A stretch of 63,925 nucleotides of DNA, filler included, from Aduncisulcus paluster (taxonomy: Eukaryota), in assembly GCA_024181965.1 (NCBI GenBank). It is 6 parts of 6 records of this genome, joined end to end, with 100 filler letters (N's around TTAATTAATTAA, not from the genome) between each part and the next. Parts side by side here need not be neighbours in the genome. Positions count along the whole stretch, not along the records: positions 25,074 to 38,324 come from BQXS01010866.1; positions 38,425 to 44,833 come from BQXS01010867.1; positions 44,934 to 51,363 come from BQXS01010868.1; 3 more parts are not named here. One strand, written 5' to 3'. The notes below the pieces were generated by a model, which searched no databases, was not told the DNA's origin, and saw only the letters and a list, made by a program, of their open reading frames with translations. The position numbers and the translations under genes are program-made. This document shows positions 1 through 63,925 of this stretch, piece after piece. The stretch's first letter is position 1. Each line of letters begins with the position of its first letter.

Positions 1-10
1 GTATCACGAA

Positions 11-2980
11 TTGTCTCAAATATTTGTTCCGTTCATTATTCGAGGTGAAATAGCTGTTTTAATTAGTGTTGGCTTCGATTCGACTCCTGTCAAACTCCCA
101 GACCTTACGTATTGTCTGGGTGTTTGTGTTTATCAGCGTTGTGTTCAATTACTGGAATACAGCAAATATTTACAAAAAGAATCAGATCCAGATGCAGAGA
201 GAATCGAAACTATCGATGAATCGGAACCAATCGCTTCAATACTTCGGAGGGCCTCGCATGAATCGAAGAAGACTTCTTCTCCTTCCAGAGTTCCCAGAGC
301 ATATAAATTCAAAAATAAGGATCAAATTGGGCATATCAACATTGATGGAGTGTCGTACCGAGATATTGAAGTTGTTCAGTGTTTCTCAGAGCTCTCCATA
401 GCTAAACAGTTTATATATGGCATAGAAATAGATTCTGACGAAGCCCCCGAACCAAAAGACCCACAATCTTCACTTTCTGTGCCTGGAAAACGACGTTTCT
501 TCGATAAAACTTCCGATGCGGGTATTATTTCCCCTCCTTCCTCCTCTTCCTCCTCTTCCTCCTCTTCTTCAACTTCATCTGTATTCCCTAACCCATCCCA
601 CAGTACAGTATACTGTACACAGTTCATTCAGTTTATTTCTCTCTCATCCGTGATTTCTTCAGCATATTCGTATTTATTCCCAGATAAATCTGCGTTGTAT
701 GCTCTGCACAGCCTTCAATACTCCCCTTATATCCAATATCAAACAGGTTCCTCCTCCTCATTCCCTCACCATCATCCTCCATCTCTCCCCAGAGCAGTTT
801 ATCCTAGATTTCATGCCACAGGGTTCCAGACTCACCTTTCACAGGGTTCTCAAGGTACAATTGGTGGAACTGTCGTCATAACACACCCAGCATCCGCACC
901 ACACTCATACAATCTCGAGACCAGCTCTCAATCTTCTCTCTCGCTCTCTCCGCCTGTGGGAGATGGGAGTATAGTGCAGCCTCAACCTTCTTCTACAGGT
1001 GCCTCACAGAGCATTGGGAGCATTCCTGGTCATACTCATACAATCTCGAGACCATCTCTCTCTCAACAAATGCTCTCTCAGGCCCCACACAGTGTTCATA
1101 TGTCTGGAATCGTATCGGGACATCAATCAAATGCCTCTGCCTCATCACGTGGAAAAGGACAGTACAGTACAGTATCACAGTCTTCACATCCTCCAACTAT
1201 GTCGTCATATCGTTCAGGTCACCATAATACTGGTAGTCATGCATTGATGTCACCCCCCTTTCCGATTATTGTGAACCCTCCAACTCTTTCTCTTTTGCTT
1301 GTGGATGTTCTTAGGGAGATTCATCTTGTCTTGCCGATATTGTATACTATGTCATCTGCATTGGGTCTCATTGATGAGAGTGTGGGGGCTTCAATCGTTC
1401 TCGGCACTGCCCTATGCATTCGGGTGTGGATGTGTGCCACCAGAGAGAAGAATGAAGCGGAAGAGCGTGCAGCTATTTATGGAGCTTCTTCTCAGGGGTC
1501 TATAAATAGCAGTGGGAGTGGTACTAGTGGGACAAGCATTACTGGCTCTGATGGACAAAGTAGTCAAGCTGTTCCTCAGAGATACCACCATCTCCACCCT
1601 TCTTCACACCCACAGCAGTTCAAGAGAGGTGCTCACATCACGCAGGGTTCATCTATGAGATCAGGGCTTCATCATTTAGGACAAAAGCATGTTCACATGA
1701 AGTATAGTACTTCTTCAGGGAATAATGCGGGAGCTGCATGGCATGGGAGCGGACATGCTTCCGATGGATCATCATCTATTGGTAGACCAATAACGTCTCG
1801 AGATCCTCATTCATCTCATTTTGGTGGTAGCTTTACCAAAGACAAAAAATACTCCCCCTTGGCTTCCTCTTCCTCTTCCTCTTCCTCCTCTTCCTCTTCA
1901 AGTACTATCGGTGGTGGTGGAGTGTCTGCTATGACTTCTGTTGGACATCCTCAGCATTCGATGGGTTCTTATAATACTTCTCAGAGTCTGGATGTGGCGT
2001 GTTCAACGTGTCAGACACGTACAATGGAGGCTTCTCCTTCCATGCGTATTGGAATGGGTGGTTCGATGTCATCTCAATCAACCGATGCACGGAGTCAACA
2101 TCAGATTGATCCCAGACATCAACATTCATTCCGACTATTTCCACAGTCTCACCAACATCCATCACAATACCAGCAGTACTCTCATTTGGTCCATCGTTCC
2201 ACTGGAGCTGGAACTGGAGCTGGAACAGGTCATCCCACTTCCGACAGTCAATTTCCCCATACTTCATCGATTCATACTCATTCTTCACACCAATCACATG
2301 GTACTACTGTGCAACAGCACAGTGCTAAAAATAGTTCGACACAATCTCATATTACTCATGGAACCGGTGCGAGCGCGGGTACGGGTACGGGAGGTAATGG
2401 TGGCCATACTTACTCAGATTCTATTTTTGGAACGTCGTCTGCTGCCAAAGATCTATCAAACCCCCAATCCAAGCCCAATATCTGGAAATATGTTCCATCC
2501 TCGATTCCATTGCTGATGCTTGCGTCAATGTTCACTTCTCCTGTGACTTTAAAACAGGAGTGTGACTATGTTTTGATGATGGAGAGTGATTGCGAGAGCG
2601 TTCAAGATGTTCTCGATCGTATTCCAGCCGATGTAAAGGATATTGCACGTGTTACACCACTCGTCTCAACATTTATTCAGCCAAAAATATTACAACGAAT
2701 CAATGCTCTAATTAAACCATATTGTATTGCTTTGATCAGGGCTCATGAAGTCTATGAAAGCCATCTTAAATTCGCAAATAGCGTTATGGAAGCCAAGAAA
2801 GAGAGTCTTATGGCTTTTATAGATAAAATCCAATCGGGAGCCATGGATGAAGGTGGATTCAGTCAATTCACAACACAACAACAAAGCTTGGGAAGCCAAC
2901 CAAGCGGACATCCTAGGAGTCAAGTATCACAACCCAGATTTTCTCAGCAAACGTATAAATATCAACAAAAGGATAAATAG
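11..2980 (+). CDS. Hypothetical protein, 5'-partial; small ordered blocks separated by long Ser/His/Gln/Gly-rich low-complexity tracts
   Basis: 989-codon ORF whose frame is open to the window edge (TAT CAC GAA TTG...); followed by AT-rich intergenic DNA; no family recognised. Confidence 0.75.
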   Translation: MSQIFVPFIIRGEIAVLISVGFDSTPVKLPDLTYCLGVCVYQRCVQLLEYSKYLQKESDPDAERIETIDESEPIASILRRASHESKKTSSPSRVPRAYKFKNKDQIGHINIDGVSYRDIEVVQCFSELSIAKQFIYGIEIDSDEAPEPKDPQSSLSVPGKRRFFDKTSDAGIISPPSSSSSSSSSSSTSSVFPNPSHSTVYCTQFIQFISLSSVISSAYSYLFPDKSALYALHSLQYSPYIQYQTGSSSSFPHHHPPSLPRAVYPRFHATGFQTHLSQGSQGTIGGTVVITHPASAPHSYNLETSSQSSLSLSPPVGDGSIVQPQPSSTGASQSIGSIPGHTHTISRPSLSQQMLSQAPHSVHMSGIVSGHQSNASASSRGKGQYSTVSQSSHPPTMSSYRSGHHNTGSHALMSPPFPIIVNPPTLSLLLVDVLREIHLVLPILYTMSSALGLIDESVGASIVLGTALCIRVWMCATREKNEAEERAAIYGASSQGSINSSGSGTSGTSITGSDGQSSQAVPQRYHHLHPSSHPQQFKRGAHITQGSSMRSGLHHLGQKHVHMKYSTSSGNNAGAAWHGSGHASDGSSSIGRPITSRDPHSSHFGGSFTKDKKYSPLASSSSSSSSSSSSSTIGGGGVSAMTSVGHPQHSMGSYNTSQSLDVACSTCQTRTMEASPSMRIGMGGSMSSQSTDARSQHQIDPRHQHSFRLFPQSHQHPSQYQQYSHLVHRSTGAGTGAGTGHPTSDSQFPHTSSIHTHSSHQSHGTTVQQHSAKNSSTQSHITHGTGASAGTGTGGNGGHTYSDSIFGTSSAAKDLSNPQSKPNIWKYVPSSIPLLMLASMFTSPVTLKQECDYVLMMESDCESVQDVLDRIPADVKDIARVTPLVSTFIQPKILQRINALIKPYCIALIRAHEVYESHLKFANSVMEAKKESLMAFIDKIQSGAMDEGGFSQFTTQQQSLGSQPSGHPRSQVSQPRFSQQTYKYQQKDK

Positions 2981-3263
2981 AAATGAGTTCAACTTATGAG
3001 TATTTTTTAAATAATAATCATCACATCACGGCGTAATACCAGTCCATAGATCATAATTAATAAATTTTCCCCTTTCTTACTTGTGGAGTTCTTGTGTTAA
3101 CCCCAGAATTTTTTTAAATATTGAATTTATAACCAAATTCGTATTTTTAATTAACAATAGTTTTTTAAGTCATACTAAAAGCACGAATATATTAATTCAT
3201 TTACATTTTTATTATTGTACCATGACTTAACCATTCCATGGATTTGACTCACCTTATACCCAT

Positions 3264-4338
3264 ATGTCTTTTCAAACTCCCTCAAAACCAGCTTCATCAT
3301 CCAGAAGTATGTAATCTTTTTTGCATTTTTGGACAAAATTTTCATTTCCACTTTTGTATTTCTCAATTCTTATCCTTTACGCTATTTTACACATGAAAAT
3401 TTAATTTGTGTGATCATTTTGGAATATAACTAACCACTGTGATTAATATTTTATCCTAATCCTATTATATTTTCAAAAAAATCACCCTAATCAATATTTG
3501 ATATTTTCTTCCAAATCGCTTCCTTATTTTCCTCCTTTTACAAAATTTTTTAGGTTTATTAACTGATATGAGAACTATCCCTCTCTCTCCTTCTCTTTCT
3601 AGGCTCTCTGACGTTACTGAAAGATTATCCCAGTTCCAACAGTCTGTCGAGACGGAAATGATGCAAAGACAGAGTCAAGAAGCCAAAAAGTTGCAAGTTG
3701 TCAGGGATGCTGTCACTCATTTGAACAAAGTTATTCAATTGGAAACCAAGCGTCGCCAAGACATGGTCAAGAAGCTTCAGCTATCCCTTGAGACAGAAAT
3801 AGATTCTTCAATCCGTCAACTTCAATCTGATATCCGTCAAATGCATGAGAAGTTTGCTCCTGCTGTTGAAGAAATAGATAAAGATCTCGATGAACTCACT
3901 CATAAATTAAAGACTGAGGAGGAAACTCGGAAAGATCACAGCAGTGAGCAAAAAATTGGAATAAGCAAGGAAATTGAGAATCTTCGTTCTGATCTTGAAG
4001 CCGAGAAGGATGAACGTGAAGTTCGTTACGCATCCATGCAAAGTCAACTTGAGCAAGAGGTCAGTATGTTAAGAGATAAGATGGCCGCCGAGACCACTGA
4101 GCGTGAGGCCGCCATTGTTGCATTTGGAAGAGATTTCGAAACAGATAATGTCACTAAGAATGAAGCCATCCTGAAGAAACACAAACACCTTGATGGAATG
4201 GTATCTTCTCTAAGAGACCAGCTAGAAACAGAGTGTTCAGTCCGCCAAAGAGGAGAGGATCAGATTTGTACAGCCATTGAACAAATTATGGAAAATTTGA
4301 GTGGAGGTGTCATGGTTGTCAGTAGAGGTGGAAGATAA
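3264..4338 (+). CDS. SF-assemblin/beta-giardin family striated-fibre protein, two exons (3264-3306, 3554-4338), 275 aa
   Basis: Pro/Ser-rich head (MSFQTPSKPASSSRSLLTDMRTIPLSPS) followed by a coiled-coil rod with E-x-KRR-x-D (LETKRRQD) and repeated E-x-x-x-R-E motifs; size typical of the family; exon 1 joins in frame across a GTATGT..TTAG intron. Confidence 0.85.
3307..3553 (+). other. Spliceosomal intron, 247 nt, phase 1
   Basis: Donor GTATGTAATCTT at 3307, acceptor TTTTTTAG ending at 3553; AT-rich; splicing gives A|GT (Ser) and a continuous frame into ATG 3568. Confidence 0.8.
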
Positions 4339-4724
4339 GGGTCTAATATGGATCCATTATATTACAGTATGATTTTCACCATATTGAGGTTCCTGAATTT
4401 TCTTTTTTGCCATCTGTTCCCTTTCAAAATGAAGAATGTCTTCTACAATCGTATATGAAACCTTAACTTGCCTAAATTGTATAAATTTGTACTTTAATAG
4501 AGTAAATAATAGTTTATTTTTCACTTATTACGAATGTAAATTGAAATATCCCGCTACAGAGAAAATTTTGGGTTTCCGCGAAATTGATAAAAATATGCAT
4601 GATTTATCGAATAAAAAATCAATACTGATTTCTAGAAATTTGAAGTTTATTATTTAATGTCCATATAGTTTTGAAATATCAAGATTATTTACTAAGAGCT
4701 AATATTGGCTTTCTTTGTTCAATA

Positions 4725-7700
4725 ATGATCCCATCCAAAGATCTTTGGACGTTGCCAAAACTATCGCAACCGATTCCCAAATCTAGAAAACGTCCACGGA
4801 CAAGGAAGAGTGTTTCAAGAGGCGTTCTTACATCTCGCCCACAAAGAGAAGTTACTAGGAGAATTGGAGCGGCAAATTCATTATTATCAGAATTAAAAAC
4901 ATCTTCTGAAGTCATTGCATATTTTGCAAAAGCGTCTTTGGATGATGCTGTAAAATTTGTTCATCTAGTCCCAGCCCTACCTAGAAGCCACCCATTATTC
5001 AATCCATATGACCTTAAAGTAATTCCTCAGGATCAAATACATAGATATTCCGAATATATGACCATTAGTGTGAAGGGAGTTGTTACAGTTCAGAAAGGAA
5101 AGCCATCTGAAGTCACTCCCCTTCCTCAATGGATATCTGAGGGGTCAATATATGGATCTCTTAGATCGTTATCATATTTTAAACAATTTTTACAAGCCAA
5201 ATATATTCATCGGTGGAGAGCCTTCCTTCGATTCAGAAGGTTCCATAGAAATCGACAATCCATTGAAAATAAGGGATTTTTCTCCCGCCCTCACTTTTTT
5301 AAATGTCTAAAAGTCTGCCATGAAGCCTGTGTTATCCTCAAAGATTTTAGAGGTCTCAAACTTTCCGAGACCAAGCAAACATATGAACACAGTGAATTCA
5401 AGGAAGGTCAATTGCGTGTCCACCTTCGGTTGAAAGAATTGGTTGACAAGACACTATCTGTATTGCATTCCTCCGTCCTCCAAGTGTGTAAGGAAGTTGA
5501 TAGACATGCCCATGTTGCTGAAACCGAAGAAGATCTCAGAATCGCACGCATTGAAGAAGGAGAGGAGGAAGAAGGGATCACAGCAATTGCTTTGAGCATG
5601 AATTTACGCAAACTCAGTATCACAGAGGCCAAGCGTATCGTTGATGTGCGGCGGAAAGGTATTGTTCGTGCAAGAAAAGAGGAAAAAGCTCTGTGCAGTT
5701 TTGTTAGAGTCATTGATACTATGTTTGTTGAGAGTGTTCTTGTAATGCTGAACAACAGTGTTAAATCTTTCCGTGAACACATGGATGTCATTCTGGAGCG
5801 TGGAAAAGTTGGTCTATTCAGTACAAAGTTATCATTTACCCCCCAAGGGTTACGCTTGAAACCAAATGTCCACGAATACACTAAGACTTTTCTGTCTCTC
5901 CTTGACTCTCTCCTTAACAAGATAGATGGTCAAAGCGTCGTCAGAATTCCTCTTTCCGAAGGTCTTAAAACATACATATTGCGAGGAAGTGACACCCTGC
6001 CCACATGTCCACCTGTCAGGACCTTTCTGCAACATATGGAAGTCTACCGTGAAAACAAGGAGGTAGTTGTGAAACAGCTTGAATCTGACTTCAAAAAGGC
6101 TGAAAAAGCATGTGAACAGCTTAGTAATTTCTGGACTATTTATTCACTCGGTGAGGCTTGGAAGTATGACGATTTCATGACGAGTAAGCTTGTCCTCAAT
6201 TCTGATGGAATGTTTGTTCTCAAGGAAGATCCAGAATTGCAAGCAGAGTGGAATCAGCATGTATCTCATTCCCAAAACATTTATGCCACGCATGTTACAG
6301 CTAAATTGGCGAATAATAACGAACACAATGCCCCCTCCGAGACTTCTGAAATGAAATCTGTCATTGCTGCTCTTTCTCTCGCTCCCCCTCCTCTCCCACA
6401 GTCAGGAGTCCCTACTGAAGATATGTTCTTGACTCTTCCGACTCTTCGCCGTTCCCCAGCCGATATTCGGACTGCCTTGGATGTTGCAAAGATTTGGGAA
6501 GTTGAAGTAGAGCGCATGAGGACCAGTCTACATGTAGGGATTATTCAGGTAGACACGAGGAAGCAACGGATTGAGTTCCAACCTATCCCCGATTTGATTA
6601 AGGAAGACTCAATCAAATTGGCACTGAGCATATCTGGAAATCTCTGCGACGTTTGCACAAATGCTCTGAGGATCCATCGTTCAGCCCTTGAAAACAAACC
6701 CTCCAATTTGGCTGATTATGTTACATTTGTCCTCTATGTGAGTGTGTGTGAGAGTGAATTAGTTCGAATTGACGAAGAAATTGAAGAAATTGCTCTATAT
6801 CATGAAGTCGTTGAGGATGTCGGTGCTGAACTCCGCGTGGCTGACCAGACAAAATTGGCATCTTTGCGTGAGGTTCGTGAAGCCACTGCCATCAAGCTTG
6901 AGGACGCCCATTGCTTCATCAAAGAGCGTGCAAGGAAAATGGAAGCCGCTGTCAAACAAACCACTGCAAGTCTCAATGAAGATGTCAAGAGTACTCGAGT
7001 TGAATTAACATCTCCTTTGTTAATTACACCTCAATCCGATGCAGAACAAGTTCTCCAACGACTTGCAACCATCAGAACCAGTGTAACTGACCTTGAGAAA
7101 CGAGCTCTGATTATACAGCATTACCAAGAAACCCTTCAGATATCCCACACGTCAATGGCTCACGTGGAACATCTCAGAGATACCTATAAGACCCGGACAG
7201 AGCTCTGGAAGACTGTACTTTCACTGCAGCAGAAGAAGGATCATTGGTATAACGATGATTTCAGGAAGCTCAATGTGGATCAGGTGGTGAATGATATCCA
7301 GGAACATTATCGGCTCTCTGTGAAATTACAGAGATCTCTGAAAGGAGATGAAGTTGCCAAGACTCTGCGTAACGATTGTGACTATTTCAAACAATTGTCT
7401 TCCTTCATATCTGACCTTGGAAATCCTGCCTTGAGAGATAGGCATTGGGAGAACATCTTTCGACTCGTGGAAGGTGGAGAAGGATTGGCTTCCACTCATT
7501 TCTCGCTCGCTCATTTACTCGAATTGGGGCTTCCATCGTTCAAGTCAGAAATTGCAGATATCTCTGGAATTGCCAGTGGAGAATACAGTCTAATTTTAGC
7601 TCTTGAGAAGATCAGTAGTGGCTGGGAAGATTCTCAATTTGAAATTAAGAAGCATGAACGTGTGGGTCTCAAGGATGAAGCTTATATCCTTGCGACGGTT

Positions 7701-10700
7701 GAGGACATCACTCAACAGCTGGAAGACAATCAGGTGACTCTTCAGACAATGTTTGCATCAAGGTTTATTTCAGGGATCCGAAGTGGAGTCGAGCGTTGGG
7801 AAAAGCTTCTTTCCTTACTGAGTGATATTCTTGATGAGTGGATCGTTGCTCAACGTGGTTGGATGTATCTTGAAGTTATCTTCTCGCAACCAGATATCCA
7901 AAGACAACTCCCCAGAGAAAGCAATGAGTTCCAACAAATTAATTCTGTATGGTTAAGTTCCATGAAGAAAATCCATCTTAATCCACGGGTATTAGATGTT
8001 CTTAAGATTCCTAACCTTTTCAAAACATTTAAAGATGTCAACACAACACTTGAAAGTATTCAGAAACGTCTCGAAGACTATTTAGAAACCAAACGTGTCA
8101 GTTTCCCAAGATTTTACTTCTTATCTAATGACGAATTACTTGAGATCCTGTCCCAAACCACAGACCCACGTGCAGTCCAACCCCATCTTCGGAAATGTTT
8201 CGATAACATTGCCAAAGTTACCTTCACTGAACAAATTCGAGAAAAAGAGGAAGACGATAATAATCTTGGAGCCTCCAGTGGTGGAATTGGACTTGATATT
8301 TCCAGTCGTCTCAAATCTCTCGCCGTCACATCTTCTCCTCGCTTGTCATCCCCAACAGGAGCATCCTCTATCTCATCTCTTGTTCCTCTCCCTCCGGTTG
8401 TCACTGCGCTACATTCATCTGAGGGTGAGTCCGTGCAACTCAGTCGTGCCGTGATCGCCACTGGTCCCGTTGAGTCTTGGCTACTCAGTCTTGAAGCTGG
8501 TATGAGAGAAACTGTAAGACACACGAATTACAGTGCTCTGAATGCCATGTCAAGTGTTGGTGCTGTCGCAGAGTTTGTTGTTCAATGTATTAAGGGTGCT
8601 TCTGAAGACACTCTTGAAGGAAGCTCAAGCGGGACATCTTTCACTTCAAAATCTAGAAAATCCAAGAAAAAACCTCTTCTTGGTCGTTCAACTTCTTCTT
8701 CTCTTTCAAAATCCTCTCTTCCTCCCATTTCACAGCAAGATCGTGAAGCCACATTAACGGGTTCCGTGACATCCCAATCAGATCTGCCTCAGACTAAACA
8801 CGAGTTCTCAAGGGACAAATGGATGTTTGAGCATCCTGGCCAGGCTGTGCTTATGTCTGACCAGTGCATGTGGACGGGTGCCATGGAACAGGCTTTAACA
8901 GCCATTTCCTCAGGTAGAGATGCTAAGGCTATGAAGAAACTATATGGTGCCGTGTGTGATGATATTCAAGGCATGGTTAAGCTCGTGCGTTGTAATTTGA
9001 CAAAGCTTCAACGTCGTGTTGTGAGTACTTTGATGATTATTGGTGTGCATGAAAGAGATGTTACCCAAGCCCTACGTGCAGGTGTGGACAAAGCAAGAAG
9101 TATCAATGCGTTTAGTTGGCAGAAACAACTCAGATTCTATTGGGATAATGAAGCATCTCCGCCCAGAGGAGCTAATAGATCTCACGGCACTCTGTATAAT
9201 CTAATGAAAGGATCTTTGCCGATGGAAGTGAATGGAGAATGTGTTGTGCGTCAAACGAACACTCAGTTGAATTATTGTTACGAATATATCGGTCCAGCAT
9301 CTCGCCTTGTCATTACTCCGCTTACCGATAAGGTGTACATGACTCTGACAACTGCCTTGCATTTCCATCTCGGTGGGTCGCCTCAGGGACCGGCTGGAAC
9401 CGGTAAAACTGAAACTGTTAAAGATCTTGGAAAAGGTCTTAGTGTTATGACCATTGTTACCAATTGTGGAGAAGGTCTGAGTTACAAGGCCATGGGAACT
9501 TTCTTCTCTGGTTTGGCCCAAACTGGTGGATTTGCTTGTTTCGATGAGTTTAACCGTATTCACATTGAAGTTTTGAGTGTTATTGCACAGCAGATCTTGA
9601 CCATCCAACAGGCCATCCAGGCTGAGGAGAGCCATTTCCTGTTCGAAGGCCGTGAAATCTCTCTCAATCCCTCATGTGGTATCTTTATCACGATGAATCC
9701 TGGATATGCCGGTCGTACCGAGCTTCCTGATAATCTGGCTGCACTGTTCAGACCTGTGGCTTGTATGGTCCCTGACTATGCAATGATTGCTGAGATTACT
9801 CTCTTTTCTGAAGGATTTGTAGATGCCAAGAGTCTTGCCAGGAAAATGTCTCAACTCTACAAGCTTTCTTCTGAGCAGTTGAGTCAACAAAAGCATTACG
9901 ATTTTGGTATGCGTGCTGTGAAATCTGTTCTTGTGATGGCTGGGTCTCTAATGCGTGCTGCACCAGATCAACATGAAGACATTACCCTCATTCGTGCCAT
10001 GGTTGACAGTAACGTTCCCAAGTTTCTCAAGGACGATGTTCCTCTATTTTTAGGTATTGTTCAAGATTTGTTCCCCGGAGCTTCGATTCCCCAAGTTGAT
10101 TATGGTCTTCTTGAGAGTGTTATTGTCGATGAGATAAAGAAGAGAAATTTGATACCTTTCCCAGCGTTTGTGAAGAAAGTCTTGCAGTTCTATGAGACTC
10201 ACTGCGTAAGACACGGAGTCATGCTTGTTGGTGAAGCCAGTACTGGAAAAGAAACTGTTAGATCTATTCTTGCATCTTCTTTGACAACCCTGTCGAAGAG
10301 AGACGATGCCGAAGAACTATCTCCACACTACAAAGAAGTGGTGCAACATATTTTGAATCCCAAGGCTCTTTCTCTTCCTGAACTATATGGTGCCTTCAAT
10401 GAAGTTTCCCACGAATGGACAGATGGTCTTATTGCTGCGATCACTCGAATTGTCGTGTCTGCTTCACACAAACGTTCAGACAAACATTACCTTGTATTTG
10501 ATGGTCCTGTGGATGCTCTCTGGATTGAGAACATGAATACTTGTCTGGATGATAACAAATTACTCTGTCTGGCAAATTCTGAGCGTATCAGGCTTCCATC
10601 CACTCTGAATCTATTGTTCCAGGTCGAGGATCTGGCTGTTGCTTCCCCGGCTACTGTTAGTCGATGTGGTATGGTTTTCCTTGGTTATGAACATCTTGGA

Positions 10701-13700
10701 TATCTAAATATCTTAAAAGGTTGGGCACAAAATACAAAGACCAGGCATACGTTCGCCTGTTTCTGTGGGTTGAAGGAATTGGGTGTTGATTTGAATGGTG
10801 ATTCCATTCTAGTTGATGCTGTCGTTAGCAAAAACAAAGCCTTCAAGAACCAGAAAAAGAAACCAGAGAGCAAGGGAAGTTCTGAAGAAGAGGAAGAAGA
10901 AGAGGCCAGGTCTGATTCAAAAAACAAAAATGATGAAGAAGAGGAAGAAGAGGAAGAAGAGGTTAAACAACCAGAATCTATTATTATTGATGAAGAGTTG
11001 TCATATCCAGATTCCTTTATACAAATGAAGAGAGCTTGTTACACTCTTGCTGACAATACACTTGAACGTGTAATTGAACAATTATCATTTGTTATTCCTT
11101 CTATATTGAAGTTATTCCACCAGGACATACGACCCATGATTCCTGTAAATGATGTTCAACTTGTCCGCTCTGCTCTTGACTTGTTCACTTCGTCTATTCA
11201 TGTTTATACTACTGACATTCTCGCTCACGTTCATCCTGATTCTTCTGAACAGGCAGCTTCTTCCTCTTCTGCTGCCTATATCCCGTCTGGACAGCTCACT
11301 TCTCATGATGCTATGGTGTGGAAACAGAATTATGCTCCTGGGGCTCCCATTTCATGTATCTCCCTTGTTGACATGTTGCTTTATTTCAGTGTTGTGTGGG
11401 GAATTGGAGGAGTATGCTGTGGGTCTGAAATTGATAAGTTTGATGTCATTATGCGTCGTTGTGTTGATGCCACGAAGACTACATCCCTTATCAACATTAT
11501 GGGTACTACTGACATGGCTGGCAGTTCGACACGTCCTTCCTCCTCTTCCTCTTCTCTCTCTTCCTCTTCTCTCCAGCAACCAACTATTCCACAGTCAGTG
11601 TTACAATTGGCTTCAATATGTCCTAATGGTGGAACTGTTCATGAGTTCTATGTCGATACAAAGAGTGTTCGGTTCAGGAAATGGCAAGAAAAGACCCCTG
11701 TGTTCACTTTCAATCCTTCATTATCATTTTATTCTCAGTTTGTTCACACCTCAGACACTATTAAACTCACCCATTTGCTTGATGTCTTACAACAGGGTGG
11801 GCACAATGTACTTTTTGTTGGAGAAACTGGTACCAGTAAGACTGTAGTGATTCAAAAATATCTTGGAGAAGCCGAAGAGATGGACAAAAGGAAGTTTGTT
11901 AGCGGCGATACTACTTTGTCAGCTCAAACAACTTCTCAGCAGATGCTTATGGCTCTTGAGTCGAAATTGGAGAAGAAACGTAAGAATCTGTATGGTCCTC
12001 CCGCTGGGAAACGAATGATATTATTCATTGATGATCTAAATATGCCCGAACGCGAAGAATATGGTGCTCAGCCTCCTCTTGAATTGCTCAGACAAGTGAT
12101 AAAGTACGGCGGTGCTTACGACACAGATAAGCTATTCTTTAAACATTATGATGGCATTCAGTTTGTTGCTGCCTGTGGACCTCCTGGAGGAGGCCGAAGT
12201 GAGATGAGTGCCCGTTTGACTGACAAGTTCTCTGTTATTATGACTCAACAGCTTGGTAATGAAAGTATGAATACGATATTTAGTAGTTTATTAGGGGGAT
12301 TCTTCAACACTCCGTCCGCTGACCCTTCATTATTGTTTGCTGACAATGTCCTTGATCTTGCCAATCCTTTGTCAAACAGTATTGTTGATATCTACCAGAG
12401 AATGTGTTCAGAACTTCGTCCCACCCCGCAAAAGACACATTACACGTTCAATCTGCGTGATGCTGGTAAGATTGTCCAAGGTATCCTGCGTTTAACTCCT
12501 TCTCAGAAGATATCTTGCATGGATGTGTGTGATTTATGGATCCATGAATGTTGTCGTATTTTTAGGGATCGTCTCATCAATGATGACGATCGTAAATGGT
12601 TTGACAAGACTGTTATTGAGACTCTGAAAAGAAACTTACAATCGTGCGACATTGAAGACCTGAATGTGTCTGCATTCGACTCCATTGACCCTGCAATGGT
12701 TGTTTTTGGATCGATGCTCCCGTCTCCTGAAGAAGAGAAAGCTCTTGGCAAGTTGATTGACGAGGAAGGTCTGAATCCAGGTGTAGCAAAGGATACTATC
12801 TGTGCGTATAAGAATATTTCTGCACAGAAAGATGCTTTGTTGGATGCTTTAGTTGCCTCCCAAGATGATTTCAATCTCAACCATAAAGAACAACGTAACC
12901 TTGTGTTCTTCCCTGAGGCTGTCCTGTCAGTGTCTAGAATTGCTAGATCTCTCACATTGCCACGTGGACATGTCCTTCTCATTGGGGTTGGAGGATCAGG
13001 GCGTCAGTCGTTGTCGCGAACTGCTTCTTATCTATGTGGATATGATGTTGTCCAGCCTGAGATGTCAAAGGGGTATGGAATTCCTGAGTTTAAAGAAGAT
13101 ATTAAGGGTGTATTGAAGACTGCTGGAAATGGCATTCCTGTTGTACTATTATTGTCTGATAACAATATTGTCAAGGAATCTTTCCTCGAGGTGTTGAATA
13201 ACCTATTAAACGGTGGAGAAGTTCCCAATCTATGGCTTCCTGAAGAAATTGAGGAGATTTGTGGAATTGTACGTGATGTTGCTAAGAAACAAGGTATTCT
13301 GGAGACGCGTGATAACTTATATAAACTGTTTGTCCAAAGATGTCGTGAATATCTCCATGTTGTCCTTTGTTTCTCTCCAGCAAGTGGAACTTTCAGGGAT
13401 CGTATTCGGAATGTCCCGGGTCTTGTGAATTGTACAACATGTATCTGGGTCGATCAATGGCCTTCTGATGCTTTGTTTAGTGTAGCTCAGAGTGAATTGA
13501 AGAAATACGGCCTTGAGAAATACGTGGGGTCAACAGTGGGTTCATCCAAATCGAAGAATGGCGAAGATGAAGAGGAGGAAGAGGAAGAAGAAGAGGAACG
13601 TAGCCATGATGGAAGAGGAGGAAAGAACAAGAAATTCTCTAAAAAGGATGGAAAACAAGATACTGAGAAAGAAGCTGAACGCATTGCCAAAGAGCAAGAA

Positions 13701-16700
13701 CTTGAGAGACAGGTTGATACCATTCGTACATCTCTCTGTGATTTGTGTGTGTTCATACATAATTCTGTTACAAAACAAGCAATATCATTCGAGAAAGAGA
13801 ACAAAAGACCCATTCATACAACTCCAACATCGTATTTGGAACTTTTGAAGCAATATTATGACATTTTGACAAGCAGAACAGAGATGTTGAGTTCTGAGCT
13901 TCACAAATTTTCGATGGGTCTGACAAAACTCTTAGGAACTCAAGAGCAAGTTCATGAAATGCAAGACCATTTAACTAAGCTTCAGCCTAAACTCGTCGTT
14001 GCTGCTAGAGAAACTGAAGAATTAATGAAAAAACTGAGTGTAGACAAAGTGGAAGCTGATAAACAACGTGAAATGGTCGAAAAAGAAGAGAAGAAGAGGA
14101 ACGTAGCCATGATGGAAGAGGAGGAAAGAACAAGAAATTCTCTAAAAAGGATGGAAAACAAGATACTGAGAAAGAAGCTGAACGCATTGCCAAAGAGCAA
14201 GAACTTGAGAGACAGGTTGATACCATTCGTACATCTCTCTGTGATTTGTGTGTGTTCATACATAATTCTGTTACAAAACAAGCAATATCATTCGAGAAAG
14301 AGAACAAAAGACCCATTCATACAACTCCAACATCGTATTTGGAACTTTTGAAGCAATATTATGACATTTTGACAAGCAGAACAGAGATGTTGAGTTCTGA
14401 GCTTCACAAATTTTCGATGGGTCTGACAAAACTCTTAGGAACTCAAGAGCAAGTTCATGAAATGCAAGACCATTTAACTAAGCTTCAGCCTAAACTCGTC
14501 GTTGCTGCTAGAGAAACTGAAGAATTAATGAAAAAACTGAGTGTAGACAAAGTGGAAGCTGATAAACAACGTGAAATGGTCGAAAAAGAAGAGAAAGAAG
14601 TGAGCAAAAGTGCAGCAGCAGCTTCAGAACTCAGGGACAAAGCTAAGACAGAGCTTGATACTGTCAAACCATTGCTCGTGAAGGCTGTGAAAGCTGTGTC
14701 AAATATTAGTAAGAGTCATTTGTTTGAGTTGAGAACTGTCAAAACCCCATCTGACGGTGTTCGTTTAGCTATGGAAGGTGTCTGTATTTTATTTGATGAG
14801 AAAACAACGTGGGAACAAGCCAAATTGGTTCTATCAGACTTTGGTGAGTTAATGAGAAGAATCAATAACTTTGACAAGGATCATGTTCCGATTAGCAAGA
14901 GAAAGAAACTCCAGAAATATATTAGACACCCTGAGTTGCAACCTTTGCGAATTAAGAGTATCAGTGAAGCTGCTAGTAACCTTTGGGAGTGGGTTTCTGC
15001 CATTAATGAATATGCTATTGTTATTGATAAAATCAAACCCCTTGAAGCTGAGTTGAAGAAGGCTGAATCACTCTATAAAGAAAAGAATGATGCACTTCGG
15101 GCAAAACAAAATGAGCTAGCAAAAGTTGAAAGGAAAGTTAGAAGCCTCCAACAACAGTATGATGACAGTGTATCCAATAAGAAGAAGTTAGAGTTGCAAC
15201 AAGATGACACAAAGGTACGTCTTGCTCGTGCCAAGCAACTTGTTGGAGGTTTAGGGAGTGAGAGAGTCGCATGGGCTCAGAAGAAAGAAGAATTGGAAAA
15301 AGAAATGAGTACTGTGTTGACGGATACCCTTGTAACCGCTGGATATGTTGCTTATCTTGGACCTTTTGATAACATTTATCGTGAGAAACTCATGAAATCC
15401 TGGATTACGCACTCTCGGTCACTCTATCTCCCCGTGTCTTCTTCTCTTTCCATCTCTTCTCTCTTGGGTAATACTGCCACCATTAGATCCTGGCAAGAAC
15501 AAGGATTGCCTAGAGACGATTTCAGTGTGGATAACGCACTGATTTCCATGAATAGTCGACGCTGGCCGTTATTAATAGATCCTCAGAACCAAGGAACAGT
15601 GTGGATTAAACAATTACTCAGTGCAGACAAACTGCGTGTCCTAAGAATGGACGATCCCAATTTCCTTCGTTCTCTTGAGAATTCCATTCGTGTGGGTCTT
15701 CCTGTGTTGATTGAATGTGTTGGTGAGACAATTGACCCTGTACTTGATCCCATCTTACTCAGACAGGTCTACAAAAGTCAAGGAAGGTCCGTTGTTCGTA
15801 TTGGAGACCAAGAAGTCGATTACAATGATCAGTTTAAACTGTTTTTATCAACAAAACTTCCAAGACCTATCTTTTCGCCCGAATTGTTTATCCGTGTCGG
15901 CATTGTGAACTTTGTTGTTACAAAGGGGGGTCTCGAGGAACAACTTTTAGCCTATGTTGTGAAACACGAACGGCCTGAACTTGAATCCCAGCTTAACGAA
16001 TGTGTGTGTAAGCTTGAAGAGAATGAGAATGAGCTATTGGTTTGTCAAGCCAAGATCCTTGAGCTTCTGGCCAATTCTGGGGATAACATTTTGGACGATG
16101 AAGAACTGATCCATGCTCTCAATAGTTCAAAACACAAACAAGCCCAGATTGATATCAAGGTCAAAGAAAGTGTGTTGACTCAAGCTCAGATCCTTAAGGC
16201 TAGAAACAAGTACCGTTCAGTTGCACGAAGGGCAGCCACGTTATATTTTGTTGTTGCCAACTTATCTAATATTGATCCCATGTACCAGTACTCTTTGAGT
16301 TTCTTTATTTCTCTGTTTAATCAGTGTCTCGAAAAGGCACCCGCAGCTCCCGATCTCGAAGGAAGACTCGACTCTCTGATCAATTTCACAACTGAACAGG
16401 TCTTTTCAAGTGTTGGTCGAGGTTTATTTGAGCGTCATAAGCTTTTATATGCTTTCTTGCTTGCTGTTGAGATTGAAAGAGATGCCAAGAAAATATCTGA
16501 GAATGTTTGGAGTTCTATGCTTTATGGTGTCGGGGAAGAGAAGAAGGAAGAAAGTAATAAGGAGGTAACAAAACCTGCCTGGTGTCCAAAAGATACCTGG
16601 AAAGGAATTATACATTTAAATAACTTAAAGAATTGTATTTTCTATAATCAAATCGTTAATGCCGTTACTTCGACCGAAGTATCTACTTGGAAAGCTTGGA

Positions 16701-18769
16701 TATTGGCCGAAAACCCAGTTAATTATTCACTTCCACCTTCTATCTCATCTAAAATTAGTCTCTTTGAGAAAGTCTTGCTCGTTCGATTCCTTCGTCTGGA
16801 TCACACGATGGCCACAATCCTTCCATATGTCATTGGTGTTCTAGGCCAACACTTTGGACAGATGCCACCATTTGATCTTTCTCACTCCTTTAAGGACACC
16901 ACTCCCCATACACCTGTGATATTTATTCTATCTCAAGGTGCTGATCCGCTTGCCTATATGTTTAAATTGGCTAAAGAAGAAGGAATTTCCACTGACAATG
17001 TCCACACTGTGTCTCTTGGTCAAGGTCAGGGGATTGTGGCAGAAAAAGAGATTGAGAAGGCTTCTGCGAAAGGTGGGTGGGTAGTTCTGCAAAATGCTCA
17101 CTTGTGTACATCATGGCTGCCTCGTTTGGAAAGAGTAGTTGAGGAAATGTCTCAAAAAACCTTACATCCTTCATTCAGACTGTGGTTAACTTCACTGCCA
17201 ACTCCTTTGTTCCCTGTATCTGTCCTTCAGATGTCCATTAAGCTCACCAATGAACCTCCAGCCGGGTTAAAAGCTAACCTTGAAAGATCATTCATGCAGA
17301 TTACTCACGATCAATTTAGCACTCCAGACGGTATTGCTAAAAATAGAGTCGGTGTTTGGAAGAATCTACTATTCGGTCTGTCGTTCTTCCATGCTTCTCT
17401 GCAAGAACGTAGAAAGTTTGGTCCTCTTGGATTTAATGTACGTTATGACTGGAATCAAAGTGATTTGAGTGTTTCTATCTCTGTTTTACAACTTTTATTG
17501 GGTCAGTTTGACAAGACCCCATTTGATGCCTTGAGATATTTGACGGGAGAAATTGGGTATGGTGGCCGTGTGACAGATTTCCTTGATCAAAGATGTGTCA
17601 TGGCTCTTTTGAGAAGATGTTACGATCAAAAAGCATTTAAGAGTGGATTCTCTTACATTGCTTCTGGCACTGACGGTGTTGATAGATCCGTATATTCTCC
17701 TCCACCTTCTTCATGGAATATTAATGATTTGAGGAAACATATATCTGATAACTTCCCAGACACTGAGCCTCCATGTGTATTTGGATTACACGGAAATGCT
17801 AACATTACTCTACGTCAAAATACTACGTCTAACTTTGTTAGCACATTACTCTCTCTTTATCCAGGTGTCAAACGTATGGGAAAAGGAGGTGGTGCTGGTT
17901 TCTCTCTCGTTGCAAGTGTTAAACAATTCCAAGGACGAATTCCACAGAGAATGGATGCCTTTAAGGATGCAACGGAAGGTGTGTTTTCTGAAGTTGCTGA
18001 CAATGAGCCTCGTCCTCCACTTGAGGCTGTATTGATCCAGGAATGTGATCGGTACAATACGATCATTTCAACTATTTCTCATTCGCTTGGAGAACTTGAG
18101 AAGGCTTTGGCTGGTCTGATTGTCATGAACAAGGAAATGGAAGCCATGGGTACAGCCATTTCAAGGAATACGGTGCCACATGAATGGGAGAAAGTAGCTT
18201 ACCCTTCAACAAAACCTCTTGGTGCTTGGTTTGCTGACCTCACAAAGAGGGTTGAGTTCTTTAGAAACTGGCTCAAGAATGGAATGCCCAATTGCTTTTG
18301 GATATCAGCATTCTATTTCCCCCAAGGGTTTTTAACTGCCGTTCTACAAACCCATGCAAGGAAGCATTTGATATCCATTGACAAACTCGTATTCGATTGC
18401 AAAGTTTTACCTTCAAAATCCTCTGCCTCTTCCTCTTTCCCTTCTATTGGTGTGAATGTAGATGGCCTATTACTTGAAGGAGCTGCATGGGATAACCATG
18501 GGAAACGATTAACAGAACAGAAAGACGGGGAACTATTGTCGACTCTGCCTCCTCTGCATTTAATCCCAACGGAAACGGAAGAAGTTGATACTTTCCACCC
18601 TATTAAGACTTATAAATGCCCCGTATATAAGACACTTCAGAGAGCAGGGACCTTGAGCACTACTGGTCTTAGTACAAACTTTGTCTTGTCTTTATTCTTG
18701 CCGTCTGATAAAGCTGAAGAACACTGGATTGGACGGGGTGCTGCTGCTTTCTGTGCCAATAGCGAATAG
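4725..18769 (+). CDS. Axonemal dynein heavy chain, single-headed inner-arm type (DNAH1/DNAH6-like); frame broken by a 503-bp tandem duplication; 4513 aa if one copy is removed
   Basis: FPRFYFLSNDELLEILSQT, P1 GPAGTGKTETVKDL, CFDEFNRI, NPGYAGRTELPDN, HYDFGMRAVKSVL, WIENMNTCLDDNKLLCL, P4 GVGGSGRQSL, RWPLLIDPQ, C-terminal CPVYKT..RAGTLSTTG.STNFV; ORFs 4671-14351 and 14246-18769 are the two halves; first ATG at 4725. Confidence 0.95.
13586..14595 (+). repeat. Exact direct tandem duplication, period 503 bp, inside the dynein gene
   Basis: aagaagaggaacgtagccatgat starts at 13588 and again at 14091; identity continues to ...cgaaaaagaagagaa (14092/14595); 503 is not a multiple of 3. Confidence 0.95.
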
Positions 18770-20039
18770 ATCACACCAATAATATAAATCATTGAACTTT
18801 CTCATTGTTCTATAAATAGTGCAGTTTTATATAGTGAGATATTTTTTGACAAGAATCTATTCAATGATTTCATTTTTGGGGGTTTGTTTGTTTTGATATT
18901 TATAGTAGCTTTTTTTATTTCATTTCACAAGAAATATATAGAATTTTGTTTCAATAGTCCTCTCATTCTTATTGAAACAATGTTAACCAATAAAATATGT
19001 ATTGTATTTACTGTTTTTTTGTTCATTTTACTTTACCACCGCTATTACTAACATTACCTTTTTATTTGGTTATTAATAATTCTATTATTAACTATACAAG
19101 GGGAGAAATAGATTAAATTCACCATATTTTACTCTATTCTTGTTTGGAAGTGAGATTTTCTTTTTCTCGTGGCTTGGCGGTTTTATGATCCAATAAAATA
19201 TATTTCTATACTAGAAATGGGGTGATTTTGATATTTTATACTTTCATTTTGTCTTTTCTCAATCCTTTCTAGATTTGAAGTTTATCTCTTAAATTATGGA
19301 TATAATAGTGGCTTCTGAAGATAAATCTTTTGTATACTAGTTAGAAAAAACATAATATTTCCTTTAAGTTTGCTCTATTTTGTATTTGAGGCTTCAAAAA
19401 AAGAAATATTGAATAAGGCTCAAATATCCATTTTACGATGAGGTGACAAAAAAGATCAATTATTTTATCGTGTATAACAGGGGATTGATCATTCTTAATG
19501 CGAAATTGGAGTCACACTGTGGTTCTATAGGACCTATAGTATAGGTGAAGCCGATTCTGTCGGCAGATTACAATCTAAATCAATAAGATAACCGTCCTAG
19601 GATCTTTTGAAAGTAGTAAATGGATTATTTCCACTACCGAAATCGGATTACCATTATCAGAGGCGAAACGAGACAACAAGATCGTGGAGCTTCTAATTTT
19701 GAATAAAAATGAATACAATTATAAATTCGGCATTAAAATTGAGCTCATGGGATAAAAAATAGCTTATTTGATTGTTATCAAAGTTGGTATTATAAATACG
19801 GGTTTTTGTCGTTTTACAACAGTATTATGAACGTTCTTAGATATAAACCCATATTATTCTTAATTTAAGAAAATATTTGGAAAAATCAATTTGTCATGAT
19901 TCATTTCTTCTTGTTCCGATGATCCATCTGAGGGTTCAATGATCAGATTCGATCAGGAAAAAGTAGGAAGAAACTTCCCTGCTTTTTGTTACCAAATCAC
20001 TTTCAAACTTTTATAAACAAAAAATTAATAACAATAACA

Positions 20040-20540
20040 ATGGATACTCACAAAAGACAACAATCTAATGATGATTCTTCAGCCCAAAAGAAATCTATTC
20101 CCTGCCGTGGTGGTTGTGGCTTCTTTGGTTCTCTTGAACACAGTGGATACTGTTCTATATGCTACAAGCAATTGCATCCTTCTGATATTTCCGTTGAAAA
20201 GGAAGAAAAACCTCTGATAATTGAAAAGTCTCTCTTCCCCCCCAAGATTAAACAAGAACTCAAAGAAGAAGAGGAAAAGGAAATTATCCAAAAGAAACCA
20301 TCCAAAGAAAAGACCGATAAAGCATTAAAGAAGATTAAGAAGGCCAAGAAGAACCGTTGCCAAATTTGCCGCAAAAAACTTGGTTTCATGCCTTTTAAAT
20401 GCCAATGTGGATTATGTTTCTGTTCAGAACACAGACTTCCTTCTGATCATTCATGTTCTTTTGACCACAGAAGCATTCAATCTCAACATATTTTAGAGGC
20501 TAACCCTGTCATATTACAAAGAATGAAAGAGCGTCTATAA
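20040..20540 (+). CDS. A20/AN1 zinc-finger protein (ZFAND5/6 or plant SAP-like)
   Basis: N-terminal A20 finger CRGGCGFFG..HSGYCSIC; C-terminal AN1 finger CQICRKKLG..PFKCQCG..FCSEHRLPSDHSCSFD..ANP; first ATG at 20040. Confidence 0.93.
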   Translation: MDTHKRQQSNDDSSAQKKSIPCRGGCGFFGSLEHSGYCSICYKQLHPSDISVEKEEKPLIIEKSLFPPKIKQELKEEEEKEIIQKKPSKEKTDKALKKIKKAKKNRCQICRKKLGFMPFKCQCGLCFCSEHRLPSDHSCSFDHRSIQSQHILEANPVILQRMKERL

Positions 20541-21223
20541 ATGAATTTCATCAATACCACTCAATATATTTCAATATTTCACGCGTTCAATTCATCATAA
20601 TTTACCTTCTTCATATAATTTATATCTTCCCATTTATTCACCCCTGAATTTTCACCTTTTTCAGTATAATTTATCTAAGTAAATTCTTTTTCATGCTGTG
20701 AACACATTCTAAATTCCTTTTTACGCTTTATTGACTGGTCTAAACCACTGGTTTGGCAAACCTTTCGAATTTCGAAAACCCAAGTTTGGGGAAAGATTCA
20801 AACAAAATAACTCCTAAAATGAAATGGAATATCATGTTACATTTATTATTTGCAATTATTATGGGTGAGAACTTTCTAGAAGGACTATCTTGATGATCTG
20901 TTCTCTATCTTCATTTTGCCTGATATACATTCCAATATTATCATTTGATGAGCATGTTTCCTTAAATGTCATTCCTTTTTATGGAAAATAAGTTGGGTAA
21001 TATCACTGAGATGCATTGGTCCAGCAAGTTGCTACAAATGCCAAGTTATTGATTTCATATTCCGGCAAATCATTTGCCATAACTTCAAACGATTTTATTT
21101 CAAGAAATTAAATTCAAAAAGATATCAAATGGATGCAGATACGTCACATATGAAAAACGGTTTTTTCATTTCACCACAGTTGATAAATTGATTCATTGAA
21201 AATCAAGTTTGATCATTCAAAAT

Positions 21224-21703
21224 ATGGAAGAGTTCGTCAATTTTGTCGATATTGTTCCCGAAGCTGATGGATTATCCTATTCTGAAAAGAAGATGTTGAT
21301 GCGGGCTTACCTTCTTGAAGATAAGGAAACGACAAGAACACTTATTCACCCAAGTCTTGATCCTAAGGCCCCGATTTCCTGTTGTTGGATTGTGCAACCC
21401 GGTCCGGGAATATATCCATTACCATATGGGCATAGTCGAGTGAATGTTAATGGAAAGAAGATATTTGCTCATCGTGTTATGTATATGGCGTATTACCGTG
21501 AGTTTGACCTTGGTGATTCTGAGGTTTCTCACTTGTGTGGAACCCCAGGATGTGTCAATCCTCTCCATCTTATTCTTGAATCTCATGAAATGAACATGTC
21601 AAGACGTGATTGTCCAGGCACAATGGCACATGATGGTTTATTCCATATTATGTGCCCTCATGAACCTCGATTGACGATAAAGATGCTGAATAGTGATATT
21701 TGA
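21224..21703 (+). CDS. His-Cys-box (I-PpoI-like, His-Me finger) endonuclease, free-standing
   Basis: CCW...YG..RV......AHRV.Y...EVSHLCGTPGCVNPLHLILESHEMNMSRRDCPG...CPHEP matches the I-PpoI pattern SHLC.N..C.NP.HL..ES...N..R..C.G..C.H. Confidence 0.85.
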   Translation: MEEFVNFVDIVPEADGLSYSEKKMLMRAYLLEDKETTRTLIHPSLDPKAPISCCWIVQPGPGIYPLPYGHSRVNVNGKKIFAHRVMYMAYYREFDLGDSEVSHLCGTPGCVNPLHLILESHEMNMSRRDCPGTMAHDGLFHIMCPHEPRLTIKMLNSDI

Positions 21704-22610
21704 TGAACATGCGTTACTTTTCTTTTGAGAAACTTTCATCTTAGTTGAGTTAGGCTTGCTCAGTTGACAATTACGGCTGAAACGACTGGAAACTGCTATC
21801 ACTGGTGCGAAATGAAAGGTTCTTTTATTTGAGTAAAATCAATACATAGACAAATCAAGAATATGGTAAAGCAAATTTAAGAGAGTAACCAGAGAAGAAG
21901 AAAGAATGTCCATCAATAAGACAAAAGATAACAAAAAGAATTTTAGAAAAACCATTGGAAATTTCACAGAATAACAAGAACCAAAATACCATATGTTCAT
22001 TCGCTGAGAAGTAAGAAAAAAGAATATAGAACTTATCAACATTGTTGTAGAGGAACAAAAGGACGAAGAACTAACAAATTATCCAACTACATTTATAATT
22101 AATTAAAAGGAATAAAATAAAGTTTTACAAATCTATTTTTAGTAAATAAATTTATAGAAACAAAGAAACTGGAAAGAAGAAAGGGAAAAGAGAATTAATT
22201 ACAGAATAAGAAAAATCGTTTTTTGGAATCCAATAAAAAACAATTTTTCGTTTTTTGTTTTTCATAATTTTAATTTTAATATATAACCAATTTGCAAACC
22301 AAATTATGATAAGTTGATCAGCTCCAGAATCACCAAGGCCAGAACTGTCGGAAAGAAGAGAAACCAGATTGCACAAAGAATCAATTGCAAAAATACAAAA
22401 ACAAAATTTCCGGCGAGCAGTTCAACAAGATAAAATTATTAATCACAAAAAATAAAAAAAAAGAAAGAAAAAAAACGTAAAGCATTTCGTTATTTGTTTT
22501 GTTTTTACCTTTTTCACCAGAGAATTCGGTCGAGAAAAAAAAATGAGAAGAAGAATTTGTGTATTTGGAAATTGAGAAGTATCATTTTGGAGATATTGAA
22601 CAGAAAATGG

Positions 22611-22712
<102 letters not shown>

Positions 22713-23408
22713 CCTAAAAATAGAATTCAGGTTCAAATAATTAAAATATAATAAAATAATATCTGGAAAAATCATAAAGAGAAAGAATTACAAACAGAAC
22801 AGAAGTGTTTTTTTTTTTTTTTGTCCTTTCCTTTAAAAGAGAGACAAGAAGAATAATTAATAATCAAATGAATTTTTTATATCAAATTTAGAACATAATT
22901 GTATTTTGTTAGTATTTTTGGGGATAAAAAAACGATCCACAAAATTTTTCAAAATCGGTATTAAGACACAAAACACCAGAATATAAGGAGTCTAAAAATA
23001 GAATTAGAATTTAGAATGTGTTGTAGACTCCAAAAGTAGTAACCAATAAAGAGAATGACCGAAAAATAACATCTTCCGAAATTAAAAAGAAAAAAAGTTA
23101 TAACAATTGTTTTGTTTTATAGGATAATGAGTTGATTATTATGCCATATGTGAATTAAATTCTCCATAACCTAACCAGCTTTAGGGGTTACATAAAAAAT
23201 CCACATATGGATAAAAAGCATATAAATAGAGTCAGTGAGAAAAAAAAAAATTAAAAATAGATAACACAAGCAAACAAGATTAAGAAAACCGCTACTAAGT
23301 GGAGCGATCAAAGTTGAAGAACCAATGAGAACAAAATTAAGCATAAAAACAACAGAAACAATCAAAGTACAGAAAATGGAACAATAATAGATAATATAGA
23401 GATTATTA

Positions 23409-24923
23409 TTATTCCCAATTTGAAGAAGCGAATCTGCTACTTTGACTGCTTTGACTTGTCATTGTCTGGAGAGTGTATTGACTGCTAAAACTTGAATCAG
23501 AGACACTAGCTCGGCTTGAATCGTTCTCAGAGCGGGCAGATCCCGTGTCGGCCGAAGAAATGGAACGCTCGGACACGGGCAAGCTGCTTGAAGACCTTTC
23601 AGAGAGTGAGAGAGAAGATCCAAGAGAAGCCATGGAATGGTAACCGTGGAGCAATGATTCAGATCTCAGAGGAGGAACGGGAGTGGATGAACTGGAGGAG
23701 TAAGAAGAGGAGGAGAGAGGGATGTTCATGTGAGAGCCAGGATATGAGTTTGCTGACGTGATAAAATAGGGAGGAACGTCGCCCAATGATGTGACTGTGC
23801 CAGACTCTGACATCGACGTTAACTCGTGGGTTCCAGAGCTGGGACCAGACTCGGAGGAGGCGTGCAGACGGCCTGTAGCTCCGGAAGGTGGGCAAGTCTC
23901 GGAGGCTGTGTCTTCCTGAGAGATACTTGTCCGGCTGGATGATTGACGATGTTGTGAAGAAGATGATGAAGTCTGGCCATAGTCAGACCTTGATACGGTT
24001 GGCTCGTCGAGAGCAGAATCATAGGAACAAGAGCCTGTGGAGGAGGAAGAGAAGGCGTAGTCGTCCGGGGCAGAACGAGGTGTAGGGTTCTTGGAGAGGT
24101 GGAGCAGAGGAGGAGGCATTGTCTGCATGTAGGCCATGCGTGATAATGACGAGTCAGACGCACGGTGATGAAGAGAGGATGGCTCACTGCCTTGGGATGT
24201 TGAGTACGGACGGTGGGGAACGCTTGGGGGCTGGTGGAGGTCAACAGGGGCGGAGGGGAACCTCCCGCGGGTGACAGCAACGGTGGGATGTTGTTGAGAG
24301 TCTCCCTGAGACACCGGGTTGAAAGTACTCAAATGTCCGAACGATGACTGGTATGAAAAGCTTCGATCGCTCTCAAAGGAATCAATTGAGCCGGATGAGG
24401 AGGACACAAGAGTGTGGGGAACAGAGGAGGATGTATTGGCATATGGAAAGTCTGGAACGGATGAAGGATGGCTATCGTGTCGTTCACGGGAACGTGGATG
24501 AGCGAGTTGCATCCATGAACAATCTTTCCGAAGAGAAGCATCACCATGCTGGAATTGGGAATGATAAGGGGGCTGAAACTGTGAAAAAGGACCTAGGAAG
24601 GGTATTGAAGATGGAGAATAAGTTATAGAACCGCCGGGATATGAAGGTGGTGATACACCGAATGGAGATGGATCTTGGGTTGCTCTTTGTTTCATAAAAT
24701 ACTCTCCAAGAGCTTCACTAAGTTTATGAATGATAAGAGGAGATATTCTAGAGGGCTGAAGTGTTGAAGATGGCCATTTAATGATAGATATGGTTTGTTC
24801 TTTCCTCTCCCATTTCTTCGATGGTAATACATGAATAACTTCATCTTCACTGAGGTAATCACGGCCTTCAACGTTCGGAAGACGCTCTTTGGCTACATCA
24901 ACTACTAATCTGCGAGAGCCAAT
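23409..24923 (-). CDS. 5'-truncated protein: probable end of an RRM domain followed by a long Ser/Pro-rich disordered tail
   Basis: IGSRRLVVDVAKER resembles the last RRM strand (GRRLxVDxA); the ORF-track N-terminus (MSLSSEAAAALLLTSF) is antisense dynein sequence and not part of this gene. Confidence 0.6.
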   Translation of the reverse strand: MGSRRLVVDVAKERLPNVEGRDYLSEDEVIHVLPSKKWERKEQTISIIKWPSSTLQPSRISPLIIHKLSEALGEYFMKQRATQDPSPFGVSPPSYPGGSITYSPSSIPFLGPFSQFQPPYHSQFQHGDASLRKDCSWMQLAHPRSRERHDSHPSSVPDFPYANTSSSVPHTLVSSSSGSIDSFESDRSFSYQSSFGHLSTFNPVSQGDSQQHPTVAVTRGRFPSAPVDLHQPPSVPHRPYSTSQGSEPSSLHHRASDSSLSRMAYMQTMPPPLLHLSKNPTPRSAPDDYAFSSSSTGSCSYDSALDEPTVSRSDYGQTSSSSSQHRQSSSRTSISQEDTASETCPPSGATGRLHASSESGPSSGTHELTSMSESGTVTSLGDVPPYFITSANSYPGSHMNIPLSSSSYSSSSSTPVPPLRSESLLHGYHSMASLGSSLSLSERSSSSLPVSERSISSADTGSARSENDSSRASVSDSSFSSQYTLQTMTSQSSQSSRFASSNWE

Positions 24924-24973
24924 GAAAGAAGTGAGCAAAAGTGCAGCAGCAGCTTCAGAACTCAGGGACAAAG
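24924..24973 (+). repeat. 50-bp exact copy of dynein sequence 14593-14642 at a contig end
   Basis: gaaagaagtgagcaaaagtgcagcagcagcttcagaactcagggacaaag is present at both positions. Confidence 0.95.
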
Positions 24974-25073
24974 NNNNNNNNNNNNNNNNNNNNNNNNNNN
25001 NNNNNNNNNNNNNNNNNTTAATTAATTAANNNNNNNNNNNNNNNNNNNNNNNNNNNNNNNNNNNNNNNNNNNN
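24974..25073. other. Artificial contig spacer (N44-TTAATTAATTAA-N44)
   Basis: 100-nt N block with a six-frame stop cassette, identical at five sites. Confidence 0.97.
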
Positions 25074-25254
25074 CATCTAAATGGATGAAATAATAAGGCA
25101 ATATTCTCAAATTTAATTTTTTTGATTCTTGTAATTCCGCATACAAACCACCACTAAGAAAAATGAGTTTTCTTGTCAATATAAGGCTTTTTTTACCATT
25201 ATTTCTGAGACTTCAATTAAAAAGGTGAAAATCTTTTGAATATTTTCAAGAATT

Positions 25255-28200
25255 ATGGTAAAAACTGGTATTATTCACCTTTCCTCAAGCGATTTTTCTC
25301 CCTTGTGTATTCTTCAGTCAAATGAAGATAATAATCATCTTCTAGTGGAACATAAAGATGATCCGTTTGATATACGTGTTTTTATCCAACATAAAATTAC
25401 AGATCCATCAACTAAGAGGGAAGTGGAAAAAAAGGCTAAATTTCTCGCTTCATTTTCAGACCATCATCAAGTTGGACACCGATTCCGAAAATATATTGGG
25501 AACATTGATGAATCTTCCCCAGATGTATTAGGGATTTGTGTTGGATTTTGTGACTCATCTTTATTGTCATTCGCAAAGTCTTGGTGCTTAACTTCGAGTG
25601 GGACCTTTGATCCAAACAAAGTTGTAATCTTGAGTTTTGAACTACTTGATTGTATTATTGAGGTTTTTGAAAATTCTCCAGAACACTTTGTTTTAAACAG
25701 CCCAGATGCGTTTCTCATGAAATATGACACCAAATGGCGCTTAGTTCTTGATGTCGATTCCTCTATTCCCAATCCTTCCTCTTATGTTTCATCTCACACT
25801 TCGATGATTTCCTTTCAAAACCTCGCTTTTATCCCCCCCGAAACTTTGCAATATAACAATTATTTGCCAAGTCGCAGTATAGCATGGACACTCGGCTTGC
25901 TCCTTTGGTCTTTATTTAATGAATGCGAGATCCCGTACCTTAGCGATCCGTCTGTTTCCAAATATCTCAATGACAACATGAAATGCACCCCAGAACACTC
26001 TGAAACAGCATTCAAGGCTTTGCAGACCCGTATTTGTGAAGGAGAAATTCTAGATTTTTCAGAATCACCCCTTTTGAAAGCCTTAGAAGCCAAGGGGGGA
26101 GCCTATGTTGAAGTGTCAAGATCTCTCACTGAGATTTACAACTTACTTGTGCACAAAGATTTTCACAAACGCATTTCTGTGCCTGTTGGAGCTGCATCAT
26201 CCAACCCATTTTCAATTATTAAGAATTTAAAAGGGGAGATCGCTCACCTGTATGCTCGGTTTCCATCAGTCAGTTCCGGATTCAAACCCCCTCCCACCAC
26301 CAAGCTTATATCCCGTCAGCTTGATGCATTTGATGGCAATCCCGGGATCTTTGGTGAAATTACTAAGGCTAATTACATCAGTTCGGAGAAAGTTCTTCCC
26401 TTTTCACACCCTTCCATCGCTCCCCTGTCTGAATTAAGTCGACATGTTGAGTCTACCATTCACGATCTCCCGTGTCTCGAGTGTTTCTGCCAAGGTGGCG
26501 ACCAGCACATTCAGTTCTCCTCCATGAAGTTATCATTTGTTGGCACTCCTTCTCTTAAGGGGTTCAGATTTAAAGTAACGGGCGATCGAATTCCACATTT
26601 CTTGTCCTTTACTTTCACAAGAGCTTCAGGGACTAAACTTTCCATTCTATGTTCAACGGAGAAGGCCCGACAGAATGCGACATATTTTGTTCCATTCAAG
26701 GTTGATCGCGTTAATTATTGTGAAATTAAGTGTATATCAACATGGTATTGCTCAGATCCAAAGCCAGAATGCAGATTTGATTCCCTCCAGTTTATTTTGA
26801 CCGCAAAAGAAGCTACTTTAGCTGAGGAAGAGCGCACTAAGTTCCTTTCCGAGCGCGATAAATGTGTGATTCCATGTGGCTTTGTGCCAAATAGAACATA
26901 TAAATCCCCCCTTATTCCGCTTGATTCTCCCTCGACAATCAAGATCCCAAAAGGTAAAATTACAGCAAATCTTGCTCACAAAACCCGTCTTTTCACTGTT
27001 CAAGATTGTCTTGTTGGAAAAACTAGAGCTAAATTTTTCTCTATTACACTCCCAATGCCTGCTGCTTGCCATGTTGGTGCCATTCATCTATATTCTAACC
27101 CTGCCAACAATGGAGTTCGATTCTTAGATGTTGAGCTCAAGTTCAGTGGAGGTTCGACTATCACGAAGGTATTCAATTTCCCAGAGAGCAAGGAAGGGTG
27201 GTTTGTTCTTCCAATCAATGAAAAAAGCATTGTGAGTTGCACTATCAAATCTATTGAATCATGCACTGGGCTGAAATGGAGTGAAATCGCAGCTCTCTCC
27301 GTTATCTCACCTCCAGCACCTACTCCGACGCCACCAGTGGCTTCACCCAGTACACCAAGCAGGAAGAAGAAAACCCCAGATTTGCCTGTTATTTCTTCCT
27401 TGTCCGGAATATCTTCAAAATGTATTATCGGAAAAGGTGCGTTCGGAGATGCTATTCTCGTTGAGTTAGTTGATTTATACGGCGTAAAAGAGACTCAATT
27501 CGCCGTTTTAAAACGGTTGCAAGCAACAAAGATTCAAGAAGGTGATTGTTTTGTTAAGTCAATGAAAAAAGAATCGAAGACACAACTTAAACTTTTCAAC
27601 GCCTGTCCTGATCGTATTCCCAAGCCACTCTATATCCTTGACATTATCCCCCCTTCCAACCCTTCTTCACGTGTTTATGGGATCATGATGGAGTATTGTA
27701 AAGGACTGAGTGTGAAAGAGTTCACTAAGACCTGGGCACGTGACAAAAAAGGAAACGGATATGATCCTTTGAAATTGGCCTCAGTTTCAATGCAAATGAT
27801 TCTTTGTCTTGCTGAAATATCAGAGAAGGCCTCGAAGAGGAGTCTTGTTCATCGAGACATTAAACCTGAAAATTTCCTTGTTCGTGTTGATGATAGAAAT
27901 TGTTGTAAAGTTGTTCTGGCGGACTTTGGACTTGCAACTGTCAGAGATTCTCTTTCCAAAAGCTCACTCCATGTTCCTGTTGCGAGAGATTTGGACAAAG
28001 AAAAGGAGTATGATGACAAGGGCAAAGAAGAAAAGAAGAAAATCACAGGCACCATCAAATACAATGCCCCAGAAGGGTTGTCAAGAGGGTGTTATAATTC
28101 CGCCAGTGATCTGTTTTCTTTGGCGATTTCTATCTATTCCATGTTCAACCATGAACTTGAACCACCCCCTTATCATGGTTGTTACACTCCTACTGACCTC

Positions 28201-28581
28201 TTAAGTTATCTAAAGAAACACGGAGCTCCCGATATCACACGTCTTCCGAAGTTTTTGGAGCTCAAGAAGGCTCACAAGAATGGAGTTCAGTTATTCTCTA
28301 CTCTTGAATACATATACCATGAATTGACAATCATTAACGAAAAAGAGCGTACAATGACCATTAAAGAGGCTAAAAGCTTGGTATATGAAGTGATCCACCT
28401 TGTTCCAAATCTGCTTCCTTACGATGGTTGGGTGTGCCCTTCCACTGATCGTCTCATTGATAAATTGCTGGACGAACACGGAAATGTCTCAATTGTTCCA
28501 CCTGACGAAGACGAAGAGGAAGAGGAGGAGGAAGAGGAAGATGGGGGGGAATTGAAAGTTCCTGGCCCAATCAATTGGTGA
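25255..28581 (+). CDS. Tandem kinase: N-terminal pseudokinase, two ~150-aa beta modules, C-terminal Ser/Thr kinase
   Basis: C-terminal GKGAFG, AVLK, HRDIKPEN, DFG, YNAPE, SDLFSL; the N-terminal part keeps FIPPE..SIAWTLGLLLWSLF but lacks HRD and DFG. Confidence 0.88.
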   Translation: MVKTGIIHLSSSDFSPLCILQSNEDNNHLLVEHKDDPFDIRVFIQHKITDPSTKREVEKKAKFLASFSDHHQVGHRFRKYIGNIDESSPDVLGICVGFCDSSLLSFAKSWCLTSSGTFDPNKVVILSFELLDCIIEVFENSPEHFVLNSPDAFLMKYDTKWRLVLDVDSSIPNPSSYVSSHTSMISFQNLAFIPPETLQYNNYLPSRSIAWTLGLLLWSLFNECEIPYLSDPSVSKYLNDNMKCTPEHSETAFKALQTRICEGEILDFSESPLLKALEAKGGAYVEVSRSLTEIYNLLVHKDFHKRISVPVGAASSNPFSIIKNLKGEIAHLYARFPSVSSGFKPPPTTKLISRQLDAFDGNPGIFGEITKANYISSEKVLPFSHPSIAPLSELSRHVESTIHDLPCLECFCQGGDQHIQFSSMKLSFVGTPSLKGFRFKVTGDRIPHFLSFTFTRASGTKLSILCSTEKARQNATYFVPFKVDRVNYCEIKCISTWYCSDPKPECRFDSLQFILTAKEATLAEEERTKFLSERDKCVIPCGFVPNRTYKSPLIPLDSPSTIKIPKGKITANLAHKTRLFTVQDCLVGKTRAKFFSITLPMPAACHVGAIHLYSNPANNGVRFLDVELKFSGGSTITKVFNFPESKEGWFVLPINEKSIVSCTIKSIESCTGLKWSEIAALSVISPPAPTPTPPVASPSTPSRKKKTPDLPVISSLSGISSKCIIGKGAFGDAILVELVDLYGVKETQFAVLKRLQATKIQEGDCFVKSMKKESKTQLKLFNACPDRIPKPLYILDIIPPSNPSSRVYGIMMEYCKGLSVKEFTKTWARDKKGNGYDPLKLASVSMQMILCLAEISEKASKRSLVHRDIKPENFLVRVDDRNCCKVVLADFGLATVRDSLSKSSLHVPVARDLDKEKEYDDKGKEEKKKITGTIKYNAPEGLSRGCYNSASDLFSLAISIYSMFNHELEPPPYHGCYTPTDLLSYLKKHGAPDITRLPKFLELKKAHKNGVQLFSTLEYIYHELTIINEKERTMTIKEAKSLVYEVIHLVPNLLPYDGWVCPSTDRLIDKLLDEHGNVSIVPPDEDEEEEEEEEEDGGELKVPGPINW

Positions 28582-28980
28582 TGATTTATGATTGATATGA
28601 TTTGAATAATTTGATGGCGAACATAATTGTTTTTGATATTCTATATTGTTTACCACAATGTTATCCTATTGGTTTTGTATATCGTTATACTATTGGTTTT
28701 GTGGCGATTCTTTCCCATTAAATTGTTGTTGTATAACCCCACATGTTCAATAAAACATTTTGAATGTTAAAAGATCGGCATCAGCCGAAGAACCGGTATA
28801 AACCGTTGGAGAATTTCCTGCGCGTATAATGAGGTTAGCCACATAAATATGTAAAAATAGACAAAAATAAAATACTGAACATTAACATTTCTGAATTATT
28901 GTGCTTTTCATTTCACTTCATAGATTCGTGGCTGTGATTTTTCTACATGGCGCTTTTTGTAACACACAATTAATTCATAA

Positions 28981-30606
28981 ATGAAAATATATCCCATTAC
29001 GACAATATTACTTATTTTTACATGTGGTTTAACTCTCCTTGTGGATATTGATGTTTTTGATCCTAATACTTTTTATTTATCATGGGGTAAGGTGTTCCAT
29101 GGAGAAATTCACAGGTTATTCACATCTATCTTATATGCAGGAGAGCTAAACATTGGTTTTTTGATTAGGATATTATTATTTGCCAATTCTATCTATAAAT
29201 TAGAAAGTGAAGCATATTCTGGAAAGAGAGTTCGCTTTTTGATTTTATTATGCTATTCATGGTTATCCATTCTATTTATTTCTGTGTTTTTTCCATTGAA
29301 ATTGTTCTATTTTGATGTATTTGAGCCATTAATCCTCTATGTGTGGTCGAAGCTTCGTCCTAATGTTCTTCTTGCGCTTTTGGGAATTTTAACATTCCCC
29401 GCTACTGCTCTTCCCTATGTTAATATCATTTTAAACTTGGTTTCTGGAAAAGCTATCCTCCCTTTAATTATTGGGGACGTTCTCGGTCATCTGTACTTCC
29501 TTTCTGAATTTGTATTTCCGAGATTATTTAAGCTTCCTTCTGAGCCAATCAATGAAGCAGAAGATGAAGCAGAAAATGAAGCCTCTGAATACGAAGAGGA
29601 AGAAGAAGAAGTTGAGATCCAAGGAGGGCATGTCACTGGTTCTACAGTTTCTCATCCTGATATTTCTGCCCCCTTGAGTAATTCCAGGGAGCATGAACAT
29701 CGTGAACAACGTGTTAAACTCGAGCAAAAAGGATTGATTGGAGTGAGGTCACTATCAGATCCCATTGACACTTCTCTCGTTGGAGGTGGTGATCTTTACT
29801 CCTCCCGCTCTGATGTAGCCCCAAACATGGACGATCTTGGCGAGGATATTGAGATTGAGAGCGATGAGAGTGAGGATATCATGGATGTTGGAGACAGTAA
29901 TGCCAAACCAGACGATGTCCCCATCCATATTGATGTGGTTTCTGGTCACCATCCTGCTGATCCTTCAAGAACTTCTGCTGTCCAAGATGATTCTCGTCAT
30001 CCTCGTGAAGCCGATACGATTACTCCTTCATCACGCCCAGATATGATTCTTGATGATGACGATGGCATTGATGATATGGAAGATATCTCCATATCTCACA
30101 CAAGAGAGGCTCCACGTGGATTCTTCAAGACAATCATTGATAGATTCACTCAGAACACCTCCTCTTCCTCTTCCTCTTCCTCTTCTTCTTCCACAATGAC
30201 ATATGGTTCCTCTGGCAGTCCTGTTGCTTTCAAGGGAGGCTCACATGTAGTCGTTAACGAAAGGAAAGTGCTGGATACAATTGTCAGGGATTCGATGAAA
30301 GAGCATGAACTCGACGATGTAGACGACGGAGACAGACAGGGCGACCTGGATGATCTTGGCGTCAAGCCTATTTCAAGCACCCACAGTGAGGATGAAATGA
30401 GGAAAATAACCGTATCAATCCCACAAGAAGGCGGAGAGAAGGGGCCTCAGAGAGTCCTTTCGTTTGAAGACGATGAAATGTTCGTTTCTGGCCGAGAAAG
30501 TGCCGCCATGTCAGCGACAACAAGTATGGCGGAAAGCGATTCAAAGTATTTCAAGAGGAGAGAGCAATCAAAAGATACGACAGAGGATGAAATAGAAAGA
30601 ATGTAA
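28981..30606 (+). CDS. Derlin (Der1-like rhomboid pseudoprotease) with a long acidic C-terminal tail
   Basis: PIT..., EIHRLFTS (WR-motif position), YKLE, LYVWSKLRP, FPATALPYV, IIGDVLGHLYF (GxxxGH); several hydrophobic segments in the first ~185 aa. Confidence 0.85.
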   Translation: MKIYPITTILLIFTCGLTLLVDIDVFDPNTFYLSWGKVFHGEIHRLFTSILYAGELNIGFLIRILLFANSIYKLESEAYSGKRVRFLILLCYSWLSILFISVFFPLKLFYFDVFEPLILYVWSKLRPNVLLALLGILTFPATALPYVNIILNLVSGKAILPLIIGDVLGHLYFLSEFVFPRLFKLPSEPINEAEDEAENEASEYEEEEEEVEIQGGHVTGSTVSHPDISAPLSNSREHEHREQRVKLEQKGLIGVRSLSDPIDTSLVGGGDLYSSRSDVAPNMDDLGEDIEIESDESEDIMDVGDSNAKPDDVPIHIDVVSGHHPADPSRTSAVQDDSRHPREADTITPSSRPDMILDDDDGIDDMEDISISHTREAPRGFFKTIIDRFTQNTSSSSSSSSSSSTMTYGSSGSPVAFKGGSHVVVNERKVLDTIVRDSMKEHELDDVDDGDRQGDLDDLGVKPISSTHSEDEMRKITVSIPQEGGEKGPQRVLSFEDDEMFVSGRESAAMSATTSMAESDSKYFKRREQSKDTTEDEIERM

Positions 30607-31089
30607 TGAAAGTGGGGAAGATCGAAAGATCCGTCTCTCTCTGTCTAAGTTCAATGTGAATTATACTATCACATGAGATAGAAAATGGTGAGTTAAGAGT
30701 GTAATTTGACGTTATATGCGCTTTTTTGCTTGTATTATGTCTTTGTTCTTTGATGACACCAACAATCTGCATCTCTCGGACAATTCTTTGCCAATTCTCA
30801 TATGATTATTTGACAGCATTCATTGGCCAAAATATAAATACAAAATAATGAAAAAAATCTATTTCTTTGATTTATTAATAGATTAAAACTTATTTTTGAC
30901 ACAAAAGCAAAACAACTCTCTCTCTGGAGATTGTCAATATTTGATTGATATTTACGAACATATATCATAAATAAAGTTATTTTATTGTTGATTTTTGATC
31001 GCTTTATAAGTTTTTATTCATTATTTTTGTGGCTAAATTTGTAAAATGCAATTTTGTCCCAATTTAAATTAGTTATTGAAATATTTAAC

Positions 31090-34000
31090 ATGGATTTTAC
31101 CGCAGAAGAGTTATCTAAATTGAGTGAAGAAGAATTATTGGCTCTACTTACACAAGTTCGATTATTACAAGATGAAGCTTCTAAATTTGAAACTAATCCG
31201 AAAATTCCAAAAAAATTGACTAAAAAATCTAAAAAGAATAAGTTGAAACATAAAAAAGCCATTGATATTGAAAAAAAGTTATCATCTCTTGCGGAATCAA
31301 TTGCCATTACAATCTGTGATATTCCGAAAACAAAGAAAACTAAAAGTATATTCAGTGATTCAATGATAACTAAACGCCATGATATCGACACTTCAATCCA
31401 TCAAAGTGATGATAGAATTGCCGAACATAAACATATCACCTCCACATTCATTCAAGATCCTTCAGGCCTTTATTCTCAAGACTTACAAAAAGAATCATCT
31501 TCTTTCCCTCCATTATCTTCTGCCCAATCGATTCAATCAACTCTTAAATCTCATAATAATACTCTTGGTAGCCATACTTCTTTGTTACCTCGGGCAAGTA
31601 CTCCACCGCCGACCCATTCGTTGTCTCCATCGATTGAAGAGGAGAAAGAGGATATTATGCATACCTTAGCTAGTCGGAAGCATCAACCCATTCCGTCCAA
31701 ACAACAACAAAGTCGGAACTCCATTTCTCAACATGAAGAATCAAAAATAGATTTCTCTTTGCAACCTGATACGTCATTCTCATCTAAGAATCCAATTATA
31801 GAACATTCTCAGATTTCTACGGACATGATATCTTCAATTCTTCTTGAAACGTTACCGAGTGTCATTTCTCCACCCTCGCTTGACGAATTAGCTCAAATTG
31901 AAGCCGAAGAACGTAAAAAATATAGTATAAAGAAATTATCTTCACAAAAAGAATCATTATCTGATCATCGAGAAGGAGAAAAACATCACCCATCATCAAC
32001 TCTAAAACATTACACAAACAAATTAATCGAATCATCAGCAAAGAAAACGCCATCAAAATCGCTACTGCCAAAGCATAACAGACCAAAACAGTCTCATAAA
32101 AAACGTGTCAAAAAATCGTCCCATGTATCCAAGAAAGAATCTAAATTACCTACATCTTCTGATTCCTTTTCGAGTGCGACAGAAATATTTGAGAAACTTC
32201 GTTCTTTGCAACAAACTCTTCAGTCTTCAACTTCACATCCAACCACCACACATGACACTAAAGAAGATGCAGAACAACAACACCCTTCCCTTTCACATTA
32301 TTCAGGTTCTATTTTTAGCTCTATCGGTGTCACTGATACCCCTATTTCAAGATACAAAGCCAGGACGAGAGAAAAGAAGACACATATTCATATCTCTTCA
32401 GATCAGTCAAGTCCAGGATTAAATCATAATAGAATAGAATCATCACAATCACAATTACAAACACAATCACAATCACAATTGCAATCACAATCGTTGTTCG
32501 ATCTTTCTAAATCTGACCTCTCTCCAACGGTTCCATCTTCCTTAGTTTCTCAGTCAAATCTTTCACATGTGGAAAATGAGGAGGGGCTTCTTCAAGATAT
32601 TTATAGATCTAAGGAGATTGACACATCTCTAAATTCCAAGAAGAAACCTGTTCTGGAAATGATCCAAGATTTGATTTCCTCCACTCTTATTGAAGAAGAA
32701 GAAGAACATTCGCAGGTTTCACGAATTCGTGGCCATGAACAAGAGATTCAGACCACTCCTTCCTTGCTTAGATCCTCTCTGAGAAGCATTGGAGAAGACC
32801 CAACAAAAGAGTTGCTTGAGCAAAAGGAAGAAGAAGAAGAGCAAAAAGAGGAAGAAGAGCAAGAAGAGCAAGAAAGGGAGGAAGAGGAAGAGGAAGAGGA
32901 AGAGGAAGAGGAAGAAGGCGATACTCAAGAGCAAGAAGGTGATACCCAAGAGAAACAAGAAGAGTCAGTGGAAGAAAATGAACATAGTTTTTCCCATGAT
33001 GATAATGAGACCCATGACGATGACTTATCTGAGCATGTTCATCCTAAAATACCTCATTCTATTGCTGAATCATTCTCAATGACTCATTTATTCTCAATAA
33101 TTCCAGACAATCCCCAATCAGTGTTATCTTTGTCTCACGTTGCACAGCATATCGGCACTTCCTCTCAAGAAAAAGAGGAAATAACACATTCAATAAGAGC
33201 TGATGAAGCTTTGAATGCGGTCAAACCATCGTCTGAGACTGAGCTTGGTTCCACTAGAAATGATATGAAGACACAGTATCCATTCCAGCTTTTCCAAACA
33301 ACGTTATTTATTCCGCGGAATGAGGAGAAAAGGTGTGTGTGTGATCAACTCCACACTCAGGGAGGTTTTAGTCATCTTTGTCCTGCTCTTCAACTGACTG
33401 AGTTCCAGGAACTCACTTCTTTGACGACAATGTTTGACCATTCGGTAAAGAAAGATGAAATGACTGTATATTCGTTCTATCTCCGTGAGTGTCAGCGTGT
33501 TATTCGGAAAACTCACATTGCTTTGCTCACTGCCACCAAAAATATCTCGCTAAAACCTACAGAGTATTGTTCAGCATCCATTCCATCACATAACCATATT
33601 CGTACTGATGCCTTGACCTCTCTGTGTTCTCGAATCCCCAAAGAATGCTCTGCAGTTCATGCATACGCTTTGTTGGGTATTATTACGGCCTCTTTGTGTG
33701 GAAATGACAGTTACTACGCCTTAGAAATGCTTCAATACGCCTTTCCAAATGAGGCTGCGGAAGATCAATCATCATCTCTACCACTTGAAGATGAAACCCT
33801 TATTGAAAGAGAAGTTATTCTTCTGCTCTCCAATTGTGTGAAAGTCTGTGGATCAGTTGGAACTTCGATGAAGGAAATATACGAGAATAGGAGGAAGAGG
33901 AGGAGGCGAAAGACAAAGAAAACATCTATTTTAGATGATTCATCTTTGTCGAGATCATCTTTCCTGAAATCTGAAGGGTTTACTGCCGATGTAAGTGATT

Positions 34001-35058
34001 TTCGTGAATCTCTTCCTGTCCCTGATACTTCCATGGGAAATACATGCTTTTTGGAGTCTCCTGATTTGAAGAAAAAACATGATGGTGATAAAGAAGAAGT
34101 ATTGGCTACAAAGATTCCACCACGGCCACCAATTCATTCCCAAGCACAGCAGCATAGCCTAGAATCTATCTCTAAATGTGAAGATGATTCCAATACTCCC
34201 CATCGAAGCATGCTTACATTACTATCCACTTATATTCAGAATTTATCATCGTCCATCTCTAACAATGCATCATCCATGCTGAAAAGTATTGAAACTATTC
34301 ATAAATATATGGATTCAAAGTGTGGAATTGCTATCCTTCTCCCCTTTTCACCGATTTTTCTTGTTGTTTATTCATGTTGTTTGACATGTCTTATGATTCT
34401 TCGTCTCACTCCGGGGACATATCATCTTGACATTTGTAGGGATTCAGAAGAGGAACGTCGTCTCTGGAAACAAGTTCAAATGGCTTCAACATCCTCTCCC
34501 TCACTTCTATCAAGAGAGACAAGTGTGACAACAATAGTGGGAAGTAAGGAATCAGAAGAAGAGGAGTCAATTTCTCTTTCTCTCCATCAGCAAAGTGAGA
34601 TCAAGAAAGATAAAGATCCTTCCTTGGATCTTTCTCTCTCATACTCGGCATCTGAACTTCATGATCAGGTCATAATGTTAATGCATTTGGCAATGAATAG
34701 TAATAGAGAGGTTTCAAGATTCAAGGAAAGGCTCGAATCTTTGGAAGAAGGTGGATCGAATCCATTTTCTCACTCTATTGCAATTGTTGACCATTATTTT
34801 TCTCACCTTTCAAACATTTTGTCAGCAACTATGCGAATCCTTGTCTCCATCTCGTCTTTGCCAAATATTCCATGTGCTTGCGCTCTTTGCATTTTCCTGT
34901 GTGTTCATACGATTCTTGTGCGTTTTACAAGACAAAAACAGATTTGTGAGAAGCTTGGTGTTGGCGTTTTGGACGAACTTTCTGACAGGGAAAGCCAATT
35001 GAAATCTCAGGCAAAATTTATTCTTGATAATATCTCCGAGCATTCACTCGGAATTTGA
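31090..35058 (+). CDS. Large hypothetical protein; Ser/Glu/Lys-rich N-terminal half, helical Cys/Leu-rich C-terminal half
   Basis: Uninterrupted ORF of about 1320 codons, first ATG at 31090; no family recognised. Confidence 0.75.
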   Translation: MDFTAEELSKLSEEELLALLTQVRLLQDEASKFETNPKIPKKLTKKSKKNKLKHKKAIDIEKKLSSLAESIAITICDIPKTKKTKSIFSDSMITKRHDIDTSIHQSDDRIAEHKHITSTFIQDPSGLYSQDLQKESSSFPPLSSAQSIQSTLKSHNNTLGSHTSLLPRASTPPPTHSLSPSIEEEKEDIMHTLASRKHQPIPSKQQQSRNSISQHEESKIDFSLQPDTSFSSKNPIIEHSQISTDMISSILLETLPSVISPPSLDELAQIEAEERKKYSIKKLSSQKESLSDHREGEKHHPSSTLKHYTNKLIESSAKKTPSKSLLPKHNRPKQSHKKRVKKSSHVSKKESKLPTSSDSFSSATEIFEKLRSLQQTLQSSTSHPTTTHDTKEDAEQQHPSLSHYSGSIFSSIGVTDTPISRYKARTREKKTHIHISSDQSSPGLNHNRIESSQSQLQTQSQSQLQSQSLFDLSKSDLSPTVPSSLVSQSNLSHVENEEGLLQDIYRSKEIDTSLNSKKKPVLEMIQDLISSTLIEEEEEHSQVSRIRGHEQEIQTTPSLLRSSLRSIGEDPTKELLEQKEEEEEQKEEEEQEEQEREEEEEEEEEEEEEGDTQEQEGDTQEKQEESVEENEHSFSHDDNETHDDDLSEHVHPKIPHSIAESFSMTHLFSIIPDNPQSVLSLSHVAQHIGTSSQEKEEITHSIRADEALNAVKPSSETELGSTRNDMKTQYPFQLFQTTLFIPRNEEKRCVCDQLHTQGGFSHLCPALQLTEFQELTSLTTMFDHSVKKDEMTVYSFYLRECQRVIRKTHIALLTATKNISLKPTEYCSASIPSHNHIRTDALTSLCSRIPKECSAVHAYALLGIITASLCGNDSYYALEMLQYAFPNEAAEDQSSSLPLEDETLIEREVILLLSNCVKVCGSVGTSMKEIYENRRKRRRRKTKKTSILDDSSLSRSSFLKSEGFTADVSDFRESLPVPDTSMGNTCFLESPDLKKKHDGDKEEVLATKIPPRPPIHSQAQQHSLESISKCEDDSNTPHRSMLTLLSTYIQNLSSSISNNASSMLKSIETIHKYMDSKCGIAILLPFSPIFLVVYSCCLTCLMILRLTPGTYHLDICRDSEEERRLWKQVQMASTSSPSLLSRETSVTTIVGSKESEEEESISLSLHQQSEIKKDKDPSLDLSLSYSASELHDQVIMLMHLAMNSNREVSRFKERLESLEEGGSNPFSHSIAIVDHYFSHLSNILSATMRILVSISSLPNIPCACALCIFLCVHTILVRFTRQKQICEKLGVGVLDELSDRESQLKSQAKFILDNISEHSLGI

Positions 35059-35119
35059 ATTGAAGGAAATGGAACCCATAGTGAAGAAAAATGTCGAAAT
35101 CGATTCTCTTATTTTAATT

Positions 35120-35298
35120 CGAGGTGAAGAAAGATATTGACCACGATAGTGGCGTAGCAAATTTAGGAGGTAGTGATCGGTACAACCGGGGAATGTTGGT
35201 TACCATCACATCAAAGTAAGTATTCCGGTTCCAACCCGTTTCACCCTTCACCGTAGTCATTTGGAGGCAAACAAAAGCAAAAAAAAAAAAAAAAAAAA
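35120..35298. ncRNA. Candidate structured small RNA (minimal U1-like on the minus strand, or Pol III/SINE-like on the plus strand)
   Basis: GC-rich island between convergent genes; hairpins 35140-35153 and 35173-35209; minus strand ATACTTAC at 35223 and AAATTTG at 35164-35158; plus strand A-box-like and B-box-like motifs and an A20 tail. Confidence 0.3.
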
Positions 35299-35514
35299 TC
35301 TTAAATTGAAATAAATTGATAAATAATAATATATTTTGACTTATTGGTCGTAATTCCTAATTAGAAATAGATAATAGTCTGTGGAGGACACGGAGGATGA
35401 TGGAGGGTTTGAATCTTATGGGAAGAGTAGAAACTTCAAACAACCTAGTCATGTTTTGATGTATCTACTCTGTACTATCATACATGGCAATGATTGTCAA
35501 CAAAATGAAGATGA

Positions 35515-38302
35515 TCATTCCTTCTCTTCCTCTTCCGAGTCTTCTTTCCGTGAATCCCCTTTCTTATCAAAAGAATGGTGGACAATTTTAGTTTCATCGC
35601 TATCTATACGCCTTTCTACAATATGATTATGAACTTTAACAAAGATTGAAGGATGGTCATAATGTCTAACAGCGTGGTCAAGGGATTCTCCGAAAGTCTC
35701 TTTACAATCACAATGGTGCTCAGAGATAACACTTTCATCAGACCTGATATTTCCAGGAAGTCCATATCTATCAAGGTTAGCTCCAACAATATCTTCAGGT
35801 CTTGGAAGTTTATATCCTGCTCCAAGAGAAGGAAGTAATTCTTTGATTGATTGTACTCTCTCACAAGCTTCATGCACACTCATACGTTCTGCAGGGTTGA
35901 ATCGGATGAGACCATAAATGATTTCTTCAAAACATGTATGAAGATGCTTGTATTTACCTTCTTCCATGGTCTTGAGTTTCCGGAAAACATACGAGTCTGA
36001 AAGTGAAAGTTTACACCGTTTCTCGATTAATCTTTTGTAAAATGCTTCCACACTATCTAAACCTTCATATGCTTGCATTTGAGTGAATGGAGTGCATCCA
36101 AAGAAAAGGGAGAACAAAGTGAGACCCAGTGAGTAAGCATCACTCTTTTGAGTCTCAATGCCATCAAAGGATTCGGGAGATTTGAACACAAGAGATTCAA
36201 AGATAAATTGATCCGACAACGATGAAACAAATTTTCTTCTCTCTTGTCGAGAGAGTTGTTTTGAGTGAATTATCATGTCACGAATATGAAGAACCAATGC
36301 CATCAAGAACAACAGTGCACTCCTTAGAGGTGGAATCGACACGAATAAGGAAGTTGTTCGGTTTGATATTTCTATGAATGAGATCAGGTTTTGCCTTGAG
36401 AATATCACTGACACACTGAATTATATCAGCACATAGAGCACATATCCTCAGAGGATCAAGTAAAGTCAAATCAACAGGTCTCATTGATTGTCGGCTTGAT
36501 GAGGAAGAGCTTGATTCTGAATGGTCTGAATTCTTATCACTGTCACCTGAACCATAGGATTCTGAGTCAGAATGTAGCTCTTCCTCACGACCATCACTAT
36601 CGTCTTCATCTCCATCATTTCCATCTCCATGATCATGTATAACCGCTGTACTATCCGATTCTGTTCCTCCCATGGTTGATTCTCTAACATAACATGCATA
36701 TTTGCCTTGTGAACACCAACTCCTAGCAAAGTCCTTTACATTACCTCCAAGACAAAATTCCATGATGAAACCATAAACACCTTTCATATTCGAATCCATT
36801 AGATCAAGAATATAAATAGGACGTGTGATACGATTGAAACATTTAGGATTATTATACAATTCTAATTGCATCTTGAAATCTCTTCTGCAATATTTAACAA
36901 GCTTTTCATCAGCATCATAATAAAACATTTTCTTCAACACACAAGAAAATGGAATACCATCAACTTGAACAAGAAGAACCTCTCCGAATCCACCACTGCC
37001 AATGATGCACTGTGAAGGCAGCGTGGATTCAGATGTCAGGGTTAGCGAGTCGTTCTTGGGGTTATACTTGGGCTTGCCATCCTTGGGATTTTGTTTCTTT
37101 TTATCCTTGTGTTTCTTCTGTTTGGTGTCTTTTGGTGCTGAATCCTTATCATTTCCTATAATAACAATTTCTTTCACAGGTTTTGATGGCAAGGACAAAT
37201 TTGATGTGGGTGTCTTGGAGGAACTGAAAGGAACATGAACATGAGTAAGAAGAGCAGGAGAGGTAGGAATATCATCACCTCGAAGGAAAACAAGTGAGTA
37301 GATCCAGAAACATCGACTATTCTTCATATCCCACGTTCCTTTCCCTTCAATCTCACACAATACAACATTAGCCAAATCAATAGGAAGGAAGTGCCATTCA
37401 TAGTAATTTTTAGGTTCTGTGAATTTATACTTAATGAATGTCTTCTTACCATCACAATCAGTGAAAGTGAAGAGAAGAGAGGGTGAACTATCATACTTAC
37501 TCACACATATATAAGAACCTTTCATGGGGCTAGGTGATGGGAAAGGGATGGAAAGATGGGATAAGGACACATAATCTTCCGCTTTTAACATTTTTTGTGC
37601 ATTTGAACTTTGATCATAATACTTAGATTCCGTACTATACGAATCATCTTTGCACTTAATCATTGCGAATGAAGGATCTACAAGCTTTGGATCATTTCGT
37701 GGAATGGGAATAGAATCTCTACCTCCGTCCTTAACAAACTCTGGATTCACAACTGGAGCTTCAGACCAAAGTTTCTCTCTGGCTTCACGAGATTTGATTT
37801 CTTCAGGGGTTTCTTCTCTACAAATGAAAATGAGGGATTCGATTTTAAAATACTCTTCCTTTCTTCCTCTCCCTGTAATCTCGCATAGAACAACATCAGG
37901 GAGATCAATAGGGAGAAAGAACCAGCTTGTTTTTTCTAATTCAGGAAATTCTTATTTTTTAAACATTTTCTCCCCCTTTGAAGATGTAAGAGAGAAGATA
38001 AGGTATGAAGGAAGTGGAGAACTGGATGATTCTCCTCCAATACAAATACAAGCACCCTTAATGGGAGTAGATGTGGAGAAAGGAAGGGAGATATCTGTAA
38101 ATTCTCCCCGATTACGCTCTCCTTTCATCATCTTTTGTGCTGCAGAACTCTGATCATATTCTTTATCACCTTTTCCCTTGGTCCTATTCTTTGCTTTGAT
38201 GACAGTTATATCAGGACTCTTAACATTTGGGGAGTCTCGGGGAATTGGAGAGCAAGATTCGTCACCTTCATGAATAAACTCTGATTTAATGGTGGGCTAC
38301 AT
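35515..38302 (-). pseudogene. Disrupted Ser/Thr kinase with two N-terminal beta modules
   Basis: One frame from ATG 38302 with in-frame TAG (38299-38297) and TAA (37954-37952, where the sister repeat has Tyr); GSGGFG, VLKK, HRNIKPNN; frameshift near 36300 at the DFG position; the C-lobe (SPE..KSDAYSLG) continues in ORF 35515-36414. Confidence 0.8.
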
Positions 38303-38324
38303 ATCATTTTTGAAAAAGAGATAT

Positions 38325-38424
38325 NNNNNNNNNNNNNNNNNNNNNNNNNNNNNNNNNNNNNNNNNNNNTTAATTAATTAANNNNNNNNNNNNNNNNNNNN
38401 NNNNNNNNNNNNNNNNNNNNNNNN
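38325..38424. other. Artificial contig spacer
   Basis: N block with TTAATTAATTAA. Confidence 0.97.
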
Positions 38425-39593
38425 GAACAACTATATAGCCTATGCAGGGTATATAAGGCATTAAAATTATAGATATCCATGGAATACGTGTCAGCGATTT
38501 CTTGACAAATATACAAGTATGTAAGCTGGTTAAGGGTTGCAATATCATTCACACCAGAGATATCGGTGTCTTTCAAATTAAAATAGTGAATATTGATTAA
38601 ATATTGAGCACCGATCAAAGTAGTAATATGAGATTTATCGGCAAAAATCTTTCCACTTATCCCACCCATCTCAAACTCAGACACGTCACAAAAGGGGTCA
38701 ACACTAACGTCATATCCAGCATCAGAACAAATACGCTTTCTGAATAGTTTGTCGGGAATGTGCACAGAATACAGTTGGTCACATGCATCTCCATACCAGG
38801 CAGAACGGCATCCAAGGGAAGGTGCTGATCCTTCATCGGCAAGAATACACATGTGATACTCATCAATGTCGGATGGGCACAAAGACTCAGAGTCTTCAAC
38901 ACACGAATATGTGGCTTCGTCATAATAATACCCATCCTCACACTCGGCAGCATAGCGGCCGGAATAAACCTCAGTGCAGACTTGATGGTCTTCCTCAGAG
39001 AGATACAATGAACATTCTTCGGAGAAACCATAACTAAACCCAAATTGAAAGAAAGAAGTTAGAATAACCGAAAAGATGACCAAATATGACCATGGGGTGG
39101 GCAAATAATACCTTGGATTTGAAATAGTTGATATAAATTTTCTACATTTTGAAACAGCAATAATCACAATAATAAATGAAGCGATTAGAAATAATATTAA
39201 ACTAAAATACAAAAATAGAAACATTGTGATTCTGTTGTGGCCGAATAATGTAGCCGAAATTATTTCTCTAAAATTGGTTGGTTGGTCTTTAATACAAAAA
39301 GTAGATGGTCCTGGGGGATGTCCATTGTCAGGTAAATTAATTCTATTTGGATAAAAATAATGTTGAATGGCAAATCTATCTATCACAGGACAAATGGCTT
39401 CAAGCCAATGACCAAGTTGGTCATTATTCAAATGAGATAACCAACATACAAGGGGAACACAAATAAAAAATATAATAAAATGCGAAAAAGGAGATAAGAT
39501 TCCGAAATTAGCAGAGCCATTCACGAAATAGCTAATGGATTTTTTTTCCATTAATGGGCAGGTGAGAAACGAGTTTTTACCACTGAAAACCAT
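38425..39593 (-). CDS. 3'-partial Cys-rich (EGF-like) plus leucine-rich-repeat surface or secreted protein; true start uncertain
   Basis: Hydrophobic segments, then ECEDGYYYD...C, CRSAWYGDAC, IPDKLFRKRIC, ITTLIGAQYLINI..FNL...ISGVNDIATLNQLTYL (internalin-like LRR); runs into the spacer. Confidence 0.65.
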
Positions 39594-40117
39594 AATACAT
39601 GAAAATTAATGGAGATTAGAAAGATACTAGAATGGAATGAATAATCAAATTGTGCATTTCCCATTGCATTTCTTTTATGTGAGCAAGGAGGGTCTAGAAA
39701 GATTGTAAATGTGCGAAAAATAATTAAAATGCATTGTTATTATTGTTTCATTTTTAAGAAAAATAAAAAATAGTGGTATTGCTGAGATTGAAATTCGGAT
39801 TTTTTATTTGTGTTTCAGAGAGCCAATCTTTCATTTTTCGAGTATTGTAACATTATTTGAGATATTAAAATTTTTATTTGCTTGATTTAACAATAGATCC
39901 CAGACTGGGATTCCCAGTTAAACATGCTTCATGAAAGAAGGAAAGACATAACAGACATCGGATGTCTTTCCTTCAAAACTTATTCGTTTCAACTGCAACT
40001 TGTGCATTCCCAAGGTAGTTCTCATAAGATGGGATTGTGAAAAGTGAAAGCAAAAAAGATCGATTTGTGGTGCAGATAATCTTCTCACTCCTGTTGTTTA
40101 CATGTAGATAACAAACT

Positions 40118-41371
40118 TCATTTAAATCTTCGCGATGAAACACAATGTACGATATATTCACACACATTCTCAACCAATTTGACTTTCCTTTCGTCCCCAT
40201 TTTCTTTTAATAAATATAAACAACTGTTGCACACGCCAACAACCTCACGTTGTACTTCTCGTAATGTTAGGAATTCGTTGAAAAACATGACAATAGATCC
40301 ATCAAGGAAGAAGAACAAGCCGGAGAAGAAGGAAGAGAGGAATTCTGGTGAAAATTGGGACAGAATGGGTGCATTTGGGAGTGTTGATGGCGCGATAGGG
40401 TCGTTGCAGAACAGTGGAAGAATTGAAAAATGGTATGTATCATTTGATAACCATAGAAAACATTCAGAGGAATTTTTGATGAGTGAGTCTGAAAGTTTTG
40501 GAACAATTGATGGATATGAATCAATTACAACTTCAAGCCTTGTCCTTGTAAAACAATATTTAATATAATTGGGTCCATATATCTTCTCAAGGATATATTT
40601 AGGACACAACTGAATGAAAGGGCTCTTCTCTTCAATTCTAAGAGATTGTTGAACACAAAGACATATGTCTAGAGTTGCTTCTGATTCTAAGGTAGAAGAA
40701 ATCGAAGGAGATGAACTGGAAATCCATTTTAAGTAGGCATTTTTAATTGATGGAGTAAGCATATAAAGTTTCAAGGCGGTCAATCGCAAAGAAAAAAAGG
40801 AATTTCCTCGTAAATATTTAGGATGTAACTGTGTAAGCATTGTTGCCCGGCTGAGAAGCTCTGAATGAGGGATAAATAGATTTGATTTTAGAGTAGAAGT
40901 AATTAGAATAACAGCTTCATCGACAGTGGCACGTAAAGTATCAAGGAGAATTTCTCGCTCTTCTAATAGTGATTCTTTGAGGGGATAGGAGGCGAATTGT
41001 GAAACATAAAAGCGAAATGATAAAGTATCTTCAATAGCTTTGGCCGTTTCTTTCAGAACTTTCTCTCTTTCTTCAATAAAATCTATTGACAAATCTCCAC
41101 TGTATGTGAATGGCCTCTCGATGTAATATTCTTTGTCTTTTATGGCTTTTGAAATCCGTTTTAGGGTTTGGCAAGTCCGAAGATATCCAATTGCTTTATC
41201 AACGGAATCTTTGATAATAAATGAATCAAAATCTGAATATTTGAAACAATTTTTAATTCGTGTATCCTGTAATTGAACGTCTAAATATGTTTTGGAGCTT
41301 TTTGATAAAGAAGCACATCTATCAGAAACAACGGAAAACAAGGAATAAAAATCTGCGAAAGCATCTTCCAT
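40118..41371 (-). CDS. Hypothetical protein (~417 aa, probably helical)
   Basis: Long ORF flanked by AT-rich intergenic DNA; likely start MEDAF at 41371 (alternative 41446). Confidence 0.65.
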   Translation of the reverse strand: MEDAFADFYSLFSVVSDRCASLSKSSKTYLDVQLQDTRIKNCFKYSDFDSFIIKDSVDKAIGYLRTCQTLKRISKAIKDKEYYIERPFTYSGDLSIDFIEEREKVLKETAKAIEDTLSFRFYVSQFASYPLKESLLEEREILLDTLRATVDEAVILITSTLKSNLFIPHSELLSRATMLTQLHPKYLRGNSFFSLRLTALKLYMLTPSIKNAYLKWISSSSPSISSTLESEATLDICLCVQQSLRIEEKSPFIQLCPKYILEKIYGPNYIKYCFTRTRLEVVIDSYPSIVPKLSDSLIKNSSECFLWLSNDTYHFSILPLFCNDPIAPSTLPNAPILSQFSPEFLSSFFSGLFFFLDGSIVMFFNEFLTLREVQREVVGVCNSCLYLLKENGDERKVKLVENVCEYIVHCVSSRRFK

Positions 41372-41707
41372 AATACTCGTAAATATTTTGATTTGTTTGA
41401 AAGTAGAACCAAAACAAGTCGATTGTGTGTAACGGACGAAATACATTGTGATGGTTAAATTTACTGGTACTCTTCAATTTATAATACATGAATATATCTA
41501 TTTTATATATATTCCAAAGCAAAATACTTTTATATCATGAGAATTCGACCTGTCTGAGATTGACTTCTGTATAAGACAACAAAATATCAATATGACAAAG
41601 AGAAATAAAAGAAATATAAGTAGAGATTATGAATATTTGCATTTTTTCGGAGATATATTTCCAGATTTTCAGAAGCAAAATCTGCGATAAAAATCTGGAA
41701 TTTTGAA

Positions 41708-43114
41708 ATGAAAGGGAAACAATCACGAGATGAAAAGGATTTAGAATGTACTTTTCGACCTCAAATTAACAAAAATTCCTTATTAATAGCTTCTAAATCA
41801 CGTCCTATATATGAAAGAGTTTTTGAGATTAATAGACGTCGGAAAGAAAAGATTCAAGCACAAAGATTAGAATTGCATAGACAATCTGATAGATTTACCC
41901 CCAAAATTTCGAAATATTCACGTCATTTAGCTCAATCTCGTGTACGAGGATCTGGTTCTGATTCTGTAGCCGCCCATAAAAGATTAGAGTATGAAGCAAC
42001 AGTTAAGCAACAAAAAATAGCACAATTAAGAAAGGAAACCGCTCAAAAAGAAGCAGCTGAATGCACTTTTGCACCTAGATTGACCAAAGGGACCGAATTT
42101 ATTGTAGCTGAGAGTGATCATTTCAAGGGCAAGAATAGAGATTTTATTACTCGTCAAAAAGCATTTGCAATGAAAAGGGACCGTGAATTACGTGGTATTA
42201 AAGTGGATTTGGCCAGAGAATGCACTTTCACACCTCGTGTGAGTAGTCGCTCTACCTATAGCACTGGAGAGTCTGACGTAATCAAAAGGTTAATGGATAC
42301 AGGAAAAAAGATTAAACAAAAGCAAAATGAGCATGCTCAACAAGTATATTCTTCTTTTACCTTTCAACCTGATATCGATCCACATTCTAAGCGTATTGCA
42401 TCAACTGCTCGTCGATTTAGACCTGTGACAACATCAACATATAATAGTGGAATGCAGATAAAGATGAAGAGGGACGAACTTCGTCGTAAATATGAGAAAG
42501 AAGTGAAGAGTATGTGTCCCTTCAAACCGTCTCTGCACCAAAGTCAGCGAAAAGTTCGAGTACAGAGTGTTTACAGCAAGAAAGACCCCCATTCAATAAT
42601 GGCACGAATTGAAGAAAGCAGACGGAAGCAAGAGGCTAAACAGATTCAATTAGAAATTGAAAAAATAGAAAAGGAGAGTCGCGGCTGCACTTTCCAGCCC
42701 AATCTTGTTGCTTCATCGCCTATTCTTCGTGCTGAAACCCATCGTGATCCCATTGTAGTTCGTGGATTGGGAAAACATCTTGAACGACAATCTCTTGGAA
42801 GAAAACAGCGTGAAGAAAAGAAGAAATCGCTTGAAAATGGAAGGTTTGTATCATCAACGCTTAATCCACCAAAACGACGTGGGATGATTCCCTCTTTTAC
42901 AACTCCCAAGCCCTTCAAACTCTCTGTCGACCCCCGAGCTGGAGAGAGACGAGACACGACAAGGGCTGAGCTTGAACAGCATAGATATGGGGAATGTTCA
43001 TTTGCTCCTGTCACGAATGTGCCCAGTCATGATATATTACACGAGATTTTGGAGAGTAGCGATGATTGGGATCTTGAGCAGCTGGACAGTGATTTATTAC
43101 ATGCACTTGTATGA
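41708..43114 (+). CDS. Basic protein with (E)CTFxP repeats; putative microtubule or flagellum-associated protein
   Basis: ECTFRPQI, FTPKI, ECTFAPRL, ECTFTPRV, FTFQPDI, CPFKPSL, CTFQPNL, ECSFAPV, plus a TPX2/FAM161-like TTPKPFKLS. Confidence 0.75.
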   Translation: MKGKQSRDEKDLECTFRPQINKNSLLIASKSRPIYERVFEINRRRKEKIQAQRLELHRQSDRFTPKISKYSRHLAQSRVRGSGSDSVAAHKRLEYEATVKQQKIAQLRKETAQKEAAECTFAPRLTKGTEFIVAESDHFKGKNRDFITRQKAFAMKRDRELRGIKVDLARECTFTPRVSSRSTYSTGESDVIKRLMDTGKKIKQKQNEHAQQVYSSFTFQPDIDPHSKRIASTARRFRPVTTSTYNSGMQIKMKRDELRRKYEKEVKSMCPFKPSLHQSQRKVRVQSVYSKKDPHSIMARIEESRRKQEAKQIQLEIEKIEKESRGCTFQPNLVASSPILRAETHRDPIVVRGLGKHLERQSLGRKQREEKKKSLENGRFVSSTLNPPKRRGMIPSFTTPKPFKLSVDPRAGERRDTTRAELEQHRYGECSFAPVTNVPSHDILHEILESSDDWDLEQLDSDLLHALV

Positions 43115-43514
43115 TATTTTTATTTAATTTAGATCGATGTGATTCATATTCTTCAAAATAAATTCTTGGAATTATGCTTTAATGTTTAGAATAATATATA
43201 TGAATTCAAAAAGATATCCATGAAGCCATTGCAGTATAAAATATTCGAAATATAATGAATTTGATAAATAAAGTAGATCTATGAAATTATTTAGTGAGAT
43301 CTCAATTCATGTAGGCCAATTCAGAAGGAGGATCTGTCGGCTCCTCAAGCTATAGTCGAGTGTCATTTAAGATGGGGAATATTCAACCTCAATGAATAAA
43401 ACAGATTGAAAAGAACAAAGATATTTGGGCAGATTCAAGATATATCAAGAGAAAATGGAAACTTTCCACAATTGAGAAAATAATCGAGGAAATCCAATTT
43501 GGAAATATGGGAAA

Positions 43515-44240
43515 TTATTCAACAGAAATGGTGCCCTGAATTAAAGGAGCAATTTCAGATTTCGAAACTTCCTCTTCTTCCTCTTTTGACTTTCCAAGAG
43601 CTTTTGCCAAACTGCAAATAAGGCAATCAACAATAATCTTTGGAGAAATATCTTCTCTCATGATTGGAACAACCAGATTCCATTTTTGAGATTCGTAAAA
43701 TTTGTAAGTTTTTTCCATCCACTTCCGGCTGCCTTCATTAAATTTAACTCGATGGGGTTCTCGAGCAAGACGAGCACAAATTCGTTTCCAAAGCAGCTCC
43801 TTTTCGACACTAAGTAGAGCTGCAAAAATGAAAATTCCGCTTGAAGTGAGTTCATCAATCTGTTTTCTGATAATTGGACTTAGGAGTTCCCCACCATTTT
43901 GAGCATAAAAACAGGCTGAATATGGTGATCTATCAGCAATAAATATGGTTGTATCACGTTTTGAAGGGGGACATTCAGCATGAAGTTTCAAAATCCGTGT
44001 AAACCAATGAGCCACCCACACAAACTCCATTGTAAGCGTTTGAGGATGGAGTTCAAAGCTTGGCATATCCAAAAAAGCTTCATCTAATACATTAAAACCT
44101 TTTTTCTGGAATTCTTTCAAAATTGTCGACTTTCCGGAGCCTAAAATAAAACAGAGATTAGAGGAATCAAGAATGATAGGAAAACAAATAGATTGTGAAT
44201 ATTACATACCGTGACATCCTTCTAAGCATAATATGATCAT
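43515..44240 (-). CDS. P-loop nucleoside/nucleotide kinase-like protein (dNK/TMPK/AAA_28-like), two exons (44240-44210, 44140-43515)
   Basis: Splicing builds MIILCLEGCHGSGKSTIL (Walker A); later IADRSPYS and RICARLAREP lid motifs. Confidence 0.85.
44141..44209 (-). other. Spliceosomal intron, 69 nt, phase 1, within the P-loop
   Basis: Donor GTATGTAATATT, CTAAT branch candidate, TTTTATTTTAG acceptor; removal restores GxxGxGKS. Confidence 0.92.
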
Positions 44241-44516
44241 TTTCTATAATATTTAATTGTTCACTGGGCAAGACGTAATCTGCGCAAAACCCTCCAAAAA
44301 TAGATAACAAGAAAAAAAGGGAGGCAAATTATTTAATTGCATAAAATAAATATTTGCGAGCATTTTTCAACTCAAAACGTGCAAATTGATTTTATTCTAT
44401 ACATTCCTACTCAGATACATCAATTCAAAAATTGAATGGAATTATTTTGACAAAGACGAAAAAAAGGGCATAATAAAAGCATTATCCAGTCAAGAATTTA
44501 CTAGAAACTAAGGAGC

Positions 44517-44833
44517 TTAGAATCCCTCGTCGGCCATACCTTCATCTTCACCCTCTTCAATAGGACTGTCGGCACCGATCTCCTCGTAATCCTTCTCAAG
44601 GGCAGCAAGATCTTCACGAGCCTCAGAGAACTCACCTTCTTCCATACCTTCTCCAACGTAGTGGTGAACGAAGGCACGCTTCTGGTACATAAGATCGAAC
44701 TTGTGGTCCATACGAGACCAAACCTCGGCGATGGCGGTGGTGTTGCTGATCATAAGACAGCTTCTCTGAACCTTGGCAAGGTCACCTCCGGGGACAACGG
44801 CAGGGGGTTGGTAGTTGATACCAATCTTGAAAC
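44517..44833 (-). CDS. TUBA: Alpha-tubulin, 3' fragment
   Basis: [85 protein letters not shown]-ending codon bias. Confidence 0.98.
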
Positions 44834-44933
44834 NNNNNNNNNNNNNNNNNNNNNNNNNNNNNNNNNNNNNNNNNNNNTTAATTAATTAANNNNNNNNNNN
44901 NNNNNNNNNNNNNNNNNNNNNNNNNNNNNNNNN
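44834..44933. other. Artificial contig spacer
   Basis: N block with TTAATTAATTAA. Confidence 0.97.
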
Positions 44934-45811
44934 ATGGGAAGATTTGTGTGCTTATTCCAGATTTTTTTGTCCGTTGTAAACATTTTTCAAGGAAAGGTCT
45001 TGGTAAAAAAATGCTTGAAATAATCAGAAGATGTATCTTTGGCTTACCCATTGGACTCTATGTCTTCAAAACAAATGTAAAAGCGTATAAATTCTATTTA
45101 AAACACGGGTTTGATGTAATACCGGTCTTTCCTCTATCTTCTTCACAGGCAGATTCTATTGTACCTCCCTCTTCCTCCTCTTCTTCCTCTTCCTCTTCCT
45201 CCTCTTCTTCCTTGACTCAAGAACCCGTTACATCGATAATTGAGAGTGGTATTCACCAATCATCACTCTCTCCAACTTGCACTCCTCCCTCCTCCTCTAC
45301 ATCTTCAATGTCCTCCTCTTCCTCTGCTCCATTGATGCAAGAGAGTACTCTAAGTTCTGTTGATGATGTTATTTCGACATCATTGGACTTTGATAGTGAT
45401 TCTCATGGTCCTCGTGGAATGACAAAAGATCAAAAAGATCAAAAAGAACATCCATGCTGTACTCTTGTTGATTATACTTGTCCAATTATGGTTGAAAAGG
45501 GGAAAGAGGAAGAGAAAGAGAAAGATTCTCCTCCAATTATTGTATCGAATCCAATATCAACACTTTCTAACAAGAAAGTTCCACCATCTTTTTCTATTTT
45601 TAATTCATGTCATTTCATGGTCCAAACCCAGGAAGATTGGAATGAAGTGTGTGGAATCAGACATTATGGAGATACACTCTCTTTATTTCACTTCTTAACC
45701 ATTGATGAAAGGGAGAAATTTGTCCGTGAATTCACCCTTGATCGTCAAAAGCACAGAATAATGAAAGATGGTTTGCTGAAAGGCGTTTCTAGTGAAGGAA
45801 TTGCTCTATAA
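44934..45811 (+). CDS. GNAT-family acetyltransferase, 5'-partial, with a Ser-rich insertion
   Basis: Motif A RKGLGKKML; motif B LYVFKTNVKAYKFYLKHGF; frame open from the spacer. Confidence 0.8.
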
Positions 45812-46228
45812 TGGTGTTGCTAAGTATTTTATTGCAATCATTGCTCCATTTGACTAAAGCCTAATAAATCTATTATCAGTACACTCGATCATAAGAACAT
45901 CAAATGCACGAAACTATTCTTGATATTTTAAAGAGTTTTTAACGTCTAAAATTTTTGTATTTAAGCCAATTAATAGAGTTTTGGGAAAACAGGTTTTCTC
46001 TTGTCATTCTATGGAAATTGAAATTTTTTATTCATTTAAAAATATTTAAAATTCCTTTTTAATTAGCAAATTTGATAAATAATCACATATTATTAATTAA
46101 TGAATCATTCATTACGGATGATCCGTGACTGAGTTTGTGGTGATATCATCATTCCAGTTCGTTTTTTAATTCAAAAATCAGACATATTTTTGGATTTTCC
46201 CGCTTTTTAACAATTAATCTTTTTTTAA

Positions 46229-49200
46229 ATGGGAATTTGGTCAGCATTTCTTAAACAAGGATGTAATCCCGGATTGTATCCACCTGGGAAGGAACCAAAG
46301 GGTAAGAAACCACCAAAATTAATTGCATCACACAATGTTGTTCGTATTTCACCACTTGGTCTGAATAATGCCGAATTGAATTTCGTGAAAGGAACCGGAG
46401 GTATTCGTCTTCTTGGTACACTTCCATTAAAGTTCGATACATGTTCAAATGTTAGGGAAATATATATGAATGTGCATAATTTTTCCGGACCCAAACAACT
46501 TATCATAACTTTTGAACACTCTGATGGGATAAGCAAAACTCAACTTACTTACGATTTTGTTCGACCAACGTCAGAGTTCGAATGGCATCTACTCCGTGTT
46601 GATCGCCTAGAAAATGTAATATCATGTCGAATTGAGTCTAAAGGGGGTTCTTGGAACGGAATAGATGCCAGGCCCAGTATTTTTGGGATTCGAATAATGT
46701 GTTTTACTAAAAAACCAAGTGTTCTCTTGAAAGAGTGTCAATCGGATTTGAAAGAGAGAGAATCAACGATAATAGAACTCCAAGCAAAGATTTCACAAAT
46801 GTTTGAGGATCAAAGTGATCTCGTGAAAGATTTTCAATCGGAGTTGACCAGAAGAGACTCAACAATAACAGAACTCCAAACAAAGATCAGTGATCTTGAT
46901 TCCAGATTGTCTGCCTATCAACAATCCAATGAACGTGAATATCTCGTCATGGCTCGTAAATACGACTCATTACAAGAAGAAATATCGATTGTGTCCGATC
47001 GTCAGGCTGGAGCTACCATTTCTGTTAATTCGTCTGTTCAAGCTCTCTACGATTCAACAGTCAAACATCGTGACTTTGTTTTGAGTTGTATAACAAAGTT
47101 AGCTGATATTACGGATGAATCGAAATGCACGAGTGCCTCTATTATTGCGAGTATTTCCCCTTCTCTGTGGTGTGATTCTGAGTTTGGAAGTTCCTCTTCA
47201 TCCTCTTCCCCTGTTACCTATATCCTAAGTTTCCTTCGTTCTTTGCAATATGATAGTTCTTTTCAATCATCACATTCGGAACCTTCCTCTTCTTCTTCCC
47301 CATCTCCCTTGGATATATTGAATGGTATGCACAGGAGTATTCATTCTATGGTCAATTTTATCGATGAATCTTCCTCGTCACATCGAGATCTCTCTTCCAT
47401 TACCCCGATCCCATCTCCTCACGGCATTGTTTCTGAAATCCTCTCGCCAATTCCAGACAACCCTTGCTCGAAGACGTTGAATGATCGTGTGAAATCGCTT
47501 AAGTCCCTTTGCAATCTTGTGACATCTAACATGACCTCTGGTAATGTTCCTCCTATCGTGAGAACAGGAAAACAGTGTATATCACATCTCATGCTTTTCT
47601 TATCACACATTGTCGATGTTACTGTTACTGATGTTGATGATTCACTTTCTTCCCAGGCCTTACTTAACACTTGTGACCATGTCTCTGATGCAATTACAAA
47701 GTGTTTGCGACGTTTTGAAAAGAGTGAACATGACTTCAACGGATGTCTATCACAATATGAATTAATTAGAAAACAGTCGGAGTCATGTGCAGAAAGGATC
47801 GGTGATCTGAGTATGTCTACAATGCATGATGATTCCTGGGTGCTTGATGCTGCCACTGAAATAACTCAAATATTTCAGAAACTTAAAGATGAAGAAATAC
47901 CCGCAATTCCATTAGAGGAGAAGCAGGATGAGAGCTCCACTGACGAAGTTATGGCTATTTCTTCAAATTTTCTGACTTCTGTGTTGGTTTCCAATGCCAT
48001 TGACTCAGAGTCACCTAAACCAAAAGCCAAGGCTATCTCCTCGATGCTTCCTGAGTTTTCTCCATTTTCTAGTTACAAGAAAACACACTCGATGATAGAT
48101 AACGAGTTGGACAGATTGGATGAATCGAGTCTATCTCTGTTCCACTCGAAATACTCTTCTTCAATGGACTCTCTCGATGAAAGTATTGATATTCTTGCAA
48201 GTAGTTTATGCTCTCACATTTTATCCAGCTTAGAACAACAATTTGAAACTGATTCGGCCCTTACTTCCCTTAAAGCACGCGTTAGCGGACATTCCCATAA
48301 GACTGGCTCGGTTATGTTGGCCGATCTCAACGATGGGATGAAAGATCAGTGTAAGCATGAAGCAGAGACCTTTTCTTCCCTTCTAAACGTTCTCAATGTT
48401 GATTCTGGATATGTTCACACTTGCGAATCTTTTGAATCCGCCATTGTTTCTGTTGTTAATAGCTTATGTTCGATCCTTGACGTTTGCACAAAATATATGC
48501 ACATTATCGTTGATTATTATAGAGCTCTTCTTTTCTGTCTATTGCGAATGTGTGAGCTCTGCGGGTGGCGCAATAGTGTCGGAAACATTGAAGGAAGTGA
48601 GGATGAGATTGAGAAGATTCGTTCTGAAATGCAAGAACTGAGAAAGTTGATGAAAGGAAAACAAATGAAAAAAGGAGTTCTCATTCATGTTATTGAGAGT
48701 CAAAAAGAAAAGCTTACCCATCTCCAAGATCGTTCAAAGTCTTCTGGCACAACTTCGTCAAAGTTTGGACTTGATGATGAAGACAGCGAGGATGAATGTG
48801 AGGAAAATGTTGAGTTGTTAACTAAAACCCTCGATAATAATGAAAAGAAGTTGGAGAGAATTGCCAAAAACATTTCAACCATTTGCTCTGAGATGAACAA
48901 AAGGTATCTCCGTTGCATTGAGCTTCAGAAACATGCTAGTGCCTTATCTAGTGTGGGATTCTCTATTCCCCCGTGTCTCGATGAATCATTGATATTGTCC
49001 TATCCCTGTGTTAATGAAGGTGGAACTGACTGTGACGATCAAGACGAAGGAGACGCCGATAGAATGGGGATTCGCCGGTCATTTGGGAAGGATGAGGGTG
49101 CTCTTCCACTCATTTTTAGTACGGGAGTTGCTCTTGGTATGTTCAGTGATATTCAAGAGATTCGTTCTTCTGGTGGTTCGGATACTATGTCCAAGGATAG

Positions 49201-49969
49201 ATTCCTTCATGAGGGCAATGTTTTCTCTGCTCGCTGGCAGCTTAACGATACAACCCGTGACGTTGTGTTAAAGTTTATTGATATTCCAAACGATGGAACT
49301 GTTGGGTCTTCGGATATATCACCAACACATTATCGTACTTTGTTACGCTCTGCCTTTTCTGCACGCACTGGGAGTGACTGTCCTTATATTATTTCTCTTT
49401 TAAGTGTATTCTATGATGAGCATGTTCTCACTCCTTCCAAAACAGGAGCATACCTTGTCTTTCCATTCTATTCCAATGGGGACATGAATTATTGGCTCAA
49501 GAAAGCTCCTCGTTCAATATCTTCAGTTCGTCTCGTGTTGAAGAGTATTCTCCATGCTCTTGTCCACTTGCATCGGAATGGGATTGTTCACTGTGACTTG
49601 AAACCTCAGAATGTGTTGATCGATTCAGATGGACACGGAGTTCTCTGTGACTTTGAAGCTGCAGTAGATTCAAGCAATCGAATGATTGGAATATTGAGTC
49701 AAACCATGCGTGTGGGTACTCCAGGTTTCATTGCACCAGAGTTACAGAAATCGATGGCCAGGCATCAACACCCGCACCCTTCCCCAGCAAGTGACATTTA
49801 TTCATTCGGCATTCTCCTGAAGGATGTGTTCAAGACAATGTCCGAGTACGGGCCATCTCCAATCGAAATGCCTTCTGAAATATGTGCAATTATTGATTCA
49901 TGTCTGAGTGAAGATCCAACCGATCGTCCCATGGCCACAGATTTACTCGCAAACAAATGGTTCATGTAG
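46229..49969 (+). CDS. Kinase: N-terminal beta module, coiled coils, C-terminal Ser/Thr kinase domain
   Basis: VVLK, HCDLKPQN, DFE (for DFG), GTPGFIAPE, SDIYSFG, DPTDRP; no Gly-rich loop. Confidence 0.88.
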   Translation: MGIWSAFLKQGCNPGLYPPGKEPKGKKPPKLIASHNVVRISPLGLNNAELNFVKGTGGIRLLGTLPLKFDTCSNVREIYMNVHNFSGPKQLIITFEHSDGISKTQLTYDFVRPTSEFEWHLLRVDRLENVISCRIESKGGSWNGIDARPSIFGIRIMCFTKKPSVLLKECQSDLKERESTIIELQAKISQMFEDQSDLVKDFQSELTRRDSTITELQTKISDLDSRLSAYQQSNEREYLVMARKYDSLQEEISIVSDRQAGATISVNSSVQALYDSTVKHRDFVLSCITKLADITDESKCTSASIIASISPSLWCDSEFGSSSSSSSPVTYILSFLRSLQYDSSFQSSHSEPSSSSSPSPLDILNGMHRSIHSMVNFIDESSSSHRDLSSITPIPSPHGIVSEILSPIPDNPCSKTLNDRVKSLKSLCNLVTSNMTSGNVPPIVRTGKQCISHLMLFLSHIVDVTVTDVDDSLSSQALLNTCDHVSDAITKCLRRFEKSEHDFNGCLSQYELIRKQSESCAERIGDLSMSTMHDDSWVLDAATEITQIFQKLKDEEIPAIPLEEKQDESSTDEVMAISSNFLTSVLVSNAIDSESPKPKAKAISSMLPEFSPFSSYKKTHSMIDNELDRLDESSLSLFHSKYSSSMDSLDESIDILASSLCSHILSSLEQQFETDSALTSLKARVSGHSHKTGSVMLADLNDGMKDQCKHEAETFSSLLNVLNVDSGYVHTCESFESAIVSVVNSLCSILDVCTKYMHIIVDYYRALLFCLLRMCELCGWRNSVGNIEGSEDEIEKIRSEMQELRKLMKGKQMKKGVLIHVIESQKEKLTHLQDRSKSSGTTSSKFGLDDEDSEDECEENVELLTKTLDNNEKKLERIAKNISTICSEMNKRYLRCIELQKHASALSSVGFSIPPCLDESLILSYPCVNEGGTDCDDQDEGDADRMGIRRSFGKDEGALPLIFSTGVALGMFSDIQEIRSSGGSDTMSKDRFLHEGNVFSARWQLNDTTRDVVLKFIDIPNDGTVGSSDISPTHYRTLLRSAFSARTGSDCPYIISLLSVFYDEHVLTPSKTGAYLVFPFYSNGDMNYWLKKAPRSISSVRLVLKSILHALVHLHRNGIVHCDLKPQNVLIDSDGHGVLCDFEAAVDSSNRMIGILSQTMRVGTPGFIAPELQKSMARHQHPHPSPASDIYSFGILLKDVFKTMSEYGPSPIEMPSEICAIIDSCLSEDPTDRPMATDLLANKWFM

Positions 49970-50054
49970 AATCTACACATGTAGATCAGTCTCTTTGCCT
50001 TCACATCATTCGTCTTAACATCTCTTACAAGATTTGAGTATCTATATTATTTTC

Positions 50055-51363
50055 TCACTCTTCTTTCTTTAATAATAAACTCTTTTCCAAATCACGTTGG
50101 TGAATATCATGACTGTCGTTCAATGTCCCTTCCTTTTCTTTCCCAAGAATAGCAACTTTATCTTCAACTTTAACATCTATTGAAGCAGAAATTGCAGTTG
50201 TTGTATCATTTGGCTTCAATTCTTCATTGACTTCAAGCATAGAGACCAATACTTTCCCTCTATGCGTGCTTCCTTCCCTTCTCAGGACAGAAGCAGATGA
50301 CGAAGGGGTTTCTCTTCCACTGGTGCACGCACTCACCCTCTCTTCCTCATCCAATTCCTCAATGATTCCTCGCATGGAACCATAGAGAGACGTTGACCAG
50401 CCCATGGACGCACATTCAGAGAACCAACGAGATTCAAAGCGTTGACACTCACGAATAAATATTTTTTCTTCCTCTTCTCCACGACTAACAAGCCGACACA
50501 ACTCTAAAGTACTCTGTGCATGAGTGTGGGTAGCAGAAGAGGTTTGTTTGAGGACCTTAAGCATGTCTTTCTTACGTTCTTTCCTCTTCTTCTCACTCTT
50601 GGTTACACTGACACCTCCTACGATTGCCTTACTCATTCTTAGCTTCCTCTCGATGCTCTCTTCCATCCTCTCCTCAACGGGACATACACTACATACATTG
50701 ATGACGAGAACATCTTTTTCTTGGCCAATACGATACACACGGTCACTGGCTTGAAGATCTTGCTGAGGGTTCCAATCTCGGTCAAGGACGATGACAGTAT
50801 CAGCTGTTTGCAAGTTGATGCCAAGACCACCAGCTCTAGTCGTAAGAATAAAACAGAAAAGCTCAGAACCAGGGGCATTAAACTCTGATATCCTCTTAAT
50901 CCTCTCTTCGACATCAATACTTCCATCAAGACGACAGTATTTCATGGATAAATCAGTCAAAAACTCTTCCAACATGTCCAAAACTCCTTTAAATTGTGTA
51001 AAAATAAGCACACGATGGCCACACTTCTTGAATATGGGGAGGAATCGGTACAAAAACAGAAACTTACCACTCTTTCTCCAAATTCCACGCTTGTAGTTCA
51101 TAACACGTTCTTGCTCAAGACGTTTCATCTGCTCGGCCTCTTCTTGTGATAACAATTGTTTCTGTTTTTCTCCTTCCTCTTCCTCTTCCTCTTCTTCTCC
51201 TTCCTGATCTTCCTCTTCTTCTTTCTTCTCTCCAAGTTCTAATGCCTTTCCCTCAGTTTTCACTGAAGTTTCAACGACACCAGTCCCATCTTCTCCTTCT
51301 TTCTTAACTATCAGCTTATCTTCCTGTTGATCGTGATCTTCCTCCTCCTCTTCTTCTTCCTCC
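50055..51363 (-). CDS. SNF2-family chromatin-remodelling ATPase, C-terminal helicase lobe (5'-partial)
   Basis: SGKF, GHRVLIFTQF, YCRLDGS, TRAGGLGINLQTADTVI..D.DWNPQQDLQASDRVYRIGQ. Confidence 0.93.
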
Positions 51364-51463
51364 NNNNNNNNNNNNNNNNNNNNNNNNNNNNNNNNNNNNN
51401 NNNNNNNTTAATTAATTAANNNNNNNNNNNNNNNNNNNNNNNNNNNNNNNNNNNNNNNNNNNN
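51364..51463. other. Artificial contig spacer
   Basis: N block with TTAATTAATTAA. Confidence 0.97.
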
Positions 51464-52923
51464 CTCCATTATCCTCTGTTCAAGGCGAATCACCTTTTCT
51501 GCTTCCCACAGGCTTACCCTCTCTCCCTTCTGACATTGGAGGAATGTTTCCCCCGACTCTCGATCAGTCTCAGTTCTCACCTCATGCTGGGAGTTGTAAG
51601 AAACATGCGAGTTGTACCGTGAATCCCTTCCCAATGAATCACTATACTCACGCATTACCTAATCCCACCATTGACGGCCCCAAACCCGCTATTGGACACC
51701 CACATACTTATATGGCCTTCAGTGGACCTGCTATGTTCCATAATCCGTCTCCACAAGTAACGTATCATCCAACTGCATCCTTTGAAATGCTGGATAAACT
51801 TACTCCTCCTTCCTGTCCATATCCTGATGGAATTAGTGGCTATGATGGAAAACTTGAGGCCTCAAGATCCCCTTCGAGCCATAAAGAAGAAGAATCGCCC
51901 TCGAGGTCTCCTCTTGTCCCTCAATTCTTCCCTCCAACCCGTAGTGCTTCTGTGACTTCATCTTTGAATGGAACCCTCGGTATCTCCTCCTCAACACATA
52001 CTTCTGTCTTTTTCTCTGTTTTATTTGTATTTTGCCTCATTCTCTCCGAGATCCTCTCCCCTTGGATGTGGGTCCTTCATGGTGGCAAGGATATTGGGGG
52101 AAACTCTGGTCCTTTGCTATATTCTTCTTCTCCTTCTGGATCTTCTGGTGGTCCCATTCTCAACACATTCAACGCTGACAATGTCAACATATCCCCAATG
52201 GATCACATCAGAGCGTCTGGTACTGGGGTGGGGTTGACCAATACACTCATGGATCAAATTGACGAATCGATTGTATCATCAAGTCGGGGACCGCATCACA
52301 CGATGAAATCATATCTTGAATCGGATAGCATGTCGTCTCACACTGTTCATACAACCAATGCTTCCTCAATCAATAATTTATCAAATACTCAAATTCCTAA
52401 ATACTTGGAGCATTTAGTCGGTGTATCCAATTCTGATTCTCCAAAATCATTTTCATTCCCTGTCGAGCGTGGTTTCAGCACGACATTTAAATCCTCATGT
52501 GATTGTCCAAATGACGCTTCTTCCGCTATTCGTGATAATTCAACATACTTCACATACGATGAGTCTGATGCCATGTGGATGCATTACCCATCTGACTCAT
52601 TATCAGGAAGTGACCCTGCGGCGTCAGGAACAATGGCCTCGTCCTTATCAATTCCAAACTCACCCAACAGACAATTTGGGGAGTCGTCTCTCTCGATTTC
52701 TATCCCCTTTTTCCCGATTTCCTCCCATCTTCCTTCCAATTCTTCGTGCATTTTGCAATGCACAATCCCGACGCCTCCTCTTTCTCATTCGTCTCAATTG
52801 GATAATGGATCAGGCCCATGCACTTGCGATGACGAGGTTTGCGTGTGCGAAAGCATAGTTGGAGATAGGTTTATTATTCGAGATCAGGATCAAGTGGTCT
52901 CAGTACCTTTAACAATTGGATAA
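51464..52923 (+). CDS. 5'-partial Ser/Pro-rich protein with one predicted transmembrane helix and a Cys-containing C-terminus
   Basis: Frame open from the spacer; hydrophobic VFFSVLFVFCLILSEILSPW. Confidence 0.65.
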
Positions 52924-53535
52924 ATCTCACTAAGATTTCACCGGCAGTGGGTCATGCTCGAGATCATCGTACTAGAGAATCTACAACTAATTCTGCCAAA
53001 TATTCATCTTCACAAAACAATTATTCGGTTCTGTTTTGATGTTTTTTATGTTTATTATGAAATTAATTTTCCAAATAAATCTCTTGGGGCTGATTTTACT
53101 ATACTGTGATGAGCTCCAATGTTTTCTTGAATATTAATGAATAAAAAAAATAATCAAAAAATATATAACCGATAATCGGTTTTATTGAATGTGGCACTCC
53201 TCGATACCATGATTTCGAAAAGTAAACATCGATTTAACAAAATTGACCCATAAAACAAGATAGATAAACTGATTTTCTTGAATTCAATTATACGATTGAT
53301 TGATCATCTTCACAAAATCTTGTCAATCTCCTTCTTAACTTCCAGGCCACCTCAACTCATACCTAACAACCAATTATATTATTTCAACAGAAATTATGAA
53401 TATTTCCAAAACCTTTTTCATTTTAAAGTCATTTTTTTTCACTTGATTGGGGAGGTTTAACTTTTCTGGTCAGAGTTTGCCACTCCCAACTGCTCTTGTC
53501 AACTAAAGTGCTATCGTTGATTTTGAAACACTTAT

Positions 53536-54156
53536 ATGAATTCTCAAGTCCGAAATATATCTCCATTATTTATTACAACATCTGTTAGTGATTTTTACAA
53601 TCATTTTTCGGCTCTTTTCCTTAATATGAGGTCTGCTCAAAATATTATCGTTCTGGTGTGTAATCTTCCAGAAAAAAAGGATTCTGCCCTAAAAGACGAT
53701 AAAATATTCCCTTCTATATCTATTTTATCGCATTTTGTCCCTGTACCTCTTCATACAACGGTTTCTGATAGATTTTATCTGTTAGCTTCCGACATTCAAC
53801 CTGAAATTAATCGAAAAATTTCAAATCTATTATCAACATATAATATAAACTCCATCATAACATATTCAAATCAGTTTAAGGATCCTCTAAAGATTTTCAT
53901 CTCCAAAATCCTCCTTCGCTATTCGTCTCTCTTCGAATCAATAAGAGTATTTCTTCTTTGCTCGCCACTTTCATTATTTTCGCGTCTTCGGATACTTTTT
54001 TTCCGAATTATTCTTTCGATGCATCAACAGTCCCCCCATAATACTTTTCTCGATTTTTCTTCGGATTTGATTCCTCAAATCCATCAAATTCCCAAGGAAA
54101 ATTTAATTTCACAACAATTTAAAGTATCTAGGTGGGCCGTGATATCCGAAGTATAG
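53536..54156 (+). CDS. Dubious AT-rich ORF (206 aa)
   Basis: Length only; I/L/S/F-rich composition and no recognisable motif. Confidence 0.25.
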   Translation: MNSQVRNISPLFITTSVSDFYNHFSALFLNMRSAQNIIVLVCNLPEKKDSALKDDKIFPSISILSHFVPVPLHTTVSDRFYLLASDIQPEINRKISNLLSTYNINSIITYSNQFKDPLKIFISKILLRYSSLFESIRVFLLCSPLSLFSRLRILFFRIILSMHQQSPHNTFLDFSSDLIPQIHQIPKENLISQQFKVSRWAVISEV

Positions 54157-54493
54157 TGTAATCTCTCGTGATTTTCGTTTAAAATTCGTCTTGAATCTAT
54201 CTTTTTCATGTTTATTGCTCAATTAATTTCCCAGAACATCTATTTTTACTGGGATTTTTTGTTTTTTTTGCTCCGTACCTCTTACTGATCTTTGTTTCTT
54301 ATAATTAGTGGACAACAGAATTCTATTTTATTGTTTGTTGATATATATACTATTAATATTTTGGATATATTGAATAAATTATAGATAATTGCTTGTGAAC
54401 GATTATTTGTTGCTTTTTCCTTGAAGATTAAATTGTGACACTTTTTATCCCTTTCAATTTTTGACAAATTGTTGTGTTTAAATATTATTTGTT

Positions 54494-55894
54494 ATGCTTG
54501 AAACCATTTTCCTTATCGGTGAATCAGGAGTGGGCAAAACCATTTTGTTTTCTCATTTGATTGAATTGTTAACGGAAACAAAACAATACGAGGATGCATT
54601 AGCTCCAACAAGAGGGATGAACATTGAACCATTGTTTATTAGGCATCGTAAAATGTTCCCCAAGCCTCGAGAAAGTGCATCCTTCAGGACTCAAAGAAAA
54701 GCCATTTCAAAACGGATTGAAGAAGATACCAAAGTACACAGATCATTAAAACCCCATATTATGTTAGTTGATGTTGGTTCTAAGACTCTTCAGAAATATC
54801 TCACCCATTCTACTCAAAACTCATTTATTACTCCTTCATCTATTGTGTCTATTGTATTAAATTTAGGAAAATGGGAATTACACAAATCCCATCAATCGAA
54901 AAGCAAAGAGAGTATCAGCCCCTGCCTGTCCGGTGTCGGTGAACTTGACGAAGCTCATGACTTAACAGTTACCCCCCAACCCATTGAAGGCGAAGGAGAG
55001 TGTGCTGATCATGATTTAGAAAAACTACAGGCCCCTTCAAAGTCTCATGGGTTTGTACCCGTCGATAAATCGACAGGGGATTCTGTTGGGATAACTTCAA
55101 CTTCTTCCTCTTCTTCTCCAACACCTCAGTCACCTGTTGAAGCTGAGCCTTTGGATCCCTTTGCCACGATGCAGCGTCAGTTCTTCTCACAACGACTCTC
55201 TCTTCGAATGGCACAACGAACTCCAATTGTTTCTACATGCTCCCCTCATCAATTATTTACCGAGAGGTTGATAACTTTTCTTAAACATTCTGATGTCCGT
55301 CTCCAACAATGCCCTCCGATTCCCGTCGTCTTTTTAGTTAATATTCCAAGCATGATGCGTAAACCACGCAAAATTTCAAGAAAATCTGATATAATTTCGT
55401 CAAATCCCATTGAAGAAAAAGATGCAAAGAAATCTGATGATATTTCGGCATTAAAAACAACCAAAGAAATCGTGGAATCAGCAATGATATCAGTTTCTCC
55501 TTCTACTGTTTTGGAAGGTCCCAAAATAGATACTATTCAGGAGCAAGAAGGAGATTTGGAAACTGTTTCTTCTGGAGACGGTCGGGGTGATTTACCAAAG
55601 CCAAAAGAGGCCGTATCAATAGAACCAGAACACCCGATTGATAATCAAACTGCTGAATCAGCATGTTCCTGTGATCAAAGTCCTGTTGATGTTTCCACCC
55701 ATGCTCCCCTCGTTGAGACTGAACAAGAGGTAACTGGCCGAATCAATGGGCTTGTTCAGGAGATGTTAGAGGCGTATGGTGCCCTTGAAATGGTTAAACA
55801 TCGTCCCACTCTGTCTCTCTGTATGGATGTGAATATTCCATCCTATCAGACTATTGCTCAGATCATTCGATGGGGGGATGGTCTATTCTCTTAA
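54494..55894 (+). CDS. Highly divergent Arf/Arl-like GTPase with large insertions
   Basis: G1 GESGVGKT, G2 APTRGMNIE, G3-like LVDVG, G4-like VVFLVN. Confidence 0.6.
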   Translation: MLETIFLIGESGVGKTILFSHLIELLTETKQYEDALAPTRGMNIEPLFIRHRKMFPKPRESASFRTQRKAISKRIEEDTKVHRSLKPHIMLVDVGSKTLQKYLTHSTQNSFITPSSIVSIVLNLGKWELHKSHQSKSKESISPCLSGVGELDEAHDLTVTPQPIEGEGECADHDLEKLQAPSKSHGFVPVDKSTGDSVGITSTSSSSSPTPQSPVEAEPLDPFATMQRQFFSQRLSLRMAQRTPIVSTCSPHQLFTERLITFLKHSDVRLQQCPPIPVVFLVNIPSMMRKPRKISRKSDIISSNPIEEKDAKKSDDISALKTTKEIVESAMISVSPSTVLEGPKIDTIQEQEGDLETVSSGDGRGDLPKPKEAVSIEPEHPIDNQTAESACSCDQSPVDVSTHAPLVETEQEVTGRINGLVQEMLEAYGALEMVKHRPTLSLCMDVNIPSYQTIAQIIRWGDGLFS

Positions 55895-56485
55895 GAATGG
55901 ACATTAAATATTAAATATTACAAATTTGACGATATATGTGTGAGATTGAATTTTTATAAGTTTTTTTCGAAAATGAAATTTTTCCCCATTGTTATATATA
56001 TTTATTTACACATTTTATTCAAGATCTCACTCCATATTTTTCTTTTTTTTTTATTTTTTTATGATTTGATGCTTATATACACCTTGTATCGGGGATATTT
56101 TATGTGTATGGCATCCATTTCTTTTCAGTTTAATCGGTTGAAATATCGATGTTTTTATGTTATTTTTCACACGATTTCAATCCCAAATAATTCTTTTTAT
56201 TCAAATATCTCTTAAATCTCCGGATAAGTGAGTTAATTAACTACATATCTGAAACAAACAATGTTCTTGAATCCTTCACTGAATAAAACCTTCCAAATTG
56301 GAAGTTCCAATATTAAAAACGATTTTGCGCATTGGAATTCAGATGAAAAAATTGGCAAAGAATTAGATCCAACTGTTGATCGAAATTGCTGATCAAAAGT
56401 TTCGAAAAACAACATTTATATAAAAATATCATAATATATAAAAAAAATACAACATAATCTTCAAGATACCAAATGTGAGTTACAC

Positions 56486-58777
56486 TCATTTCTTTGAAAA
56501 TCCAGTGGAAGGTGGGAAAGGAGGAAGATCGAATGCAGGAGTACTGTGAGTTGAAGACATGGAAGCAGAGAAAGGCATAACCCCAAATGTTGAAGCATTA
56601 GAGCCATACATATCACCCCCGAGTCCTCCGAGTCCTCCGAATCCTCCAAGCCCAAGTGAAGCATCGGCACCTCGTGGTCCTCTTGATCCTGGCATACCCA
56701 TACCAATGGAATCCATGGATGTAGCTCCCATTGAATCGAATTCATTCTGGAATTGACCAGTTACCCGCTTGTGAAGAGAGTCGACCTCCTCTTTGAGCTT
56801 ACTCTTTTGCTCAGTCAGAGTGGTAATGAAAGTTTGACAATCCTTAAGACGATCCTGGAACTTAATAAGGGTTGCTTTCATCGTTGTGATCTGTTTGTTG
56901 TGCATATCGCTCATTTCAGCCTTCTTCTTCTTCATCTCAACAACTCTAGACTCAAGGTCTTTAACCTTATTCCTCATGAGACTCTCCTCCTCTTCCTTGG
57001 TCGTCATCTGGAGATACATCTTGTTCTTCTCGGCAGTCAATTCCTCGAGAGTCTGACGCAAGTGACTTTCCCTTTCCTGGCTCTGCTCAAGCTCAAGCTT
57101 CACCTTGCTCAATTGTTGTTGGGCTGAACTGATACGACCTGCGGCACTCTGGCTCAGTGTTGTCTGCTCCTTCAGAACCTTTTTCATGTCTTCCTTCGAC
57201 CTGGAGTGACTGATTTGGAGAGCTGCATGTTGCTTACTCACTTCCTTGAATTGTTTGGTCATTCTCTCCTTCTCTCTCTTCTCGACTTCGACCAATTCAC
57301 CCATCTCACGCTTTACACGGTCGAGTTGTTGGCTGTGCTCATACTCAGAGCGCTGTTTGGCAGCAGTCAGGGAGGATACATGCGCATTTAGCTGACCAAT
57401 AATCTCCTCTTTCTCCTCAACCTTACGTTGGAGGACCTGGATGGTGCCTCCAAGTTTGGTAAGGGTACGCTTGAGTTGCATGTTTTCTTCACACGTTGCA
57501 GAGATTACTCGTTTCATCCCTTCTTCTCTCTCTTTCTCTTCCCGACGAAGAGAGTCGAGCGCTTCCTGCATGTCAAAGACACCAGTTTGACAAGTTTGAA
57601 GAGACATCTCGAAGGTTTCCTGATCGCCATGCAGAGAATCACAATTGGCTTTCAGAGTATCGAAGGAAGAGATAATATGACGGAGAGAAGTGAAATGTAT
57701 TTGTTCACTGTCACGACGCATCCTCTCAAGCTTTGCTTTGACTGACCGATCCTCCTCTTCCTTCTCCTCTCCTTCTTTGCGGAGATGTCTCAGCTTCTCT
57801 TCAAGAACGTCAATAGTTCCACGCATCTCACGGGTTTCCTTCTCAGAAATCTCACGAGATGATTTGAGTTTCTTCTCATATTCCTCTTTTTGAGAAACAG
57901 CGGTTCTCTGGGCTGATGTGAGACGCTTGAGTTCGGTAGAAAGGGAGGAAATCTTGGATTCATACTCAGCCTTTGACTTGGAGAGTTCCTCTTCTTTCTT
58001 CTGGAATAAAAGATTGACTTCTCTTTCGGTGGTTCTATCTTTCTTCTCAACCTGATCACGGAATTCAGCCAATTCATGCTTGAGACGCTCATTCTCACCT
58101 TCAAGGTGGACAGAACGTTCCTCAAAACGTCTCTGCTCAGAGATCCTCTCAGTGCGATGACGATCAACGATGTGATGGAGTTTTCTAATGTGTTCTTGTT
58201 GCTCACGGAGAGTTGTTTCTAAATGAACTTGTTGTTTGCGTGTTTTGGACATTTCTTCAGTGTTTTTGGTCATATCAGTTGTTTTTTCTTCAAGAGTACT
58301 TCTGATACTCGTAATTTCTTTATGCAACCGATCAATTTCAGCAGTAGATTGAGATAATTCAAGTTCAAGGCGAGAAACAGTTTCTTCAGCATCTCTCCAT
58401 TTCTGTTTAACTGATGTATTTTCATGTTCAAGGCTGGATACCTTCCTATTTTGAGAAAGAAGCATCTTACGGGATTTCTCTCCTTCTTCTTTGGCAATTC
58501 TCAGACGTTGCCGGAAGTCCTCAACTTCATCACGATATTTGTTCATTAAAATGGTGTTTTCATGCGTTGATTCCTCAATGGTCCGCTTAAAAGCCTCATG
58601 TTCCTCGGTTAAAGCAGAATGGGACTCATCGATAGAGGAACACTTGTCTTTGCACTCTTCAAAGGCTGTTTTTGTATCGATTAGCTCCGTCTGTAATGCC
58701 TTGACCTGCTGTCTTAATTTTTCTTCGAGAGATTTCTTGGAATCAAGGCTTTGTTTAAGAGCAGCATTATCTGCATG
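56486..58777 (-). CDS. Long coiled-coil protein, 5'-partial, with a Gly/Met/Pro-rich tail
   Basis: Continuous E/K/R/L heptad-rich sequence; frame open from the spacer through ATG 58546. Confidence 0.8.
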   Translation of the reverse strand, partial: HADNAALKQSLDSKKSLEEKLRQQVKALQTELIDTKTAFEECKDKCSSIDESHSALTEEHEAFKRTIEESTHENTILMNKYRDEVEDFRQRLRIAKEEGEKSRKMLLSQNRKVSSLEHENTSVKQKWRDAEETVSRLELELSQSTAEIDRLHKEITSIRSTLEEKTTDMTKNTEEMSKTRKQQVHLETTLREQQEHIRKLHHIVDRHRTERISEQRRFEERSVHLEGENERLKHELAEFRDQVEKKDRTTEREVNLLFQKKEEELSKSKAEYESKISSLSTELKRLTSAQRTAVSQKEEYEKKLKSSREISEKETREMRGTIDVLEEKLRHLRKEGEEKEEEDRSVKAKLERMRRDSEQIHFTSLRHIISSFDTLKANCDSLHGDQETFEMSLQTCQTGVFDMQEALDSLRREEKEREEGMKRVISATCEENMQLKRTLTKLGGTIQVLQRKVEEKEEIIGQLNAHVSSLTAAKQRSEYEHSQQLDRVKREMGELVEVEKREKERMTKQFKEVSKQHAALQISHSRSKEDMKKVLKEQTTLSQSAAGRISSAQQQLSKVKLELEQSQERESHLRQTLEELTAEKNKMYLQMTTKEEEESLMRNKVKDLESRVVEMKKKKAEMSDMHNKQITTMKATLIKFQDRLKDCQTFITTLTEQKSKLKEEVDSLHKRVTGQFQNEFDSMGATSMDSIGMGMPGSRGPRGADASLGLGGFGGLGGLGGDMYGSNASTFGVMPFSASMSSTHSTPAFDLPPFPPSTGFSKK

Positions 58778-58877
58778 NNNNNNNNNNNNNNNNNNNNNNN
58801 NNNNNNNNNNNNNNNNNNNNNTTAATTAATTAANNNNNNNNNNNNNNNNNNNNNNNNNNNNNNNNNNNNNNNNNNNN
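58778..58877. other. Artificial contig spacer
   Basis: N block with TTAATTAATTAA. Confidence 0.97.
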
Positions 58878-59646
58878 GGATGAGGTTGTGTTTCAAAGTA
58901 TTCTTCAAGTATTTTATCGATTTCTTCTATATAAATGTCAGGAAAATCACAAAGATATTGTTCGTATACAATATAAAGATCTTGAAGCTGAGCAATCAAA
59001 ATACTTTCATCTTCACCTTTCAAACGATCACTTTTGAAATTATTAAGCATTAAAAATAACAACCCTTGAACGTATTCACATCGTTCTTTTCGATTAAATC
59101 CCATTTGTTCTTGCAAAAAACATATTTTTTGTTCCCTTTCTTCCTCTCCAGCTACTCCAGCGACTCCATCTCCAAGCAATCCAAATAGATTATTATCAGT
59201 CGTGATCAAAAGCGGAGAAAAGCAAGAAGAAGAAGAAGAGGAAGAAGAAGAAGGAGAGGAAGAGCAAGATTGAATTGTCTTGGCAGTATCTTCTTCATTT
59301 CCTTTATAAAGCTCTTGAAAAATATCATTATCCTCTTCTTGCTTTTCTTCTAGCTTTTCTTCTTGCTTTTCTTCTTGCTTTTCTTCTAGCTTTTCTTCTA
59401 GCTTTTCTTCTTCTTCTTTCCCTTCTTGAATAATGGCAATATCTTTGGTATCATCATGAAATATCGATCGAAGTGCTTGAGCTGTCTCGAAACCATGAGT
59501 AGTCTTGATCATGGCCCATGCAGCTGCTGTGTTAGCTTTAGTTGGCTCCAAGGGAATGCTTCTCTTCATATACTCATACTGTTGAGCTTGTGTCGATATA
59601 AAGGGATGTGTATGTGAATGTGATACTAATTGTTGGGTAGGTTGCT

Positions 59647-59681
<35 letters not shown>

Positions 59682-60437
59682 GTTGTTGTGAAGACGATGG
59701 AATTGGGGAATCCTGTCATATCCCATACTTTAAGGTTATTATTATTGTTATTGTTTTTTGGTCCATAAATAGAATCGTGAGAAGAAGAACTACCATAGCA
59801 TGAACGAACGCATTGAGAATAATGCCGGCTATCTTCATCAAGAAGCCCACTTTTAAAATCATCATGAAAATCATGTCTAATGGTTGGAATAAGCTTGTGA
59901 GTTCCGTGGACAGATGGACCACCAGGAGGGAACGAACATCCTCGTGGATAATAACTAGTACTCTCATCCTCATCTTCTTCTCTAATTTTATCTCCAACGT
60001 GAGTTTCGTGAACATGATCGTGGACATGATCGTGATCGTGGATGGAACGACCAGGGTCGTATTCTGAGCGGAAACAAGATTCCTCACCCGGCCCTAAAGA
60101 TTTGCCAAGGAGTTCAGTTTGAAGACAAGCTGCATGTTTCTCGAGATCTACGATTTTTTTCGAAAATAATATTCTTTGATGGTCCAATTGACGCCTTTGA
60201 TGGAATATTTTTTGCCAAGTTTCATCTGGAAGTGATACTAAAGAAAATTAATATTTAGTTTGGAGGAAATGATAAAAAAATATTATTAGAGAGATGATAT
60301 TTTCAATATTTGCACATGAAATACGGCTAAAATCTGGAATATTACGTACAATCCTTCGTAAGATCAATCAAAATAGATTCATATTCATATGTGTGTTCAG
60401 ATAACGCAATAAAATCGTTAAAAACATTAATGATCAT
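58878..60437 (-). CDS. Hypothetical protein, 3'-partial, two exons (60437-60350, 60237-58878)
   Basis: Exon 1 MIINVFNDFIALSEHTYEYESILIDLTKD joins in frame to LSLPDETWQKIFHQRRQLDH; internal (AT)n, EEKL/EEKQ and poly-Ser repeats. Confidence 0.72.
60238..60349 (-). other. Spliceosomal intron, 112 nt, phase 1
   Basis: Donor GTACGTAATATT, acceptor TTTTCTTTAG; T|TA junction keeps the frame. Confidence 0.8.
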
Positions 60438-60788
60438 TATTTTTGTTTACAAATTCAAATAATTTTTACCTCATCAAGTCGGATAGAATTTTTCTAATTT
60501 TTTGTCTTTGCTGAATTCTAAAATACAAAAAATTGTAATCGGAAATACGTCATATTTATCTTCTAAATAAGTTCAATTGTATATGTTGCAATGCAATAAT
60601 CAGCAAAAATTAGCTTTATCCATTTCTTGTGTTTTCCATTCTCACCACCATGAGAAAATGAAAAAATCAGACATCCAAAATCTGGAATTCCCGTTTTCGC
60701 CTTCAAAATACATGAAAAATTATTAATATTAATAAGAATAAATAATAAATATTAAATTAATAACCAAAAATTATCGATTCTATATATT

Positions 60789-61520
60789 TTATTTCTCATA
60801 ATCAGATTCTCTTTTAACTTTCTCTAACTTATTCAATTTCTTTTCTATTAAATTATCACGTCCGATAAATACGTCAGCAAGGTATCCTCTATCCGATCTT
60901 GCCCTTGTAACTGGAACTGATGGCCATTTCTTACTTTTAGCGACCATTTCATCAATTTCATCTGCGGTTAGAATAGGTTTGGCTTCAGATCCTTCTTTGC
61001 CTTCATATCCATCCATTTCAGATACATCAGGAAGTTTCTCAATCGAATGACCACTCATCGTCCTTACTCTATCTCCACAGAGTGTTCGAAGTTGTGGACA
61101 TGCTGAAATAAGGATATCACGATAGTTTGGGGTTTCTAGAAAATGAATAGAATCGGATATATCGAGAGAAACAAGTACTGGAAGCGACGAGATTACTGAA
61201 ACCAAGTCTTCAAAACTAATGGTTGAAGGACAGTTCGTTATGGATAATCTCATGAGCTTCGGAAGTTTTTCGAGGGCTGATATCGATTTTAATTCTTTGC
61301 AATTGTTAATGGTAAAGGTAGATAAACTTGAATGATGGGAGTGACTCAAAAAGGAGCAATCTGTGATTTTGTTGGAAGAAAGATCTAAAGAAACAATATT
61401 ATGGCATTCTTTGAGAATTGAACAATCTTTTAATCCTTTTCCTATTAGTTTGAGGTGTCTGACTCCAAGCAAATCATAACTACCAGCAATTCTTTTTGCA
61501 ACATCAGCTGTAAGTGACAT
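60789..61520 (-). CDS. SDS22-type leucine-rich-repeat protein with LRRcap, LRRC61-like
   Basis: LT.D..K...G.YDL..V..LKL.G.GL.D...L.EC.N...LDLSSN; cap PNYRDILISACPQLRTLCGDRV. Confidence 0.75.
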   Translation of the reverse strand: MSLTADVAKRIAGSYDLLGVRHLKLIGKGLKDCSILKECHNIVSLDLSSNKITDCSFLSHSHHSSLSTFTINNCKELKSISALEKLPKLMRLSITNCPSTISFEDLVSVISSLPVLVSLDISDSIHFLETPNYRDILISACPQLRTLCGDRVRTMSGHSIEKLPDVSEMDGYEGKEGSEAKPILTADEIDEMVAKSKKWPSVPVTRARSDRGYLADVFIGRDNLIEKKLNKLEKVKRESDYEK

Positions 61521-62077
61521 AACTATAATGTAATAATATTATGATCTAAAAGGTGTTTTTTAATAAAAATAATTTAAAATAATTGTTGGGAACTTGTGTT
61601 GTCAGGAGAAAAGCTAAAAAAGAATTTGTTTTCGAAATTAGGCGAATTAGAAAGTTTGTAATATTATAATTGCATCATTCTGATCAAAAATCAAGAGATT
61701 TCAAATATTTTTAACTTAATTAATAGGAATGGCTCCGCGAAAAAGACTGATAATCAACAGCTATTACCTCCTGGATATTTAGGTAATTCAGACCGCCCAT
61801 CAACAATATCATCATAGCCAACAATCAAAATAAATAAAATGGGATTCAGAAGTGAATCCTAAATCCCATGCAAAGAAAAATAAGGTGTTGAATGAAATCA
61901 AAACGTGAGCTGTTTTTGGATCTTGAGAAAACAATATTAATAATCATCAATAACACGGTTTTAATGGAAATAAATTGTTGTAAAATATGCGATTAAAATA
62001 CCATTTATTTGTTAATATTCCTTTTTTAGAGCCCTATGATTGATGCAGGAAATTGATTGATGCCACTTTTGCTCAAA

Positions 62078-63925
62078 ATGGAAAAGGTAACATCGCCACT
62101 ATCAATATTTTATTTTTTTAATTTTTTAAATGGGAATATTTTTGATATTGACCTCCCTTCAGATTCATTCGCTATTTCTGAAATTGAAAACGATGTTTCA
62201 CGTTCATTCACAGAAAAAAAGCTACCTGTTCCAGGACATGCGGTAAAAGGGGTGCATTATTTGCATTCAGCAGCCCATTTATTACAAGATCTTGACGATT
62301 TTGTCCCCGAAGTTGAAAAGGCTATCATAACAAGCAAAATTACAAGACTCGCGTGTTATTGTGCTTTTGAACGTGAAAATTCTTCTGATTATGCTCTTCC
62401 TCAAATGAATATTCTCGAAACTCTGCTTAGTGATAATGAAAGTAATCTTGATCTTATTACTGAGCTTATTTCCCTTTCTCAACTATTAAAGGATAAAACT
62501 AGAAGTAAGAAATACTCTGATATGCTTATGCATGCGAATGGCATTGATATTAAAGAAATTGGAGTTGCCGATGATCTTGGTAAAGCTCATTTAGTTTCAA
62601 GCATTTCATCCTTCGAATCAACTGAATCTACAGCATCCGTGAAGAATCCAATGGTTCCAACACCAGATGCTCTCTATTCTCTGATGGAATCTCACATCAG
62701 ATCCTTAGGACTCCGTGTTGAGGAAGTTTCTAGCAAAGATTCTTCTGATATCTTTGGTATGAACTTGTTGAGAAACATTAAAATGTCATGTAAAGGAGTC
62801 TGTGAGGCCGTTTCTACTCTTCCTTCCTTTAGTACCCCCCAATCATGTTATCATTCAATAGTTTCATTATTCATGAGTGCTATAGTCTCCATTTCTTCAG
62901 GATCTTCTTCCTTATCTCTTGAACAATCACTTTCCACTTGTTCTTGTGTCTATGCCACTATTATGTGTTGTTTAACTATGCTCAAGGGCCATGAAGCTGA
63001 TTGTGGTATTGGAGCTGGAGCTGATTCTGGTGCTGGAGCTGATTGTGGTGAATCACATGACATTATAGATGCTCTAACAATCTTATCATGCTCCATTCTT
63101 TTCTACTATATTAATGCGAACATATCGATGATTACAGGGACATCTCAAACTCCCATCTCACAGGTTGCAATGGCCACTCGAATCAGTGAACGTATCTGTG
63201 GAATGGCCAAAGGAGGAATCAGAGAAATATTACAAGCGAGGAAAAGAGGAAGGAAGAGAAGAGAGCAGCAACTTGCTTTAGAAAAGCAAGAGAAGCAAGA
63301 GAAGAAGAAGGAGGAAGAAGGAAAGGAAGAAGATGTTTCAGATGTAGAGAAATGTTCTTCAACTCCCTTGACCATTTCCTCCATCCCTTCTCGTCTCTTC
63401 TCTCTCTTCTCTCTCCTCTCTCCTTTACCTTTACCTTCCTTTACACATGTTATGTTCAGGCTTGCTGATATGCACACTGCTCTATCAGAGACTGAGACTG
63501 CCTGTGTGTGTTTTTACTCTTGTGGAGATGTTGTCCGTTGCTCTGAAATGCTTATATTGATGAATAGAAGAGAAGATGCGATGGTTCTTATGTGTGATGA
63601 ATTGGAAGAGTTGTCTGAGATTGTACGTAAAGAGAGAGAAAGATTAAAGGTGCTGCAAATCGAACATGAACTATCTGTATCTTCATCGTCTATTGTTATA
63701 ACTGATGATTCTACTGATGACGTTGCCAAACGTTCTTCTATTTTTAGAGACATTGAGAAGAAAGAGAAGATTGAGCAGAAGCGTGTGAATACTTTATTGA
63801 AGAAGATCACGAAAGAGTGGGAAGAGTGGAGAGAAAGGATGCATGGAATGATATCTGTCGTTGTAAAGAAAGAAAAGAGAGATGGGAAACATCCATTGAT
63901 AAAGACTGACGAACAGTTGGCATCC
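62078..63925 (+). CDS. Hypothetical protein, 3'-partial (absent from the ORF track because it runs off the window); 5' end uncertain
   Basis: Frame from ATG 62078 reads ...DSFAISEIENDVSRSFTEKKLPVPGHAVKGVHYLHSAAHLLQDLDDF... with no stop noticed; the antisense ORFs here are its shadows. Confidence 0.7.
   Translation, partial: MEKVTSPLSIFYFFNFLNGNIFDIDLPSDSFAISEIENDVSRSFTEKKLPVPGHAVKGVHYLHSAAHLLQDLDDFVPEVEKAIITSKITRLACYCAFERENSSDYALPQMNILETLLSDNESNLDLITELISLSQLLKDKTRSKKYSDMLMHANGIDIKEIGVADDLGKAHLVSSISSFESTESTASVKNPMVPTPDALYSLMESHIRSLGLRVEEVSSKDSSDIFGMNLLRNIKMSCKGVCEAVSTLPSFSTPQSCYHSIVSLFMSAIVSISSGSSSLSLEQSLSTCSCVYATIMCCLTMLKGHEADCGIGAGADSGAGADCGESHDIIDALTILSCSILFYYINANISMITGTSQTPISQVAMATRISERICGMAKGGIREILQARKRGRKRREQQLALEKQEKQEKKKEEEGKEEDVSDVEKCSSTPLTISSIPSRLFSLFSLLSPLPLPSFTHVMFRLADMHTALSETETACVCFYSCGDVVRCSEMLILMNRREDAMVLMCDELEELSEIVRKERERLKVLQIEHELSVSSSSIVITDDSTDDVAKRSSIFRDIEKKEKIEQKRVNTLLKKITKEWEEWRERMHGMISVVVKKEKRDGKHPLIKTDEQLAS

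Follow-up and report, generated by a model that had tools for sequence, protein, structure and literature searches.

The DOC/APC10 domain (PF03256), carried by APC10, HERC2, HECTD3 and CUL7/CUL9, is a peptide-binding domain that reads substrates for ubiquitin ligases. One report suggests that DOC specificity comes from loop variation (PMC13018541). Other ubiquitin-ligase substrate-binding adaptors, the F-box and MATH-BTB families of nematodes and plants, are described as having multiplied through birth and death, with positive selection acting on them and a proposed role in foreign-protein detection (PMC4334554). The fungal HNWD NLRs, among them het-d and het-e of Podospora, are cytosolic, exchange near-identical repeats and show few selected surface sites (PMC1805685). 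F-type lectins, CBM32 and F5/8 type C domains are jelly rolls that occur in tandem and vary in their top-face loops (PMC5712786). In Giardia, a related fornicate, the Nek/TALM-ankyrin/Protein 21.1 expansion is reported as a large, lineage-specific growth of kinases in which ankyrin repeats follow a Nek (71% inactive) on its C-terminal side; the repeat arrays vary, some relatives lack the kinase and pseudogenes form rapidly, and a targeting role has been proposed for the Nek-ankyrin proteins (PMC3218828).

We analysed a window of 63,925 nucleotides, six contigs joined by N linkers, from Aduncisulcus paluster; one short-read draft assembly of one strain was the sole source. This organism is a free-living anaerobic flagellate and a fornicate. 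The standard code fits the window, where long frames stay open, and an alternative code (TAA/TAG=Q) was rejected. The first-pass annotation had proposed five copies of one module, here called M, carried by all three protein kinases in the window on two contigs. A catalytic-loop pattern run over six frames of the window found exactly three kinases on two contigs, all with the module (Table 1), and these belong to two unrelated lineages, K1/K2 and K3. A profile built from 144 young copies at other loci recovered all five modules (iE 8e-82 to 3e-6), as did one from 193 non-window copies (iE <= 3e-18); reversed frames gave no match below iE 0.3 with the module profiles. In pairwise alignment, seven of ten comparisons reached z 4.9-47 (500 shuffles); K1-M1 with K1-M2 and K1-M1 with K3-M were non-significant (z -0.5), and K2-M1 with K3-M was marginal (z 2.4). 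A crude hydropathy scan found no hydrophobic 19-mer above 1.54 in K1, K3 or the first frame of K2, in agreement with the earlier reading that none has an obvious transmembrane helix.

Table 1. Features of the three module-bearing kinase genes, in window positions.
Feature	Position	Strand	Description
K1 gene	25255..28581	+	1108 aa, single open frame, pseudokinase-M-M-kinase
K1 N-terminal pseudokinase	25294..26247	+	K1/K2 lineage; E 5e-19 to profile of 36 K1-type kinase domains
Module K1-M1	26395-26814	+	old divergent class, without close paralogue
Module K1-M2	26830-27312	+	old divergent class
K1 C-terminal kinase	27424..28434	+	GxGxFG, VxK, HRD, DFG, APE intact
K2 kinase	35809..37015	-	HRN replaces HRD, no DFG, frameshift near 36286, stop 36280-36278
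Module K2-M2	37750-37274	-	young B subfamily; copy used for folding
Module K2-M1	38290-37811	-	young A subfamily, in-frame TAA at 37954-37952
Phase-0 intron 3' end	38297..38324	-	acceptor TAG 38299-38297; splicing inferred from sequence
K3 gene	46229..49969	+	1246 aa; M-helical region-kinase; second, unrelated lineage
Module K3-M	46289-46726	+	divergent class
K3 middle region	46739..49018	+	all-helical; common to a second expanded family
K3 kinase	49184..49966	+	HCDLKPQN, DFE; only motif-level similarity to K1

Three architectures had been assigned to these genes, and that of K1 stood as described. Its N-terminal pseudokinase is degenerate, without Gly loop, HRD or DFG, and its C-terminal kinase belongs to a species-expanded lineage, with best PDB matches to GCN2, Nek2 and RIPK1 (1e-7 to 1e-6). 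The K1 locus was matched with 0 differences by a contig of run X1 over 25074-28498 and by another, from run X2 (possibly RNA), over 25271-28498. For K3, described as M-coiled-coil-kinase, the module and the kinase held; the 760-aa middle is all-helical, and a plain long helix occupies only its first ~90 residues. The N-terminal slot before K3-type helical regions holds M, M-M or, in three loci, a DOC-type domain. The K3 kinase had no PDB match at 1e-15, and the helical region had no Foldseek match at E <= 0.001 and none in an Atlas search; generic hairpin matches (Z ~10) were dismissed because they fell below the noise level for helical models. The modules of K1 and K3 have no close paralogues (26-47% identity); the module tree was a quick one, with long branches. 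K1 and K3, old members present in single copy, may have fixed roles.

K2 could not be upheld as a whole M-M-kinase, since the gene begins at a contig end and extends upstream on contig C195. The overlap with this contig covers the last 361 nt without a mismatch, and the contig adds a phase-0 GT..AG intron and another A-B module pair. Because the overlap supplies this intron, the TAG upstream of K2-M1 is read as a splice acceptor, and the same junction recurs in three open arrays (L159, L161 and L163). C195 carries the same in-frame stop as K2-M1 in its two A copies. The frameshift of K2 is missing from a sister on C10195 with 97% identity, which is broken elsewhere. K2 is a decaying young family member.

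We modelled K2-M2 (pLDDT 97) and obtained a galactose-binding-like jelly roll with 17 Foldseek matches at E <= 0.001. The model matched APC10 (E 6e-5, Z 11.9, rmsd 3.4, 138 aligned) and many other jelly-roll members (Z 11-12, rmsd ~3, 118-142 aligned), so that fold scores do not separate DOC from CBM32, F5/8 and muskelin. The module is thus predicted to have the two-sheet fold of this class. Fold comparison therefore bore out the DOC/APC10 resemblance noted at first pass, and a sequence bridge leads to DOC as well. With hhalign, the module matched the genome's own DOC domains at 92% (E 6e-7) and 96% (E 5e-9) over 104-108 columns, against <= 1.1% for reversed and 10 column-shuffled controls, and at 77% after three slot-sharing rows were left out. 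The genome's DOC alignment in turn matched human APC10 at 7e-23 and a CBM32 at 1e-4. The module ending noted earlier, WNGIDARPSIFGIRI, aligns to the DOC NH..G.D..R segment. These comparisons suggest that the module shares descent with the DOC domain, transitively through the organism's own DOC domains.

The module differs from DOC in that its loop motifs are lost: YWQS occurs in 1 of 310 modules and NH..G in 4 of 310, versus 11 and 8 of 12 DOC rows. Pfam gave no credible family for the module, and PF03256 had 11 matches in the genome and 0 in the window. ANAPC10 was missing among the listed Pfam families for 122 members (25 of 33 families covered) and for 49 divergent members; F5/8, CBM32 and F-type lectin families were likewise missing among the listed matches for both sets. 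With the divergent-module profile, the genome's best ANAPC10 match scored only 1.3 bits, no more than a control made of a single F5/8 domain sequence of the same genome. Module profiles searched against PDB sequences gave 0 matches and 1 chance match, with no solved DOC chain, and a DOC query against plasmids, intended for an outside control set, gave no match.

We measured selection by pairwise counts in the two young subfamilies, choosing variable sites on 72 B and 39 A copies and testing them on 61 B and 43 A held-out copies; discovery and held-out copies share ancestry, and all were picked as strong matches. Four window modules fell outside the test: those of K1 and K3, because they have no close paralogues, and K2-M1, because a stop interrupts it. 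There were 19 diversifying sites in B and 17 in A. In held-out copies, pN at these sites was 0.545 (B) and 0.571 (A), and the framework had pS 0.171 and 0.224 and pN 0.073 and 0.103, respectively. The ratio of variable pN to framework pS was 2.9-3.5 (B) and 2.3-2.8 (A) over 200 disjoint pairings. Variable-site strings were distinct in 132 of 133 B and 81 of 82 A copies, and Tyr, Asp, Glu, Ser and Lys were frequent at these sites. Diversifying selection on the young copies is strong and site-specific, with the framework fixed.

Three segments, aligned to the YWQS, DESYTP and NHQNGRD stretches of APC10, hold 13 of the 19 B and 9 of the 17 A sites; the remaining 6 and 8 lie outside them. The DESYTP and NHQNGRD stretches are given in one source as the D-box-binding 80s and 140s loops of APC10 (PMC5717348). 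By this alignment, most variable sites appear to lie on the loops that bind the D-box and on one loop next to them. Judged from the alignment and the order of strands, they would form one common ligand face.

The family comprises ~590 young copies and older ones, and all named homologues found are from Aduncisulcus paluster. Modules occur in tandem arrays of 1-13, either free-standing or on the N-terminal side of kinases from two unrelated lineages. Of 262 records with the module, only 83 carried the main kinase type; the module is not confined to kinases, and most members have none. Together with few signs of secretion or membrane passage and with broken genes, these numbers support the lineage expansion, cytosolic character and birth-and-death turnover suggested at first pass. 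The module is like DOC/APC10 in fold, transitive homology, cytosolic character and variation at substrate-binding loops, and unlike it in numbering hundreds, in tandem arrays, on kinases instead of ubiquitin ligases. It shares with the F-box and MATH-BTB expansions the multiplication of a ubiquitin-ligase substrate-binding domain, but its output domain is a kinase; no BTB, F-box, RING or other ligase domain was found in 30 long module-bearing proteins scanned. On balance we lean towards M being a lineage-specific DOC/APC10 descendant that now serves a large family of cytosolic receptors as its variable recognition unit.

An alternative is that the family is a glycan-binding repertoire, CBM32-like or F-type-lectin-like, of the same design and with a variable face that binds microbial carbohydrates. 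CBM32 7jnb ranked first by fold (Z 12.0), level with APC10, Atlas gave weak leads to F5/8 and CBM32 clusters (0.89-0.90, recognition score below threshold), and aromatic residues occur at variable sites. F-type lectin isoforms are likewise described as differing in the loops around the top pocket, in an account in which they keep a basic triad in that pocket (PMC5712786). In contrast, no variable-face column of M holds an invariant residue, no sequence link from M to these sugar binders was found among the listed Pfam families or with the single F5/8 control while one to DOC was, and signs of secretion or membrane passage are few. We regard glycan binding as unlikely, if the least so of the alternatives.

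The arrays might instead serve housekeeping, placing kinases on diverse host structures, with the variation arising from that role or from relaxed constraint. The Giardia expansion is a precedent as reported (PMC3218828), and such a role is plausible for the old single-copy K1 and K3. However, relaxed constraint cannot raise pN to ~3x pS, and synonymous rates beside variable sites were not raised (0.176 vs 0.168; 0.224 vs 0.224). The system also departs from that of Giardia, with modules that are N-terminal jelly rolls, two other kinase lineages, no clear Nek affinity of the K1 kinase, no ankyrin domain in the 30 long proteins, and most recognisable catalytic loops intact (Asp kept in 56 of 59 motif matches). 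Housekeeping ranks as rather improbable, below glycan binding.

Recognition of self and non-self within the species, or conflict with endogenous selfish elements, would resemble the fungal het-d/het-e WD40 receptors, in which repeats are reported to be exchanged between copies and few surface sites are positively selected (PMC1805685). Four-gamete failures climbed from 54% within 30 nt to 80-82% beyond 100 nt (30 sites, 35 A-B pairs; homoplasy or chimeric assembly possible), and synonymous A and B distances still correlated (r 0.43). The fungal receptors, however, join WD40 to NACHT and HET in ~10 genes, whereas this family joins jelly rolls to kinases at hundreds of loci, with no NACHT or cell-death domain in the 30 long proteins, and Aduncisulcus paluster is not known to undergo cell fusion. 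We place this reading lower again.

That the variability is artefactual or targeted, through a diversity-generating retroelement, a mobile element or assembly error, is very doubtful: although arrays are collapsed in the short-read draft, with N gaps inside modules, and none of the contigs compared confirmed the K2 lesions, site entropy recurs in held-out copies (rho 0.85 and 0.83), transcriptome-derived EukProt records include family members, the 30 long members hold no transposase or reverse transcriptase, and change is not adenine-specific, because majority columns of A, C, G and T all vary at variable sites (0.33-0.51).

As the preferred receptor reading would have it, the module family looks like an inherited, germline-diversified intracellular recognition repertoire with putative kinase signalling. 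The variable sites would make up the face with which APC10 holds the D-box. The ligands would be non-self and differ from copy to copy, with peptides or proteins from ingested bacteria, intracellular parasites or viruses the most likely. Multivalent binding could cluster or de-repress the attached kinase, and kinase-free A-B pairs could serve as partners, decoys or a sequence reservoir for exchange between copies. A fuller version, which we put forward tentatively and hold short of probable, is that this free-living protist evolved an innate immune system out of the domain by which ubiquitin ligases read their substrates. Several hundred binders of DOC descent, with variable loops like those of antibodies, would be shuffled through gene conversion and through growth of the arrays exon by exon; they would sense cytosolic foreign proteins and signal via fused kinases. 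If true, variable intracellular receptors would have arisen independently here, on a scaffold that is not LRR, WD40 or immunoglobulin. The DOC domain would have been recruited from substrate reading to a diversified repertoire, a parallel case to the F-box and MATH-BTB expansions. Little is settled about how pathogens or intracellular bacteria are recognised by free-living protists, and the family is a concrete, testable candidate: its variable positions are defined, the ancestral ligand face is known and the output domain is a kinase. At 155 residues, cytosolic and predicted to lack disulfides, and with natural loop variants in the hundreds, the module is also an interesting scaffold for binder engineering.

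A literature search of titles and abstract openings found no description of the family. Single-query scans of metagenome and viral contigs, which reach close relatives only, gave 71 and 3 pattern matches, 0 confirmed. Contig depth, when summed across the B module, exceeded the single-copy value by a factor of hundreds, a figure that is not a copy number. N-terminal MG was present in 24 of 238 records, with no background rate for comparison. The same genome also encodes DOC-BTB proteins.

We read the window, six contigs with N linkers between them, in the standard code. A profile of 144 young copies of the ~150-aa module (M), all from other loci, recovered all five copies at the positions proposed in the first-pass annotation (iE 8e-82 to 3e-6), and reversed frames searched with this profile gave no match. 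The copies had been expected to align significantly; this held clearly for 7 of 10 pairs (z 4.9–47, 500 shuffles), while two pairs were not significant and one was marginal. A catalytic-loop pattern returned three kinases (K1, K2 and K3), each with a module, as had been claimed.

Genes and regions located in the window
Feature	Position	Strand	Description
SF-assemblin / beta-giardin gene	3502-4338
Dynein heavy chain	4644-18769		two overlapping frames
K1	25255-28581		pseudokinase-M-M-kinase
Derlin (DER1)	28981-30606		long acidic C-terminal tail
Multi-pass membrane protein	38425-39605	-	continues into cysteine-rich, LRR-like extracellular part
K3	46229-49969		M-helical region-kinase
Helical region of K3	46739-49018		~760 aa
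Open frame	54482-55894		weak P-loop match at start (NACHT, E 9e-4, below cut-off)
LRR protein	60789-61538	-	separate protein

The architecture proposed for K1 was confirmed: the degenerate kinase in its N-terminal part and the intact one at its C-terminus belong to one lineage (E 5e-19). K1 was covered with 0 differences by contigs of sequencing runs X1 and X2; that X2 is RNA is only a guess. For K3, the proposed order stood, with M first and the kinase last, and the middle, annotated as a coiled coil, is a helical region. The K3 kinase shared only the catalytic loop with that of K1. The modules of both genes belong to an older, divergent class (26–47% identity to their best paralogues). A Met-Gly start occurs in K3 and in 24/238 family records (raw count); some have Ser or Cys nearby, and lipid anchoring is possible. 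The helical region represents a second expanded family (L151–L200), confidently predicted as all-helical and without a fold match; a divergent kinase follows the helices, and the N-terminal domain is interchangeable (M, M-M, DOC-type or none seen).

K2, described earlier as a disrupted M-M-kinase, is disrupted and is not complete. It starts at a contig end, where the last 361 nt are overlapped exactly by contig C195, which adds a further pair of modules upstream, together with a phase-0 intron. K2 is therefore at least M-M-intron-M-M-kinase. The intron junction was also present in open module arrays elsewhere. Near-identical phase-0 intron-like sequence (~150 nt) lies between modules of arrays at three loci (L159, L161 and L163), and would permit array growth through exon duplication. 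The first K2 module in the window is interrupted by a TAA; the gene also has a frameshift, reads HRN instead of HRD and lacks DFG. These lesions were not reproduced in the run contigs compared; where those contigs differ from K2, they agree with other copies, among them a sister on contig C10195 that is 97% identical and is itself broken at another place. The in-frame TAA is also present twice on C195.

All named homologues were from Aduncisulcus paluster (the 120 listed of 231; 27/27 in another search; 20/20 weak representatives looked up). When 1.84 billion representatives were searched with a profile without filtering, 199 matched, 150 of them listed. The young subfamilies A and B usually occurred paired as A-B. 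Genome motif counts were 361 for B and 118 for A (control hits, 0); because these motifs detect 125/133 and 46/82 known copies, respectively, we estimate ~380 B and ~210 A copies. We counted 706 modules in 262 module-bearing protein records (a few of them duplicates), with 1–11 per record, and 13 stretches in one record by another count. A K1-type kinase was present in 83/262 records. The catalytic Asp was kept in 56/59 catalytic-loop hits, by a pattern that misses degenerate kinases such as the N-terminal one of K1. A hydrophobic 19-mer (>1.8) occurred in 20/268 records, several within modules or kinases. Annotated models P0126, P0013, P0056, P0105 and P0131 join modules to PARP, AAA/Vps4, LRR, MSP or NYD-SP28 domains; these joins could reflect genuine fusions or the merging of neighbouring models.

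AlphaFold prediction of the second K2 module with 122 copies gave pLDDT 97 and pTM 0.90, and APC10 was its top Foldseek match (E 6e-5, 12% identity). In a wide structure search, Z values tied (CBM32, 12.0; APC10, 11.9; F5/8, 11.7; muskelin, 11.5; HECTD3 DOC, 11.4), so fold alone does not choose among them. At six or more other loci of the K3-type helical family, the N-terminal slot is occupied by M or M-M. In three loci, it holds a domain with a YWQS-type motif, which we take to be DOC-like; no kinase was found there within the DNA examined. The genome contains 11 ANAPC10 matches above the Pfam cut-off, five of which the slot-domain search also finds, and encodes two DOC-BTB proteins. This small DOC expansion, alongside the large derived one, lies on C10847, C50, C12724, C481, C12323, C12589, C11895, C12603, C12528, C12530 and C10004 (G000; L201–L219).

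An alignment of 12 DOC-type domains matched human APC10 (7e-23), the DOC domains of CUL7/9, HECTD3 and HERC2 (1e-15 to 2e-10) and a CBM32 (1e-4). By hhalign, its match to the module profile stood at 92%, and that to the divergent-module profile at 96% (E 5e-9), with reversed and shuffled controls at ≤1.1%. The match was 77% without the three slot rows. Evidence against the link is that young copies alone reached only 12%, that module profiles had no direct match among solved DOC chains, and that, with the divergent-module profile, the best ANAPC10 match of the genome scored 1.3 bits, like a single F5/8 control, although other DOC rows scored 5–31 bits. The DOC motifs looked for in modules were lost. 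Fold and profile match together uphold the DOC/APC10 likeness noted earlier, and from these profiles M is read as DOC-derived yet outside PF03256.

Pairwise codon counts in a discovery set (72/85 B and 39/50 A copies, ≥70% identical to majority residues) revealed discrete variable columns within a near-fixed frame. We fixed 19 columns in B and 17 in A before the test, dropping three C-terminal B columns where copies run into differing downstream sequence. The held-out set drew on 60 newly fetched loci and comprised 61 B and 43 A copies not used before, after exclusion of 34 partial or gapped modules, 5 duplicates and 7/111 under the identity cut. Variable-site pN was 0.545 (B) and 0.571 (A), compared to framework pS of 0.171 and 0.224 and framework pN of 0.073 and 0.103. 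The proposed dN/dS check thus gave pN above pS at variable sites, by pairwise counts in sets that share ancestry. pS inside variable codons was somewhat higher (0.28, 0.32), still far under pN. Synonymous rates showed no rise beside the variable sites, and A, C, G and T all varied, which leaves the pattern unexplained by a local hotspot or by adenine-specific mutagenesis. Nearly every copy had its own variable-site string, and sequence exchange between copies is suggested.

In alignments to APC10, B columns 57–60 face the YWQS stretch, 82–85 the DESYTP loop, and 137–149 the NHQNGRD loop and next strand; 13/19 B and 9/17 A variable sites fall within these segments. Strand order in the model would place column 114 (in A, 115 and 117) at this end too. 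The available part of one review places APC10's D-box-binding surface in the 80s and 140s loops, including Glu87, Ser88 and Asn147 (PMC5717348), which by residue count fall in the DESYTP and NHQNGRD loops. We infer that most variable sites correspond to the ligand-binding loops of APC10 and a neighbouring stretch.

We lean towards the M family being a germline-diversified cytosolic recognition repertoire, with a predicted link to kinase signalling. Each module would bind a different ligand through the ancestral DOC face, arrays would contribute avidity and breadth, a fused kinase would relay binding, and kinase-free pairs could act as partners or reservoir. DOC ancestry and the compartment speak for ligands that are peptides or proteins from microbes. 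Glycan binding, to which the CBM32 tie points, is unlikely, as the sequence match runs to DOC, although it is the best placed alternative. Housekeeping targeting is improbable overall and most plausible for K1 and K3; allorecognition or internal conflict is slightly less probable again. An artefact behind the variability is highly improbable.

In how it would function, this recognition repertoire is comparable to the HNWD receptors of fungi (PMC1805685), expansions of F-box and MATH-BTB adaptors (PMC4334554) and isoforms of F-type lectins (PMC5712786), with a parallel in the Nek expansion of Giardia (PMC3218828); it lacks the defining features of each as given in the accessible parts of these sources. 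Excerpts of another paper list DOC domains in ubiquitin ligases and propose that loop variation sets specificity (PMC13018541). The family goes unmentioned in the accessible portion of the announcement of this species' genome. Literature searches listed no title or abstract opening that describes it.

Elsewhere in the window, the dynein frame changes near 14072–14351, through either an intron or an assembly frameshift. The multi-pass membrane protein and the separate LRR protein are possibly members of a surface-protein family.
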